A stretch of DNA of 63,646 bases, counting the filler, from Reclinomonas americana ATCC 50394 (lineage: Eukaryota): assembly GCA_048213135.1 (NCBI GenBank). It is 9 parts of 6 records of this genome, joined end to end, with 100 filler letters (N's around TTAATTAATTAA, not from the genome) between each part and the next. Parts side by side here need not be neighbours in the genome. Positions count along the whole stretch, not along the records: positions 1 to 29,355 come from PS015077.1; positions 29,456 to 47,399 come from PS015077.1; positions 47,500 to 51,692 come from PS015077.1; positions 51,793 to 54,570 come from PS015078.1; positions 54,671 to 56,418 come from PS015079.1; positions 56,519 to 58,089 come from PS015079.1; positions 58,190 to 60,390 come from PS015080.1; 2 more parts are not named here. The stretch is one strand, 5' to 3'. Positions 1 through 63,646 of this stretch are shown here, one piece after another. The stretch's first letter is position 1. Every line of letters begins with the position of its first letter. The position numbers were made by a program, and so were the translations under genes. The notes beneath the pieces were generated by a model. That model was not told the origin of the DNA. It worked only from the letters and a program-made list of their open reading frames with translations, and did no database searches.

Positions 1-1159
1 GAGTGTCAGAGAGAGTGAGTGCGCGAGGGGACTCTTGAGTGTGAGACGCAACGTGGAAGGAGAGCTTGTATCTCAAAGCGACGACGCCCGCCGCGACCGC
101 GTGTGGACGCACTTACTCCACTCGCACGAATCATGGGAGCGAGAGCCCTACTTGCTCTGCTTCTTGTTTCTCTGTGTGTGACATATTGATGAGCGAGTCA
201 GTACAACCACCAACACACTCACAGGCAGAGACAGAATAGTGAGAGCGTGTGCGCGTGTGTATGAGAGAGAGTGAGAGAGTGAGACGCAGTGTGTGTGTGT
301 GAAGAGAGTGGCACGGAGAGTCGGTTGGAGTGAGTGAGTGTGTGCAGCGTGGAGATCGCACACTCTCAAAATTGGGACATTGTGTGGCCTGAGTGTTTGA
401 ATGTGTGCGTGTGTGCGTGTGTGTGCCTATGAGGAAGGCCATGCTGGTGGGGAGAGAGCGAGAGAGACAAGTGTGTGTGTGAGTGGGTTCCGTGAGTGAG
501 TACGAACACTTGCGCTCCTCGATATGCGTGACTTCCTGTAAATGAAGAGAGTTGCGTGCGTTGCTGTAAATAAATCGGGGACAACTGCAAACCAGAACTA
601 TGCTTGCGTTTCTCTCTATCTTTTGCTGGCGTGTTCTATCGGATAGGAACTGGCGTGCCGTGAAGGTGCTCCGATCTGAGCACGGTTTGCATCGCGATCG
701 GACAGGATTTCATCATCGCCACAGTTCTTGCACCTGTCCACCCGGAGCTTGCTCTCACATGCAGCCACACAACATGACCATCTGGAAGACAAAGAGAGAC
801 ACACAAGTACGCAACGAGCGACAATTCATTCGCCAGCAAACAAGCAGCTGTGTTGATACTCAAGGCAAATCATGCCCACAAACAGCGACACAAACCTCGC
901 AGCGACCTCGACGGCAGCGACAAGAAGGTCTGTGTGCGTGCAGTCGCTTTCGGAGCTTCGACAAGTCGAAAAGCAGTATATGACTTCGACTCGACGAACA
1001 TCGCATCCGACGGTCAGCGCCCCCGAAGCTGAAGTACCGACGACCTCCACTGCGCTGCGGATGCCTGCGCCACTCCCACCAACACACTCCGGCCTTCGCG
1101 GCGTGTGTGTGAGAAAGAGAGGGGCGATCTCCTCACGCTCCACAGATTATGTGTCACGC

Positions 1160-1920
1160 CTACGCCGGCTGCGATGCCGCTTCTGCTCGCACAGCCACCG
1201 ATGACCGCGCCGTCGGTGAGCCGGACTCCTCGGCCGCCTGCCGCCGCCTCCGCCTCTCGCACTGCCTGTCGAGCAAGCGCAGTTGCTTCATCAGATGCAA
1301 ATTCGGCTTCACCGACGGCCGTCGCTGAAGCACGGCATCCATTGCCTCGTTCAGCGTCGCCCCGTGCCGCACCATCATGTATGCCAGCACCACAGCCGCT
1401 GAGCGCGATTGCCCCTGCGCATCGGGACACGGAGGAATGTGATCATCAGACGCACACAAGAGCACTCAACGACCACACACACACACCATCATACAGTGCA
1501 CCAGCACACGACCTCCGCCACTGTCCAACGCAGCGTCGATGAACGCCAGACACCCCGGCAGCGCCTCCAACAACGGCCGCGAGGCATCACACTCGCGCAA
1601 CGACACGGTCATGTACTCAAACTCCTGCACACGCGGACAACCGTCACACACACTCCTTAGTTGCTGCTGCTGCTGCTGCGGTGACACACACCTCAGGGAA
1701 GCTGGCAAAGTCGATGCGACCGACCATCGACAGCACGTGTGTGATGCGGAGCTCACGCAACACCTCCACATTTTGCGCCGCAAACACCGAGCCCAAGTAC
1801 ACCCCAGGAAACACTGTGTACGCGGAATGCTAAGTACACAAGTAAGGAATACGCAAGATTATACACGCGCGGACCTTCATCAGGAGCCTCCAGGCGAGTT
1901 GCCGACGATTGCCGGCGCAT
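1160..1920 (-). CDS. Dual-specificity protein phosphatase (atypical DSP), multi-exon; 3' end uncertain
   Basis: Spliced reading: VFPGVYLGSVFAAQNVEVLRELRITHVLS...FIDAALDSGGGRVLVHCMM|GQSRSAAVVLAYMM...RRPSVKPN, containing the HCxxGxSRS motif. May continue into further exons toward ~620. Confidence 0.88.
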
Positions 1921-2116
1921 GATCGTACCAATTTATCAGGCACAACGGTCAAATACGCACAAGAGCGCGAAATTTTCTCGCTCAAGTTGGTTCTTCTTGT
2001 TGTGTGTCCTTGCGTGTGTGTTTGCGTGCGTGTGTGCGCGCACTCTGTGTTGGAGAGCAAGAGACAGCGCATTGAGCGACAGCAAAGCGAGTGAGTGAGT
2101 GCGAGAGGTGGAGAAC

Positions 2117-4829
2117 ATGCTCACGAGCGCGTGGACAGAGGGCGCTCACCAGCCACCACGTGGTGGCAGTTCGCATGGTGTGTGTGTCTCCCTCCTCGCT
2201 GTCTCCCACACGCACGCACACTACATGCTCACTCGGTTGAGCAGATGACGCGGCAAGCATCGACAGCGAGCATGGCTCTGTGTTTTCATACTCGATCTCG
2301 TGTGACCCGGGCACTCCACAGTTCCTGGCGGCCTCGCGCAAGCTGCAGGAGCTCTTTCTGCGCTTCTTGACGCTGCCGTCCACACATCGACAGATTGATA
2401 CGTTTCTCGACTCGTGCGCGGTGATGGTGCAGAGTTGCGTCACTCTTCTGTGTGCTTGCTGCTTTCGCGTGTGCACTGTGCGCTCACGTGTGGTGGTGAG
2501 CACAGACCGAGCGGCGGCTGGTGCGGCCTCGGCTGGTGGACCTCATCTGAGCGCCGATTGGCATGCACCGCCTGGTTCGACGGCGCCACCGCGATCACCG
2601 GCGCACCACGGCGAGATGGGAGGGAGTGTTGGTGGTGGAGTGGCAGGCGATCGACCGTCGTCGGTGTCGCCGACTGTGGGGCCTTCGAAGACGGCGGGAG
2701 TGGGTGCGCCGGGCGCCACAGCACCGACGCCGGCACCGTCACTGGGCGGTGCGTCTTCTTCTGCACCGACAGCCACGAGCACCGCAGCGGCAGCAGCAAA
2801 GGGGCCGGCGGCAGACACTGTGGGAAGGGTGCGTGCGTGTGTGTGAAAATAGTTGCCTGCATGGTTGCTAACTACAGTAACACGGCAGGGGCCTGCGGGT
2901 GGGAGCAGCAGCAGTGGAGCTGCGGCACCGGCGCCAGCACCTTCTGCACCGCGCGAGGTATGCGATTGATGGACGGCGGGGAGAGAGAGTCTCTGGCTTT
3001 CTGTGTCTCATACGCCAGCACACAGATCATTCCCTCGTTCTACAAGCCCAAGCCTCCACCGGTGCGGACACAAGATGGCGATGTGCCGGTAAGTGGGAGG
3101 CCTCGCCACACACTCTCCCGGTTCTCGAAATGCTGATGGCAGGTGGTGTGCGTGTGTGTGTATCCGTGTAGGCTCGCCTTCGGAGTGCATTTGGTCTCAG
3201 CAGCAACGCACTTCAAGAAGTGGGCCTGCTGCGCGTGACACGAGACGTGCTGAAGCTGCCGTCGTATGTAAATCGAACACTTTTCCGGCGAGTGGACACG
3301 ACAGGCACCGGCACCGTGACCCTCGAGTCGTTTTTGCGGTACTGGCAGCGTGAACTCTCCGGCAACGAGGAAGCGCGTCAGGTGTACAATATTTTCCGTG
3401 CTCCCACTGGCAAGACTATTGTTCGCAGTGGATTTGTCGACTTGGTACAAGGTCTTGTCTTCGCGACACAATGCTACCTGCCTGATGTTGTGGTCTCACC
3501 CCATGTTTCGTCTCTGCAGAGGTTCTCGAGCGACATCCGGGCCTCGAGTTCCTCAAGCAGACGCCCGAATTCCAAGAACGATACGGTGAGTCGAGTCGAG
3601 TGGCGGGGAATGGCGGAGCACGTGACGCTCACCTGTCACGTGCACACAGCCGAGACGGTGGTCGAACGGATATTCTACGTTCTCGATCGCACCAACCTGG
3701 AGGCAATAGACTTCAAGAGCTTCAAGAACTCAAAACTGCTGGCCACCCTGCAAAAGCTGGACACCGAAGACGACATTAATCAGGTGTGCTTGCGCCGCAA
3801 TACAGTTCGTGCAACTTGTGGGGGGGTTAGGCTGACGGTGGAACTGTGTGTGTGCCAGATCATGGATTTCTTCTCGTACGAGCACTTTTATGTGCTCTAC
3901 TGCAAGTTCTGGGAGCTCGATCACGACCACGATTTCATGATCAACAAGGAAGTTGCGACGATGATGATGATGACAGCGCAGGTGTCGACCATACTGGCTC
4001 ACTGTGTATCTGTGAATGTGTGCAGGAGTTCTCCGCATACAGCAACTACGCACTAACGTCGCGTGTGGTGGATCGCATCTTTGATCAGGCGCCGAGACGA
4101 TTCCTGTGCGAGCGCCGTGGCATGATGTCATATCGCGATTTTATCTGTTGCGTTCCCCTGTCGCAAAGGTCGAGCCGCTCCTCTCGTCTCTCTCATGCCG
4201 CGATGAGCAGGGTTCTGCGTTGCCGAGGAAGACAAGACGTCGCCGACGGCGCTCGAGTACTGGTTCCGTATCATGGACATTGACAATGATGGTCTTCTCT
4301 CCGCGTACGAGCTCGAGTACCTGTACTCGGAGCAGCTGACACGCATGGAGAATCTGGCGGCCGAGATTGTCACCTTTGACGACATTTTGTGTCAAATGTT
4401 GCGTGTTTGCGTGTGTGTCTGTCGCGAAACCTTCGCTCCACGCGATGCTCACCGCCGCTCAGGTTGGACATGGTGAAGCCTGTGGACATTACCGCCATTT
4501 ACATTTCCGACCTCAAGCGATGCAAGCAAGCCGACGTGTTTATCAATACCTTCACCAACCTCAACAAGTTCCTGTCCTTCGAGACCCGCGATCCGTTCCT
4601 GGTGTACCAGGAGAACCAGAGCAACACTCTGAGGTTTATATCTTTTCTCTCTCTCCCTCTCTCGATTTCTCGATCGGATTGTGTCCTCATCACCGTCGTG
4701 CGCAGTGACTGGGAGAAGTTTGCACGTGTCGAGTACGACCGTATGGCCATGGAGGACGAATCGGTGGAGGATGGCGATTATCAGCAGTGGAATGCGGAGG
4801 GACTCGTAGACCGCGAGCTGAGCTTTTGA
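2117..4829 (+). CDS. Protein phosphatase 2A regulatory subunit B'' (PPP2R3 family, EF-hand), multi-exon
   Basis: Spliced motifs AETVVERIFY, FFSYEHFYVLYCKFWELDHDHD, DFIWFCVAEEDK, LEYWFRIMDIDNDG, LCQMLDMVKP, SDWEKFARVEYDRM; stop TGA at 4827-4829; start codon inferred. Confidence 0.93.
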
Positions 4830-5013
4830 GGATAAGACAGAAAACATGTGTATGGTTTGAGGGTGGAAAATGCCGACACGACACGACACGCCGCTGCTCT
4901 GGTTCTGGCGGTGGAGTCGCTGTTGCGTCGAAGTAAAAAAGAAAAACACGCTGAAGACACAGAGAGGAGGATGCACTGGCGACAGGCGCAGTTTTCATTG
5001 AGGACGACCGAGT

Positions 5014-8000
5014 TCACCAGTGCGGCGGAAATCTGAAACGCGCCTGTGCACAACAACGACAATGCAAGCTGTTAGAATGTGGCACGCGAAGCGAGAGTCA
5101 GCGGTGGACGACGCAACAAAAACTGGAAGATGGTCGCTTGGGAAACGCGAGTTGGGAAGGCCACTGCGCAGAAGCAGTCAGGCGAAGACGGAGTCACACT
5201 GACAAAGAAAGACGTGCAAGCACACACCCGTTTTCCTTTGATAGAGTCTGCACAGAGGGCACGTCGAGCACAGCCAGCGGCATGAGTGGCTCGGTGTAGA
5301 ACAACTGCATGCCAGAGGGGTNNNNNNNNNNNNNNNNNNNNNNNNNNNNNNNNNNNNNNNNNNNNNNNNNNNNNNNNNNNNNNNNNNNNNNNNNNNNNNN
5401 NNNNNNNNGGCTCGGTGCCGATCACTGTCTCCATGGCACTGCGGAGCGGCCGAGGATTCACAAATCCACCAGTGGTCGAGTCGAGAACGGACGCCGCGCA
5501 CCCGTCGGCGGCGGCTGTCACCAGCGGGTGATCCGGAGGCACAAATCCTTGAAAGAGAAACGGTTGAACACTCATCAATCATGCAAGTTGTGCGGGAAGA
5601 GACGGCCCCACGCACCGTGACGCAAGTAGCCGTACATGGCGCAGTTTGGTGTCACGTTAAAGTCGCCACCGAGCACCACCGGAATCGGGTGCCCGATTTG
5701 CGCACTGATCTCGCCCTGCAGTCTGTGTATCTCGCGACTCAACACAATCATCTGCCGCATCTGCATGTACGACTGCTTCCAGTTGGCCGAAATGTGCGTC
5801 GAGCCGGCCAGCACGAGGTCACCACGTTCACGATGGCGCAGCACGGCAAACACAGCGACCTGCGTGTGTCCCTTGCCGATGGTGCGCTTCACAGTCGGAT
5901 CGGTGGCCAGTTCGTAGACCGCATCGGCCTGCGCGCAACATGTAAGCGACACACGTCTCACTCTCGTGCATCGACTGACGGCGGAGACGCACCATGCTGA
6001 AGAAGTGTGTGGAGACCAACTCAAACACCGAGTCCTTCCTGCGACAGAATACAACGATCAGTCATCCAGCCATCATCACCACCATCGCCACCACTGTACC
6101 GACGAACCACAGCAGCATGTTGCCGATCACTGGCTCATGCTCCTGGATGACTAGTCCGCTGCGACCGCGCTTCCTGCAATAGCGACCGCGGTAGCCGGCT
6201 GCACTCAGCGTCCTAAACATCCAGTGCGCATGATTGATCGACGGATGCTCTCCCTGGACACACACGAGTTGAGGGAGGCGAAACGGAGTGCATACAGCAC
6301 GATATCGAGACGCACTTGCTCCCACTTGCCGGGCGCTTGGATCTCTGCAATGACAGTCAACCACAATGGCCTTTTGTTGTTGACCTCTCTCTTCGTTCTC
6401 ACCTTGCAGGCAGAGAATGTCGGGCTCGTAGAACAGAATTTCGCGACTGTAGAAGCATGAGGAATGGAGAGCAGTCACATGGGCAAGAATGCAGTAACAC
6501 ACCGAACCGCCCATCGACGATTCTCCCAGTCGAGAGCTGCTCACAGAAAACACAATGAGCGACAGACCACTCGCTGCGCAGCAACGCACGCTCGTCGCGC
6601 ACATGATGGATCGGCGTATGGATACCACGTAGGTGAGCACAGCGACTCGGCCAGAATGTTGTACGTCATCATGGTGAACGATGCACCTGCCACACAAGCA
6701 CACACATGTTGACTGTGTGTGAGAGAGACTGGAGAGGTCCGGAGAACACACGGCTGTGCTGCACCTTGACTTGCTTGCAGTGCACTCGAGTGGCCGATCA
6801 GCGCTCGTGCATTCTCCAGTGGGCCAAACAGCACCACGCGACGCAGCTCGGGCAGCAGGTCGACGCGCCGCAACTGCATGCCGTCCGGTGACACCTCGAC
6901 CGCCGACGACTCGAGAAGAGCCTCGCGGATAATGGTCGTGCGTTCTGTCAGAAGACCACCAGACCTCAGTCACTTGAGCGAACACAGGGAGCTGGCTCGT
7001 GGTCACGCACCAGAGTACTCGGCCAGCCACGCCAGCAGCGGAGGATAGCCGAGCAGCTCGTAGATACCAATGGATCCGTCGCCAGACGAGTACAGGAACG
7101 AGGACAGGTACTGACAAGACACAGGGGTTTGAGCACAGGCCGCCCTCCACACACTCGGCTGAGGAGGCGCTCAATGCCGCGCGACGCAACTACATCCAGC
7201 GCCAGATGCCGATCCGAGAGCCAGAATTCAATGCGGCGACGCACCTTGCTCAGGAGCTCGTCACGCGGCAGACCCTCACTGGGCAGCGGTGACATGGGCG
7301 ATATGGCAGCAGACTCACTCGGCGCGGCATCCTGCGCGCCAGTGAGTTCACAGCTCCCCTCCATGCATCTCATTCCCACCGTCGCCCACACACACCAGAT
7401 GCATCGGCTCCGCGGCACCCCACTCGATGCGAACCACCTCGTCGGGCGTCTTCGGCACCGTCTGCAGTTTGAACGGAGTCTTGCGCTGCACCGCGTCTCG
7501 TTCTCTGGTGAGCTTGAGCTTGTGCAACTTGGGCTGACCGCGGATGGCTTCGACCACTTGCTCCGCTGAAATGTGCTCTTCACGAAACGCGTCAAAACCG
7601 CACATGACTTCGATGGGCACCGAGCCGTCCTCCTCCAACAGCGTCCGCAACAGCTGGCCGTCCTGGCTCAGCAGGAATTCGTCGGAGAACCACACCTGCA
7701 GGTGGCGCAGGATGTACGCATCGCCCTTGTAGCCGCGGATCAGCTGCCGGCCGGACTCGTCACTCACGAGCTCCATCGAAGGGCACAGCGAGGCGGCAGT
7801 GGCCTACCATCCGTCTCCTGTCAGTCACCGCGATGCATGGAATGAGGTGGCGACAACGCAACAATACGAGAAAGCCACAGCTCGCGAGGCAAGTGGCGCA
7901 GCGCGTGCACCACTCGGCGCATCTTGGCGAACTCTTCAATCTGTGGTTGGGGAAGAACGTCAGTCGGCGTCAACGACGCGGAGTGTGGCTCCTACTTACC

Positions 8001-9468
8001 GGCGCACTGCCCTGGTGGTGATCACAGACAGCCATCAACGTGGTGTGCTGCGTGCGTCATGCAGCAACAGGTCAGCAGGCAGAAACAACACAGTGACGAG
8101 GAAAGCACAGTCACCTTGAGCAAGGTGGCCGGGTGGAACATGTGAACAATGAGACGCGACAGCTGCTCATGCAACGAGATCGTGTACAGCGAACGTGAGC
8201 TTCCGTCGAGCTGCAGGAAGCCGGCGTCGCGGAGTCGCTGTCGCTCGATGAGCCACATGAGGTAGTGCTCGGCGGCATCGACAGCACCACTGCCGCTGCC
8301 GCTACCGCCGCTGCTGCTGCCGCCACTGGAGGACGAGCCGGCACTGTTGGTGCGCTTGAGCTTGGCCGCCAGTGGATCGCCCGCAGCCGGTGTGGTGGAG
8401 GCGGCCTTGATGCAGGCCTGCTGAATGAGTGGACACTCGGCTGCAAGACGCACGTGAGTGCCACACACAGAGTCACTCTCATTTCCCGCACACACGCACC
8501 AAACACGAGACGAATCGGCACGTAGCCGAGCGGATGCTCCAGTCGCGCGCTCTCGAGCACTGGATAGGTGGCAGGCGGGTGCAGCACACGACTGAGCCAG
8601 CTGGCCACCATCAGCGACGCTGCCTCGTCGTCCTGACGCTGCAGATCCACGTCGTCACGCGGAGGCTCCTCGTCGACCGGCACCATGGCGGTCTCCGGTC
8701 GCGGAAGCAACAAAAAGAGCTCCTCCAGTCGCATCAAAATCTCCTCTGCGCTCGGCCCGCAAGCAAGCACGCAGCGATGAGCATCACACCACAGAAAGAG
8801 AGAGGGGCACAAATTACGAACGAGAAACAGCGCGTCGGCGCACTCGATCCGGCCCATCGCCACATCGCTTGAACTCGACCGTCGGCGACGTGGAGAACAG
8901 GCGCCGCAAGTACCGATACAGTCCACGCACCGCGCGACTCTCCTCGTTCACAAACTATCCTCGCGCCTCATCCATGAGTGGATCCATGTGCATGATCAGA
9001 CTGCTTGCATGCATGCATGACACACACCTCGGAGAGTCCACCGAGTTCAGTAAAGGCCATGATCAGATCGATCCACGGTCCGGGGACGTTGTGCCGTCGC
9101 GTCGCCGACTCGGGGCGCGTGAGATCCGAGTCTTGCACGTAGATCTCAATCATGGAGGCCACCGTTCGCGCCCATTCTTCATCGATCAAAACATCGCCCT
9201 CCTCGCCTTCCTCGCCGTCGTCGCCCTCATCGGCCTCGTCGTCTTCCGACTCGTCGTTTGGGTCGTGCTGCTGCAAACAGAGAGAGACAATGCAATCAGG
9301 AGAATAACAATAAATGTGCATTGCAAAGAAGCTGAGCGCAACTGCGACGGGCAGATGCGTCAGCGGTTCAAGCGGAGGTCGCAGGAAGAGCGGCGGCGGA
9401 CGCAGAGAACTACGACTGGGTGGGTCGGAAGGCGCAGCGGCAGCGGCGGCACTCTGTTCGTCGGCCAT
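5014..9468 (-). CDS. Fusion of about five La-motif-like domains and a C-terminal CCR4/Angel/nocturnin-type EEP phosphoesterase
   Basis: Exons join in frame through GT-AG introns from ATG 9468; one N gap at 5322-5408. EEP motifs TYNILAE, PDILCLQE, STH, VLGGDFN, FPSDHLP. La-like segments such as RRRIEFWLSDRHLALDVYLSSFL...ALLESSAVEVSPDGMQLRR and LRHLQVWFSDEFL...GSVPIEVMCGF. Confidence 0.75.
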
Positions 9469-9866
9469 CAAACAAAAAGGAGCTAGAAATGGATCCAATG
9501 CGGGACGAGATGGATGACAAGGAGAAAGACGGGTGGACAACAAGAAGGCGGTGGTGGTGGTGTTAGTCGAGGAGCTGTGTGGCAAGCGGAGAAGGTGAGG
9601 CGCGCGGGGAATGCTCGACGACGTCGACGTCGATCGATATCACAACGTCGAGCTCGCCAGTTTCGGACGCGCTCGACCAGGCATAGGAGCCTACCCTGGC
9701 AACTACATGTAACCCATCGCCTGGCCTCCCTCGCAACGCGATGCTGCCCTGCATCACTTCTCGAACGCTCGCGCGCGTCTGAAAGCTATTTTCGCACGTG
9801 CGTTTGCGACAAGTGGCTTCGTTGTCGCTGTTTTCGTTCTCGATCTTTTTTGCGTGCACAGAGCGC

Positions 9867-11187
9867 ATGATGAGTGCCGCCGAAACCGCTGCCTCCTCCA
9901 AGTCACCCACACGCTCATCGTCCGACGATTCAGAGGTGCGCTGCGGTCTTCCGCATCTCCACATCTCTCTCTCTCTCTTACACACACCTGCACACAGTGG
10001 ATTCACTTCAACGTGGGTGGCGAGTACTTTTGCACCACGCGATCCACTCTGCTTGTGGACGACAGCTCCGCACTCTTCCGCAATCTGGCCGAGCTCGACA
10101 GCGGCGCCTCGGACAGCTGCTCCATCCCGTTTTCGCGCGATGACAAGGGACGCATTCTGTTTGATCGCGGTGCGTGCGTGTACGCTTGCGTGTACATCGC
10201 CACACGGGCACGCTGATGATCGTCGTGCACAGATCCACGCTACTTTGATGTGATCCTGTCGTTTTTGCGCACGGGCGAGGTGCGACTCGACAAGGGCACC
10301 TCCACTCGTGGCCTCCTCCGTGAGGCGCAGTATTTCGGGGTCGAAACAGTGCGTGCTGGTCTTTTGTTTCTGGCGCTCTTGCTTCTGGGGTTGCTCACCA
10401 CGGCTCGGTGTTTTCGCCAGTTGGAGCAAGCGGTGCAGCGCATGCTCGATGCCGACGAGGCTGCCGAGGCGCGACAGGCCACGCTGCCGAATTCGCAGCG
10501 GGAGCCGGAGGTCACTCGCGAGGATGTGATTCGAGTTGCGCTGCGCCTGTTGTGCGGTCGCTGTGTGGCTGTGTGGCTGACTCTCCTGCAGAGCATCATG
10601 AGCACCACGTCGGGCACGCCGCTGCGCTTCCAGGGCATCTGCTTCAACACGCTAGTGCTCAACGATCTGGATCTGTCGGGCATCAACTTTCACCGCGCCA
10701 AGATGCACTCGACGCAGCTGGTGGCGGCCTCGCTGCGCGGCGCCAACATGTCGCACAGCTTGCTCACCAGGTGAGTGTTCACCCAGTCTTCATTTCTCCT
10801 TCTCGTCTCATTCCGTTTGAACAGTGCCAAGCTCACGGGTGCCGATCTGACGGGAGCGTCGCTGTGCCGTGCCGACGCTTGTGCCGCCGACTTTACGGGC
10901 GCCATTATGAAGAATGCCGACTTGTCGTACTGCACGCTGACCAATGCCATTCTGCGCAACGTGGACCTCTCCAACGCCAATCTCTCCTACGCCATCATCC
11001 GCGACGTGGACTTGCGCGATTCGGATCTGCGGGTGCGTGTGCCCCAACCTGCTCACTCACTCATACGCTGTGTACTCACGACGCTCTTTCGCTGTATCAG
11101 GGTGCCAACCTGAAGGGCGCAATTTTCCAGGGTGTGGATCGGCAGGGTGCCACACTGGCCATGGGTGGTGTGATTGGTCTGCGGTGA
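9867..11187 (+). CDS. BTB/POZ (T1-type) plus pentapeptide-repeat protein, KCTD9/FIP2-like
   Basis: WIHFNVGGEYFCTTRSTL...FDRDPRYFDVILSFLRTG...LLREAQYFG followed by A(D/N)Lxx repeats (LTGADLTGASLCRAD, LRNVDLSNANLSYA). Confidence 0.9.
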
Positions 11188-11611
11188 CACTCGACACTGC
11201 TGTGTCGTGGTGATGGTGTTGTTGTAAATGAAGAATGCTTGTGTACCAAAAAGAATGAGGGCTTCACANNNNNNNNNNNNNNNNNNNNNNNNNNNNNNNN
11301 NNNNNNNNNNNNNNNNNNNNNNNNNNNNNNNNNNNNNNNNNNNNNNNNNNNNNNNNNNNNNNNNNNNNNNNNNNNNNNNNNNNNNNNNNNNNNNNNNNNN
11401 NNNNNNNNNNNNNNNNNNNNNNNNNNNNNNNNNNNNNNNNNNNNNNNNNNNNNNNNNNNNNNNNNNNNNNNNNNNNNNNNNNNNNNNNNNNNNNNNNNNN
11501 NNNNNNNNNNNNNNNNNNNNNNNNNNNNNNNNNNNNNNNNNNNNNNNNNNNNNNNNNNNNNNNNNNNNNNNNNNNNNNNNNNNNNNNNNNNNNNNNNNNN
11601 NNNNNNNNNNN

Positions 11612-11766
11612 CGCCGTATGGTGCGCCGCCACCACCGGGCTACTACCCGCCACCGGGAGGCGCCGCGCCGCCACCGTACTATGCTGCGCCTGCGGCCGCA
11701 CCGCAGGGACCACCGCCACCCAAGCCCGCGTACCCGGACGGCGGCAAGAACAATCCGGCCGCGTAA
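11612..11766 (+). CDS. Probable C-terminal end of the 11865-12812 gene on a mis-oriented contig
   Basis: PYGAPPPPGYYPPPGG...NNPAA* continues the same Pro/Tyr repeats; the contig is bounded by N gaps. Confidence 0.55.
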
Positions 11767-11864
11767 GCTCTCTCTCTCTCACTCTTTCTCTCTTCCCCCG
11801 CCTCCCTCTCACTTTTATTGTGTCGGGGGAGAAGANNNNNNNNNNNNNNNNNNNNNNNNNNNNC

Positions 11865-12812
11865 CGGCTGGCCATACACTGGCTGTCCGTACGGCGGCGG
11901 CGCACCATACTGCGCCGGTGGCGGGTAGTACGGCTGCTGCGGGGCGGCAGGCGGTGGCGCCGTCACGTAGCCCGTGTTGGCCTGTGGCGAGGTGGCACCG
12001 GCCATTGGCGCCGCCGTGGGCGACCCCGGTGCCGGCGACATCTTGCTGCGACTCGACATGTGAATCACGCCGGCGAGCGCAGAGAAGAGGAAGCCGGCGC
12101 CAATCAAGCCCGCCAGCACGCCCGCAGTGATGGCCTTGCCGTTGCCGGCGCTACCGGTGCTCGGCGTCGGCGTCGGCGTCGGGCTCGATCCACTCCCTGT
12201 TTCTCACACGTGAGATGCGCGGAAAAATGCACACTCATGGGCGAGAGAGTGAGACGCAACACGACACAAACAGGCATCCGTTGGTGTTGCTGCTCGAGTT
12301 GCAAAAGTACGACGCCGAGCATGTGGTGGCGGTGGTGGTTCCGGAGGGCGTGAAGCTCATGGAGCCCGTCACGCTGCCGCCAGAGTACGTCAGCGAGAGA
12401 GTGGTGTTGTAGCCAGAGGGCGTGGTCACCGGCGACAGCGTGGCCTGGAAGCAGCCAGTGTCAATCGGACCGCGGTACTGCAACGAGGAGCACGAGCAGC
12501 TGCACAGAAGACGGAAGTGAGCAACTGCTCTCACGCTCTCTCCCTCATTCAAGATGCGCACCCTGACACAGACGAGCTCGGCGTGACAGTGACCGTGGTG
12601 GAGGTGGCATAGGAGATGGTAAAGGAGGCGTAGCACGAGCGCAGGCACGACAGCGATGTGTTGGAGGTGGCCGAGCCGGAGCACGACAGACTCGACGAGG
12701 TGGCGAGCAGGCCGTTGTTGCCAAAGCACTGCGCGTGCGTCTCCTCAGAGGCGAGCAAGAGCAGCGTCGCCACGAGGGCGATGAGCAGCAGGGGCACTCG
12801 ATGCACGCTCAT
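11865..12812 (-). CDS. Single-pass membrane protein: signal peptide, Cys/Ser/Thr-rich ectodomain, TM helix, Pro/Tyr-rich tail
   Basis: MSVHRVPLLLIALVATLLLLA signal peptide; TM AITAGVLAGLIGAGFLFSALAGVI; PPPY-rich tail runs into an N gap. Confidence 0.6.
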
Positions 12813-12931
12813 GTATCGTTTGACTGCAGATAGAGAGGAGGCGGACGACGGAGTCGGTGGACAGTAACGCGTTCGGAGCGGCTCTCTCGTCCGTCCGCCT
12901 CTTTGTGTGATTCCCTCTGTGTGAGCGTAGT

Positions 12932-13637
12932 ATGAAGGCAGTGGCGATTGGGTTGCCTGTGGGCGTGCTCACACTGATCTGCGTGCTGCTGGCGGCCATT
13001 GCAGCGGGCCTCCCCTTCTGGATCGTCAGCACGGCCTCGGTATGTGTGTGCGTGTTGTGACGTGGCTGCAGAGGTGTGCTGTTGACTCTGACTGGGCATG
13101 ATGATAAGGGCATCGAGTACCGCGGTGGACTGGTGTACGCCGATGTCTGCAGGTTGCGTGGCACTGGGGAGGGAGAGTCGGAACATTGCCGCCACTGACA
13201 CACACGCACACACGCGCAGCTCGTCATCGTGCGTCACCTCGTCGTACACGCTGAGCAGTGGCGCGGGACTGGTCGGCCTCAAGGTTGCGTCTCTCTGTGT
13301 TTGTCACTCGTCATTGAGATGCGCGCTCACTCCTGCGCAGACACTGATTGTGAACGCGATTGGTCTCATGCTGCTGGCCATCTTTGGCGCGCAAGCCATC
13401 TTCCTGTCGGTGGGCAACCACCCGCGCGGAGTGGCCAAGGTGCCGCGCATCATCTTCTCCGTGGTCGGTTTCATTGGAGTCATTTTTGTCATTGCCGGCA
13501 CCGGCTACCTCGTCAACCAGTACGGCACTGGCTCGCCGTTTGGATGGAGTCACGCGCTGTCGTGGACGTTTGGTGTGGCGTTGCCGTTTGTGCTGGTGCT
13601 GGTGTTTGCAATCACCTCGGTGGCGAGGTTGGAGTGA
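12932..13637 (+). CDS. Four-TM claudin/PMP22/amastin-like membrane protein
   Basis: Spliced product has TM1, then W...GL...C..C in the first loop, three further hydrophobic helices and GWS before TM4. Confidence 0.6.
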
Positions 13638-14131
13638 TCGAACAACTCCCCTTTTATTTGACTAAAACGCACCTTCTTTACACGTGTGTGATGAGCTGTG
13701 TGCGTGCGCGGGGGTGTGATCTGCCCATGGGGTGTGCTTGCGGCGCGAGCCAGGTTGCGATGTGGAGCAAAGATGCGCAACGAGTCGATATCGAGATTTT
13801 TCCGATCGTGATGCTGCTCGTGTAGTGTGTCATGGCACTCGGCGATGGCATAGGCGCATTGTAGATTGGGGTCACACCCGCTTGCACTGATGGAATGATG
13901 GCATGGCGGCCTTTGCAACTCACCATATTCGGAAATATTTACGCCATCTCGAACATTGCGGTCGCTAGGAGCCATAGCGCACTTCTCCTCCTCCTCCGCC
14001 GCCGCCGCCTCTCCTTTCCTACACACCAATCTGGCGCGCGGGAGGGAGCGGGTGATGTGCGCACCATTTCCGCCACGCATTGGTACTTCTCGCGCTCAGT
14101 CACGCACATTTTCTTCTCTCAGTGAGCACAC

Positions 14132-14864
14132 ATGACGCGCTCGTTGTTGATTGTCACCCTCGCGCTGCTTCTCGCGGCCGTGTTCGCGCACGCTGTTGTC
14201 GTGGACGAGGAGAATGGTGCCTTCTACACACACAAGAGCACTCTTTGCACGCTGTCACTCACTCGCGCACAAATTCAGTGCTCTCGCTGTCACTGCAGGC
14301 GCCCGAGGAACTGGAGGCGCAGCCGGTGGGCGACGCCATCCAGCAAGCCATTGAGTTTGAGCGTGAGGCGTTCCAGAAGTCAGCCGCTCCCTACGCGTTT
14401 CGTCTAACTCTTCCTCTCTCACACACTCTTCTCTCTCTATTGTGCGCGCTCACACTCTCTGACAGCGGCCGCTGCCTCGGCTTTGTGAAGGACGCCTACG
14501 CATCGGCTGGTGTCCACCGCGACTACCTCGACCAGGGCAGCGCCAAGGAAGGCGCGGCCGTGGCCAAGCAAAAGGCCGGCTGGACGCACTACAGTGGCAC
14601 TGATGTGCCCGCCGGAGCCGTGCTCTTCTGGAGCGGATGCAGCTCCAATGGTCACGCCGCGCTCTCTATCGGAGGTGAGCGAGACAGAATCATGAAGAAC
14701 GTCGCAAACAGAAACGCTGACTGATGGGGTGGTGTGCTTGTGAAGGTTCGAACGCGTCGAGCAATGGCGACGGTGTGCACTGGAATGGCAAGTTTGGCAT
14801 TGCAGTGGAGTGGCTCAATGAGCACTGGTGCGGCAGCGCCCCCGATGGATACATCATCCCGTAA
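14132..14864 (+). CDS. Secreted NlpC/P60 (CHAP-like) cysteine peptidase, putative peptidoglycan hydrolase
   Basis: Signal peptide; spliced motifs NGRCLGFVKDAY (putative catalytic Cys) and VPAGAVLFW...GHAALSIG (His); three GT-AG introns; stop TAA at 14862-14864. Confidence 0.65.
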
Positions 14865-14981
14865 AGCAGCGGCAACACGCCTTCCGACAATGAACTAAAC
14901 CGATGTTCCCACACGTCCCGCAGTCCTCAATCCTTGACTACATTCATTCACATTCACAAGAACGCACTCGGCGCTCGGTTG

Positions 14982-16069
14982 ATGTTTCAGCGCCGTGCTG
15001 ATGGCGCGCTTGCGCGTCTCTTGACGTTTACAGTCGTGGCGCTTCTCATTCCAGTGTACCTGGCCGCGGCGATGCAAATGGCCTCGAGTTTCGTGACTGC
15101 ACTCTCGCGCGCGCGCACGCAACTCACCTTCTGACTCGTTTGCAATAGTGGCTGCCACCAGCACGACTGTGGTTCCGCGTGCGTCTGCCTGCCCGTTCAT
15201 GTCGCTGGCGATCGTCAATGGACTGCAGGGTTACACCACGACCAATCCCATGCGCATGGGCCAGTACAATGCGCTCAGCTTCACCAGCACCCCGGCCATC
15301 TCCTTCAACTTGCAGGTGGTGCTCAACATCACGCGGATAGGTGTGGCGCCTGGCCAAGGGTGCGCGCAGGTGTGCACGCAGGGGTACACGGCGGCCTCCA
15401 CTTTCACCTCCGACCCAGTCTCGCAAGCAGTTGCGTTCTTCTTTGGTCTTCGCGCTCTTGCGGGGACCTCTGGCTCACCGCACCCGCTGTGGCAATCAGG
15501 TCTACTGGACGCTTTGCGGTCAGTTGAACACTGCTTGCGGCGCGGTGTTGAACGGCAACGTCATACAGGAGACGCTACAAGTTCGCGTCCAATATCCCTC
15601 GTGTGCTCTCGACGCCACCGTTAACGTGGTCGTGCAGTACGGATGTTGTGTCTCGCACCTCGCACGAGCTGTACTGTGTCATCCCTCTCTTACACACGCT
15701 GTGTTTCAGACTCGACTCGCTTGCGTGCCTCTGCCAATTCCGTGCAGGCGCTGTTTCATGCTGTTGTGGGCATGCCGTTCCGCACCATGACGATTGAGGT
15801 GACGGACGGCTGGGGCAATCTAGTGCTGAGCGACAATGGGCGCGCCGTCACCATTGCACCCAGCAACCCCAGCTTCGCGTTCATCGGTCAGAGCACGGTC
15901 AACACCGTGAACGGGCAGGCCGTGTTGTCGCAACTCATCTTCGTCGGCTACATTGGTCAGCAATCGTCGTCGCAGCCGCTGCAGGCCAGTTTGCTGGTCT
16001 CCTCGAATCCCGTTCTCGTCCCGATCACGCTGGTGGCCACCGTGGCGCCCTCCATTGGCAGTGCGTGAG

Positions 16070-16110
<41 letters not shown>

Positions 16111-19100
16111 NNNNNNNNNNNNNNNNNNNNTCTCTCTCTCGTCATCTCCCATTTTTGACTCGCGCCCCGCAGTCGCCTACTCGGTGGTCCTTTCCGGCTG
16201 GAGCTACGCAGCACAGCTGAACTGTCCGCAGTTGGTGCCGCCGCAAAGCTTCTATTACGTGCCGTGCTCCTCCCTCAATTATCTCGAGTCGGCACAGACG
16301 CTGGTGCGTGCTTCTCGTTGCTTGATTGCTGCTGTTCTGTGTGTCGGTATCAAGGGACCTGAACACTGGCGGCGCGCAGAATGTGACGGTCATTGACGCT
16401 TCGAGCAATCCAGTCAACTTGCCGTGGTGCTCCAACGACATTCAGCAGCAGTCGCAGAGCAACAACGTCCGCGTCACATGCATGTGTGCGTTGCAGCTCC
16501 TGACCCCTCAACTCCCCACACATTCCTTCGTCGCTCACGACACACGCTCTCTCTCTCTCTCTCTCTCTCTCTACCATGCACGTACAGGGCCCATTACGAC
16601 ACTTGTGTTCATCCAGCCGGATGGCACGTGGAATCTGCTCGAAGACGACACCGTGTCGTGGCTCATCACCAACCCCGCCGGTCAAGTGAACCCTGGGAAT
16701 GGTCAACCATTACAACTACGCTTCAACTACGACATTCTCACGCCACTTGTGAGCGATAGACCGCTCTTACTCACCTGGGTGAGTGCGGCGAGAACAGCGT
16801 GCGTGCATGCGTACAGAACACACGATGGCATTGCTCACTGGCATGTGTTTTTTTGCCGCTCGCAGACCACGCTGGTTGCCATGTGTGCCACCGGCAGCGT
16901 CAACTGCCCATCGTTTGGCTACACGTTTGTAACCAAGCCACTCAACATCGGCAGTCTGCAGTGCTACGGCAATGCCATCAACGTTGCCGGTTACTGCCCG
17001 ACCGCCGATCAGTATTTTAGCGTGTTTGCGAATCGTGCGTCGTCTGCCAAATTCGTGTCATTTGCAGACGCTCACCTTTCCATTTGTGCAGATAATGCTT
17101 GTACCACCTACCCGCTGCCCAACCCGCCAGTCAACACCACATCCTACCTCACGCAAGCTGTGGCCCCTGTGTCGTCCACGAATTTCTCGGCGGCGTTGCG
17201 CAGCATTTCGCCTCTGCGGCCAGTGACGCTCATTAACATTTCTGTTGCGCGGTGCTGCAGTGCACGCTCCGCTTTTCCCTCTCCACCACTGATGTATGCG
17301 TCTCCGATTCGCAGGTGAATGGCGACTTGAGCTCGGTTCTCCTTGATCCAGGGCTGAAGACCCAATACAGTGGCGTTTATCCGCAGCATTGGGTGACGTC
17401 GTTCTTTCGTGCTCCTGTGCTCTCACACATACGTACGCACTCACTCGTCACTCGCCTCTTTTGCGCCGTCGTGTTGCAGGCGATTGCAGACAATGCATTT
17501 TACTACCAGTTCAACTTTAAGCTCATCCAAGTTTGGTGTTGTTCCATCGCGGTACCCACACGTATCACTTGTGTGCTTACTTGGTGTTGCAGTTCTTCAC
17601 CTTGTTCCTGGTGCCGTTCGACTACAATGTGGCTCAGATTCAGCTGTCGTTGCCGTTCTGCATCGATACGACGCCAGATTACCGCATCACCAGCATTGCG
17701 TTGGCGCTGTACACGGTGCGTCTTCCTTGCCTTGCTCTCCTATCTCTCTCTCCTGTCTCCTCTCTTTCTGACAAGCGCTGCTCCTCTGCAGGCGTACAAC
17801 ACCACCAAGTTGGCGGCGCCACCGACACTGTGCTTTGGCGACCCCGTCGTACCAAAGGTTATTGGTTCCAACCCCAATCTGCAGTGCTGCGACAATCAGG
17901 GCATCTGCACTCCCAACAAATCCGCAGTTCTGTTTTATATTTCTGTATGTGCCACTCACTCGTATTCACAATGTGTGCTGGCGCCGCAGCAATCGGAGTG
18001 GATCGTGTTGTTGTCACTGATGTTGGTCAGTGCCATTGGCGGTGGTATTTATGTGGCCACGGTGATTTTCCGCGCACTCGGTATCTCGGGATCGTCGTTC
18101 CTAGAGGCAGCGCACCTGAAGGACATGTCGGAAGAGTTGCGTGCCTGCTTCGCCACCGCCGCCGCGCCTCTCGCCGATTGCTGAACTCACTTGGTGGTGC
18201 TCGACAGAGATCTGAAGACACGAAAACGCTGGCTGCTGATCGTCAGCTTGTGCGCACCGAGCATTCTTTACACGTGGGTTTTCATGGCGCCGATTGTGTT
18301 CCAAGAAGATATCACCGCCATGCTGGTGGTGCGTTGTGAGGTTGTGCGATCATGTGCTGCTGTTAGTGGCGCTCACTGCGAGTCACCAGCTATTACTGTG
18401 GCCACTGTCGGTGACACTGTTTTGGCTGGTGGTGGCGTCGTGTCGCTGGCACCGCATCTTCAAGCACGGACAAGTACCGTCGCGGACCCTGGAAGTCTTC
18501 TACCAGATTAGTGCCTTTGTGCTGATTGTCACTGTGATCGCGGCGATCATCTTGTTTTGTCTCTGGTTCATCGTCGGCCTGCTGGTGGCCACCCAGACCG
18601 TGCTGCTGCCGGCGGCGGCGGTGGGCGCGATGGTGAGTGTGACTGACGCAATTGCATGCAATTGAGTGGTGCGATGTCGTGTGCCCACTTGCACCGACCT
18701 CGATCAGGTGTTTGCCATTTACTTTTCGGCCAACAATGCCGGTGTCGCTCTCGATGTGGTTGAAATCAGCCTGCGCCGGGCGACATTTGTCGTGCGCCGC
18801 GGGTACGAGCTCAGCGACGAGGAGGCTGTGGTGCGTGAATGCACTCTTGTGTGCACCAGCCACGTCACCTTCTCCCCATTGTTGATCTCCGTCAACACAG
18901 CGCCTGTACGCCCCGGGAGCACCGATGGATCAGGAGGCTGCAGAAGTCGCCGAACGAGCGTGTGGTCTCACGGGCCAGCGCCTGGAGCGTGCGCTCAGAA
19001 CCATCACCAAGTTCCGATCAGATTACGCACACACACGTCACGTTACGATACTCACTCGCCCTCCCCCTCCCGTTCGTAGATTCGTGCGACATCGCACCCG

Positions 19101-20106
19101 AACCATCCTCGTCTCCGTGCTGTCGACAGCCTTGCTACTCGGCAGCATTCTCGCCTTTGTAGTCGTGGCATTCCTGTATCTCAGCGCCGGCACCAACGCG
19201 TTCTCCACTGTGATCACCACTGGTGCGTGAGAGACAGTTTGGCGAAAGTACGTACTTGCTTCTCGTCACTTATACGTACACGCGGCGTTCTCTTCTAAAT
19301 GCAGGTCTGGTGTTGTTGTCATCTCGCTTATTCGGTGTTGGTGGCGGTGGTGGAGGCGGAGGCATCAGTCTGCCTTCGGGTGGCGGCGGTGGCGGAGGCG
19401 GGGGTAGTAGTGGTAGCGGCGGCGGCGGCGGCGGTGGCGGTGGCACGCTTTCCACTCTTGGTAGTGTACTCGGTCGTGGTAACGGCAGCGGAGGTGGCGG
19501 CGGCGGTGGTGGTGGTGGCGACGACAAGTCGTCCTCCGATCCGCCCGCCAGCTCGCTGGCTGCGCAGTGGCAAAAAATGCGACAGTTGCGTCGACTCTTG
19601 TGCGCATGCAACCTGGCAGTCCTTGCAACTGACGTGCGCGCGCGTACGTGTACAGACTTCGCGAATCCAGGGGAGGCGTTTCTGCACCTCTGCCATCGGC
19701 GGGTCCGGGCGCACAGCAGTCACCCCCGTCGTCACCGTCGAATGGCACGCCGCCGGCCACGCCCCCCGACACCATGTCACTGTTGCGCGGTCAGTCGGTG
19801 CGATCGGCCGCTGGCCTGCCGCAGCCACCGGCGCAACCGGTGCCGCCCACCCCCGCCACATCGCCACTGGGCAGCAATGCGTCGGCAACTGGACAGAACG
19901 TCAGCAACCCACTGTTTGGCCGGCCAGCGTCCAACTCGACGGCCTCGCTGGACGCACGCAGTGACGCCCCGCGGTCGTACCTGTCGGCGGCGCCACCACC
20001 ACCGCAGCCACCACGGTTACCAGCACCGTCGGACCTGGCAAGCGCTGCGTCGGCCGCCAGTGCTGCAGGGCGACAACCGCACGCTTTTGCGCCCAGTCGA
20101 GTGTGA
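14982..20106 (+). CDS. Large multi-exon membrane protein of unknown family: beta-rich ectodomain, several TM helices, Gly-rich and Pro-rich tail
   Basis: Succession of + strand exons separated by GT-AG introns; N-terminal hydrophobic segment; Ig-like-looking segment (IEVTDGWGN...TVNGQAVLSQL); hydrophobic helices at 17990-19330. The exon chain was not fully frame-checked. Confidence 0.55.
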
Positions 20107-20342
20107 CATTGTTAATCATGAGAGAGCAGTCAAAGCAATCAATTAAATAAGTTGTGTTTTGTGTACTTATGGAAGCCGTCACCGCCTTTGTCATGTGTCT
20201 TCACTTGACCGTACGTTGATCGGGGAAAGATTCACACACACGAACACGCGAAGGTAATATATATAACACAAACAGCGACTGTGCACACACTTACTCTTGG
20301 GAGGAGAAAACAAAAAACAATAACAATCCTTCGCCAGTTCCA

Positions 20343-21980
20343 TTACGCCGCCTTGATGGTGCTCTTCTTGCCGGCACCTGTGGAGACCGAGCCGGAGCGC
20401 TTGCCCCACTTCTTCTCCTCCTCGGCATCCTTGGCCGCCTGCACCGCCGGGTCGAGGAACGTGCCGCAGACCTTGTCCCAGAAGGTCAAGTACTGAGCGA
20501 GTGTGTGAATGTGAGATGAGAGGCTGGGGAGTGAGAGAAGAGAGGGAGGGCGACAGCACCTGGCCATACTGCGTAGGGGGAGAGGGAAGGGAAAGGTCAG
20601 TGGCGCGACGCTCGACAAACAAACCAATGTGAGTGAGACGCAACGTTGTACTGGTGCGTGTGGCGATGAGATGACACGAGCAGAGAGAGGTGAGCAATGA
20701 GGAGAAGTTCGGATGAGAGCAGCAACTTGACGCATTGTACGCAACGACATACTGCGAGGGGGGAGAGACAAGAGAGTGACCAACTGGAACAGGAGATCAG
20801 CACACTATTGAGCGCGCGCGTACCTTGCGGTGGTGAATGTCGTGATGCGAAGCACCGTTGACGGCGGGGATGTCGAGTGACCAGCGATCGTGGATGTTGA
20901 TGGTCCACATGTTGACGACGAGGAGGGCGCCAAAGTACATGTACGAGTGGAACGGGAACACCATCACGAAGAGGTGGTAGGGGAGACCCTGCGCCCAGCC
21001 GTCGACCGGGTGGAACGACAAGGCCGAGAACGGCGTCACCTCCTTGAAGGTGTGGTGCGGCTTGTGGATGTTGTTGTAGAGCCACGGGATGTCGTGCAGG
21101 CCGCGGTGGATCCAGTAGATCAGCGAGTCGGTAAAGATGAGGAACAGCACCGGCGACACAAACATGTACGCCATGCCGTAGTCCGACACATTAAAGTAAA
21201 CATTGGTGTAGCCGTACAGCACCAGCAGCTGCCGATGCAGATGAGCTGGCAGTCGTCACACAACGACAACGACAAAGAGAGACGCGTACCTCCAGCGGCA
21301 CCGTCAGCAAGCCCATGATGGGAATCGACCAGCAGGAGAGGAAGATCTCGCTGCCGAGCTGGCTCCACGGCACCACCAGACCCTGCGGGAAGTAGTAGTT
21401 CTTGTACAGCTTGAACGTCCACAGGTACGACAGGGTGCAGAAAATGAAATCTAACGCACATGGGGTGCGTGAGTGACAAGAGGCAGATGAGAGGAGGCAC
21501 GGCCAGGCAATGACGCAACAAACAATGTAGCCGCCGAAGGTGATCAGCGACCAAATGAGCGCCGCCTGGCGCCACACCGAGTAGTCGAACGAGAGCGGAG
21601 TGTTGGCCGGGTTCGGCTCGACACCCAGAATCAGGCGATCCACCACTTCCGTGTTCAGCAAGTGCACAATCTGCGCAGAAAAAATGCGAAGAGAGTGAGA
21701 ACTTTTCGATGCGATGCGCGACGAATCCAGCGAAAAAAAGCACAACTGATGCGAAGAAGAGGGAAAGAGAGACGTGTGTGGTATGATCGCTGACAGAGGC
21801 GAGCGGAAGACTGGAAGAGATCGAGGGAGAGAGAGAGAGAGAGAGGAAGAAGCAGTTTGTGTGCCATGTCGATCGTCATGCCAAACACACAGGCGCACGC
21901 ACGCGGAAGAACATGCGCAGTGATGCGTGCGAGTCATGACACTGTTGTGCATGTGCGTGTGTCGCACGCACCTCCTCCAT
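20343..21980 (-). CDS. ERG3: Sterol C5-desaturase (lathosterol oxidase; fatty-acid hydroxylase superfamily)
   Basis: His boxes YWIHRGLH, HKPHH, HHDIHH; TPFSALSFHPVDGWAQ; YNYGQYLTFWDK restored via micro-exons; first coding exon ATGGAGGAG inferred. Confidence 0.9.
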
Positions 21981-22065
21981 AGTTTGGCTGCAACTCCGCG
22001 CACCGGCGATAGATGAGGGTAACTGGGGTTACCACAGAATTCCGATCTGTAACCCGTGACCAAAC

Positions 22066-22471
22066 ATGATTCTCGGTGTGCCCGAGGGCTTGGTTGTGCT
22101 GGCCGTGCTCGCTGCGGTGGTGTACGTGCTGATCGAGAAGCGCAGCACGTTCACATTCGCACTGGAGCAAGACATTGGTAAGAGATCCTGAGAGAAGACT
22201 CTTGATCAATCAAGCTCATCACTCTCTCCACACACACACACAGACGCGCCACCAAAAGACGTCTTGCGGTTCTGGTTCCACGAGCCGGAAAACGCGCTCA
22301 AATGCCACCCGTTCGCCGACGGCATTGTGGTGCACTCGCGGCGACAGGAGCAAGTCGACTTCACCGTGACCGACCGCATTCCGATCCTGTGCGGCCTCCT
22401 GCGCATGCGTGTCGAGGTCAAGGCCGAGACGAGGCTGCGCGAGGGCCCGCCCGCCGGCCCATTCATCATTG
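22066..22471 (+). CDS. TM-anchored SRPBCC/START-like protein, 5' part
   Basis: MILGVPEGLVVLAVLAAVVYVLI TM; I|DAPPKDVLRFW...PENALKCHP resembles the SRPBCC N-terminal IdAppe.Vw pattern. Confidence 0.55.
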
Positions 22472-22689
22472 GTGAGTGAGCGAGCTCGAGCGTGATCGAG
22501 TTGTCAGCACACGTGTCAACTTGTCTCTGTTTTGCGTGAAGACATTANNNNNNNNNNNNNNNNNNNNNNNNNNNNNNNNNNNNNNNNNNNNNNNNNNNNN
22601 NNNNNNNNNNNNNNNNNNNNNNNNNNNNGGAGTCAGTGAATCACACGCACTCGGCAACAACAGCAACGCGCGTGCACAGTGGAGGGAGG

Positions 22690-22867
22690 TAGTACCTTGG
22701 CGTAGCCGAGTGCAAACAGACCAGCTGAGCGAGCACAAGAAGAGAGTGAGTGCAATGCGCGTGTGTGGGAGAATGAGAGCGAGCAAGTGCAGCAGTGCAC
22801 CATAAATCAAATACGTGAGCAGCATCACAAACAGCGATGGGCGTTCACGCGGAGCATGGCCAGTCAT
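22690..22867 (-). CDS. N-terminal exon(s) of serine palmitoyltransferase LCB2 (mis-oriented contig)
   Basis: MTGHAPRERPSLFVMLLTYLIYG resembles the LCB2 N-terminal P...L.TY..Y segment. Confidence 0.5.
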
Positions 22868-23027
22868 TTGTGCTGCTTGCTACACAACAAAAAGAGGGGA
22901 AAAAGAGAGGAACGAAGCGAAGGGAGAAGGAAGAAAACGCGTGGTGGTGTCGCGTCGCGGAGTGACAAAAAGTGAAGGGATTCCGTCCATCGATGTTCGC
23001 AAATGAGGATTCCGTCTCCAGCGTTTT

Positions 23028-23371
23028 TTACTCTCTCTTGTTCTGTGCAGAGCCCAGCAGCTTGCTCATTGTCTTGAGCGCCTGGCGTAGCAGTTGCAAG
23101 TGAGCGACCACACACACCGCAGCTTCGATATCTGCGCAATATATATGAATTACGAACCTGGCGATGCGAGGAGACGGCCGAGCGCTTGGAAAAGTAGGCA
23201 AACAGCATCGGCACCGTGTTGGTGTACTCCTCCGAGAACTGCGCACAGCAGCAGCGTGAGGCGATCGGACACACACCATCGAATTCCGGGACAGTGTAAC
23301 TCGGCAGCCGCCAGAGGGTGTCGCCGTTAGCCGCACCACGCCACGCACATCGACACTCGGCGCCGACGCAA
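23028..23371 (-). CDS. Probable 3' part of the SRPBCC/START-like gene on a mis-oriented contig
   Basis: RLTATPSGGCRVT...EEYTNTVPMLFAYFSKRSAVSSHRQ...L fits the C-terminal strands and helix of the fold; flipping contig 22629-23371 makes it collinear. Confidence 0.45.
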
Positions 23372-23506
23372 NNNNNNNNNNNNNNNNNNNNNNNNNNNNN
23401 NNNNNNNNNNNNNNNNNNNNNNNNNNNNTCCCAACTTTTTTGAGTGCGACAAACAAAAAGTCAGCAAAGAGGCAAAAGACTGTGCATGACAACAAGCAAG
23501 CGCAAC

Positions 23507-25530
23507 TCCACGCTTCAGGCACTCGCGAGAGACGGCCGGCATGAGGGTGGGAATGTAGGTCAGCACCGGGATAATGGGCGAATCGCGGTCACCAATGACC
23601 ATGAAGCCCATCTCGATCAGGCGATCGCGGAAGTAGTTGGAGTTCTCCTTCAGCGCATGAATGCGCTTCACACCGTCATCCGTGCCGTCCTCGCCGATAA
23701 TGACCTCCAGAGCCGACAGCGCCATGCGCGCGCAGCCCGGCGCCATCTGGCACGAGTACACCGAACCAAAAGTGGTGCGGCGGAGGTAGTCAATCAGCTC
23801 GTGAGATCCCGCAATGTAGCCGCCCACCGAGCCGAAAGACTTGGTGAAGGTGCCCATGAGAATGTCCACGTCCTTCGGCTCCACACCGTGGTACTCGCAC
23901 ACTCCGCGGCCGCTGTGACCAATGGCACCAATGCTGTGCGCCTCGTCCACGTACAGGTAGCACTGCGGATGCGAGTCAGCAGGAGAACGGGGGAGAAGAG
24001 TGTGTACAGGTGGGTGGGTGAGCACACCTTGTACTTCTTCTTGATGGCAACCACTGCAGGCAGGTCCACAATGTGGCCCTCCATCGAGTAAATGCCCTCC
24101 ACCAGAATCCAAATGCGCTCCCACGGGCGGTGCGTGCGCGGCTGTCCCTCGACAATGCTCTCGCGAATGACGCGCTCCAAATCCTTCACATCTGTGTTGC
24201 ATGAAGAAGAAGAAGAAAAGAAAACACCGCATATAGAAAATTGGTCCACGCGTCACATGTGTGTCGCGATGCGTACAAACCTCCGTGCTTGAATACGCGA
24301 ATCTTGGCCGCACCTCCGCGGGCGCCGACCACCAACGAGGCGTGATTGAGGGAGTCGGAGATAATCAGAGTGCCCTTCGGTGCGAGCGCCGGAAGCACAG
24401 TCGAGTTGGTCGCAAAGCCCATGCCTGCACACCATCGAAAAGTTCGAACCCAGTCAGTCGTCCAATAACCGGAGCCACGTGTGTGTGGGTCCGTGATTGC
24501 AGCAGTCGACGACATGCAACGCACCGAAAATCATGGCTGCCTCCTTGCCCACAAACGACGCAATCTTGCGCTCCAGCTCGCGGTGCACATCCGTGTAGCC
24601 CAAATCGCAGCTGGCACCGCACGTCGACACGCCCAAGTCATAGATCGAGCGCTCCACGTCGTCAATGCACTTGCCACCGGTCTGTGCAAAGCCCAGGTAG
24701 TTGTACGAGCCGAGATTGATCACTCCGCGGTGCACCTGTCCCTCCACGACCCTGCAAAAAACAATCATGCATGCATGCATTGAGTCGCTTGCAGAAAACA
24801 GCAGAAAGCTGCGGCAAAGAGGCGAAACTTGAAGGTCTTGAAGTTGTCCTTGGACTCGCGCACCATCACATCGAAACGCGCACCAGGCACCGACTGGATG
24901 GGTCTGCGCAAACGCACGATCAGCACAAAACGCAAGACATGTCGCGCTGTGAAAGGACGGAGAGAAAAGACGCACCGGTTCCAGCAGTCCTGAATGCGGT
25001 GGTACCTGAGGGGTGTGAGGGACACAGAGGGAGACGGTGTCAGCGAAAGAGACAAGGAGAGGGTGAGCCGCTCAAAAGCAACGCAACAGGTTGCGGCAGT
25101 AAAAGTCCTGCACAACACGGAGAAGCAAGCATGCAGTTAGTGCAATGATGCAACGACACGCATGAGGCAACAGGCAGAGCAAGAAAGGGAGGGAGAGGGA
25201 GGGACGGGAAAACAAAACGACAGACATGTCCGCGTGTGTTTGGGAGCGTGATCAACGGCCGTCACATGCACTTGAGCGATACCACGCACGATCGCCGTCA
25301 CACACGCACGTGCTCACGCAACAAATGCAAACACGCGGAGCGAGAGAGCAAGACAAAGAGACAACGAGAGAACAAAGAGAGAGCAGGCAAGGATGCTCGT
25401 GGAAATGGCGGCTCGCAAGAACAGCGCGCGCGGAGAAGTACGCGGAGTACGGGCTCACCTCAAAGTCCGACACCAGTGGGCAGTAACCCGGCGGCGCCAC
25501 ATTGGTCCGACGACGCAGGACCTTGCGAGC
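23507..25530 (-). CDS. LCB2: Serine palmitoyltransferase subunit 2 (LCB2/SPTLC2), central exons
   Basis: [80 protein letters not shown] (PLP-binding Lys). Confidence 0.95.
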
Positions 25531-26509
25531 AAAATCCTGACACGCAAAAGTGTGTNNNNNNNNNNNNNNNNNNNNNNNNNNNNNNNNNNNNNNNNNNNNN
25601 NNNNNNNNNNNNNNNNNNNNNNNNNNNNNNNNNNNNNNNNNNNNNNNNNNNNNNNNNNNNNNNNNNNNNNNNNNNNNNNNNNNNNNNNNNNNNNNNNNNN
25701 NNNNNNNNNNNNNNNNNNNNNNNNNNNNNNNNNNNNNNNNNNNNNNNNNNNNNNNNNNNNNNNNNNNNNNNNNNNNNNNNNNNNNNNNNNNNNNNNNNNN
25801 NNNNNNNNNNNNNNNNNNNNNNNNNNNNNNNNNNNNNNNNNNNNNNNNNNNNNNNNNNNNNNNNNNNNNNNNNNNNNNNNNNNNNNNNNNNNNNNNNNNN
25901 NNNNNNNNNNNNNNNNNNNNNNNNNNNNNNNNNNNNNNNNNNNNNNNNNNNNNNNNNNNNNNNNNNNNNNNNNNNNNNNNNNNNNNNNNNNNNNNNNNNN
26001 NNNNNNNNNNNNNNNNNNNNNNNNNNNNNNNNNNNNNNNNNNNNNNNNNNNNNNNNNNNNNNNNNNNNNNNNNNNNNNNNNNNNNNNNNNNNNNNNNNNN
26101 NNNNNNNNNNNNNNNNNNNNNNNNNNNNNNNNNNNNNNNNNNNNNNNNNNNNNNNNNNNNNNNNNNNNNNNNNNNNNNNNNNNNNNNNNNNNNNNNNNNN
26201 NNNNNNNNNNNNNNNNNNNNNNNNNNNNNNNNNNNNNNNNNNNNNNNNNNNNNNNNNNNNNNNNNNNNNNNNNNNNNNNNNNNNNNNNNNNNNNNNNNNN
26301 NNNNNNNNNNNNNNNNNNNNNNNNNNNNNNNNNNNNNNNNNNNNNNNNNNNNNNNNNNNNNNNNNNNNNNNNNNNNNNNNNNNNNNNNNNNNNNNNNNNN
26401 NNNNNNNNNNNNNNNNNNNNNNNNNNNNNNNNNNNNNNNNNNNNNNNNNNNNNNNNNNNNNNNNNNNNNNNNNNNNNNNNNNNNNNNNNNNNNNNNNNNN
26501 NNNNNNNNN

Positions 26510-26540
<31 letters not shown>

Positions 26541-26810
26541 CGACACGCTCACACACAGGATTCGCGACTTAAAAAAGTTAAAGGAGAGCGAACAACACGA
26601 GCACGCACTGACGGGAGACACACAGACAGTGACAGCTGGCGACGCTGGAGAGGGGGAGGGGGTGGGGTGCGTGTGTGCAATGACAGTAGCAAACAAAATC
26701 ACGAATACACGCGAAAAATAAACAACGAGATTTTTGACAAGAGACACACACAAACGAGGGAAACTGGCGCACACACAAACAAAAGTGCGCGCGATTCTTT
26801 TTGGCCCTCT

Positions 26811-27104
26811 TCAAGCGCGCACTGCCGGCGACACCACGCGGCGGACAGGAGCCGAGCCGTGCGGCGTGCCCTTGCCGTGCACGGCCACAGGCGAGGGGGT
26901 GGCTGAGGCAGCAGCAGCGAGGCGCAGGCGAGCCTCCTCACGACCACGCTTGTCCGACAAGCAGAACTTGGCCATGCAGAGATCACCGACCTCGTCGAGT
27001 GCCGCCAGGGCCTCGTCCAAAATCTCGCGCGTGTGTGCCGCCGAGATGCAGAAACGGCATCGGCTCTCCACCACACTGGTCGCCGGGAAGCCGACCACGA
27101 CCAC
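26811..27104 (-). CDS. LCB2: LCB2 C-terminal exon (mis-oriented contig)
   Basis: [32 protein letters not shown] is the conserved LCB2 C-terminal motif. Confidence 0.88.
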
Positions 27105-27178
27105 NNNNNNNNNNNNNNNNNNNNGTAGTGGAATTCTGTGTTATGTGAGAAGGAAGAAGTGCATATTGGTTTGATTGT

Positions 27179-28800
27179 TCACTCAGAGCGTCGGGGCCGT
27201 GTGTTGTTTTTTCCCTCTAGAGCAGACTGTGCAGCTCGTGCTCTCCGTCGGCGTGGTGCGATCTCCGGAAGCGTCGAGTCACCACCATTCGTTGCTCCTG
27301 CTGTTGCTGACAAACTTCGCTTTCGCGCGGCCGCTTCCGCCCCGACACGAGCTTCTTGCGCTTGTTGGCAGTGGCCGTCACCACTTCGGCGCTCTCGTCG
27401 GCGTCCAGCCAGCAATCGACGCTCCAGTCGTCGTGCACTGTGGTCACATGACCGTCGCCCGTCTGCAGCGAGTTGAGCCAATGCTGGATGGCGGTGGTGC
27501 GGCTGGCGGCCGGCAAAGGAGAGGCGTAGGAGGAGGTGGTGGTCGTGGTGGTGGAAGAGGTGAAGGTGGTGAGTGTGGTCGTCTCGCTGCACAGGGCTGC
27601 TGCTGGTTGTGGTGGTGGTGGTGGTGGTGGCGGGGGAGCCACCATGTGCGCCATCAGCGTACACTGGATCGCCTGCACTGCCTCGCCCAACAGCGCCGTC
27701 AGGCGGCGCTCGGTTGCTTTTTGTGCCGCCTCGGCCATGGCGATGAGCGGCTGGCGAAGCTGGCGCACAAGCTGGTTGCACAAGTCGTGCGTGTCCACGG
27801 TCGGCGGGGCGGGTGGCGGTGGCGGCGGGAGAGGTGGCAACAGCAGCGGCGGCACCTCCCGGACGATACTCATCTGTGCGGTGTCGTGCACGGGTGTTAT
27901 GGTGGAAGGCTTCTACTACTGGCCTGCTCTGCCATGCACAACATACCTCCTCGCGCAGCGTCTGCGTCAACTGCGTGGCGATGCCGCCCATTTGGCTGCG
28001 CACAGTTTCGTGCATCACCTTCCAGCCCTTCCTGTACGACGCCAGCTGCGTCTCCAGCGTCTTGATTGACTCGGTCAGCTCCGATGGAACCACGTGTTCA
28101 GTCGGCGGTGCACTCGGTGGAGTTTGCAGGGACGAGTTCACGGTATCGTGCAGGTGCTCGAGTGCGCTGGAGACTCGTGCCGACAGCGCCCCAGATGTCT
28201 CGTTCATCTTCTCGTCCACCTTGTCCAGGTGCTGTCGGAGCACTGCGCTCGTACGATGGTATGAGTAAGTCGCCGCGCGCGCGCGCAATGTCGTGCAAAA
28301 AAAAAACAGGAATGGAGTAACTGTGTTCAAGGGGCTGCAAATCCACAACTGGCGGTGGTGGTGGCGGTGGCGGCGGCGGTGGTGGCGGTGGCGGCGGCGG
28401 TGGCGGCGGTGGTGGCGGCTGGGCGACAACTTCCGTTTGCGTCATGTAGACGGGTTGCTGACTGCTGCTGTAGTGGTGATGGTGATACGGTCCGACTTCA
28501 TGCTGCACCAGGGTAGGACGTCGCTGCGTGCGTGCCACATGATACGCCGCCGTGGGCGCCGGCAACAGGACCGGCGACATGGCGGCCGACTGCGACGCCG
28601 TGTACTCATCGTCGACCTCCTCACTGTCGGCCTGACTGGCCTGTGTCAGTGTGCAGCCTCCCGAACCCTGCGTCATGTATTGCACCCCGGGGCCAGTGGT
28701 ATAGACCAGCATCGGCACCGCCTGCCGGTGCATGTGCACTGGCGGCGGTCTTGACAGTGATATTGGGACCCCAATTGAAGTGAGTCGTGGATTCAACAAG
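27179..28800 (-). CDS. Pro-rich / coiled-coil protein of unknown function; boundaries approximate
   Basis: Long open minus-strand frames with poly-Pro and helical segments (LRQHLDKVDEKMNE, IKTLETQLASY) and intron-like breaks. Confidence 0.4.
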
Positions 28801-29399
28801 TCGACGGAAACCAATCGAGGATAGAGGAGTGCAAGCAAGAACTCACCGTTCGCGCGCTGCCTTGGCGGTGCGAAGTAGGTCGCCGAGTGATGGACCGCTC
28901 CCACTGGTTCCGCCCGAGTGTTTTTTCCGCAGCATGAGTGTTGGTGTTGACAGTGTGCTCTCTCGCTCGCGAAATGAAACAATACAAATGATAGTTTTGG
29001 TTGGTCGGTGCGGATTGGCTGCGGGCGAGCGAAGGTGTTCTGAGCGCGCTGCGCAAAAGGAAGAGGATGGCGATGGTGACTTGCAGCGGTCGGAGCACGA
29101 GAGAACTGTCTGCGCCCGATCATGGTTGACAAAGAACCACAGCCAGTTTTGGATCGATGTCTTTGGTTTGCAGCTGCGCTAGTGCTGTTGCAGGTGACGC
29201 ACTCCCCGCGAGTCGCTGTACATGTCGGGCAGACGTCTGGCAGTGGGGGTGAAGTACGCTGAGGAGTAAATACGAGGGCAGCTCTCTCTCTCTCTCTTTC
29301 ACTCTCATTCTGTCTCCGTCTCTCTCTCTATGTCTCTCCATCTCTCTCTCTCTCTNNNNNNNNNNNNNNNNNNNNNNNNNNNNNNNNNNNNNNNNNNNN

Positions 29400-29411
29400 T
29401 TAATTAATTAA
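29400..29411. other. Artificial scaffold linker TTAATTAATTAA (also at 47444, 51737, 54615, 56463, 58134, 60435, 62393)
   Basis: Identical 12-mer with stops in all six frames, always embedded in N runs. Confidence 0.97.
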
Positions 29412-29455
29412 NNNNNNNNNNNNNNNNNNNNNNNNNNNNNNNNNNNNNNNNNNNN

Positions 29456-29879
29456 CGACATTCCGCGTGAGCAGTTTGTGAAGAAGCCGCGGCTGTACTT
29501 CCCCATTGAGATTGATTATGGACAGGAAGACGGTTTGTGGCCGTGCATCTGTGCGAGGTCTCCTCTTTGTCGCTTCCCTTTCTCACAATGACGCTGCTGT
29601 AGATGCTATTCGCGATCTGGCGAAGCAAGCTTCCGAGACGAGTGTGCGCTGCCGCATCCCGCAACGCGTGCAGCGACTGATCTCGCTCATCTTCAACAAA
29701 GACCTCATGCGCTCGTCGCTGCTGGAGATGGAGATCGACGTGGAGAAGATGCCGCTCGGCAAGCTCACCAAGCGACACGTGCAGTCGGATACGAGGTGCT
29801 CACCCGCCTGCAAGACATTCTGAAGGATCCGCCGTCCGTGCAGCGCCACGCTCGCATCATCGAGGCCAGCAACGTTGCG
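29456..29879 (+). CDS. PARP1: PARP1 WGR-end/regulatory-domain exons on a mis-oriented contig
   Basis: FVKKPRLYFPIEIDYG; VQRLISLIFNKDLMRSSLLEMEIDVEKMPLGKLTKRHVQSGYEVL...ASN. Confidence 0.85.
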
Positions 29880-30435
29880 NNNNNNNNNNNNNNNNNNNNN
29901 NNNNNNNNNNNNNNNNNNNNNNNNNNNNNNNNNNNNNNNNNNNNNNNNNNNNNNNNNNNNNNNNNNNNNNNNNNNNNNNNNNNNNNNNNNNNNNNNNNNN
30001 NNNNNNNNNNNNNNNNNNNNNNNNNNNNNNNNNNNNNNNNNNNNNNNNNNNNNNNNNNNNNNNNNNNNNNNNNNNNNNNNNNNNNNNNNNNNNNNNNNNN
30101 NNNNNNNNNNNNNNNNNNNNNNNNNNNNNNNNNNNNNNNNNNNNNNNNNNNNNNNNNNNNNNNNNNNNNNNNNNNNNNNNNNNNNNNNNNNNNNNNNNNN
30201 NNNNNNNNNNNNNNNNNNNNNNNNNNNNNNNNNNNNNNNNNNNNNNNNNNNNNNNNNNNNNNNNNNNNNNNNNNNNNNNNNNNNNNNNNNNNNNNNNNNN
30301 NNNNNNNNNNNNNNNNNNNNNNNNNNNNNNNNNNNNNNNNNNNNNNNNNNNNNNNNNNNNNNNNNNNNNNNNNNNNNNNNNNNNNNNNNNNNNNNNNNNN
30401 NNNNNNNNNNNNNNNNNNNNNNNNNNNNNNNNNNN

Positions 30436-32590
30436 AAACGATTGCCGGACTTCTCCTGGTACTGGGCCAGGAAAACATCGATGGCGTCGGCCTTGCTGCC
30501 AAACTCCTCCAGTTTGGAGTCGCCGCGATCGGTACCGACACGGCCCCACTTGCGCCACACAAACTGCCACCAGCGACAAACTCAGCGCACGGAGGGAAGG
30601 AGAGAGACACAGAGATGAATCACATGCCACCACGCACCCAGCCGCGGCCATTGTCGAGCTCAATCACTTGCAGAATGTAGTACTTGTTCTGGTTCGTGGC
30701 CAGGTCGGTCATGGTCATCGTCGCGTTGTAGATGGTGCCGCTGTCGTTCAGGATGTGAGCCTTGTCATCCTGTCGAAAACACAAACGGTGAGTCACACTC
30801 ATCGCCAACACACGGCACAGGCGCGACAGCCAGCCAGCGTACCAGTCCCGAGTCGGGGTCGACGGCACTGAGTCCCTTGACCTTCAGCTTGCGCGTGCCA
30901 CTCGACGAACCCAGGTCGTCACCGAGTTTGCGGCCGGCGGTGGTCATCTGCACGGCACACACGCTCGGAGTGAGCGGGGGGAGGGTGGGTTGTTCGTTGA
31001 TGAATACGCGTCTCACGCAACAATGCCCGGCACGGCTGACCCGTCCTCCTCCTTGAACTCGTTCAGCAGGTAGGTGGCGACAGGCAGACGCTTGCCCTCC
31101 TTCTCGCACTCATCGAGGTACGACTCGTTCACGATGGGCAGGTTGCAGCGGATGGCGTCCTTGATCTTGCCGCTGCGCGCAGCGTACTCCTTGGCTGTGG
31201 CGATGACAAAATTGACGCTGGTGCTGATGGATGCCGACACGGTGCCACCCAGCGCCGAGATGCGCTCGATGATTGCCGACTGATTCGTACTGAGACGACC
31301 GGCAAGCGCGATTGTCTTGTTGGCAAACGGCTTGCCGTCGACCTCCATCTCCGTCGCCGGATCCACCTGTTCGAGGAGTAATGTGAGCAGGCAGCGATGC
31401 ATCGAAAAAGTACAAACCACAATCGTCACCTTCATGACGGCTCCGCTCGCCGCCTGCTTGCGCTTGAGCGAGGCTGCCGCCGTCGGGTCGACGACACGAG
31501 CGTGCTTCTTGAACTTCCACTTGTCGAAAAAGTCCAGCTCACGGTACTGGCTCGGCACCTGGAAGGCGTTGACCTTGATCTCGTCGGCAGAGATGGAGTA
31601 CGTGCACTTGGTCCACCCATTCAGGTTGCTCGTGCACTTGTACTCGCCATCGGCCTCGAATTTCTGCACCACACACATGAGCGGGAGGAGGAGAAGAAGA
31701 CGAGGAAGAGGCAAGAAGCGATGCACCATGCGGCCGCTCTTGTCGCAGTCCATGGGGCACGGCGGCGGCACACCAAAATACATGGCATCGGCACAGCGAT
31801 CAATCAGACGCTGCTGGCCACCTGCACGCCAGACAACCAGCATTCGGTGGAAAAACCACACAAATGGATACCAGCTTGTGCACACATACCATGCGTCGGC
31901 AAATCGTTCTCCTCCAACAGCGCGCGCAGCATCGAGTTATCGGTGTGCTGCTTCAGACTGTCCTTGAGCGCCCACAGCCCCTCATTCTGCGCCACCAGCT
32001 TCTTCTCGTACGTCGTCATCTTGGTCTCCGCCGCCGCCGCTCCCTTCTTCACCGTCGGCGCCTCCTCGGCCTCCGCATCAGCCGCTCGCTTCGCCCCACG
32101 CTTACCGGCCTTGCCCTTCTTCTTCTTCTCTCCATCGCCATCATCTCCCGCAGCCGCAGCTGCAGCAGCAACAGGCGCACCAGTGGTATCAATTCCCAGT
32201 TGCTGACGGATCTTTTGCTGATCATCCCAGCGCAACGACGCAAAGCCTGTTCGTTGTTGCTGTTCTCTCAGTCACAAGTACAAAGCAATGATGTAATCAC
32301 TTGACATGCACCATCAATGTTGGCCACATCGCCGAGTCCAAACGGGTTCTTGCGACGGAAGAAGCAGCGGTAGTGGTGCCACTGCGGGTACATGCCATCA
32401 AAGTTGGCTGCTTGCACCATGCGACCCACGCGCAACTCGTCCTTTTCAATCTTGTCACCACACGTCTACACAACACACCACACAATGTGAAGAGTGTGTG
32501 CGCACAAGAGATGCAGGCACGTGAGGGGGATACCTTGCAGCCTGCGCGGCTGCTGGCGGCATAGTCGACTTTGAACGGCAACGTGGCCAT
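30436..32590 (-). CDS. PARP1: Poly(ADP-ribose) polymerase 1: zf-PARP, PADR1, BRCT, WGR; catalytic domain not in the window
   Basis: VDYAASSRAGCK|TCGDKIEKDELR...WHHYRC; LRWDDQQKI; CADAMYFG...CP...YKCTSNLNGWTKC; BRCT IALAGRL...LGGTV; NKYYILQV...WRKWGRVG. Confidence 0.93.
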
Positions 32591-32802
32591 TGCGCATAAA
32601 AGAGTGACGGAAAAAATGTTGACTGGGGTCGACATCGACCTCGAACACTGTGCTTGCGAAGTTTGCATGCAGCATCATACGCCCCGTGCATGCAGTTGCG
32701 AAAAGAGTGCAAGAGCGCTTGTTACACACTACCCCTGCATCACTGCTTATTATGCATGGTCGACGTTCAGTGCAATTGCAGGACGACAACGTTAACGTTG
32801 CA

Positions 32803-35401
32803 ATGGCCTCCTCTGCGCTTGCACCACTGCCTGCCAACCCCACGCTGTTTGAGGTATCTCTCCTTCTCTCTCACACACTCTCACTCTTTCTCATGCCCTC
32901 TCTTGTGCGCACAGATCAATGCTCGACCGTACTTGTATCAGCAACTCGGTGGCGATGGGCACACACTGGCCGACTTTCCCGACGAAGAGCTGCAGGCATT
33001 GCGTTGCGTATCACTGACTCTCTCTCTCTCTCTCTCTCTCCCTTTCTTTCAGTCACTCACTCCTGCGCGTTTTGCAGGCGATCGCGGTGTGGATGTGATC
33101 TGGTTGATGGGCGTGTGGCAGACGGGTGTGCTGGGCTTGCATCGCTCCACCGACCCCAGCTTGCGCAAAGGTCGGTGACACACACACATGCAATTCCACT
33201 CTCATTGTTGTCTGTCATTCAATTTCGTTTGTTTGTTTCCGGCGTCTTGCTTTGAAGGCTATGGCGAGCTGCTTCCCGATTATCGCATGCCTGACATTGT
33301 CGGGTCGCCGTTTGCAATCACCGAGTACCATCTGCATGCGGTGTTTGGGAGTGAGGAGGATCTGTTGTCGCTGAAACGGCGCATCAATGCACTGGGCATG
33401 GTTGGTGTCTGTGTGTGTCTTGACTGCTGCTGCTGCTGAGTTGCTGGAGTGCAGCATCTGTGGCTCGACTTTGTGCCGAATCACGCCGCCATTGATTGCC
33501 CACTGGTCGATTCGCATCCCGAGTGTTGCGTGCTCTCGTGAGCGTGCGAGGAAGCGATCTGTAACTCTTTTTGCTGCGGCGTGCAGACTTTGTGCGTGCA
33601 CCAGCCCACTTGGAGGAACCGTGCGTGGTGCAGTGCTGATGCGCATGCGGTCGAGCGTCACTCTTTCTCATGTTTGTTGCTCTCTCAGTTTCGATCCGGA
33701 GCAGTACTTGCCGAACGGTGTTGCGTATGGCAAGGACCCGTACTCGGGATCATGGACGTGCGTTGTGTCGCGAGTGCGCTCTCTGTGCTTGCTTGATGCC
33801 AACTGTTGCAATAGTGATACGGCGCAGTGGAACTACTGGAACGAAGACGCGCGACGGGAGCAGCTGCACAACCTGCTTCGTGTGGCCACCCTGTGCGATG
33901 TGCGTGGCAGCGCGTAATGTGTCTGCTTTGCACGAAAGCTGACTTGTTGGCGATGCAGGGAGTGCGTTGCGACATGGCCATGCTGCTCCTCAACGATGTG
34001 ATTCAGCAGGTGCTGTGCGCGTGTGTTTGTTGCTCCTCTGTGCACGCCGTGTGTCTGACACGAATCGCAGACGTGGGGCGACAACCTGCACAGCTGGGGA
34101 TGTGCGCGCGCCCCCCTCCTCTTCTCTCCCTTCTCTCCCTGTTGTGTCTCTCTCACGCCTTCTTCTTCTTTGTGCTCGTTGGTAGACAAGCGACCGGCGG
34201 AGGAGTGGTGGGGCACGGCAGTGGCTGAAGTCAAGCGCGCTCATCCGCACTTCAAGTTCATGGTGTGTGTCTTTTTCGCCCGACGACGCCAGTGCCTTTC
34301 CCCCATGTTGATGAGTGTCTGCCGCAGGCCGAGGTCTACTGGGGCAAGGACGCACAGCTGCAGGAGCTGGGATTCGACTTTACGTACGACAAGGTGCGAG
34401 TGGGTGATGTTGGTGACGGTGGTCGTGCGACGTTTCAACCTTGTGTGAACAGGAACTGTACGACCGTCTCTCTGGCGGCGACATTCGTCGCATCATGGAG
34501 CATTTGGAGCTGTGTCCGCGTCCATTCTTGTCGCGCTCCGCCCACTGTTGCGTGAGAGCTTGTCGTGGAACGGCCGACTGTTCGCGTGCCGCTGACTCAG
34601 ACGTGCGTGTGTCGCAGTCGTGGAGAACCACGATGAGTCGCGTGCTGCGCGCCACTTTCACTCTCACGAGCGCGCCAATGCTGCTGCCGTCGTCAGCTAC
34701 GCTGTTCCTGGGTGAGTGGGCAGTGCTTTCTCGCAGTCGTGCTTTCCTTAACGTTTATTTCATTTCGTTGCCAGATTGCGTTTCCACTACGCTGGCCAAG
34801 TTGCGTTGCACCCATCCCTTTAACTCCGTCTTTCTCCACCCGCTAACTCGCTACGCCCTGCCTCATCAGTGGGAGGGTCGTTTGCGGCGTCCGAGTGTGC
34901 ATATGAGGTGCAGTGCAGCCTGCCTCTCGCAGCACCTTCACCCTTTTCTTCGCTCAATTTCTATGTGCAATGCAGGAGGGCCCACCACGAAGAGCCGCAC
35001 AAGCCGACAGCGGCGTTTTACGAGTCCCTCCTGCACGTCATGAATCACGAGGTGTTCCGTGACGGCCAGTGGAGCATATTGCAGGCCACCAACTCGAGTT
35101 GCGTGATGCTCGACAGAAAGGAGATTTCTCATGCGCCACTCAACACCACACTGCAGGTCTGTCGTGGCGTCTGCTGGTGTTCCACTGGACGCTGCGCGAC
35201 GAGCGGCGCGTCGTCGTTGTCAACTACACCGATGCTGAGGGCAACGGCTCGGTGCGCCTCGCCGACGCACCGGGCGACGGCGAGATCGCAGTCACCGAGC
35301 TCCTCACGCACGCCGTGTACATGCGAGACGCACACACCATGCGTGACAGTGGCCTGTTTGTGCTCTTGCCCGCGTGGGCGGTGCAGATATTCAAGTACTG
35401 A
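32803..35401 (+). CDS. GH13 alpha-amylase-family glycosidase, many short introns
   Basis: LFE|INAR, DVIWLMGVW, GSPFAITEY, LDFVPNH, DGVRCDMAML (catalytic Asp), AEVYW (Glu), FVENHDE (Asp); stop TGA at 35399-35401. Confidence 0.9.
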
Positions 35402-35477
35402 ACGTAGTAGCAGTAGGATGGTGCTACGCTTGTACATTTTTTCTCTGTTCCACACTANNNNNNNNNNNNNNNNNNNN

Positions 35478-36420
35478 AAATACACGGCGCCACGGCACTC
35501 CGTCGCGCATCCACTCGGCAGTCGGTCGCCCACTAGCGTGCGTATCACGCATTGGTGGAGGTTCAGTCATTGAGCCGCCGCGGTACTCACGCCAGATGGC
35601 CAACATGGCCGCCGGCGTCAACCCGAGAATGCCCGACAGTTGTTCCAGCAGAGCAGTCACGCGCTGCGTACCACTCGCCGACGGGAAGCGGATCTGCATG
35701 TCCAACGCAGTGCTGTCAGTGTCAGAGCACAGCACATGGCTGCATACGTGTGAGACAAGATGCAGACCTGGTCCTGAAAGTTCTGTGCGAGAATGATGAG
35801 CTCGGCCTCCAGTCCCGCCTCCTCCAGCACCCGCGGTGAGAACTCCTGCTGCAGCTCCGCGTCGCACAGGATCGAATGCAGCAGCGCATAGTCTCGCTTC
35901 CGACTGTGCGCACACACCGTGAACAACAACAACAACAACCAACCATGCAAGGACGGAGACAATCGCCAACCTGAGCGTCGAGAAGGCCTCCAGTCGGGCC
36001 GCCTTATCGCGACCATGCCTAGCCATCTGCATCATCGCAGCCGTGCGCGGAGTGCGTGGGGTGGTGGCTGCCGCACGAGGCGTAGTCGGCGTAGATGCCA
36101 GTGCCGATGGCGCCACTCCGCGACCAATCAAGCGGAAGAATGCACGTGCCGCCTGTGATCACCCATCGACAGTCACGCCCGATGCACAGATAGAGAGCGA
36201 GGGAGGAAGAGACATGCACACACACACACACCTCAATCTGCGCCAGGCACACATGGTTCCAGAACGCCGACCGCTCGGCCTCGGCCACCGCACTGCCGAA
36301 TCCCTCTCCACTCTCACCCCCCTCACCACCGCGATTGCTGCTGCGCGGAGTCAACAGACTGCCACGTGGCGTCTGCGGACCACCAGGACGCCCTCCACGT
36401 GACAGACTCGGAGGCTCCAT
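35478..36420 (-). CDS. Hypothetical protein, possibly the N-terminus of the ZFYVE26-like gene on a mis-oriented contig
   Basis: ATG 36420, multi-exon, helical content; runs into the gap. Assignment rests on position only. Confidence 0.35.
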
Positions 36421-36654
36421 TAGCTGCAAATGCACGAATGCGCGTGTGCGTGTGTGAGTGTGCGCGTGAAGTCAGACATGCTCACTGACACGCACGCTAT
36501 GCACACGCAGGCACATAGACAGGCGGACAGAGAGACGGAAGGAGAGCATGCATGTCTAAGAGAGACGCAACGATGGCCTCGCGTGTCGGTGAGTGACGAC
36601 GAGTGACAGATTAATGTGTCCCGCGCACGCGTCTCTGTCTCTCTCTCTCCGTCG

Positions 36655-36981
36655 ATGCAGCGCCTGGGCGCCAGCGATGAAGAGGCGCTGGATGAGCTGG
36701 TAGAACGCTGCCTCAACCAGCTCTCTCGCACCGCGTTGCTATGGACGCTCAAGCGCTCAGTCAAGGCGAGCTGTCACGCACACACGCGCACTCTCCCCCC
36801 CGATGCATGTTGTTGTTGACATGCGTGACTGCAGGAGGAGATCATCAAGCCGAAGCACCGACTAGAGGACTTGAGCAGTGTCATACCCAACATCCTGCGC
36901 AACTCTGATCTGGGCCACGCACTGCGCAACAATGTGCAGCGATCGCTGGCCGAGTTGGGATCCGACAGGCATTCCAAAAAG
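36655..36981 (+). CDS. Hypothetical protein fragment
   Basis: Two helical exons (DELVERCLNQLSRTALLWTLKRSVK|EEIIKPKHRLEDL) joined by a probable GC-AG intron. Confidence 0.35.
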
Positions 36982-37066
36982 GTCTTGTCTCTCTCGCCCT
37001 CTCTCTCTCTCGTGCTGTGTGTTGATGTCTGACAGCAAGCANNNNNNNNNNNNNNNNNNNNGCAGG

Positions 37067-37624
37067 TCAGCCGATGATGAATGGAGTGAGAAACGCCACG
37101 ACGCCGCAACCAACCTGCACCTCCATCACGTGTCGCACGCAGTCGGACAACAGCAACATCTCTGGAATGGAAAACGTGTCGCACATGCGAACCACCGTCA
37201 ATGGTGCGAGCAGCGGAAACAGCGAGAGTACGCTCACGAGGCCTTCGCGATCGTCTCTCGCCAACGCCGTGCTCACGCGCTGCACCACCGAGTCAAACAC
37301 GTGCACGTCGGGCTGATGGAAGATGAGCTCGCTGACAAAGCGACCCCACGTTGTGGACAGACTGGCATGCAGCAGCGACGAGTTGCGTAGACGATCGGGT
37401 CGGAACGCCTCAGCCGAGATGGCCGAGCCACACATGTCGGCACTGGTGCCCATGGTCTCCAGCAGCCGTCGCTCCAACAAATACGCTGTAGCAGGCGCCC
37501 GCTGCACCACTCCCTGCAGCAGGTCCGCAAAAAATGACGGTAATGTGGTCGCACTGGCGGCTTCCGGGTCGCCGGGAAATCGAGGCGGCAGCGGTGGCGG
37601 AACACCAGCGAAATCGAGCGAACG
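37067..37624 (-). CDS. Coding fragment on a gap-bounded contig, probably part of the ZFYVE26-like gene, inverted
   Basis: Open helical frame (LLHASLSTTWGRFVSELIFH...LSLFPLLAPL) lying between two N gaps. Confidence 0.4.
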   Translation of the reverse strand, partial: RSLDFAGVPPPLPPRFPGDPEAASATTLPSFFADLLQGVVQRAPATAYLLERRLLETMGTSADMCGSAISAEAFRPDRLRNSSLLHASLSTTWGRFVSELIFHQPDVHVFDSVVQRVSTALARDDREGLVSVLSLFPLLAPLTVVRMCDTFSIPEMLLLSDCVRHVMEVQVGCGVVAFLTPFIIG

Positions 37625-38054
37625 NNNNNNNNNNNNNNNNNNNNNNNNNNNNNNNNNNNNNNNNNNNNNNNNNNNNNNNNNNNNNNNNNNNNNNNNNNNN
37701 NNNNNNNNNNNNNNNNNNNNNNNNNNNNNNNNNNNNNNNNNNNNNNNNNNNNNNNNNNNNNNNNNNNNNNNNNNNNNNNNNNNNNNNNNNNNNNNNNNNN
37801 NNNNNNNNNNNNNNNNNNNNNNNNNNNNNNNNNNNNNNNNNNNNNNNNNNNNNNNNNNNNNNNNNNNNNNNNNNNNNNNNNNNNNNNNNNNNNNNNNNNN
37901 NNNNNNNNNNNNNNNNNNNNNNNNNNNNNNNNNNNNNNNNNNNNNNNNNNNNNNNNNNNNNNNNNNNNNNNNNNNNNNNNNNNNNNNNNNNNNNNNNNNN
38001 NNNNNNNNNNNNNNNNNNNNNNNNNNNNNNNNNNNNNNNNNNNNNNNNNNNNNN

Positions 38055-41000
38055 ACGTCTCTTTTTGCACAGCCGCCGGCCACCGATCGCCTCTCTCCGT
38101 TGCACCGTCGACTGCTGAGCGAGAGCGACCACGTGTATGCCGAGTTGCACGTGCTGCAGTTCATTCGGGAGAATCACACCTCGGCGTCTGGCGAGCATCC
38201 GGAAGAGATCGACAGTCTGGTTGAGGGGCTGCGCTCGGTGCTCACCGAGCACAGTTTGGCTTTTGCACTGGCCGATCATTTGCCGCATTTGCCGCCAGCT
38301 GAACTCGTCCAGCACGTGCAGCAGTCGCGCCGAGTCATTCCTGCGCTGGTACGCCGCGTCACTCGAGATTGTCGGTGTGCTGTCTTGTTGGAGTGACTTC
38401 GTTTCTTGCAGGAGCGCGATGAATTGCTGTTTGTGTCGTTCTACGTGTACACACTATGCTGGCACTACCCGGACGCTCACCTCTTTGAGCGCGTGGAGGA
38501 GCTGCTCTCGCTACTTCCAGCCGACCGGCAGTTTTGGGTGGTGGAGGGCATCTTGTCGCTGTTGGTGGCGGCTGTGGTCGAGCACTACCACAGCGTGCAG
38601 CAGGACAAGTCGACTGCCGCCGCCGCCACGCACGTGTTCTGTCGTGATCGTGTGGCGTACGTGCTCGAGTGTCTCGGGCAGTGTGTCGATGTGCTGCAGC
38701 AGGTGGTGGCCGAGGTGTCGGACGAGGTGCAGCAACCATTGTTGCAGCAGCGACTGAAACTGCTCGCCGACCAAGTTGCCGAAGCCAAGTGGAAGTTGAC
38801 ATTTACGCCGCAGGTGAGCCGATGAGAGAGAGAGAGAGCGAGGATGGAGACCATGTTTCGCTCACGCACCGTTGGCATGTTCAGTTGTCGACCAACGTGG
38901 AGCGAGTTTTGCGATTGGCGCTCTCGAAGCCCATTTCGCTTGTCGTCTCTGCGCTGTCGAGCGGCAACCATGCTCTGGCCGGCGAAGTTCTGACGCACTA
39001 CGGCCTGTCGGCGGAATCCATGTCGGAGATTATGCGTGCGCGTGCCTTTGCGCGTGTGCTTAGTCTCGTGTGGGAGGCACCACTGGAGCCGCGTTCCCGA
39101 GAGGAGCTGTTGTCCACCGCGTATGAGGCGTACCCGGACTCGCTCAAGTACGCGCACTCTGCCGAGGACGTCTTGTCAAGTTTGGTGGCCAGCACGCCCG
39201 ATGCCGAGGACGCGGCACAGCGAAAGGATGCCATGGCGGCGATTCGACGAGCACTGGATGTGGTCGACGACCGCGACGAAGTGGACGACGAGACGCGAGC
39301 GGTCCTCAATCGCGTTCGGTCCTCACTGCGCAGCTTTATCGAAGCATGTGCCGCCGTCGATGGGGATGCGGACGCCACCAGTCTGCCGGTGCAGACCATG
39401 TGGTCACTCGGACCACTGTCACCCATGTCGTCGTCGAGTGTCGACGGTGCATCGACTCAGGGATATGCACTGCGACGCATTCCGGAAGAGTTGCGCAGTG
39501 CGTCACCAGCCGAACCTCTCGAAGGTGTGTGTGCGCCTGTGCATCCCGTTTGTGATTCAACCGGTGCGACAAATGTGCCTCAACTGCACGAATCACGCAC
39601 GCAGCTGTGCTGGCCATTCCGGACCGTGTGCTCAGCCTGTGCTCTGTGACGCGAGAGTTTTGGCGCTACACCACTTCGATTCGCGAGTTTTTCAGTGCAT
39701 CAGAGTTGCGATTCGCGCTTTCGGAGAAAGACTGCGTTGTTGGTGGTATTTCCCTGACAAGTGTCACTTACATACGTACGCAGGTCGCGTCTCGTCTCCT
39801 CATCGCTGCTGTCAAGCTTGCTGCAACTGATGCAGGGCGAAGGTGGAGTGTGGGGTGTGTTGGTAGCCACGTTCAATCCGCCGGTCCTGACTTGCCTCTG
39901 CAGGCCTCTCGTCTGTGGCGGATGCCGTGTCACTCGGCCAATTGGCCAACATGGATGTGCAGCGCATCATGGCACAGCTTCATCGACTGACGCGACAGGG
40001 CTCTCCGTTGCACTGGATGGATGCCGAGCGAATGTGGACGCCCTGCCCCTCCAACATTGACTGGGAGAAGCATCAGGAGGTTGGTGTGGACCAGAAAGTG
40101 TTTTTGCATGTGGAATTCTGCTGACCTCGTTTTGATAGCATCACGAGAACTCGGTTCTCGAGGTCCCCTTGTTCTCCACAAACTCCTACGAACTGTTCTC
40201 GTCCAAGTCACCGGCCCTGCGGAGTCTCGCGTACCTGTTGTGCTCTTCGTCGCATCGAGTGGCACCGACAGAGCTCATGCGTGCCGTATGCGCACACGCC
40301 AGTGAGGTGACCTCCCCGGCTGCGTCTGCAGGCAATTTTGCAAGCGTCGTCGCTCACCTCACTTGTGTATGTCAGACATCGCTTGCGTATGGTCGCTACG
40401 TCCGTCGGCGTGTGGCACTCGCGCTTCTTGCTGCCTCGCTGCCGGGTCGAAATGGCGCACTGCAGCCAGGTCAGTTCGCGTCACACATCTTCACCTCGTC
40501 GTCACACGCTCATCGCTGTCGCATCGCTTGCTGCTGCAGCACCGGCACCTGCGGCGCTGCTGGCGGCGTTGAACACGACGGCAGAGAGTGACGAGACCGT
40601 GTTGCTTGAAGCTCTGTTCCAGTACCTTGGCAAGAGACCAGAGCTGATTGCTGCGCACTTTGATACGAACTTTGAGGCCGACAACCATGGCCACGATTCG
40701 CATGTCATGCATCAGGCGGCGAGAGTGGCCGAGGCCGGCCTGCTGACCAACGACTTGCACTTGCTGACCGCCACCTTCGGGCTTCAAGTCCCCTACACTG
40801 ACGATTTCTGCATGATGATGCTCGAGGCGTCTCGCGAGATCGATCAGCAGCCGTGGTTGTGGGTGGCGCGCATGCAGGGTGCGTGCCGCTGTCTGCTGTC
40901 GCACGCTCTGTGTGCGATGTCTCTCACGAGTGTGTGTTTTTTTCCTGCAGATGCCGACATGCGGCGAAGCCTGATCTGCGAGCACTTCCGCTTCTGGCCG

Positions 41001-44000
41001 TACCACGTGGCGCGGTGAGCGATTAATGTGGCATCGTACGTGTGTGTGCCACAGGACAACTGAACACGCTGTATTCATGCGCACCAGGTACATGCTGCAG
41101 TCGTGCATTTGCGATTACTCGCAGGCGCACGTGGTGCAACTGGCGGCTGCACCGGCCTCCAGGCAGGGCGGCGAGGCTGGCGCGAGTGACACAGTCAACG
41201 GCGAAGGCAGTGAGCACGCGAGACCGCTACTGCAGCCACTGGTGCCGCGCTCGGGAGTGTTCGTTCTCACCCGCTTCATTGTTCGCAGTCCTCTCGTGAA
41301 GCAACTGCGCGGGACTCACTCCGCTTGCTGTTTCTGCAGGACCGATCAAGTGTCGGCCGATTACAAGTGCGAACAGCTGCTGCGCTGGTTGGAACTGTCG
41401 GAACGCGTGCGCGTCATTGTTGCTGCGTCGCTGCCGGCCTCGACAGCAGAAGCCGCCACCGGCTCCGCCGCCTCCTCGTCGGACGAATCGGAGTTGTTGA
41501 ACTCGCTTCTCGGCACCGGTGAACCGGCCAGCCCTGCGCGCACAGCATCGTCCTCCAACATGGCACTGCTCACGCCACAGCCACGCAAGTCTCGCCCAGA
41601 GCACGTTCGACGCAACTCTGCGCAGTCTTTCAGCGAGGCCGTGGACGATCGTACCGGTGCGTGTGTGTGCATTTGTGACTGAGGATGTGAGCGAGGGAGT
41701 GGAGAGTCTTCTCCTGAACAACCGCTGCAGGTGACACCGCGTCGAGTCGTGCCGCGGCTGGTAGTGGTATACCGGCAGCTGCTTCACCAGCCATCTCTGA
41801 GAGTAAGGCCAGTCGAAGCTCGCAGGATACACCGCCGGCACTGAATGCCAGTGCCATTCGCGTGCCGGAAACGGGTTGGCACGTGATTTTCTCCGTTCTC
41901 GAGCGCTCTCCATCACAGGTTCTGCGACACTTGGCATCACGTGGGCACTACCAGGAGGCGTCGGAGGTCTGCCTCATTTTCCTCGGTGGAATACGTGTTT
42001 CTCTCGCGCTGCATGGCTGAATGCTTGTTGATGGTTGCAGTTGCTGCAATTGCCATTCATTCGAGAGCACCACGACGACATGGACCTGGAGTGGCTGCTG
42101 CCCGACAAGGGAGAGAGTTGCGTGCCTCATTCTTGTTTGTTTTCTTCGCGGACCGGCTTAGCATGTCGCTAACAATACCGCAGGTGCCGATGTGTTCCTC
42201 GAGCGCATGAACTCGCTGAGTGACGATCTGGCTCTCCGTGTCTGTGTGGCCGCCATACCGCGCTTCTCCGATGTCGACCACAAACTGGCCGTTGTCAATA
42301 CGGTGTTGACACGATACAGTGGCTTGCTGAAAGAGCAGCAGCGTGGTCATTTGGTGTACGAGCGCACCGGCTTCCAGGTGCTGTCGGCGCTGGGCACCAA
42401 CTTTGCGCAGACATTTTCGCATTTGCTGGGGCGGCCGAAAGCAATTGCCGAGAACTTGCTGATGTGGGAAGAGACGGAACATGTCCGCGCTTTGTACCGA
42501 CACATTCCCGAGCTTGAGGTGCGTGTTGTCCATACGGATGTGAGATAGGGAGATAGGGAGAGAGAGAGAGAGCACTCGCTTACTCTCTCTCGATCAGGAC
42601 CCCGAAATGTTGTTTGAGTACGCACGAAAGGCGCTCGCCGACGTGTCGCGCCTGATGCCCGAAGATCCGAATGCCACTCCGCACTTTGTGTCGGGCACGC
42701 AGAGTTTCGTGCAACTTGGAAAACGAAAGTCTATACGCNNNNNNNNNNNNNNNNNNNNNNNNNNNNNNNNNNNNNNNNNNNNNNNNNNNNNNNNNNNNNN
42801 NNNNNNNNNNNNNNNNNNNNNNNNNNNNNNNNNNNNNNNNNNNNNNNNNNNNNNNNNNNNNNNNNNNNNNNNNNNNNNNNNNNNNNNNNNNNNNNNNNNN
42901 NNNNNNNNNNNNNNNNNNNNNNNNNNNNNNNNNNNNNNNNNNNNNNNNNNNNNNNNNNNNNNNNNNNNNNNNNNNNNNNNNNNNNNNNNNNNNNNNNNNN
43001 NNNNNNNNNNNNNNNNNNNNNNNNNNNNNNNNNNNNNNNNNNNNNNNNNNNNNNNNNNNNNNNNNNNNNNNNNNNNNNNNNNNNNNNNNNNNNNNNNNNN
43101 NNNNNNNNNNNNNNNNNNNNNNNNNNNNNNNNNNNNNNNNNNNNNNNNNNNNNNNNNNNNNNNNNNNNNNNNNNNNNNNNNNNNNNNNNNNNNNNNNNNN
43201 NNNNNNNNNNNNNNNNNNNNNNNNNNNNNNNNNNNNNNNNNNNNNNNNNNNNNNNNNNNNNNNNNNNNNNNNNNNNNNNNNNNNNNNNNNNNNNNNNNNN
43301 NNNNNNNNNNNNNNNNNNNNNNNNNNNNNNNNNNNNNNNNNNNNNNNNNNNNNNNNNNNNNNNNNNNNNNNNNNNNNNNNNNNNNNNNNNNNNNNNNNNN
43401 NNNNNNNNNNNNNNNNNNNNNNNNNNNNNNNNNNNNNNNNNNNNNNNNNNNNNNNNNNNNNNNNNNNNNNNNNNNNNNNNNNNNNNNNNNNNNNNNNNNN
43501 NNNNNNNNNNNNNNNNNNNNNNNNNNNNNNNNNNNNNNNNNNNNNNNNNNNNNNNNNNNNNNNNNNNNNNNNNNNNNNNNNNNNNNNNNNNNNNNNNNNN
43601 NNNNNNNNNNNNNNNNNNNNNNNNNNNNNNNNNNNNNNNNNNNNNNNNNNNNNNNNNNATGGCACTGAACGTCTCGCACCTTGCAGCATTTACGCTGGAC
43701 GAGCGGCAGAACGACGCCATTCGACGCGCTCACCAGTTCCCCAACAGCCCGTCGATTCTACTCGGCAAGAAGATCCTGGATCTGTGTTCCGACTACCACA
43801 AGACGGGGACGTTTTGTGTGGATCTTGCCGATACGCTGTCATCGCGGCTCCCCGAAGTGCTGCCCGAGTACCACATGTTCCTGCTGTCCACCGTGACGCA
43901 ACTCATTTTTTACACCAAGACGCTGTATCTGAAGGTTGTGCGGTCCACGGTGCCTCTCGTCGTGTTCGCGTCTCACGCGCTCTCCACAATTGCAGAATGC

Positions 44001-46887
44001 GGACTCTTCCGGCACGGTGTCGTTCTGCGACACTCTGCTCTCGCGTGTGGAACTGATGAAGGTGCGAACGCTCGCTGCGGGTTTCCCGCTTCCTCTTGCT
44101 AACTGTGCTCTCGTCTTCGCCCTGCAGTCGCTCCTCTTGCAACGCGTTAACCTTCCACTTCGGCTAAGCGATCTGTCCGACGCCAACAAGCTGCGCCAGC
44201 TGCGTGACCAGTTGGTGAAGAACGATCACATGCAACTGGCCATGGCGCTGTGCACCACTTGTGGCATCGAAAGCGAGCCAGTGTGGAGTGAGTGGGGCCT
44301 CACCCTCATCAAATGTGGCCCGTCGCAATACGAGCAGGCGCGCGCCAAGTTCAAGTACTGCAGTGGTGCGCCATCCTCGCATTCACACACCGCGTGGTCG
44401 CTCTATTCTTGACTCTCCTTGTTTGTATGCCCAGGAGGTGCGTCGTACCAGCAAAAGTTGTTGCTGAGTCGCATTCTTCAAGTACTGGAAAGCAGCAAGA
44501 ATCCGCGCTCCCTGCTGCCATCGGGCCTCTCACGTTGCGCACGAGGGTGATTGTTGTGGCTGCACATATCGATGGCTTGCTGACGTGAGATTCGCGGCAC
44601 AGCTTCCGGCTCAAGTTCATCGTCCAGCCACGATGCTGCGTCAGGTCCCGACAAGGATGCGTCCTGGTTCAACGAGTGTCTCTACTACATCCGCCTGCTG
44701 GGAAACGAGGCGTCTGTGTGCGCCTTTTATGTGCGACACCACCTGTTGGAAGACGCGATTCAACTGTGCCTGGACTCCAGCGTCACGGAATCGTTCTTTG
44801 TCGACACGCTGCTGTCGTATGCGTGGAGCCACGGCAAAATTGAAAAGCTGCTCGCCGAAGTCGCCGCCCGCGGTGCGTGTGATGATGGCGTCACGTGCTC
44901 AGTTACTTTGCCTTGCTGACTGCTTGCTGTTGCTGTTACAGACCCTGGATTGGCGCGATCGCACAACTACCTGCTGGCGTGCTGTCGCAAGCTGAGCAAC
45001 GATCGCAAGTACCGCATCCTGCTTCGCTTCCAGAGAGTGATGGGTGACTACTGCCGTGCCGGCCTCACCCTGCTTCGCCTATTCCAGCAAGAACGCGACT
45101 TTGAAATGAGGCTTCGCGTATTGGAGCAGGCCAAGGTTGGCGGTGTTCCATGCGTGCCAGTAATGACGTGCAAAAAAATGTGCTGATCGTGTCGGCATGC
45201 ACAGGAGGAGTTCTCGCGTGCATTGAACGGTGTCGTCCCTCGCGGCGGCTCGCCTCTATCGACGGGCGACATTCGCAAGAATCTGCACATTATCGACATG
45301 CAGGGTGTGGTGGCTCGTGCGCTTGGTCCGACTGGTCCACGAGCCTCGCTGTTCGAGGACGAAGCTCAGAAGCATGGTGCACTGCTGTTCTGCTATCACA
45401 CGCCGTGTATATGGTGATCTGACGTTGTGTTGTGTCGCTGCAGAATTGGTGGATGCTCTGTTTGCGGAGCACTTTGACATGGCGNNNNNNNNNNNNNNNN
45501 NNNNNNNNNNNNNNNNNNNNNNNNNNNNNNNNNNNNNNNNNNNNNNNNNNNNNNNNNNNNNNNNNNNNNNNNNNNNNNNNNNNNNNNNNNNNNNNNNNNN
45601 NNNNNNNNNNNNNNNNNNNNNNNNNNNNNNNNNNNNNNNNNNNNNNNNNNNNNNNNNNNNNNNNNNNNNNNNNNNNNNNNNNNNNNNNNNNNNNNNNNNN
45701 NNNNNNNNNNNNNNNNNNNNNNNNNNNNNNNNNNNNNNNNNNNNNNNNNNNNNNNNNNNNNNNNNNNNNNNNNNNNNNNNNNNNNNNNNNNNNNNNNNNN
45801 NNNNNNNNNNNNNNNNNNNNNNNNNNNNNNNNNNNNNNNNNNNNNNNNNNNNNNNNNNNNNNNNNNNNNNNNNNNNNNNNNNNNNNNNNNNNNNNNNNNN
45901 NNNNNNNNNNNNNNNNNNNNNNNNNNNNNNNNNNNNNNNNNNNNNNNNNNNNNNNNNNNNNNNNNNNNNNNNNNNNNNNNNNNNNNNNNNNNNNNNNNNN
46001 NNNNNNNNNNNNNNNNNNNNNNNNNNNNNNNNNNNNNNNNNNNNNNNNNNNNNNNNNNNNNNNNNNNNNNNNNNNNNNNNNNNNNNNNNNNNNNNNNNNN
46101 NNNNNNNNNNNNNNNNNNNNNNNNNNNNNNNNNNNNNNNNNNNNNNNNNNNNNNNNNNNNNNNNNNNNNNNNNNNNNNNNNNNNNNNNNNNNNNNNNNNN
46201 NNNNNNNNNNNNNNNNNNNNNNNNNNNNNNNNNNNNNNNNNNNNNNNNNNNNNNNNNNNNNNNNNNNNNNNNNNNNNNNNNNNNNNNNNNNNNNNNNNNN
46301 NNNNNNNNNNNNNNNNNNNNNNNNNNNNNNNNNNNNNNNNNNNTTCCGCGTCATTAACGAATTCAAGTTGCCGGCCACTCAGTTGTACCACCGTGCGCTT
46401 GTGCGCATGGCCAGGAGGCGTCAGCATACGCAGTTGATGGAGATGCTTCGCAATGTCAAGGTTTGTGCGCGCACCCGCCGTGTCTACGAGCTATTCTCTC
46501 TCTCAAGAACGCAACCATTGCCGCACGCAGGGCACCATCCCCAGTGCGGACTTGGATTCGATTCTGCTCAACATCGTGCAAGTCACCTGCAACGAGCTGG
46601 AGGACTACAAGAATGCCGAAAAGCTGATTGGCAAGATTGAGGACGACGGGCAGCAGGTGAAGGCGTGCATCTTGTGCAAGAAGTTCAAGGCCGGCTACCT
46701 GATCGCCATCAAGGACAATCGCTTCGATCTGGTGCGCCTGTTGCGCGCCGAGCTTGTGGCCAGTGACACCAGGTCGACGGCCAATCTTATAGAGCTGTGT
46801 GACAAATTCCTGGCCCGCGAGGGCGAGCCAGGCGCTGGTGGTGGCGGTGGCGGTGGCGGCAGCGGGTACGGAGAGGGGAGTATGTAA
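38055..46887 (+). CDS. ZFYVE26: Spastizin / ZFYVE26 (SPG15)-like protein, multi-exon with gaps
   Basis: LRDQLVKNDHMQLAM..CTTCGI...WSEWGLTLIK...ARAKFKYC; ECLYYIRL; LLRFQRVMGDYCRAGLT; C-terminus RVINEFKL...VKACILCKKFKAGYLIAIK...ELCDKFL. Confidence 0.85.
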
Positions 46888-46999
46888 ACAGTGAAGAGGG
46901 GTGAATATTAATGTGAGTAGGCACAGAGCCAGCAACACAAGCATCTCCATACACATACATTCAGTTAACAACACACAGCTACACACATACATGTACATA

Positions 47000-47399
47000 T
47001 CATCTACGGCCGTCGGGATCGAGTATGGCCTTGGTGGCGCAGTTGGGCGACGGCGGCGAATCAACGTCAAACACCAGCACGTCGACGTTGAGGTCGAAGC
47101 GCAGGCGCGACGGCTGGTGCGGTGAGGCACCGGTCGACGAGGACCGACTGTGGGCGCCAACCGACGGCTCCGAGGTGGTGTGCGGCATCTGACGCTGCGA
47201 CGGCTGCGGACTCTCGGTCTCGCTGCCAGGCGCCGACGCACTGCGAGGCGGCAGCAGCGCCTGTTGCCTCGGCCCTGCTGTCGGCGGAGAGGCGTTGGCC
47301 CCTCCCAGCGAAGCCCGTCGCTGCGCACGAGAGGTCGGTCGTCGCGTCAGCGACGGCCACTCGCCGGCACCTCCCGCCGCCTTCACCGCCGCCATGACC
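47000..47399 (-). CDS. C-terminal fragment of a low-complexity hypothetical protein
   Basis: 131-aa Ser/Pro-rich ORF starting at the scaffold edge, convergent with ZFYVE26. Confidence 0.3.
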
Positions 47400-47499
47400 N
47401 NNNNNNNNNNNNNNNNNNNNNNNNNNNNNNNNNNNNNNNNNNNTTAATTAATTAANNNNNNNNNNNNNNNNNNNNNNNNNNNNNNNNNNNNNNNNNNNN

Positions 47500-49068
47500 G
47501 AGGATACGGTCGAAGCGGCGGCGCAGCTGGAGCGTGAGAAGCAGCTGTTGCGGGAGCAAGAGCAGGAGTTGATGGATGAGGCGCTGTTGCGTAAGAGGGG
47601 CAGAGGGAGAGAGAGAGAGAGAGGTGACTGCGAGAGCGAGAGGATGCTGACACCATGGCAGCGATGAAGTATGAGAAAGTGCGTCCGTCGTAACCCAGCG
47701 CTCACACTGCACGCACAGCGGCATCAAACGACGCAAGAAGAAGAACGCAGCGGGCACTGGTCTCGAGCGACACGAGCTGAAGGAGCTGTTCAGTCGCGGT
47801 CAGTCGGAGCGCACTGTGTTGGACATGGATCGTGTCACGGGTCTTGGCTTTGATCGGTGCGCCGCAGCACTCTTTCTTTGCATTCTCGCCAGCGCAGTGT
47901 GAACTGATGATGCGCTTGGCAGTGCACCGCGCCACGAGGTACCCGGTGCTCCCGGACCGGGTTGGTTTGATGCCGGCTCGCAGGCTGATGCGCCGACTGG
48001 TGCCATGGCTGCGCTGATTGCGGCCGACCGTGCGGCCAACGAGTTGCACATGCGGCAGCAGCAACAGGCACGCAGGGTGCTGGGACCGGCGCCTCCACCA
48101 CCACCGCCTCCGGACTCCGAGAGTGTCGAGGGTGAGAGGAGAGAGAGTGGCGGTTCTCCACCGCGGAAACGGCACAAGTCGCGGCACAGCGACGACGAGA
48201 CGGAGGAGAAGAGACGCAGGAAGGAGAAGAAGCGCGAGAAGCGCAGTCGACGCGATGCGGAGGAAGAGCAGTTGAGAGAGTTCATCCTCGTGTCGCACTC
48301 GCGCACATCTCTGACGTGCCGGCACGCAGCTCCAAGCGTCATCGTCACGATTCGCCCGAGCGAGAACACAAGCGACGCCGGCACGACAGCCCCGAAGAGC
48401 CGTCTCGGTGAGTTACTACAATGCGAGACTACTGGACTGTATGGCTGATTTGTACAGCAGTCGTCGTCGCCACGATTCGCCCGACGAAGCGCCAGCACAC
48501 AAGAGCTCCAGTAGCCGCCGCCGACATGACAGCCCGGACGAGTCGGCCAGTCGCAAGCGCCACGATTCGCCGTCTCCCGATGCAAGTCGGTTTGTCGTCC
48601 TCAAGCACTCTTCTGTCATGGATGTTGGTCTCTCTGACTTGCATCATGCACGCAGCCGCCGTCGCCGACACGACTCGCCACCGGCACACGAAGCAGAGCG
48701 GTTTGTGAGAGATGGCGAGTGTGGTGCCTCGTGCAGCAGCAAACTCACTCGCTATGCTGATCCACCAGAAGCCATCGCCGACATGACTCGCCGCCGCGAG
48801 AGAGCGAGCGGTGCGTGGAGTGACCGATGTGAGAGACGCGCGCACTCTGTAATTGTCACTGACACGCATTCACAGGCGACGACGACACGATACGCCCGCT
48901 GCCCCTAGGTATGGATAACTAATCTATGGTTTCCAATCCCAATAATCTGCGTTGACCATTCCTCCTCTCTGCACAGTCGCGAGGAAGGCCGCCGTCACGA
49001 TAGGTGCGTGGCTCGATGTCTTTTTTCTCTTCCGAACCGCCGTGCTCATACCTCACCGCAGTCCCTAA
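47500..49068 (+). CDS. MMTAG2/C1orf35-like protein with C-terminal RRHDSP repeats (5' truncated)
   Basis: EQELMDEAL|GIKRR...LERHELKELF...DRVTGLGFD; Lys/Arg-rich tract; repeated RRHD(S/T)P; stop TAA at 49066-49068. Confidence 0.6.
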
Positions 49069-49172
49069 TCGAGAAAAGTAACTCCAGGAGCGCGAGAATG
49101 TGCGCAATAAACAACAATCTATTCGCCAAGTTGGAGCATTCGTCACGACAAAACCAAGCAAAAAAACACACT

Positions 49173-51099
49173 CTACGGGGGTCCGGCTGCTACTTCTCCC
49201 TCCACTTCGTCCTCCTCCTCCTCCTCCTCATCGTCGTCGTCACCGTCGTCATCGCCATCATCACCGTCGTCCGCGGCGGCAACTTCATCCTCGTCGCCAC
49301 TCGACTCGACATCCTCCACCTCGCCCTCCTCGACCTCACCGCGCTCCTCAGGTGTGTCGCCCCGCCACGCACCCTTGCGCGCCGGCACAACCTCCTTCAG
49401 GGCCGCCGGCAAATCCCCGCCGGACTCGAAACAGCGCAACACAATGGTGGCGGCCTGATCCACAGACAGCACCGGGTTTGAGCGAATCGAGAAGAACTTG
49501 CGCAGCGGCAGTGTCACGGCGCGCGCGCCGCCCTGCATTGCCCTGTAATACGTTTGATTCTGCGCGCCAGCCGGTAATGAGTACACGTCGGGAGACTCTC
49601 TCTGGCAGCGGCAGAAGCACCTTGGACACCAGCAGGTCGACAATTCCACCGACCACGTAGACAGCATCCGGTTCCAGGCGACCGTCAAACTCCTCGCGGG
49701 CGTCAGGGCTCAAAAACACCAGCCTCTCCGGTGGAAACAAGTCGAAGACGTCCTCCTCGTGCATGCGGATCTGGGAGGGTGTTGATGGGAAAGAGAGGGG
49801 TGAGCGAGAAGGGAGGGAAGGAATGAAAGAGACAGAAGGAGAGCATCAAGGAGAAGCGGGGAAAGGAGGAAAGGACAGGATCAAGCAGAAGCAACGGTAA
49901 GACAGAGGCAGAGAAGGAAGGGATAAGGTCGAGGAGAAACGAAGAGCAATCGGAAGCACAAGCAGAAAGAGTGCACTCTGGGAAAGCAGGAAAGGAGGAA
50001 AGGACGGGGTCAAAGAAAACCACAGGGCGAGCGATTGAGGCAGAAGCATATTGTGCGCTTCCCGGAAAGGAGGAAAGGACAGGATCAAGGAGAACCACAG
50101 GGCGAAGCAGACAGAGTGCTTCTAGGAACGGAAGCAATCAACTGGGAGGCAGAGGCAGAACGAATGCTGCCAGGAATTGGGGGAAAGAGCTGGATCAAGG
50201 GGAACGAAAGCGATTAACTGGGAGGCAAAGGGTGTTTCCGAGGAGAGGAGGTAAGGAAAGGATCACCAACTGGGAAGTAAACAACGCCCCAGGCCGCAGA
50301 ACAAGAGCGGAAGGCGGGCAAGAAAGCAGTAAGCCAACGCAACTCCCGTCCACCGCCGATGCGAAAAGTGCGGAAACCACTCCTGCAACTGCGGCGACAG
50401 GCCACACAAGTGCGTGCCAAGTGGCGTCTCACTGCGCTTGAGCTCGCCCGAGAACATGTTGATCTGCTGCACCAACGAGCGCATCTCCTTGTCGTTCATG
50501 AGACGCTGACAGTAGGAAAAGTCAAAGACCACTTGCGGACCGGTCTCCAGCGATCGCCGCATGCGCTCTCGCGACTCTGCACAGTAAACTGCTGCGGCGT
50601 GCCGTTTACTCGCGCGCTCGGCATCATACACAGCACGTTCCTCTGTGTCAAAGAGAGTATGAGAGCTTGTGAGAGACACTTGATTGTAACACAGAGAGGG
50701 AGAGCGCGCTGACCGGGTGTCATTGCTGCCACTCGTGCATTCTCCTTGGCGACTGCCTCCAAATGCTGCGCTCGTTGCTGATCACGACGACGTGCAAGTC
50801 GCAACTATGTGTGTGCACGAGAGAGTGTGTAAGAAGAAATGTTAGAGACTGTGTGCTGCGCAGCGTCTCTCTTTCTTCTCAACTTTTCGTCGTCGTTCAT
50901 AATCGGCTTTTCTGCCTACGCGCTTGGCGATGACTTCGTCGGAGACCACCGAGGCCTCGCGCACGGGTTGACCGCGAGGAAAGGCAGTCGAGTGCCGCAT
51001 AAAGACATCATCGTCGTCGCTGCCTCCGCCCACAATCGGGAAGAACTCGTCCGCCTCGTCACCCGCTGCTGCTCCTGCTGCTGCTGAGGAGGGCTCCAT
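49173..51099 (-). CDS. TRM10: tRNA (guanine/adenine-9-N1)-methyltransferase, Trm10 family
   Basis: VVFDFSY...MNDKEMRSLVQQI; LVFLSPDA...VYVVGGIVD; TLPL...VLSVDQ...ALKEVVPARK; acidic tail. Confidence 0.9.
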
Positions 51100-51160
51100 G
51101 CTCTGTGTCTCTCTCACAAGTGCCGGATTGAATCCAAGAGGACACTCGCTGCTGCGACGT

Positions 51161-51692
51161 TCAGTCGCGGAAGGGCGATGGAATGGCAATGTGCTGGTCG
51201 TGTGCGAAGCGTGCTAGCAAGAGCAGATCGCGTGCGGCCGTGTTGGACTCGAGGAAGTGAGCCAGCGTGCTGCCAATGTCGGGGCAGCGGTACGACGTCG
51301 ACCTCTGCGACATGGCGACGACCGTGGATCTGCGAGGGCCAACACGTGAGCTGCGGGGGTGGGTGAGCAGTGCTCCACAGAAATACGCAACGTGTCCACC
51401 GCGTGCGGCTCGAGACCGGCCACGACGGCGGCAAAGCTGCCATCCAGTTCCGCCTGTTGCTCCCGTTGTTGTTGTTGTTGCGGGCCGGCAACATCGGACT
51501 TGAGGCAGAAGACGGCCAGCGTGTCGTCGGGGAACCGCAGACACCACAAACGAGAGGCAGTCGGTCTGCCAGACACACGAGGTGAGAGGCCAGCCTTGCA
51601 GACAGATAGAGAGAGATAACCCACCCACTCATGTCCACAGAGAACGAGGACATGTGCTCACTGTCGTCGCCTTGTGCGACCATGAGTCGTCC
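51161..51692 (-). CDS. 3' fragment of a hypothetical protein
   Basis: Exon/intron pattern including a GTTGCG donor at 51391; no recognisable motif. Confidence 0.3.
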
Positions 51693-51792
51693 NNNNNNNN
51701 NNNNNNNNNNNNNNNNNNNNNNNNNNNNNNNNNNNNTTAATTAATTAANNNNNNNNNNNNNNNNNNNNNNNNNNNNNNNNNNNNNNNNNNNN

Positions 51793-54515
51793 GCCGCCGT
51801 CACCCGAAGACGAGGCGCGCGGCGGCCTCTCGGTTGTCGAGTCCACTGTCTATATCCTTTGCTTGCTTGTGCCAGACCGTGATGATGCCTCTTGCTTTGC
51901 ATCGTGAGCCCTTGACTCTTGCTGTCTCACGGCAGGCGATTCCATCCTTCCTCAATGCCGTGGATGCCGCTCTCGCCGACATTGGGTTGCGTACTCACCG
52001 GCACTGGCACATTGTTTCCTGAAAATCTGACGACTTGATGCAGCATGCCGCCGCTGCCGTTCGATCGTCAGCTGCTCACCATCTCTACGTGGATGGGCGG
52101 TGACCGCGACGGAAACCCCTTTGTTACTTGTACGTGGGCGTCTCTCTTGCTCCGTTGCCAATTCTGCCTTCTCCTCACAATTGCGTTTTTGTTCAGCTCG
52201 CGTGACGGCCGACATTTGCTGGATCTCTCGGTTTGTGTACTCCCTTGTTCATTTGCTGACGACATTATCGTTTGAGTGATCTTTTCTGTGCTTGCAGTCT
52301 GCGTGCCATCGATGCCTACTTTGCGGTTCGTCACGTGCGACAACTTCGAATTGCTCACGCATTTGTTCATCTCAGCTGTTTGTAGGTGGTCGACGAGCTC
52401 GTGTTCGAGCTGTCCATGACCGAGGCCACGGACGAGTTGCGCCAGTACGTCGCGCAGCTGCGTGGTGGTCAGCCGCCCACTCCCACTGCGGGTCTGGCTG
52501 AGGTGTGTCCTTTTCCCAGCAGGGCATTCGTGTCGTGTGTTCTTCTTATCTTAGGCACACGCGCAGGCGAAAATCGCCACGATCGCTGGCTCCTTCCTGC
52601 ACGCCTCGGCGCATCCGCACCACCGTGGAGATCCTTCCGGCCCCTCCTCGTCCTCCAGCCGCGGCATTCGCCACGGTTTGCAGATGAACGCCTCGGCTCT
52701 GCAGGCCTCTGCCGAACAGACCAAGCGCCTGCTCGACTTCTCAACCTACATTCCCCCGTCTGAGCCGTACCGTCAAGTGCTTGGCTGGGTGCGCGAGAAG
52801 TTGTCGACGACACGCGCCTACATTGAGCAGACGTGGCTCACCGAGTCGCTGGAGCCGACGATCTTTTCGGTGCCCATCGACACGTCCAACATTTTCTGGG
52901 AGGCCCAGGACTTGCTCGAGCCTCTTGCCGTGTGCCACCGATCGCTGTGTGCCACGGGCGACGCCATCATTGCCAACGGCAAGCTGTTGGATCTGATGCG
53001 CCGCATCCGCTGCTTTGGTGAGTGAGCACTCGTACGAGTGTTTCTGTCTCCTCGTTCAGCTCACCGTTGGAACATAATAACAGGCATGGCACTGATGCAC
53101 TTGGACTTGCGCCAAGAGTCGTCACGCCACACACGTGCAATGGATGCCGTGACCAAGTACATTGGTCTCGGTTCATATGCCACCTGGAGTGAGGAGGAGC
53201 GACAGGCATTCCTACTGAAGGAGTTGGTGGGCCGACGCCCGCTCATCCCGTGGGACATGCCGCTGGCGCAGGAGGATCGCGAGGTGCTCGACACATTCCG
53301 CGTGGCTGCGCGCATGGGCCGCGATGCACTCGGTGCCTACGTCATCTCGATGGCGTGCTACCCGTCTGATGTGCTGTTGGTCGAGCTGTTTGCTCGCGAG
53401 GCTGGCGTACCCGAGGGAACCATGCGAGTTGCGTTACTCCCGGGCACTATGCGCGCGTATTATCTGTGCTGACGTGCTGGCACACAGGTGGTGCCACTGT
53501 TTGAAACCGTGGAGGCGCTGGTTAACGCCCGTCGCACGCTGCATTCGCTGCTGTCGGTCGAGTGGTACATTAATCACACCGGTCGCAAGCAGGTACGACA
53601 CGCATATCTGTGTGTACCCATCCTTTTTTCACCATCGCTCGCCCTCATTCTGCTCGCCACAGGAAGTGATGATTGGCTACTCCGACAGTGGCAAGGAGGC
53701 CGGTCGTCTCGCCTCGTCGTGGTACCTGTACACGGCGCAAGAGGAACTCGTCGCGCTCTGCAAGGAGATGAATGTCGAGCTCACGCTGTTCCACGGTCGT
53801 GGCGGTACAGTCGGTCGTGGTGGAGGTGCGTTGTGTTGACCTTGTCTGCGTGGTCCCTGCGCACGCAAATGATGGTGGTGTGGTGTGGTGGCAGGTCCGC
53901 AGCACGTGGCCATTCAGTCGCAGCCTCCGGGCTCCATTCTCGGCCGTCTGCGCGTCACTGTGCAGGGTGAAATTATTCAGCACAGGTGGGGTGGTCGGCG
54001 CACATTGTCTCGCAGTCTTGTGTGACTCATGCTCTGTGTTTCGCAGCTTTGCCAACACGTCCATTGCCTTCCGGTGTGTATTTCATAATCTGATTACTGT
54101 GGGCAGTCTCCTCACTCACTCGGTGAACGCAGCACACTCGAGTCGTACACCACGGCCACATTGCTTGCGACGCTGAAGCCTGCTGCCGGTCCCACCGACG
54201 AGTTCCGGTGCGTCAAGCTTCTTGCCTGATTAAATTCGTGATGTGCTCTCACCAGTAGTGTGCTTGCAGCGAGGTGATGCGCGACTTGACCCGCCTCTCG
54301 TACGATCAGTACCGCAAGGTGGTGTACGGACACCCGCAGTTTGCCGACTACTTGCTGGCAGCCACTCCGTTGCTCGAGCTCGGCGCTCTCAACATTGGTT
54401 TCGTTTGCTCTCCACTCGCATGTTGTGCTCTCCACTCACTGTGCGCACACGGTTGTGTGTGCAGGTTCCCGTCCGGCTCGCCGACAGCTGACGGGCGGTG
54501 TGCAGTCGCTGCGTG
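51793..54515 (+). CDS. ppc: Phosphoenolpyruvate carboxylase (internal fragment, truncated at both ends)
   Basis: [95 protein letters not shown]. Confidence 0.97.
51852..51930 (+). other. U12-type (minor spliceosome) AT-AC intron in PEPC
   Basis: 5' ATATCCTTT; branch CCCTTGAC at 51909-51916; 3' end CAC. Removal restores ESTV-W-QAIPSFL with the conserved Trp. Confidence 0.92.
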
Positions 54516-54987
54516 GTACGTGCATGCTCATGACCATCTGGTTTCTGCACTGCACAACTCTTCCAGCTAANNNNNNNNNNNNNNNNNNNNNNNNNNNNNN
54601 NNNNNNNNNNNNNNTTAATTAATTAANNNNNNNNNNNNNNNNNNNNNNNNNNNNNNNNNNNNNNNNNNNNGAAGGAGAGTGAGTGACAAATAGGTATTGA
54701 AAAGACCACAAAGAAATGTTTGGAAAAAGGGTGAAGGAGAGGGCAAGGCAGCGAGAAGCTGAAGACGGCAGACAGAGAACAGGAGAGAGAAGAGAGACAT
54801 TGTCTGTGAGAGAAAAGAAGCAAGTGATAACTACGGAAGGCACGCGAGCGGGAAGTAGGAGAAAAGAGAGAGAGAAAGAAAGATGGGTGGAGAAATGAGG
54901 TAGAGGACGTGGAAGTAGAGTGGGTGAGAAAGCGACGCACAGAAAAACACGAGAGAGAGAGAAGAAAAAAAAAGACAGTCTGAGAGA

Positions 54988-55763
54988 CTAACCACGCAGG
55001 AACAACGCCGACTCGATGACGAGCTTCCACACCACCTCAAACTGGCTGCGGAAGGCCGCGGGCGCAGTGAGAGTGACCGAGTACACCAGGTGGCGATCGC
55101 GCTGCTCCACGGCCAAAATCGTCCACCGCAGCAGCGGCAGGAAGCCGGAGACCGACGCTCGCCGTTCCGTTTGCAGCCACTCCAGGTGGCCCATGACGAA
55201 GCGCAGAGTCGACGCCTTTTGCCACTCCGGTTTGCCGGCGTAGTGTGAGTCCTCCGCCTGCACACATGGATGATATAAGCAAGGAAGAATAAAAAGAGAG
55301 AAGAAACGAAGAGAGGCGGCAGTACCTTGGCGGCGTCGTCCAGCGACACGGGGTTGGGGAAGGAGGTGGAGGAGAGCACGAGTTCCATGTCGTCGATCTC
55401 CGGCACGCGGCACATGAGCGAGTGGTGCATGGTATCGGGCAGGCGTGTGGGGTGGAGTGAGATGCCCTCCTTGACCTCCCAGCCGCGGGGGAAGGCAAAG
55501 GTGACAAAGTGGCTCTTGTGGGTCATGAGGAGGCTGCAGTCGGCTGAGGGGAAGATAAAGGGAAAGGGTGGAAAGGGGAAGTGAGAAGGGAAAGGGGAAT
55601 AGAGGGAAAGAGGACGGGAGAGGGGGTGGAGAAGGGGGAGAAGGGAAAAGATGGAAAGGGGACGAGAGAGAGGAAGAGAGCGAGAAACCATGTGCAGGAA
55701 GTGAGAGAGAGCGAGAGAGACAGAGAAAGAGAGCAACTGAACGAGATAGAAGACTGAGAGCTT

Positions 55764-55799
<36 letters not shown>

Positions 55800-56418
55800 G
55801 AGGACGTGACCAATGGTGAGAGGTACAAACGTACAGAGTGTGAGAGAAGCAGACACCGCAAGGTAGAAAGAGTTCCTCACAGACTGGAAATGAATCACGA
55901 ATAGCGAGACAAGAAGTGAACGTCTGATGATGTGACCAGAGACGAGAGGCACAGACACAGAGTATGAAACAGAGAGAGATTGTGTGTGTGTGTGTGTGTG
56001 TGTGTGAACGAGAAAGAAATCAAATGCTACCGCAGCAAGAGAGAGACAGAGAGCGAGAAATAGACAGAGTGACAAAATAATTCAGCATCCCAACCACGAA
56101 ACTGTACGCGTTGACCACGCCCGACAGGTGCGCGCCATCAAAGGACACTTGTCGCGTCACGAAATGATCCACGGCATATCGCTGGTTTCGCTTGCGATCC
56201 TCATCTGACATGGTCTTGAAGTATTCGGCGTTGTACTCTGCGAGCGAGGGAGATGAGGTGGTGGCGAGCCGGGAGGATCGATGCCGGAAGGAATACCTCT
56301 GGCACTATTGTCTGCCAACAGGAGACCGCGGAATGGTGGTGGTTGTGCCTCTCCGCGCCGTGTGGCCATGGCGGCGCGCTGCTGTGTGACCAGCGTCAGC
56401 ACGTCGTCGAGGGCCAGT
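54988..56418 (-). CDS. Hypothetical protein (5' truncated), possible PsbP/Mog1/DcrB-like C-terminal fold
   Basis: VTFAFPRGWEV near the domain start and VYSVTLTAPAAFRSQFEVVWKLVIES at the C-terminus; pattern resemblance only. Confidence 0.4.
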
Positions 56419-56525
56419 NNNNNNNNNNNNNNNNNNNNNNNNNNNNNNNNNNNNNNNNNNNNTTAATTAATTAANNNNNNNNNNNNNNNNNNNNNNNNNN
56501 NNNNNNNNNNNNNNNNNNTGACTCG

Positions 56526-56597
56526 GAGGCGATGGCGTAACGGTAGCGCGTGAGATTCCAGTCCTCAAGGTTGGGGGTTCAAATCCCTCTCGTCTCC
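56526..56597 (+). tRNA. tRNA-Trp (CCA)
   Basis: Cloverleaf: acceptor GAGGCGA/TCGTCTC, D-arm GCGT/GCGC, anticodon CCA at 56558-56560, T-arm GGGGG-TTCAAAT-CCCTC, T-run terminator just downstream. Confidence 0.92.
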
Positions 56598-56629
56598 TAT
56601 TTTTTGGATTTATTTTGTGATTGAGTGAA

Positions 56630-57063
56630 AATCACCGCCGACTTAGAGTCACGGCGTGACCGACCGTCCCTGACCGCCGCTGACCGTGCCGCTGGCCGCC
56701 CCTGCCGGCCGACTTAGAGAAAAAAAAAAAAAACACCGCCGACTTAGAGAAAAAATGAGAAAATCACCGTCACGGCGTGACCGACCGCCCCTGACCATGC
56801 CGCTGGCCGACCCGCCGGCCGACTGAGGAAAAAAAAAACAACACCCGACTTAGAGAAAAAAATGAGAAAATCACCGTCACGGCGTGACCGACCGCCCCTG
56901 GCCGCCGCTGACCATGCCGCTGGCCGACTGAGGAAAAAAAAAAACACCCGACTTAGAGAAAAAATGACCGTCTCGGCATGACCGACCGCCCTGACCGCCC
57001 CTGACCATGCCGCCGGCCGACCCGCCGGCCGACTTAGAGAAAAAAAAACAAAACACCGCCGAC
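56630..57063. repeat. Degenerate tandem repeat, about 4 units of about 110 bp
   Basis: Recurring CCGACTTAGAG-A(n), TCACGGCGTGACCGACCG and CTGACCATGCCGCTGGCCGAC blocks. Confidence 0.85.
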
Positions 57064-57216
57064 CGAATTTCATCAATGTTGCTCAGGCGTGAGGTTTTTT
57101 ATTACCACCATCAACCATTCATACTTGCCGCTGCATCACTGCGCATGCGCGACTCCATTTTTCAAGTACAAGCACAAAAAAGCAAAACACAGACTGAATA
57201 CCGCAGAATACTGATA

Positions 57217-57849
57217 TCACCGCACACGCGTGTGCAGGAGCCGGGCGCCCACAGCCTTGGAGCGGCGCATCTCGGTGAGCGACCACACGCACTCCTTGCC
57301 GTTCTCGTGGCCGGTCAGTAGCAAGTGACTGGTGACGTCGAACTTGGCGTCGGTGATTGGCACATTGTCGGATCCGCACGCGAGGTACACGGGGGTGTAC
57401 CGGTGCCAGAACCAGCGGTTCACATCGTGGCGATCGCGCAGCAGCTCGAACACGTAAGCCAGGCCGTCACTGCCGGCGAACGCCACGAACCGGCTGTTGG
57501 GGCTGATGGCAATCGCCGTCACTGCATACTCGTCACTCCTCGTCGTCTCCACGATCGTCTCCACGTACGAGAAGCGGCCAGCTGCGCAGCCACCGCATTG
57601 CTGCACATCGACGCCGGAGGTGGTGGTGGAGGAGGAGGAGGTGCATGCATCGGTGCAGGTGCAGGTCGGCAATATCGCGAACTGCTGCACGTCGTCGTCG
57701 ACGGCATCGCGGACGACGACGGCGCGCCACTGGCCGTCGGGGGAGACACAGGTGTGCAGCAGGTTGGGGTGCACGTGGCCATGCATGTGGGCCAGCTGGG
57801 GCTCAGGGGTGTACATGTCGTACTCGGTCTTGGTGGGTGACACGGTCAT
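57217..57849 (-). CDS. Short WD40-repeat protein, apparently intronless
   Basis: VSPDGQW, VTAIAISPNSRFVAFAGSDGLAYVFEL, ITDAKFD...LLTGHENGKECVWSL. Confidence 0.65.
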   Translation of the reverse strand: MTVSPTKTEYDMYTPEPQLAHMHGHVHPNLLHTCVSPDGQWRAVVVRDAVDDDVQQFAILPTCTCTDACTSSSSTTTSGVDVQQCGGCAAGRFSYVETIVETTRSDEYAVTAIAISPNSRFVAFAGSDGLAYVFELLRDRHDVNRWFWHRYTPVYLACGSDNVPITDAKFDVTSHLLLTGHENGKECVWSLTEMRRSKAVGARLLHTRVR

Positions 57850-58211
57850 CGTGGGGCAGGGCGGGCAGTGGTGAAATTTCGGAGGGAGAATGAAAATTGA
57901 AGCGAGTGGTCTTCGCTCACGAGGACAGATGAAAAGATGAAAAAATTTAGGGACAAAATTGGTTGAACTGTGAGCGAGCCACCACTGTACCACCTGTGAG
58001 CTCGATGCGGGCAACGGGGCGGGCATGGTGTGGGGGTCGCCGGCACGACGCCCTGTCGACCTCCATCCACCATCACAAAAAAAAAAAAANNNNNNNNNNN
58101 NNNNNNNNNNNNNNNNNNNNNNNNNNNNNNNNNTTAATTAATTAANNNNNNNNNNNNNNNNNNNNNNNNNNNNNNNNNNNNNNNNNNNNACAAATCAAGC
58201 GCACAACGCAC

Positions 58212-60229
58212 CAGGAAGCGACAGCGCTGACGCCCGGCCGGCACTGGACCCACGTCCATGCACGCCACCTCCTGTCCCACGTCGACCTTTTCGATTTCGG
58301 TCAGCTGCTGCGAGTGCGGATCCAGCTCAAAGTACACCAGCTCGCCACCACCGAGGGCCACCGCCACCTGGCGCTCGTTGGCCGCCGCACGCACAATGGT
58401 CTTGCGCCCCGGTGGCTTCCACTCGCGCAGGCCGCGATCGGCGCCAATGTATCGCACGCCATTGGGGAACACCTGAGCGGCGATTGAGAGAAGCAAAGAT
58501 TGGAAAATGAGAGGGTGTCTCGATGCGCACCTGCAACAGGGCATCGTTCTTCAGCAGCGACACCAGGATCGTCGGCGCGGTGCCGAGGAACCCGCTATCT
58601 TGCACCTCCTCCACCGTCTCACCGACAGCCAACACCATGGTGGCGTTCAAGTACGACACCACAATGTACTGGTCGAACTCGTCTGCAGCACGCAGCCAAG
58701 GTGGGTGAAGAGCAGGAGAAGTGAAGAGAAGAGAAGAAAAAAAGTGGGAAAAGTGGCAAGAGGAAGAAAGGAAGCGCGTGCTGCGCCGAGGCAGATGGAA
58801 AAGAACAGAGAGAACGATTCGCAAGGAGAAGTGAAGAGAAGAAAAGAAAAGAAAAATGCGGCAAGAGGAAGAAAGGAAGCGCGTGCTGCACCGAGGCAGA
58901 TGGAAAAGAAAGACAGAGAGAACGATTCAGAAGGAAGAGAAGACAAGAAAAAAAGGAAAAAAAAAAGACAAACGGAAGTAAGAAACAAAGCGAGTGCTGC
59001 GCCGAGGCAGAAGAAAAGAAAGACAGAGGCCGACCCTTTTCTTTCCCTGTAAAAGAAAAAAGTGGCAAAAGCATACAAGCACTGGGGCTTCCCAAGTGGT
59101 CCCCCACCCTAGTACTGACCCAGCTGAACGCGGCTTAACTTCACAGATCGGACGGGATGTGGTGTTTTCCGCGTCATGTGGCCGTATGCGACTACTAAGG
59201 CGAAAGAGTGCACGGGGGGATTGCAGGAAGAGGGGAGCGGAAAGGAAGAGAGAGATGAAAGAGAGACGAGGCCACGAAGGAACAGATCGGTATTTTCCAA
59301 GATATACGACTATCACGAGGACAGCGAAAAGAAGAGGACACGAACGGGGGAGAATGAGAGAAGAACAGAGATGCTGTCCACGCAACATATCGTCAGGGGA
59401 AACGAGAAAGTAGGATCAACTGAGAGAAAAAGTGCGAAAGAAAACAGAGCCGATGCATTCTGTGTGTCGCGCAATGGGGCGAGGGTGAGAAGAACAACGG
59501 AAAGAGATACACAAAGGAGACCAAGTAGAGATGAAGAGACAACGCGAGAGCAACATAGGGAAACAAGATAAGACGATTTGTCGCGTCACTTGGAGAAGGA
59601 ATGACATATCCACGCCACTGCGAAAGGTGCGACGCTCTTCAGCGTGTGACACGAGAGGTTGAGCAGGAGAGGTCAAGAACGAAAGAGATATCCAAGCAAG
59701 GAGTGAAGCTATTCAGCGTGCAACAGGGGAGGCTGAGCAGACGAGGACAAGAACGAAAGAGATACGAGCAATGCGATGAATAATGCTCAACTGAGCGACC
59801 TTGCCCTCTCCTCACCCTCTCCTTGCCCCTCTCGACTCACCATCATGCGAACGCTTCACACTCCACACCGCCGATGGCACCGAGTGCAGTGGCGAGGCGG
59901 CCATCTCGTGCACCTGCAGACCGTGGCGCAGAATGCGCAGCGAGCTGCAGTTACCGCGGCCAGTGAGGCAGTAGAACTGTGAGGTGCCTTCGCCGATCAA
60001 GTCTTGTGCCTGTAGGGGCCCGCGTCAGCAACCGGAAAGGAGGAGTGCAGTTGCGGGGAAAGACGCAACGACAAAGTCGTTGACAGGGGCCAGAGAGTTA
60101 ATGTCGTCGATGAGGAGCAGATTCTTCAGGTGGCGCACTTTGTAGGTGGGGAACTCGCCGAGGCCCTCCAAGAACACTGTTCCCGAGTACAGCTCGTCGT
60201 CGCCGAGGCCCAGGAATCGGTAGAATTTG
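58212..60229 (-). CDS. SF3B3: Splicing factor 3B subunit 3 (SAP130/Rse1), internal fragment
   Basis: [68 protein letters not shown]. Confidence 0.95.
59071..59189 (-). rRNA. 5S rRNA gene within SF3B3 intron 58683-59840
   Basis: 119 nt, GCATACGGCCAC...CATCCCGTCCGATCTGTGAAGTTAAGC...AGTACTAGGGTGGGGGACC...GGGAA...GTATGC; terminal helix GCATAC/GTATGC; followed by a TTTT terminator. Confidence 0.95.
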
Positions 60230-60490
60230 CTGTGTGGAGCATCGGGCAGGGAAGAGATGAGATGGGAGGAAAAGGGAAGAGATGGGAGGAGAAGGGAAGA
60301 GAAGGGAGGAGAAGGGCAAAGGTGACTAGAGAGGAGAAGGGAAGAGATGGGAGGGAAGAGATGGGAGGAGAAGGGAAGAGATGGGAGGAGNNNNNNNNNN
60401 NNNNNNNNNNNNNNNNNNNNNNNNNNNNNNNNNNTTAATTAATTAANNNNNNNNNNNNNNNNNNNNNNNNNNNNNNNNNNNNNNNNNNNN

Positions 60491-60931
60491 ATGCAGGAGC
60501 GAGCACGACGAACTACGTCATTGGTGCGCGATAAGCATGCCGCAGATGTGGCCGACAGCATCGACGACTTTGAGCGCAACCTGCAGCGCATGGGCGTGGA
60601 TCCCACTGGCAAGAAGAGTGGCGTGCAGGTGCGTGTGTTTCTTGTTTCTGTACAGATTGGGGTAAGTGCTTATCGGAAGTGTGTGTTGTGTGTGCTTGCA
60701 GCTGGAGGGCGCTGCTGCTGCCGAGGCCGCGTCTCGATTGTCGCGCACCACTGCCATTGAGCATCTGCGTTCGCTTCGCGACCAGCTGCCGGAGGAGGGT
60801 GCGATGCGTGCCGACTCGGAGCAGCATCTTACCAAGATCCGTCAGCGCAAGGAGCAGGAGGTGGAGGCACGCAAGGAGCGCGAGAAGCGACGCCGTCGTG
60901 TGCTGCACGAGCAGGAGCAGATCCGTCAGCA
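60491..60931 (+). CDS. SPEF2/CPC1-like flagellar central-pair protein fragment (probably a mis-oriented contig)
   Basis: IDDFERNL...HLTKIRQRKEQEVEARKEREKRRRRVLHEQ resembles the SPEF2 AREQREKRRRK coiled-coil motif. Confidence 0.55.
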
Positions 60932-61190
60932 NNNNNNNNNNNNNNNNNNNNNNNNNNNNNNNNNNNNNNNNNNNNNNNNNNNNNNNNNNNNNNNNNNNNN
61001 NNNNNNNNNNNNNNNNNNNNNNNNNNNNNNNNNNNNNNNNNNNNNNNNNNNNNNNNNNNNNNNNNNNNNNNNNNNNNNNNNNNNNNNNNNNNNNNNNNNN
61101 NNNNNNNNNNNNNNNNNNNNNNNNNNNNNNNNNNNNNNNNNNNNNNNNNNNNNNNNNNNNNNNNNNNNNNNNNNNNNNNNNNNNNNNNNN

Positions 61191-61650
61191 AGTCAACTCA
61201 AACTCCAGCTGCTTCTTCTCGCGATCGGCTTTCCGCTGCAGCTGCGTGCGATGGTCGGCGGCTTGTTCGCGATCCCAATCGCTGCAAGCATCGTTGTGAG
61301 TCACACGCATGCGGCGCATCCGTGATCATGCACACTCGCGCTGCTCACGCACCGCACGAGCTGCATGTCCTCGCGCATGCTCGACAGGAACTCCTGCCGC
61401 CTGCTCTGCACAAACTCTTGCGACGCGGCGCGCTCCAGGTGATCACCCTGTGCCGCTGTGGCCTCCACGCTGCGTCCGTGATCCTCGAACTTCTTCAGGT
61501 GCATGTTGATGCGCACATCCTTGTTGCTCATTGCCAGCACATGGCGCACGCGGTCCTCAAAGTGGCCCGTGTGCATCGAGTCGAAAATCTCCTTTGGCGT
61601 GCGCTTGGGGTTGCCTTGTACCGAGCGGCCGAGTGAAGAGCCCTCGACTG
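61191..61650 (-). CDS. Upstream exons of the same SPEF2-like gene
   Basis: IFDSMHTGHFEDRVRHVL...MHLKKFED followed by coiled coil. Confidence 0.45.
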
Positions 61651-62228
61651 GGAAGGAGGGGGGAGGGGTGAGGAAAAGGGAAAGGGGGAAAGGGGAAAGG
61701 GAAAGGGGGTAAAGGGGGAAGGGCGGTGGGGGAAAGGGGGGAGGGGGGAAAGGAGGGAGAGGGGGGAAAGGGGTAAGGTGGAAGGGGAAACGAGCGCAGA
61801 AAAGACGACGCAAGGAAGAGAAGGGAGAGCGAAAGAGGATGAAACTCGCTGAGCATGAGGGCGAGAGGGAGAGAAATAACAAGAGAAAGGACAGAGTGAA
61901 TGAGACAGAGAAAAAGGAATGTCGAAGAGTTGGTTTCAGAAAAGAAGGAGGGAGCCAACAAGATCGGTGTGGAGAGCGTGTAAAGCGATCACTGGAATGA
62001 GATAGAAGGAGTAAGGAACATCGATAGAGAGAAGACAACTGGATCGTCGTTGAGTGCATGCAGAAGGAAAGAGAAGTGCGATGTCCGAGACACGAAGAGA
62101 GGAACATCGAGGAGGGGGTTGGACACGGAGAGAAAACAGCTGGATCAGCCCGAGGAAAGAGGACTGAGAATACAGGAGACAAGAAAACAACGAGTGTTGT
62201 TCATCGAAATGCATGGTGGCTGCAAATT

Positions 62229-62348
<120 letters not shown>

Positions 62349-63646
62349 NNNNNNNNNNNNNNNNNNNNNNNNNNNNNNNNNNNNNNNNNNNNTTAATTAA
62401 TTAANNNNNNNNNNNNNNNNNNNNNNNNNNNNNNNNNNNNNNNNNNNNCACACATCACTCACGCTTTCCAGAACGTGCTACCCGACTTGTTCTCCGTCAG
62501 GAACACTGGGAGCGTGCAGACCTTTTTTTGCGGACGGCGTATTACGAGGCCCAAGTCAATGAAGCACAACGCCGTCTCGGCCGCTTCATCGGTATCGACA
62601 CCCGATGAACCTTCATTGGCGTCGGCTGCTGCTGTTACCGGTTCCGGCCTCGCCACATCTGCTGCAGACACCGATCGTCAGCCCATCATCGTGCGTGAGC
62701 GACTGGGTGCACGATCGCGAGAACCACACGAAGAACGCAATGCAAACCGTCTGCGTCCACTCGTGGCACCATTGCGCCGTGCGTGTAGACCAACGAAAAT
62801 AGGCCATCGTCATCAGCATCCGCGGCCGCCAGCAACGGCAGGCCAAGAATCGCTCCAAACATGCCATTCCACACTCTGCCTTCAACAAATACCTCGCTGC
62901 CACCAAACACTACAGAGAGAACACAGCGGAAGCATGAACTACAGAACGCAGTGTACAAGTGTGCCACACAAACTCCCTCCACNNNNNNNNNNNNNNNNNN
63001 NNTGCACGCACAATTGCTGACAAGCGGGTGGAGACACAGCACGCGTTTGGTTGTGGCCGCCGGAAGCGGATCAGCGCTACCACTGCCAACTGTGTCGTGC
63101 ACCTCGCACCCGACCTTAGTGCTTCTCATCAGGGCATGCACTTGTTTGAATACCCTACATATTTGCACGACGACAGCCAGGAACAAATGAGGAACACAAA
63201 ATGTACCGGCTCATAGCCACAGCACCACACCACTGCACGCCTCACCAGTCAAAGTCAACTTCCAAGACAGCTTCGTCGTCGGTCGGCGTATGTTGCCTAC
63301 CAACCAACAGTGCTGCATCCTCTTCAACCGATTCCAGAGTGGAATACTCTGTACCATGCGCCGAACCAGGGAGCAACTCGCAGAGCGAGTCGAGAATGTC
63401 TTCCTCGACTAACTCCAAGCAATCGGGGCACACAACGACGCGCATTTCGCCACCCTGTGTCACCAGCGTGCCCATCTCGCAACTGGCGAGGCGCACCATC
63501 CCTGTCACACACACGCGCTTTTTTGTTAGCGTTCGCGCGGCCACAGCAACAAGAATTTCGATGTTCACATTTCGAATTCACTTGCATGTACCTTGCATGA
63601 GACGGCGACGACAATCCACGTCGAGAACACTTTTCGTCTTGCTGGC

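Follow-up and report, generated by a model that had tools for sequence, protein, structure and literature searches.

The window analysed here is a single 63.6 kb sample of the Reclinomonas americana genome, joined from 9 parts of 6 records. It carries, among others, PP2A B'', SPT2 and PEPC genes, a fatty-acid hydroxylase gene, a BTB/pentapeptide gene and GH13-like and PARP-like genes; the PEPC gene also carries a genuine U12-type AT-AC intron with classical signals. No snRNA genes were found in the 63.6 kb. Most introns were predicted by a self-trained gene finder, whose donor model was learned from a donor-blind first pass and then iterated. Twelve of the 179 short introns lie in strand-conflicted models and were left out, leaving 167 clean introns with a median length of about 68 nt.

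The donors of these predicted introns are led by two hexamers, GTGCGT (33 of 167), named as the other common donor in the initial annotation of this DNA, and GTTGCG (32 of 167), which is followed by T+7 in 26 of its 32 occurrences. A frequency matching independent donor positions, with no covariation at -1, had been named as what would speak against a GTTGCG class; the position-independent model gives 1.5 expected donors, and the -1 base does covary with the motif. Over both strands of the window GTTGCG occurs 82 times (61 +/- 7.8 in dinucleotide shuffles) and the 7-mer GTTGCGT 43 times (13.6 +/- 3.6), a threefold enrichment. Predicted donors account for 26 of these 43 sites, 4 of 21 GTTGCGC sites and 0 of 8 GTTGCGG sites. 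The wider class GUU-NN-G, with U+3 and G+6 and without G+5, comprises 41 of the 167 predicted donors (U+7 in 31/41), and every one of its +4/+5 pairs (GC 32, GT 4, TC 3, CT 1, CC 1) also occurs among the canonical +3/+4 pairs.

Thirty coordinates had been listed initially as GTTGCG donors, and all 30 read GTTGCG on the strands given (Table 1). Twenty-five are predicted intron starts, opening GT-AG introns of 57-95 nt, and a 26th (23506) is an exon end by homology, while 34800, 47586, 5117 and 50343 are not predicted. The gene finder added seven GTTGCG donors to the list: 39705, 44534, 7862, 12260, 31021, 36571 and 51391.

Table 1. Introns and candidate donors with GTTGCG or a wider-class (w) GUU-NN-G word. 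A slash marks the junction.
Donor	nt	Coordinates	Strand	-1	Context	Evidence
GTTGCGT	72	2434..2505	+	A	unconserved N-terminal region	predicted
GTTGCGA	74	3952..4025	+	A	PP2A B''	predicted; gapless INKE/EFSAY, 3 homologues
GTTGCGT	64	4147..4210	+	T	PP2A B''	predicted; gapless DFI/WFCVAEEDK, 3 homologues
GTTGCGT	65	4398..4462	+	T	PP2A B''	predicted; gapless LCQ/MLDMVKP, 3 homologues
GTTGCGT		5045..5117	-		candidate, past N run at gene's 3' end	not predicted; CTGAC/CTAAC and CAG at usual distance
GTTGCGT	80	7111..7190	-	A		predicted
GTTGCGT	59	7804..7862	-	T	newly added	predicted
GTTGCGC	72	9271..9342	-	A		predicted
GTTGCGC	57	10535..10591	+	A	BTB/pentapeptide	predicted
GTTGCGT	64	12197..12260	-	T	newly added	predicted; weak opposite-strand model overlaps
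GTTGCGT	67	13153..13219	+	G		predicted; competing minus-strand model in region
GTTGCGT	57	13284..13340	+	G		predicted; competing minus-strand model in region
GTTTCGT (w)		14397..14465	+	C		predicted
GTTTCGT (w)		15088..15148	+	A		predicted
GTTGCGT	70	15430..15499	+	A		predicted
GTTGTGT (w)		15645..15709	+	T		predicted
GTTGCGC	71	17244..17314	+	T		predicted
GTTCTGT (w)		17927..17989	+	A		predicted
GTTGCGT	72	18136..18207	+	A		predicted
GTTCCGA (w)		19011..19079	+	A		predicted
GTTGCGT	71	19585..19655	+	A		predicted, final model
GTTGCGT	76	20569..20644	-	C	fatty-acid hydroxylase, after 6-nt micro-exon	predicted
GTTGCGT	95	20651..20745	-	C	after 6-nt micro-exon	predicted
GTTGCGT	69	21451..21519	-	T		predicted
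GTTGCGC		23429..23506	-	A	donor at 23506, acceptor inside N run	homology
GTTTCGC (w)		24752..24828	-	A	SPT2	predicted; variable stretch, one-residue gap vs P0124
GTTGCGT	82	25006..25087	-	T	SPT2	predicted; gapless, Seculamonas protein and 2 others
GTTGTGG (w)	107	28243..28349	-	A		predicted, negative intron score
GTTGCGT	74	30948..31021	-	T	PARP-like, newly added	predicted
GTTGCGT	75	33003..33077	+	C	GH13-like	predicted
GTTGCGT	62	33525..33586	+	T		predicted
GTTGTGT (w)		33762..33827	+	C		predicted
GTTGCGT	71	34547..34617	+	T	H-F-VENHDE	predicted
GTTGCGT	70	34800..34869	+		candidate	model reads through; removal would shift frame
GTTGCGT	59	35098..35156	+	A		predicted; already in donor-blind pass
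GTTGCGT	75	36497..36571	-	C	newly added	predicted
GTTGCGA	79	39705..39783	+	A	newly added	predicted
GTTGCGT	67	42117..42183	+	A		predicted; already in donor-blind pass
GTTGTGC (w)		43935..43995	+	G		predicted
GTTGCGC	69	44534..44602	+	C	newly added	predicted
GTTGCGT		47586..47660	+		candidate, upstream of predicted ATG, beside contig linker	not predicted
GTTGCGT		50270..50343	-		candidate	not predicted; no clear CTSAC branch site
GTTGCGT	62	51330..51391	-	C	newly added	predicted
GTTGCGT	58	51986..52043	+	G	PEPC	predicted; gapless ADI/GMPPLP, 3 homologues
GTTGCGT	60	53428..53487	+	A	PEPC	predicted; gapless MR/VVPLFET, 3 homologues
GTTGCGT	60	60010..60069	-	C		predicted

Seven GTTGCG junctions (3952, 4147, 4398, 23506, 25087, 51986 and 53428) are pinned by gapless alignment or by an exact exon end. 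The motifs DFI-W-FCVAEEDK, CQ-M-LDMVKP and MR/VVPLFET, from which three of them had originally been read, do align without gaps to homologues, and at 23506 the match to the Seculamonas SPT2 protein (P0124) stops exactly at KRG/GTTGCG. It is very improbable that the gene finder or chance enrichment created the class and that the true junctions lie elsewhere. An iterated donor model could reinforce itself, 12 of the 179 short introns fall in the strand-conflicted models, and four listed sites are not predicted; however, two donor-blind runs return the same top two hexamers (GTTGCG in 6/112 and 24/486 introns), and the contrast in G-1 is retained there (3/24 GTTGCG vs 19/28). The reversed-sequence control yields 1 and 0 introns, with 0 GTTGCG donors among 41 sites, and both the junctions fixed by homology and the threefold excess of the 7-mer over shuffles also stand against an artefact. 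The GUUGCGU class is not a chance motif, and seven of its members are fixed by protein homology. GUUGCGU, or more widely GUU-NN-G(U) without G+5, is a real and frequent U2-type GT-AG donor class; of the window's short introns, most of them predicted, it opens about 19% in the strict and about 25% in the wide definition. A literature search found no published description of a GUUGCGU-type donor class.

The class is also marked by its exon end. For G-1 the counts are 3/32 in GTTGCG donors and 80/107 where G+5 is present (p=2.4e-11), and for A-1 they are 12/32 and 5/107, respectively (p=9e-6); codon position by itself would put 10.5 G and 5.3 A before the GTTGCG donors (p=0.004 each). The homology-checked subset shows G-1 in 1/7 vs 16/19 (p=0.002). 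Among the sites listed initially, G-1 is present in exactly the 3 of 30 that had been named (13153, 13284 and 51986). Over all 41 GUU-NN-G donors, the -1 composition (A17 C9 G4 T11) fits that of canonical -2 (A37 C27 G15 T28; chi-square p=0.82) and departs from canonical -1 (p=2e-12), and the members other than GTTGCG (GUUGUG, GUUUCG, GUUCUG, GUUCCG) resemble GUUGCG (G-1 1/9). Donors with both U+3 and G+5 keep G-1 (16/22), and nine donors with G+6 but without U+3 keep AG at the exon end (G-1 8/9, A-2 7/9). The loss of G-1 among G+6 donors is confined to those with U+3 (4/41 vs 8/9), as a shifted register predicts. These -1 statistics are what U1 pairing displaced by one base would produce, and not what a bulged U would.

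The standard U1 5' end is ACUUACCU. We lean towards the view that this ordinary end pairs one base out of step with GUU-NN-G donors. Intron G+1 would then lie opposite the U1 base that usually pairs with exon G-1, and U+2 would be the single mismatch in the duplex; U+3, G+4, G+6 and U+7 would stand in for U+2, G+3, G+5 and U+6 of a GUGCGU donor, and cleavage would still fall before G+1, set by later U6/U5 steps. We infer the pairing partner, its register and the standard 5' end of the host U1. The proposal of the initial annotation that G+1 replaces G-1 in a +1-shifted register, in a mainstream class, is supported and extended by the low G-1 and high A-1, by the match between -1 and canonical -2 and by the need for U+3. 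Reading one base out of step would apply here to roughly one in four short introns, most of them predicted; to our knowledge, it has so far been known only from rare human introns. The shifted U1 register is described as an established mechanism in human (PMC4856993; PMC9311317). The weak duplex that ViennaRNA predicts between GTTGCG donors and the standard U1 5' end, with the values given below, counts against this mechanism. So does the next position, since a pure one-base shift predicts enrichment of G at +8: G stands at +7 in 56/107 ordinary donors and at +8 in 9/32 GTTGCG donors, so the pattern is not mirrored.

The initial annotation had allowed for shifted recognition, bulged recognition or a variant U1/U6 snRNA; the -1 data favour the first register over the bulge. 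With a bulge, exon end and GU would pair in the normal register, U+2 or U+3 would be looped out, and GCGU would be read as +3 to +6 of GUGCGU. The motif is indeed GUGCGU plus one U, and the nine donors that combine G+6 with a strong AG exon end do resemble bulged sites; a +2/+3 bulge is, by the account in PMC4856993, a validated though rare human register with 54-68 predicted sites. Yet a bulge leaves C9 free for exon G-1 and would therefore keep G-1 and A-2 at their ordinary frequencies. With G-1 in 4/41 vs 80/107, below even the codon-position expectation (3 vs 10.5 in GTTGCG donors), and a -1 profile matching canonical -2, a bulge seems improbable for this class. We likewise give little weight to definition at a late step, in which contacts of U6, U5 loop 1 or Prp8, rather than U1, mainly select the class, and the A-rich, G-poor -1 base reflects a U5 or protein preference at donors where the U6 helix begins one base later. 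It is reported that the cleavage site is set by U6 rather than by U1 and that the register of 5'ss/U6 pairing may differ from that of U1 (PMC4856993), and it has been argued that U1 alone does not explain the association between G-1 and G+5 (PMC8283771); but late selection gives no reason for -1 to copy canonical -2, nor for the requirement for U+3.

A dedicated or co-evolved snRNA is conceivable but on balance unlikely, whether as an only U1 whose 5' end is altered or as an additional U1 variant matching GUUGCGU, with two RNAs reading two donor classes. It would suit the very strict 7-nt consensus (T+7, with few GTTGCGC and no GTTGCGG sites used as donors), the departure of +8/+9 from the canonical +7/+8 pattern, and the stronger branch sites of GTTGCG introns (CT[CGA]AC in 25/32 vs 46/107, p=5e-4), such as a separate class might show. 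It would also suit the weak duplex predicted by ViennaRNA with the standard U1 5' end, which averages -1.75 kcal/mol for GTTGCG vs -5.46 for GTGCGT, with G+1:C9 pairing in 2/32 GTTGCG donors and C4 paired with G+6 in 14/32. Co-evolved U1 has precedents in Entamoeba and Mastigamoeba, as reported in bioRxiv 10.1101/2022.06.08.495308. On the other hand, the class is wider than one word, its four other words behaving alike at -1; its exon profile is that of the ordinary class moved one base, for which the same U1 suffices; and lineages with GYGCGY donors are described in the same preprint as keeping a standard U1.

Among known systems, U12-type introns likewise form a second, sharply defined donor class beside ordinary introns. 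U12-type identity was rejected for the present class, whose donor is not RTATCCTT and whose branch site, lying about 19 nt before the 3' end, is the usual CTSAC; nor is the GUUGCGU class a mobile-intron family. Entamoeba, too, is a protist whose donor word is atypical and strongly conserved, in its case GUUUGU, co-evolved with U1 AACAAAC (bioRxiv 10.1101/2022.06.08.495308). However, nearly all its introns are reported there to share one atypical donor, and its genome to be intron-poor, whereas the present genome is intron-dense and uses two registers within the same genes. The human +2/+3 bulge and asymmetric-loop registers (Roca et al. 2012; Tan et al. 2016) are described as likewise having one extra nucleotide between GU and the G paired with C4, but the exon-end preference in GUU-NN-G donors is shifted, as a bulge would not predict, and only the separate nine donors look bulge-like. 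A close likeness is to the shifted-register 5' splice sites of human (Roca and Krainer 2009, in the account of Tan et al. 2016, PMC4856993), which are also U2-type GU donors without G+5 and with G+6 and U+7. In that description all U1 pairs are moved one position, with G+1 in place of G-1 and cleavage at GU; here the register is one that we infer, rather than one proven by suppressor U1. All validated noncanonical registers together are said there to cover about 1.5% of human 5' splice sites, whereas the present class holds 19-25% of the predicted donors, follows a strict consensus of its own, GUUGCGU, and shows selection for A or U, not G, at the last exon base.

Introns that begin with GTTGCG are nearly as common in the window as those that begin with GTGCGT, these two commonest donors making up 32 and 33, respectively, of the 167 clean short introns analysed. 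The evidence base is a single window of draft contigs in which most introns are predicted, using a small Viterbi gene finder written for this analysis that admits GT-AG introns only. Its codon model was seeded from Pfam-matched stretches (third positions 6% A), as a model from long ORFs alone was too weak, and its donor (first-order), acceptor, branch and length models were learned iteratively after a first pass with GT and AG only; an iteration with a lenient intron prior, which grew to more than 500 introns on each strand, was set aside. The final model contains 190 introns (179 of at most 120 nt; median 68 nt), the short ones carrying CT[CG]A[CT] as their branch motif, at about 20 nt from the 3' end. 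Removal of 12 introns in strand-conflicted models from the 179 left the 167. Searches with tblastn across short in-frame introns read straight through them and were uninformative.

GTGCGT (12) and GTTGCG (6) already led the donor hexamers in the GT/AG-only first pass (112 introns). Switching the donor model off led to over-prediction (486 introns), still with GTGCGT (28) and GTTGCG (24) ranked at the top, and the last exon base (-1) was G before 19 of these 28 GTGCGT donors compared with 3 of the 24 GTTGCG donors. The reversed sequence gave 1 and 0 introns and no donor call at any of 41 GTTGCG sites. The reversed-sequence and donor-model-off controls support the intron model.

The initial annotation had named 30 GTTGCG donors. 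All 30 positions carry the hexamer, 25 are donors in the final model and one more is a donor by homology; the remaining four fall outside both. Seven further GTTGCG donors, absent from that annotation, are predicted by the final model. The hexamer itself is modestly enriched in the window (82 occurrences against 61 +/- 7.8 in shuffles), and GTTGCGT is enriched threefold (43 against 13.6 +/- 3.6), with 26 of the 43 predicted as donors; the corresponding figures for GTTGCGG and GTTGCGC are 0 of 8 and 4 of 21. A donor model with independent positions expects 1.5 GTTGCG among the 167 donors where 32 are observed, and the proposal of a distinct intron class stands. Half of the gene models with introns (17 of 34) have GTTGCG donors, which fall in each of the three phases. 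Their introns equal GTGCG introns in length, G+C content and branch distance, resemble introns with G at intron position +5 (ordinary donors, n = 107) in their share of CAG acceptors, and, like ordinary introns, have the branch A at a median of 19 nt from the 3' end. The CT[CGA]AC branch motif is stronger in them, occurring in 25/32 GTTGCG introns vs 46/107 introns with G+5 (p = 5e-4).

The window is eukaryotic nuclear DNA with a G+C content of about 55% and 5,378 N in 32 runs. Eight identical spacers are artificial contig linkers with stops in six frames; the window therefore consists of draft contigs strung together, and genes on either side of a linker are not true neighbours. Pfam matches on open frames include a PP2A B'' subunit, PEP carboxylase (PEPC), a PARP-like protein, an aminotransferase, a fatty-acid hydroxylase and other proteins. 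Named homologues identify the aminotransferase as serine palmitoyltransferase 2 (SPT2), and the closest named relative of any window protein is SPT2 of the jakobid Seculamonas ecuadoriensis, with 78% identity over a 150-residue exon vs 68% for the next named eukaryote; PEPC homologues gave no lineage signal. The SPT2 C-terminal exon lies upstream of the start of its own gene, beside N runs, and the gene body stops at a donor that faces another N run; this arrangement probably reflects either contig misplacement or another, partial copy of the gene. A word-index search with the 61-aa PP2A B'' exon returned only P0121, a 178-aa predicted protein on a 745-nt ENA contig, whose residues 1-41 match query residues 21-61 with 98% identity, indicating that another public assembly also contains DNA of this organism or of a sister to it. 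Three micro-exons are predicted in the fatty-acid hydroxylase/sterol desaturase-like gene, with a GTTGCGT donor after each of the two that are 6 nt long. An Rfam search of the window recovered no snRNA genes; its only matches were a 5S rRNA gene and a tRNA gene, each on a small contig between protein genes, the former about 150 nt from a fragment of an RSE1/DDB1/CPSF1-type beta-propeller gene.

Coordinates of the introns, donors, exons, genes and spacers discussed in the text
Feature	Position	Strand	Remarks
PP2A B'' GTTGCG donors	3952; 4147; 4398	+	junctions gapless against homologues
PP2A B'' exon matched by P0121	4273-4395	+	
PEPC AT-AC intron	51852-51930	+	79 nt; donor ATATCCTT
PEPC GTTGCGT donors	51986; 53428	+	junctions gapless against homologues
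SPT2 gene	23435-25163	-	
SPT2 GTTGCGT donor	25087	-	junction gapless against homologues
SPT2 donor facing N run	23506	-	donor by homology; acceptor unseen
SPT2 C-terminal exon, displaced	26949-27104	-	
GTTGCG sites outside prediction and homology	34800; 47586; 5117; 50343		
Donors with G+6, no G+5, +3 not U	3452; 17393; 34010; 34642; 34908; 39843	+	
Donors with G+6, no G+5, +3 not U	55325; 20559; 6764	-	
Predicted micro-exon	20560-20568	-	9 nt, YGQ
Predicted micro-exon	20645-20650	-	6 nt, YN
Predicted micro-exon	20746-20751	-	6 nt, YV
Predicted intron resembling GT-AG U12-type	32466-32533	-	starts GTATCCCCCT
5S rRNA gene	59070-59189	-	103 bits
tRNA gene	56526-56597	+	
Artificial contig linkers	29356-29455; 47400-47499; 51693-51792; 54571-54670; 56419-56518; 58090-58189; 60391-60490; 62349-62448		N44-TTAATTAATTAA-N44

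Protein homology fixes part of these junctions. All seven in the conserved part of the PP2A B'' gene align without gaps to two or all three of the homologues compared, including three at GTTGCG; the remaining nine lie within its unconserved N-terminal part, beyond the homology check. In the PEPC gene, 12 of 13 predicted junctions are gapless against three homologues, two of them at GTTGCGT, and in the SPT2 gene six of seven junctions can be aligned and five of the six are gapless, one at GTTGCGT. At the donor that ends the SPT2 gene body, similarity to the Seculamonas protein stops exactly at KRG/GTTGCG and the read-through is unrelated. Homology thus fixes 7 GTTGCG donors (six gapless introns and this site) and 19 others, with G at -1 in 1/7 and 16/19, respectively (p = 0.002).

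The same contrast holds across the predicted set, confirming the covariation with the last exon base reported in the initial annotation: G-1 precedes 3/32 GTTGCG vs 80/107 ordinary donors (Fisher p = 2.4e-11), and 30/44 GTGCG donors (p = 1.8e-7 against GTTGCG, 179-intron set). A-1 is found at 12/32 GTTGCG vs 5/107 ordinary donors (p = 9e-6). Codon position alone would give 10.5 G and 5.3 A at -1 of the GTTGCG donors (binomial p = 0.004 each), so that G is avoided and A favoured there, the preference for A being clearest at third codon positions (6 A among 14 phase-0 introns). The pattern extends to a wider class of 41 of the 167 donors, denoted GUU-NN-G, which lack G+5, have G+6 and U+3 and include the 32 GTTGCG. 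In this class G-1 occurs at 4/41, A-1 at 17/41 and U+7 at 31/41, and all 41 predicted introns are GT-AG; among its nine members other than GTTGCG (GTTGTG, GTTTCG, GTTCTG, GTTCCG), G-1 occurs once. Where U+3 is combined with G+5, G-1 is kept (16/22), and donors with neither G+5 nor G+6 have it in 7 of 10 cases. Nine donors have G+6 without G+5 and a base other than U at +3 (e.g., GTGCTGT, GTGCAGT, GTCTTGT); they follow a strong exon end AG, with G-1 in 8/9 and A-2 in 7/9, and may be a second noncanonical group using single-nucleotide bulges. Many ordinary donors continue into GT or GTGC repeats (GTGTGTGTGT, GTGCGTGTGT, GTGCGTGCGT).

These exon and intron base statistics are those predicted for a U1 register shifted by one base, and they suggest such a register as the mechanism; it exists in humans, according to excerpts of PMC4856993 and PMC9311317, whose U1 numbering is used here. 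In the shifted register, A-1 would pair with U1 U10, G+1 with C9, U+3 with A7, G+4 with pseudouridine 6, G+6 with C4 and U+7 with A3, U+2 would be mismatched against C8, and exon position -1 would take the canonical -2 slot with no need for G-1. The -1 bases of GUU-NN-G donors (A17 C9 G4 T11) are indeed similar to the -2 bases of ordinary donors (A37 C27 G15 T28; p = 0.82) and far from their -1 bases (p = 2e-12), and the +4/+5 pairs are drawn from a narrower part of the range that ordinary donors show at +3/+4 (GC in 32/41 vs 43/107). G+7 is enriched in ordinary donors (56/107), whereas no such excess is seen at +8 in the GTTGCG class (9/32). The standard U1 5' end is ACUUACCU. In ViennaRNA duplexes of RNA alone with the unmodified standard U1 11-mer, the mean energy is -1.75 kcal/mol for GTTGCG vs -5.46 kcal/mol for GTGCGT donors, and C4:G+6 is paired in 14/32 and C9:G+1 in 2/32 of the GTTGCG donors. 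The weak duplexes and the missing G enrichment at +8 tell somewhat against a shifted register; the stronger branch sites and the preponderance of the GC variant fit a weaker donor in need of compensation.

Bulging of one U would leave the exon pairing unchanged and retain a normal G-1, at odds with 4/41 GUU-NN-G vs 80/107 ordinary donors. A strict 7-mer would likewise be expected if U1 had an altered 5' end or if there were a second U1, and Entamoeba offers a precedent for a co-evolved U1, although lineages with GYGCGY donors retain the standard one (both from excerpts of bioRxiv 10.1101/2022.06.08.495308). In the form of an additional U1-like snRNA with a 5' end matched to GUUGCGU, so that three donor-recognition systems (U1, U1-variant and U11) coexist, we regard this as unlikely; if it were true, the origin of the variant would be preserved in the offset of one base that separates the classes.

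The GTTGCG introns are not U12-type, as their donor is GTTGCGT and not RTATCCTT and their branch is CTCAC or CTGAC and not TCCTTRAC 10-15 nt from the 3' end. An introner-like mobile family was sought by all-against-all blastn of the interiors of the 179 short introns, which gave 87 non-self hits; the 20 inspected revealed no such family, only short low-complexity matches and opposite-strand overlaps.

The organism appears to have a minor spliceosome, judging from a U12-type AT-AC intron in the PEPC gene. This intron was missed by the gene finder because only GT-AG was allowed; its branch-like CCTTGAC precedes the terminal AC by 12-14 nt, and its removal gives ESTVW/QAIPSFL, in agreement with the homologous database proteins P0054 and P0072. 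A predicted intron resembles a GT-AG U12-type intron in its donor, which follows AAG, but it has a low intron score and its branch-like CTCTTCAC is some 22 nt away from the 3' end.

A full-text literature search for GTTGCG, GTTGCGT, GUUGCG and GUUGCGU found none of them as a donor, only primers and unrelated RNAs; supplementary tables might list donors. No jakobid donor consensus was found in the literature either, the only account being of the intron-poor Andalucia godoyi, whose introns are "all GT...AG" and whose genes are mostly without introns in the excerpted text of PMC7050145. The window organism is a different species. Among 16 of 80 metagenome loci matching the SPT2 exon there was no close relative, identity reaching 77-83% and that solely in the best segment; three inspected loci use mainly GTACG or GTATG donors, and no locus rich in GTTGCGT was seen among the examined ones longer than 2.5 kb.

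If a free-living protist relies on shifted pairing in between a fifth and a quarter of all its introns, in the same genes as ordinary donors, this would show that a recognition register can evolve into a stable second code. Its genome would then offer thousands of natural sites at which to learn how cleavage stays exact with U1 one base off, and such genomes would be expected to be mis-annotated by standard gene finders and donor models that assume G+5 and G-1. There are also implications for the reconstruction of ancestral splice signals, since the organism is probably a jakobid (a lineage assigned from one protein), deep-branching and little studied. Shifted U1 pairing is otherwise known as a curiosity, from a few dozen splice sites in humans. 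Taken together, all the noncanonical registers that have been validated make up about 1.5% of human donors in the excerpted part of PMC4856993, whereas in the Reclinomonas window a known but rare mechanism has apparently been promoted to a main donor class.

Follow-up and report, generated by a model that had tools for sequence, protein, structure and literature searches.

A predicted Reclinomonas americana protein joining tandem La motifs to a CCR4-family phosphoesterase, and its relatives among protists

La motifs, as known so far, occur singly and shield RNA 3' ends from exonucleases, and enzymes of the CCR4 family attack those ends, with substrates that keep surprising: poly(A), the CCA of tRNAs, cyclic phosphate and NADP. 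An initial annotation of a 63,646-nucleotide stretch of the Reclinomonas americana ATCC 50394 genome (GCA_048213135.1, nine parts joined end to end, hereafter the window) placed a shielding domain, in several copies, and an attacking enzyme in one protein, encoded at positions 5014-9468. Does a single gene carry this fusion, does the design extend to other organisms, and on which RNA ends or other substrates could such an enzyme act?

The separate reading frames which the annotation had spliced into one were borne out as a predicted stop-free model of 22 exons (Table 1), collinear with the homologue P0037 and running on the minus strand from an ATG at 9468 to a TGA ending at 5014; all the peptides quoted for this interval were found on that strand where they had been placed. 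Split around an N gap, the exons comprise 19 upstream (954 aa) and three downstream (50 aa), with no stop in these 954 + 50 codons, and the 20 introns with both ends visible all have GT..AG borders and sizes of 56-80 nt. The junction near 7800-7863, previously flagged for confirmation, corresponds to a phase 0 intron (7862-7804, GT..TAG) across which the alignment to P0037 is gapless. Among introns 4-18, 12 align ungapped to P0037 across the junction (8 residues) and introns 8, 11 and 15 coincide with alignment gaps or lie next to them, while introns 1-3, outside this alignment, were placed from splice signals and frame alone. Intron 9, drawn as 44 nt in a first model, was replaced by an 80-nt form that restored the La spacing (judged by eye) and with which the later ungapped alignment agrees. 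Donors begin with GTT in 6 of the 20 introns; GTTGCG donor sites were also observed at introns, placed by eye, of the neighbouring gene. One unspliced frame (ORF 6541-6969) contains the last part of unit 5 together with the first phosphoesterase (EEP) motif, and frames read through the introns gave neither a La nor an EEP match in Pfam, their sole match being a chance one on intron sequence. Reads of two DNA runs matched the gene over 5969-6427 alone, a result with no bearing on its expression. Splice signals and homology confirm, at the level of a predicted model, that the La array and the EEP domain belong to one protein-coding gene.

Table 1. Predicted features of the gene, in window coordinates. 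Unit scores come from a profile of 12 La units taken from homologues only, each unit being compared with 1,000 shuffles; pocket counts allow aromatic swaps.
Feature	Position	Strand	Basis or remark
Whole gene, predicted, 22 exons, about 1,020 aa	5014..9468	-	stop-free spliced frame with GT..AG introns
Predicted exons 1-11	9468-9343, 9270-9028, 8954-8822, 8745-8500, 8440-8115, 8047-8000, 7940-7863, 7803-7396, 7331-7191, 7110-7011, 6944-6765	-	
Predicted exons 12-22	6686-6603, 6536-6503, 6446-6403, 6344-6316, 6253-6108, 6038-5993, 5928-5616, 5547-gap, 5304-5228, 5163-5118, 5043-5014	-	
Acidic (Asp/Glu-rich) tract, residues 47-73, ahead of unit 1	9178..9258	-	seen in translation; lacking in P0037
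Unit 1, doubtful degenerate La-like unit, residues 74-165, interrupted by intron 2	8829..9177	-	3.1 bits, 1/1,000 shuffles
Unit 2, degenerate La motif, residues 166-336, three insertions including a Ser/Gly tract (8348-8286)	8181..8828	-	match to P0037 unit 2
Unit 3, La motif, residues 337-424	7732..8180	-	28.5 bits, 0/1,000 shuffles; pocket 0/6
Unit 4, La motif inside one exon, residues 425-511	7471..7731	-	22.7 bits, 0/1,000 shuffles; pocket 3/6
Unit 5, best-kept La motif, residues 558-645, directly adjoining the nuclease	6859..7268	-	47.0 bits, 0/1,000 shuffles; pocket 5/6
CCR4-family EEP domain	5014..6858	-	PDB matches PDE12, Ccr4, ANGEL2
Readable catalytic-site residues Asn686, Glu731, His849, Asp893	6660-6658, codon split by intron 14, 5796-5794, 5664-5662	-	
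Readable catalytic-site residues Asn895, last-motif His	5658-5656, 5132-5130	-	
Assembly gap, 87 N	5322..5408	.	covers ~14 codons, one intron donor and the Phe484/Asp489-equivalent motif

Of the roughly five La-like units that had been proposed, units 3 to 5 are supported as La-type by profile scores and unit 2 by its match to P0037 and the model of its counterpart there; unit 1 is doubtful. Unit 3, formerly ranked among the weak calls, is a strong one because of its score and shuffle count (Table 1). Unit 2 reached 0.8 bits on the homologue-only profile (24 of 1,000 shuffles), and none of 2,000 shuffles did as well against the same-position unit of P0037; the corresponding comparison of unit 1 was not above chance (200 of 2,000). 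The comparison with known La folds that the annotation had called for was run on models of P0037. For its unit 2 (residues 90-186) the top 8 of 48,161 chains were all La or LARP motifs (Z 7.8-9.6; 1zh5 at Z 9.5, rmsd 2.8, 85 aligned), followed by the RNA lobes of the tRNA 2'-phosphotransferase Tpt1 (Z 7.6, rmsd 2.5, 75 aligned); the mean pLDDT of this model is 61, and Foldseek also ranks La first, but with E-values of 0.07 or worse. The model of its unit 1 gave no La match which, at a pLDDT mostly below 50-60, should not be read as evidence against a La fold. The exon of unit 4 was the only Pfam La match among the 14 exon pieces of the window (19.5 bits, E 9e-4, below the curated cut-off of 37.1); this unit also matched human La (E 0.017) and La clusters of the ESM Atlas (score 0.93), and the end of unit 5 matched the Dictyostelium La motif 2m5w (E 0.079). 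Compared among themselves, the five units were mostly at chance level, units 4 and 5 giving p 0.004. No RRM directly follows a La motif of this gene, the units abutting one another or the nuclease with a longest linker of 46 residues.

We take the 3'-end pocket of human La to consist of Gln20, Tyr23, Tyr24, Asp33, Phe35 and Phe55. None of units 3, 4 and 5 holds the full set, and in unit 5 an Arg occupies the Gln20 position while that of Asp33 is kept, so that by residue count the pockets of this gene appear partly eroded. All six residues are present in 4 of the 26 units examined, two in P0037 and the others in P0006 and P0030, three homologues distantly placed in the tree; the full pocket is absent from P0009, P0014, P0023 and P0024. 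The La motif of LARP1 needs no RRM to bind RNA 3' ends, provided that the 3'-OH is free; standing alone it binds poly(A) ends, and the loss of its pocket Gln weakens binding 20-fold (PMC9458460).

The design recurs in further microbial eukaryotes. Relatives of the nuclease exon numbered 35, and in 7 of the 30 scanned both La and EEP exceeded the Pfam cut-offs. A single BLASTP segment aligns residues 221-1014 with 106-824 of P0037 (27.9% identity, E 3e-84), collinearly over about 800 residues, and P0037 is a single open reading frame filling a contig of 2,666 nt, as P0002 and P0006 fill contigs of 2,416 and 2,185 nt. P0037 scores 131 bits on Pfam La in three stretches, and its units fit LARP7 (E 6e-8) and La (1e-7) better than LARP1 (8e-4); with Pfam only, three La stretches were found in P0002, two in P0006 and three in P0024. 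Among the hits bearing the loop signature described below and having at least 150 residues before the nuclease, 6 of 10 have two or more La units by a profile trained on the same proteins. La was undetected in the signature-bearing P0005 and P0016, with long N-termini, and P0019, with a short one. Pfam scans found no RRM in P0037 or the other La-bearing hits. The La array and CCR4-family EEP that the annotation had read in one protein are thus encoded by relatives in single open frames, and this design is, as far as sequence can tell, a conserved protist family rather than a one-off.

The extent of this family was approached by several searches. Of the La-bearing clusters consulted, none includes an NCBI or UniRef member, and members carry the automatic JGI names Ccr4 or CNOT6, probably wrongly. 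In the nuclease branch, the only named members encountered are from a choanoflagellate and Rhodelphis, with a La unit detected in neither; they point to a wide spread, unless transfer is involved. Word-based protein searches with single exons gave no match; started from alignment A1, such a search scored 8,000 candidates and returned three proteins, but 7 of the 8 input rows themselves went undetected, and the breadth of the family should not be gauged from it. With P0006, the ESM Atlas, whose coverage does not include small clusters, returned EEP-only clusters below 0.9, and fold searches with full-length P0037 gave the nuclease alone among the matches listed. A scan of metagenome DNA, viral contigs being left out, found at least 29 loci, with no La match of at least 8 bits among the matches listed; these loci served as outgroups.

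In the nuclease domain, the catalytic motifs noticed at the outset are intact wherever they can be read: the positions of CNOT6L Asn195, Glu240, His360, Asp410, Asn412 and His529 (numbering counted along the alignment) are all kept, and the Phe484/Asp489-equivalent motif is unreadable inside the assembly gap, both positions being kept in at least 90% of the 22 rows of homologue alignment A2. The family profile scored 237.7 bits on yeast Ccr4, 202 on CNOT6, 198 on CNOT6L, 190 on PDE12, 180 on nocturnin and 175 on ANGEL2, and the P0037 model matched CNOT6L 3ngo at Z 41.2 (rmsd 2.5, 328 aligned) and ANGEL2, PDE12 and nocturnin at Z 36-38; the nuclease is thus closest to Ccr4 and CNOT6, in a shallow ranking. 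Its substrate loop is different. Ala852, Trp854 and Gln860 replace Trp363, Pro365 and Lys371 of CNOT6L, and the loop is changed in 26 of the 35 relatives, with Ala, Cys or Ser at the Trp363 position in 26 and Trp, Phe or Tyr at the Pro365 position in 26; across the family, the positions of Phe484 and Asn412 are retained. Since Pro365 of CNOT6L stacks the adenine (PMC4032980), an aromatic residue there suggests base stacking in other than poly(A) geometry. No LRR was detected in Pfam scans of the 14 window exon pieces, P0037 and other members, the same scan detecting it in the controls L004 and L007; nor did P0037 match the PDE12-type N-terminal domain PF21171.

Phylogeny, also called for by the annotation, places the nuclease in a branch of its own (support 98/91) apart from five CCR4-type rows; this gene has neither the Trp363/Pro365/Lys371 loop nor a grouping with CCR4. 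The family is equally separate from P0021 and P0027, presumably Angel-like from their loop motif, and from L013 and L022, labelled PDE12/LCCR4-like by loop likeness to LCCR4; outside it, the rows labelled Angel-like, those labelled PDE12-like and those named nocturnin make up three further branches. The labels of this tree follow motif, Pfam or source name, with no human reference and with source-named oomycete proteins as the only nocturnin rows; L005, L017 and P0043 (long branches in a quick tree), P0029 (long in the first tree), P0011, P0023 and near-duplicates were left out, and row L007 was cut too long. A quick earlier tree gave an SH-aLRT of 96; the first had no CCR4 or PDE12 outgroup. 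The former label of CCR4/Angel-type holds for the CCR4-family EEP fold and the Mg-site residues, while the tree indicates a separate branch that is neither CCR4, Angel nor PDE12.

What the enzyme does can be proposed with some reserve. The reading that we favour, at somewhat less than an even chance, is an RNA 3'-end trimming enzyme outside CCR4-NOT which finds its own substrate among the tails of stable non-coding RNAs, and the self-targeting RNA 3'-end enzyme of the initial annotation would fit everything found. The winged-helix array would occupy the place of the CAF1-binding LRR of CCR4, directly joined to the Mg-dependent phosphoesterase; one or two units with intact pockets would catch RNA ends with a free 3'-OH, the eroded units serving as spacers or additional RNA surface, and the nuclease would trim short 3' tails, the likeliest being the terminal oligo(U) or oligo(A) stretches of RNA polymerase III products (pre-tRNA trailers, U6, 5S). 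An RNA end held in a La pocket would be excluded from the active site, and therefore either a hand-off between the two or capping of the trimmed product by the array would be needed. Trimming is favoured by the closest solved relatives, Ccr4, CNOT6 and others, being exonucleases, and action outside CCR4-NOT by the absence of the LRR, together with the LCCR4 precedent given below. Against trimming count the lack of a full pocket in this gene, the missing Gln of unit 5 on which LARP1 binding so depends, the members with undetected La, whose nuclease would not need the array, the nocturnin-like change at Trp363, which favours a phosphatase, and the shallow ranking in a family where sequence does not predict substrate.

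Such a phosphatase, with a smaller though real share of the probability, would heal RNA ends by removing a 2',3'-cyclic, 2'- or 3'-phosphate with chemistry like that of ANGEL2 or nocturnin, the La array binding and protecting the new 3'-OH or holding the RNA body. Because binding by a La motif requires a free 3'-OH, the motif would engage the reaction product, and the hand-off problem would be gone. A Trp-to-Ala change separates the phosphatase nocturnin from deadenylases (bioRxiv 10.1101/534560), presumably in the Trp363 column, but L001-L003, which group with CCR4, also have Ala there, and the change cannot serve as a diagnostic mark. The Tpt1 lobes ranked next after La could recall such end chemistry, but their likeness is that of a shared winged-helix fold only; moreover the family does not group with Angel-like rows, and among the six solved relatives it is ANGEL2 that has the lowest score.

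Unlikely, in our judgement, is an enzyme that deadenylates mRNA independently of CAF1 and whose La units hold poly(A) ends as that of LARP1 does. The best matches by sequence and fold, the automatic names and the kept Phe484 and Asn412 positions agree with it, but all three loop residues are replaced, the family stands apart from the CCR4-type rows, the P0037 units are nearer LARP7 and La than LARP1, and the LRR, described as required for activity (PMC2425496), is lacking. A still lower probability goes to an array that has lost RNA-end binding in this gene and become a protein-binding or structural spacer, the enzyme acting on a small metabolite or a partner-delivered substrate. The eroded pockets throughout, the large insertions of unit 2, the members with no detectable La and the turn of the same fold to NADP(H) in nocturnin speak for it; full pockets nevertheless persist in three distant homologues, unit 5 keeps most of its pocket including the Asp33 position, and, of the two adenine-clamping arginines of nocturnin, the first appears to have no constant counterpart in the family loop. 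It is very improbable that the splice model has merely strung together distinct genes, or a pseudogene: introns 1-3 and 8 have no homology support and some donors begin with GTT, but one unspliced frame runs from unit 5 into the nuclease, homologues are collinear in single open reading frames, the codons are stop-free with introns of uniformly small size, and GTTGCG sites recur in the neighbouring gene.

A bolder proposal, itself held tentatively, sees here a fifth branch of the CCR4 family, of ancient origin, and a sixth class of La-motif protein, present in several eukaryotic supergroups and missed since model organisms lack it, in which one chain captures, processes and caps the 3' ends of non-coding RNAs (trimming of pol III oligo(U) or removal of cyclic or 2'-phosphates), the tandem array acting as a ruler. 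The family seems to represent a branch not yet described in either protein family, adding a class to each. The fusion would offer a direct test of how a La motif may steer 3'-end processing instead of blocking it, for which P0037 and P0006, compact single-frame homologues with intact pockets, are ready for assay. A literature search, with the 2009 La-superfamily survey and the supplement of PMC7928011 outside its coverage, found no description of tandem La motifs or La-EEP fusions among the papers listed, in agreement with the earlier impression that the architecture was unfamiliar among described proteins.

Among known systems, ANGEL2, PDE12 and nocturnin share the fold and the metal site and differ in the substrate loop, nocturnin's small residue at position 363 probably resembling that of the family; nocturnin itself is marked by Arg290, Arg367 and the alpha5-beta5 motif. 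LCCR4 of Trypanosoma brucei, which has no LRR, stands outside CAF1-NOT and trims tRNA 3' ends (PMC7897491), is a functional precedent for a CCR4-family enzyme that lacks the LRR and works unaided at the 3' ends of a stable RNA. It differs by a PDE12-like loop, an Arg at the Lys371 position and no La unit by eye, La motifs being unmentioned in that article, and was rejected as a known member of the family on the grounds of its loop and the lack of a La unit. CCR4, CNOT6 and CNOT6L (PDB 4b8c, 7ax1, 3ngo) have in common the EEP fold and the six kept catalytic positions, with an LRR where the La array stands here and Trp, Pro and Lys where this loop has Ala, Trp and Gln. A survey of 345 proteins in 135 species recognises, in the body of the article, five families, La/DUF3223 proteins and solo motifs, none tandem or nuclease-fused (PMC7928011). 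With La and LARP1, 4, 6 and 7 the present family shares the La-motif fold and, in some homologue units, all six pocket residues; it differs in having, in the gene described here, four to five motifs in tandem, free of an RRM and fused to an enzyme.

The La-EEP fusion is a real feature of the Reclinomonas americana sequence. The window is DNA of a eukaryote with short introns and, around this gene, a G+C content of about 55-60%, and the gene occupies the whole interval between its EF-hand and BTB-pentapeptide neighbours, its stop lying 184 bases from the end of the former (4829). We take the EF-hand gene to resemble a PP2A B'' regulatory subunit, and the BTB-pentapeptide gene is presumably KCTD9-like.

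Predicted features at and around the La-EEP gene (window positions)
Feature	Position	Strand	Remarks
La-EEP gene, 5' part	ATG at 9468 to 87-N gap	minus	19 predicted exons, 954 codons without a stop
La-EEP gene, 3' part	87-N gap to TGA at 5014	minus	3 predicted exons, 50 codons without a stop
EF-hand gene, intron-rich	about 2400-4829	plus	Pfam EF-hand_13 and others; convergent with the La-EEP gene
BTB and pentapeptide-repeat gene	about 9868-11200	plus	Pfam; divergent, head to head, about 400 bases from the La-EEP gene
GTT-donor introns of the La-EEP gene	9342, 8821, 7862, 7190, 6107, 5117	minus	predicted gene model

In the predicted splicing, each of the 20 introns whose two ends can be read has GT..AG borders and measures 56-80 nt. 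Even unspliced, the C-terminal part of the final La-like unit is in frame with the first nuclease motif (ORF 6541-6969). Six of the 20 visible donors start with GTT (GTTGCG four times, GTTCGT twice), as do introns of the EF-hand neighbour placed by eye near 4147, 4398 and 4634 (plus strand); GTT donors are an unusual 5' splice-site preference for R. americana. Pairs of 44-N runs, 12 bases apart, recur at 29356-29455, 47400-47499, 51693-51792 and six more places in the window, and are probably an artefact of assembly or masking.

The largest nuclease exon, used as a HMMER query against 1.84 billion representatives, gave 35 matches, and seven of the 30 scanned with Pfam carry La and Exo_endo_phos above curated cut-offs. 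The main comparison homologue, P0037 (827 aa, from the cluster of match P0002), is a single ORF on a 2,666-nt contig; matches P0002 and P0006 are likewise single ORFs filling their contigs, and we infer that the three contigs would be spliced transcripts because another match, P0032, resembles the P0002 gene read with an intron retained. Alignment of the spliced window protein (residues 221-1014) with P0037 (residues 106-824) gives a single segment at 27.9% identity (E 3e-84), which leaves introns 1-3 outside. Introns 8, 11 and 15 are at or beside alignment gaps, and the other 12 of introns 4-18 are gap-free at the junction, including 7862-7804, the place near 7800-7863 that the initial annotation had doubted. 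Its proposal of one frame joining La-like units and nuclease is borne out by the stop-free predicted splice model and this single collinear segment.

Of the approximately five La-like units initially counted, four (units 2-5) have a supported La fold. Against a profile built on 12 La units of homologues, the window gene being excluded, units 3, 4 and 5 reach 28.5, 22.7 and 47.0 bits (0/1,000 shuffles each). Unit 4 also matches Pfam La below the cut-off (E 9e-4), human La (E 0.017) and ESM Atlas La clusters (0.93). Unit 2 scores poorly on the same profile (24/1,000 shuffles) and matches the second unit of P0037 (0/2,000 shuffles); the latter, folded with its N-terminal neighbour in a model of mean pLDDT 61, has a La or LARP motif in each of its eight best matches among 48,161 chains (Z 7.8-9.6). 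Units 2-5 share a common helix-strand order in the full-length model (block pLDDT about 60-93). Unit 1 is a doubtful candidate, with 3.1 bits (1/1,000 shuffles), low model confidence and no match to the first unit of P0037. Pfam scans found no RRM behind any La unit. Units 3-5 of the window gene retain zero, three and five, respectively, of the six residues of the human La pocket, units 1 and 2 aligning too poorly for a count; the full pocket is present in 4 of 26 units examined (two in P0037, one each in the homologues P0006 and P0030). The next fold matches after La for residues 90-186 and 298-350 of P0037 are RNA lobes of Tpt1, a tRNA 2'-phosphotransferase (Z 6.5-7.6), and P0037 has a weak Pfam PTS_2-RNA match (E 0.01).

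The CCR4/Angel-type label first given to the nuclease holds for its active site, CCR4-type as far as readable, and its best family profile score, that of yeast Ccr4 (238 bits; CNOT6 202, CNOT6L 198, PDE12 190, nocturnin 180, ANGEL2 175), and fails for its branch, which is separate from CCR4-type and Angel-like rows. The P0037 model superposes on CNOT6L with Z 41.2 (rmsd 2.5, 328 aligned). In CNOT6L numbering, Asn195, Glu240, His360, Asp410, Asn412 and His529 are retained in the window nuclease; the Phe484 and Asp489 positions fall inside the N gap and are retained in homologues. A substrate-loop signature, Trp363 to Ala/Cys/Ser, Pro365 to Trp/Phe/Tyr and Lys371 to Gln, marks 26 of the 35 matches and the window. 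An unrooted maximum-likelihood tree with 29 rows places the 18 that bear the signature, a group defined by a signature that is itself among the aligned columns, on one side of one branch (98/91; present in 97% of bootstrap trees). On the other side are five CCR4-type, two PDE12-like, two Angel-like and two nocturnin-named rows; these outgroups come from the same analysis and take their labels from Pfam (for L004 and L007, an LRR), source name or motif.

Ten signature matches have at least 150 residues ahead of the nuclease: six contain at least two La units, P0009 has a single one and P0029 two weak ones, and none was detected in P0005 and P0016. La-bearing clusters are Logan, ENA and JGI records. 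The only named branch members (P0019 and P0034, source naming) are from Codosiga hollandica, with no La detected, and Rhodelphis limneticus, with almost no sequence ahead of the nuclease and no La unit seen; either loss or truncation may account for this. By its signature, P0025 (461 aa, JGI), N-terminally cut, belongs to the branch; WW and Nudix domains follow, making it a predicted second fusion of this nuclease.

We show one predicted protein with four supported La folds and, as far as readable, a CCR4-type active site, no LRR being found in it. In the cited papers, Ccr4 is tied to CAF1 through its LRR (PMC2425496), LCCR4, without LRR, trims tRNA ends alone (PMC7897491), and an RRM-less La motif binds RNA 3' ends with a free 3'-OH required; on polymerase III transcripts, La shields UUU ends against exonucleases (PMC9458460). 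Adenine is reported to be stacked by Pro365 and Phe484 (PMC4032980), the position of nocturnin Ala289 is Trp in deadenylases (bioRxiv 10.1101/534560), and a changed loop is described as making ANGEL2 a cyclic phosphatase (PMC13247085). The La array may take the place of the LRR as targeting device, and in the favoured reading, at somewhat short of an even chance, the protein would trim stable non-coding RNAs that end in short 3'-OH tails. Against such trimming, an RNA end cannot occupy a La pocket and the active site at once, the window gene lacks a full pocket, and the array seems to be missing from some branch members. An end-healing phosphatase is possible if unlikely; against it, Ala at position 363 also occurs in the CCR4-grouping rows L001-L003. 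A CAF1-independent deadenylase seems improbable. That the array of the window copy no longer binds RNA ends is quite doubtful, and separate genes are scarcely credible beside the collinearity with P0037.

No tandem or nuclease-fused La form figures in the accessible part of a survey that covers 345 proteins with La motifs in 135 species (PMC7928011), and we found no description of a La-EEP fusion or tandem La array in the openly accessible literature. The La and EEP domains are each known; neither their combination nor the nuclease branch seems to have been described there. The protein differs from La and LARP4/6/7 in having no RRM, from CCR4 in its substrate loop, its tree branch and the lack of an LRR, and from Angel and PDE12 in tree branch. 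It is proposed to work like LCCR4 and such LRR-less end-processing enzymes of the CCR4 family.
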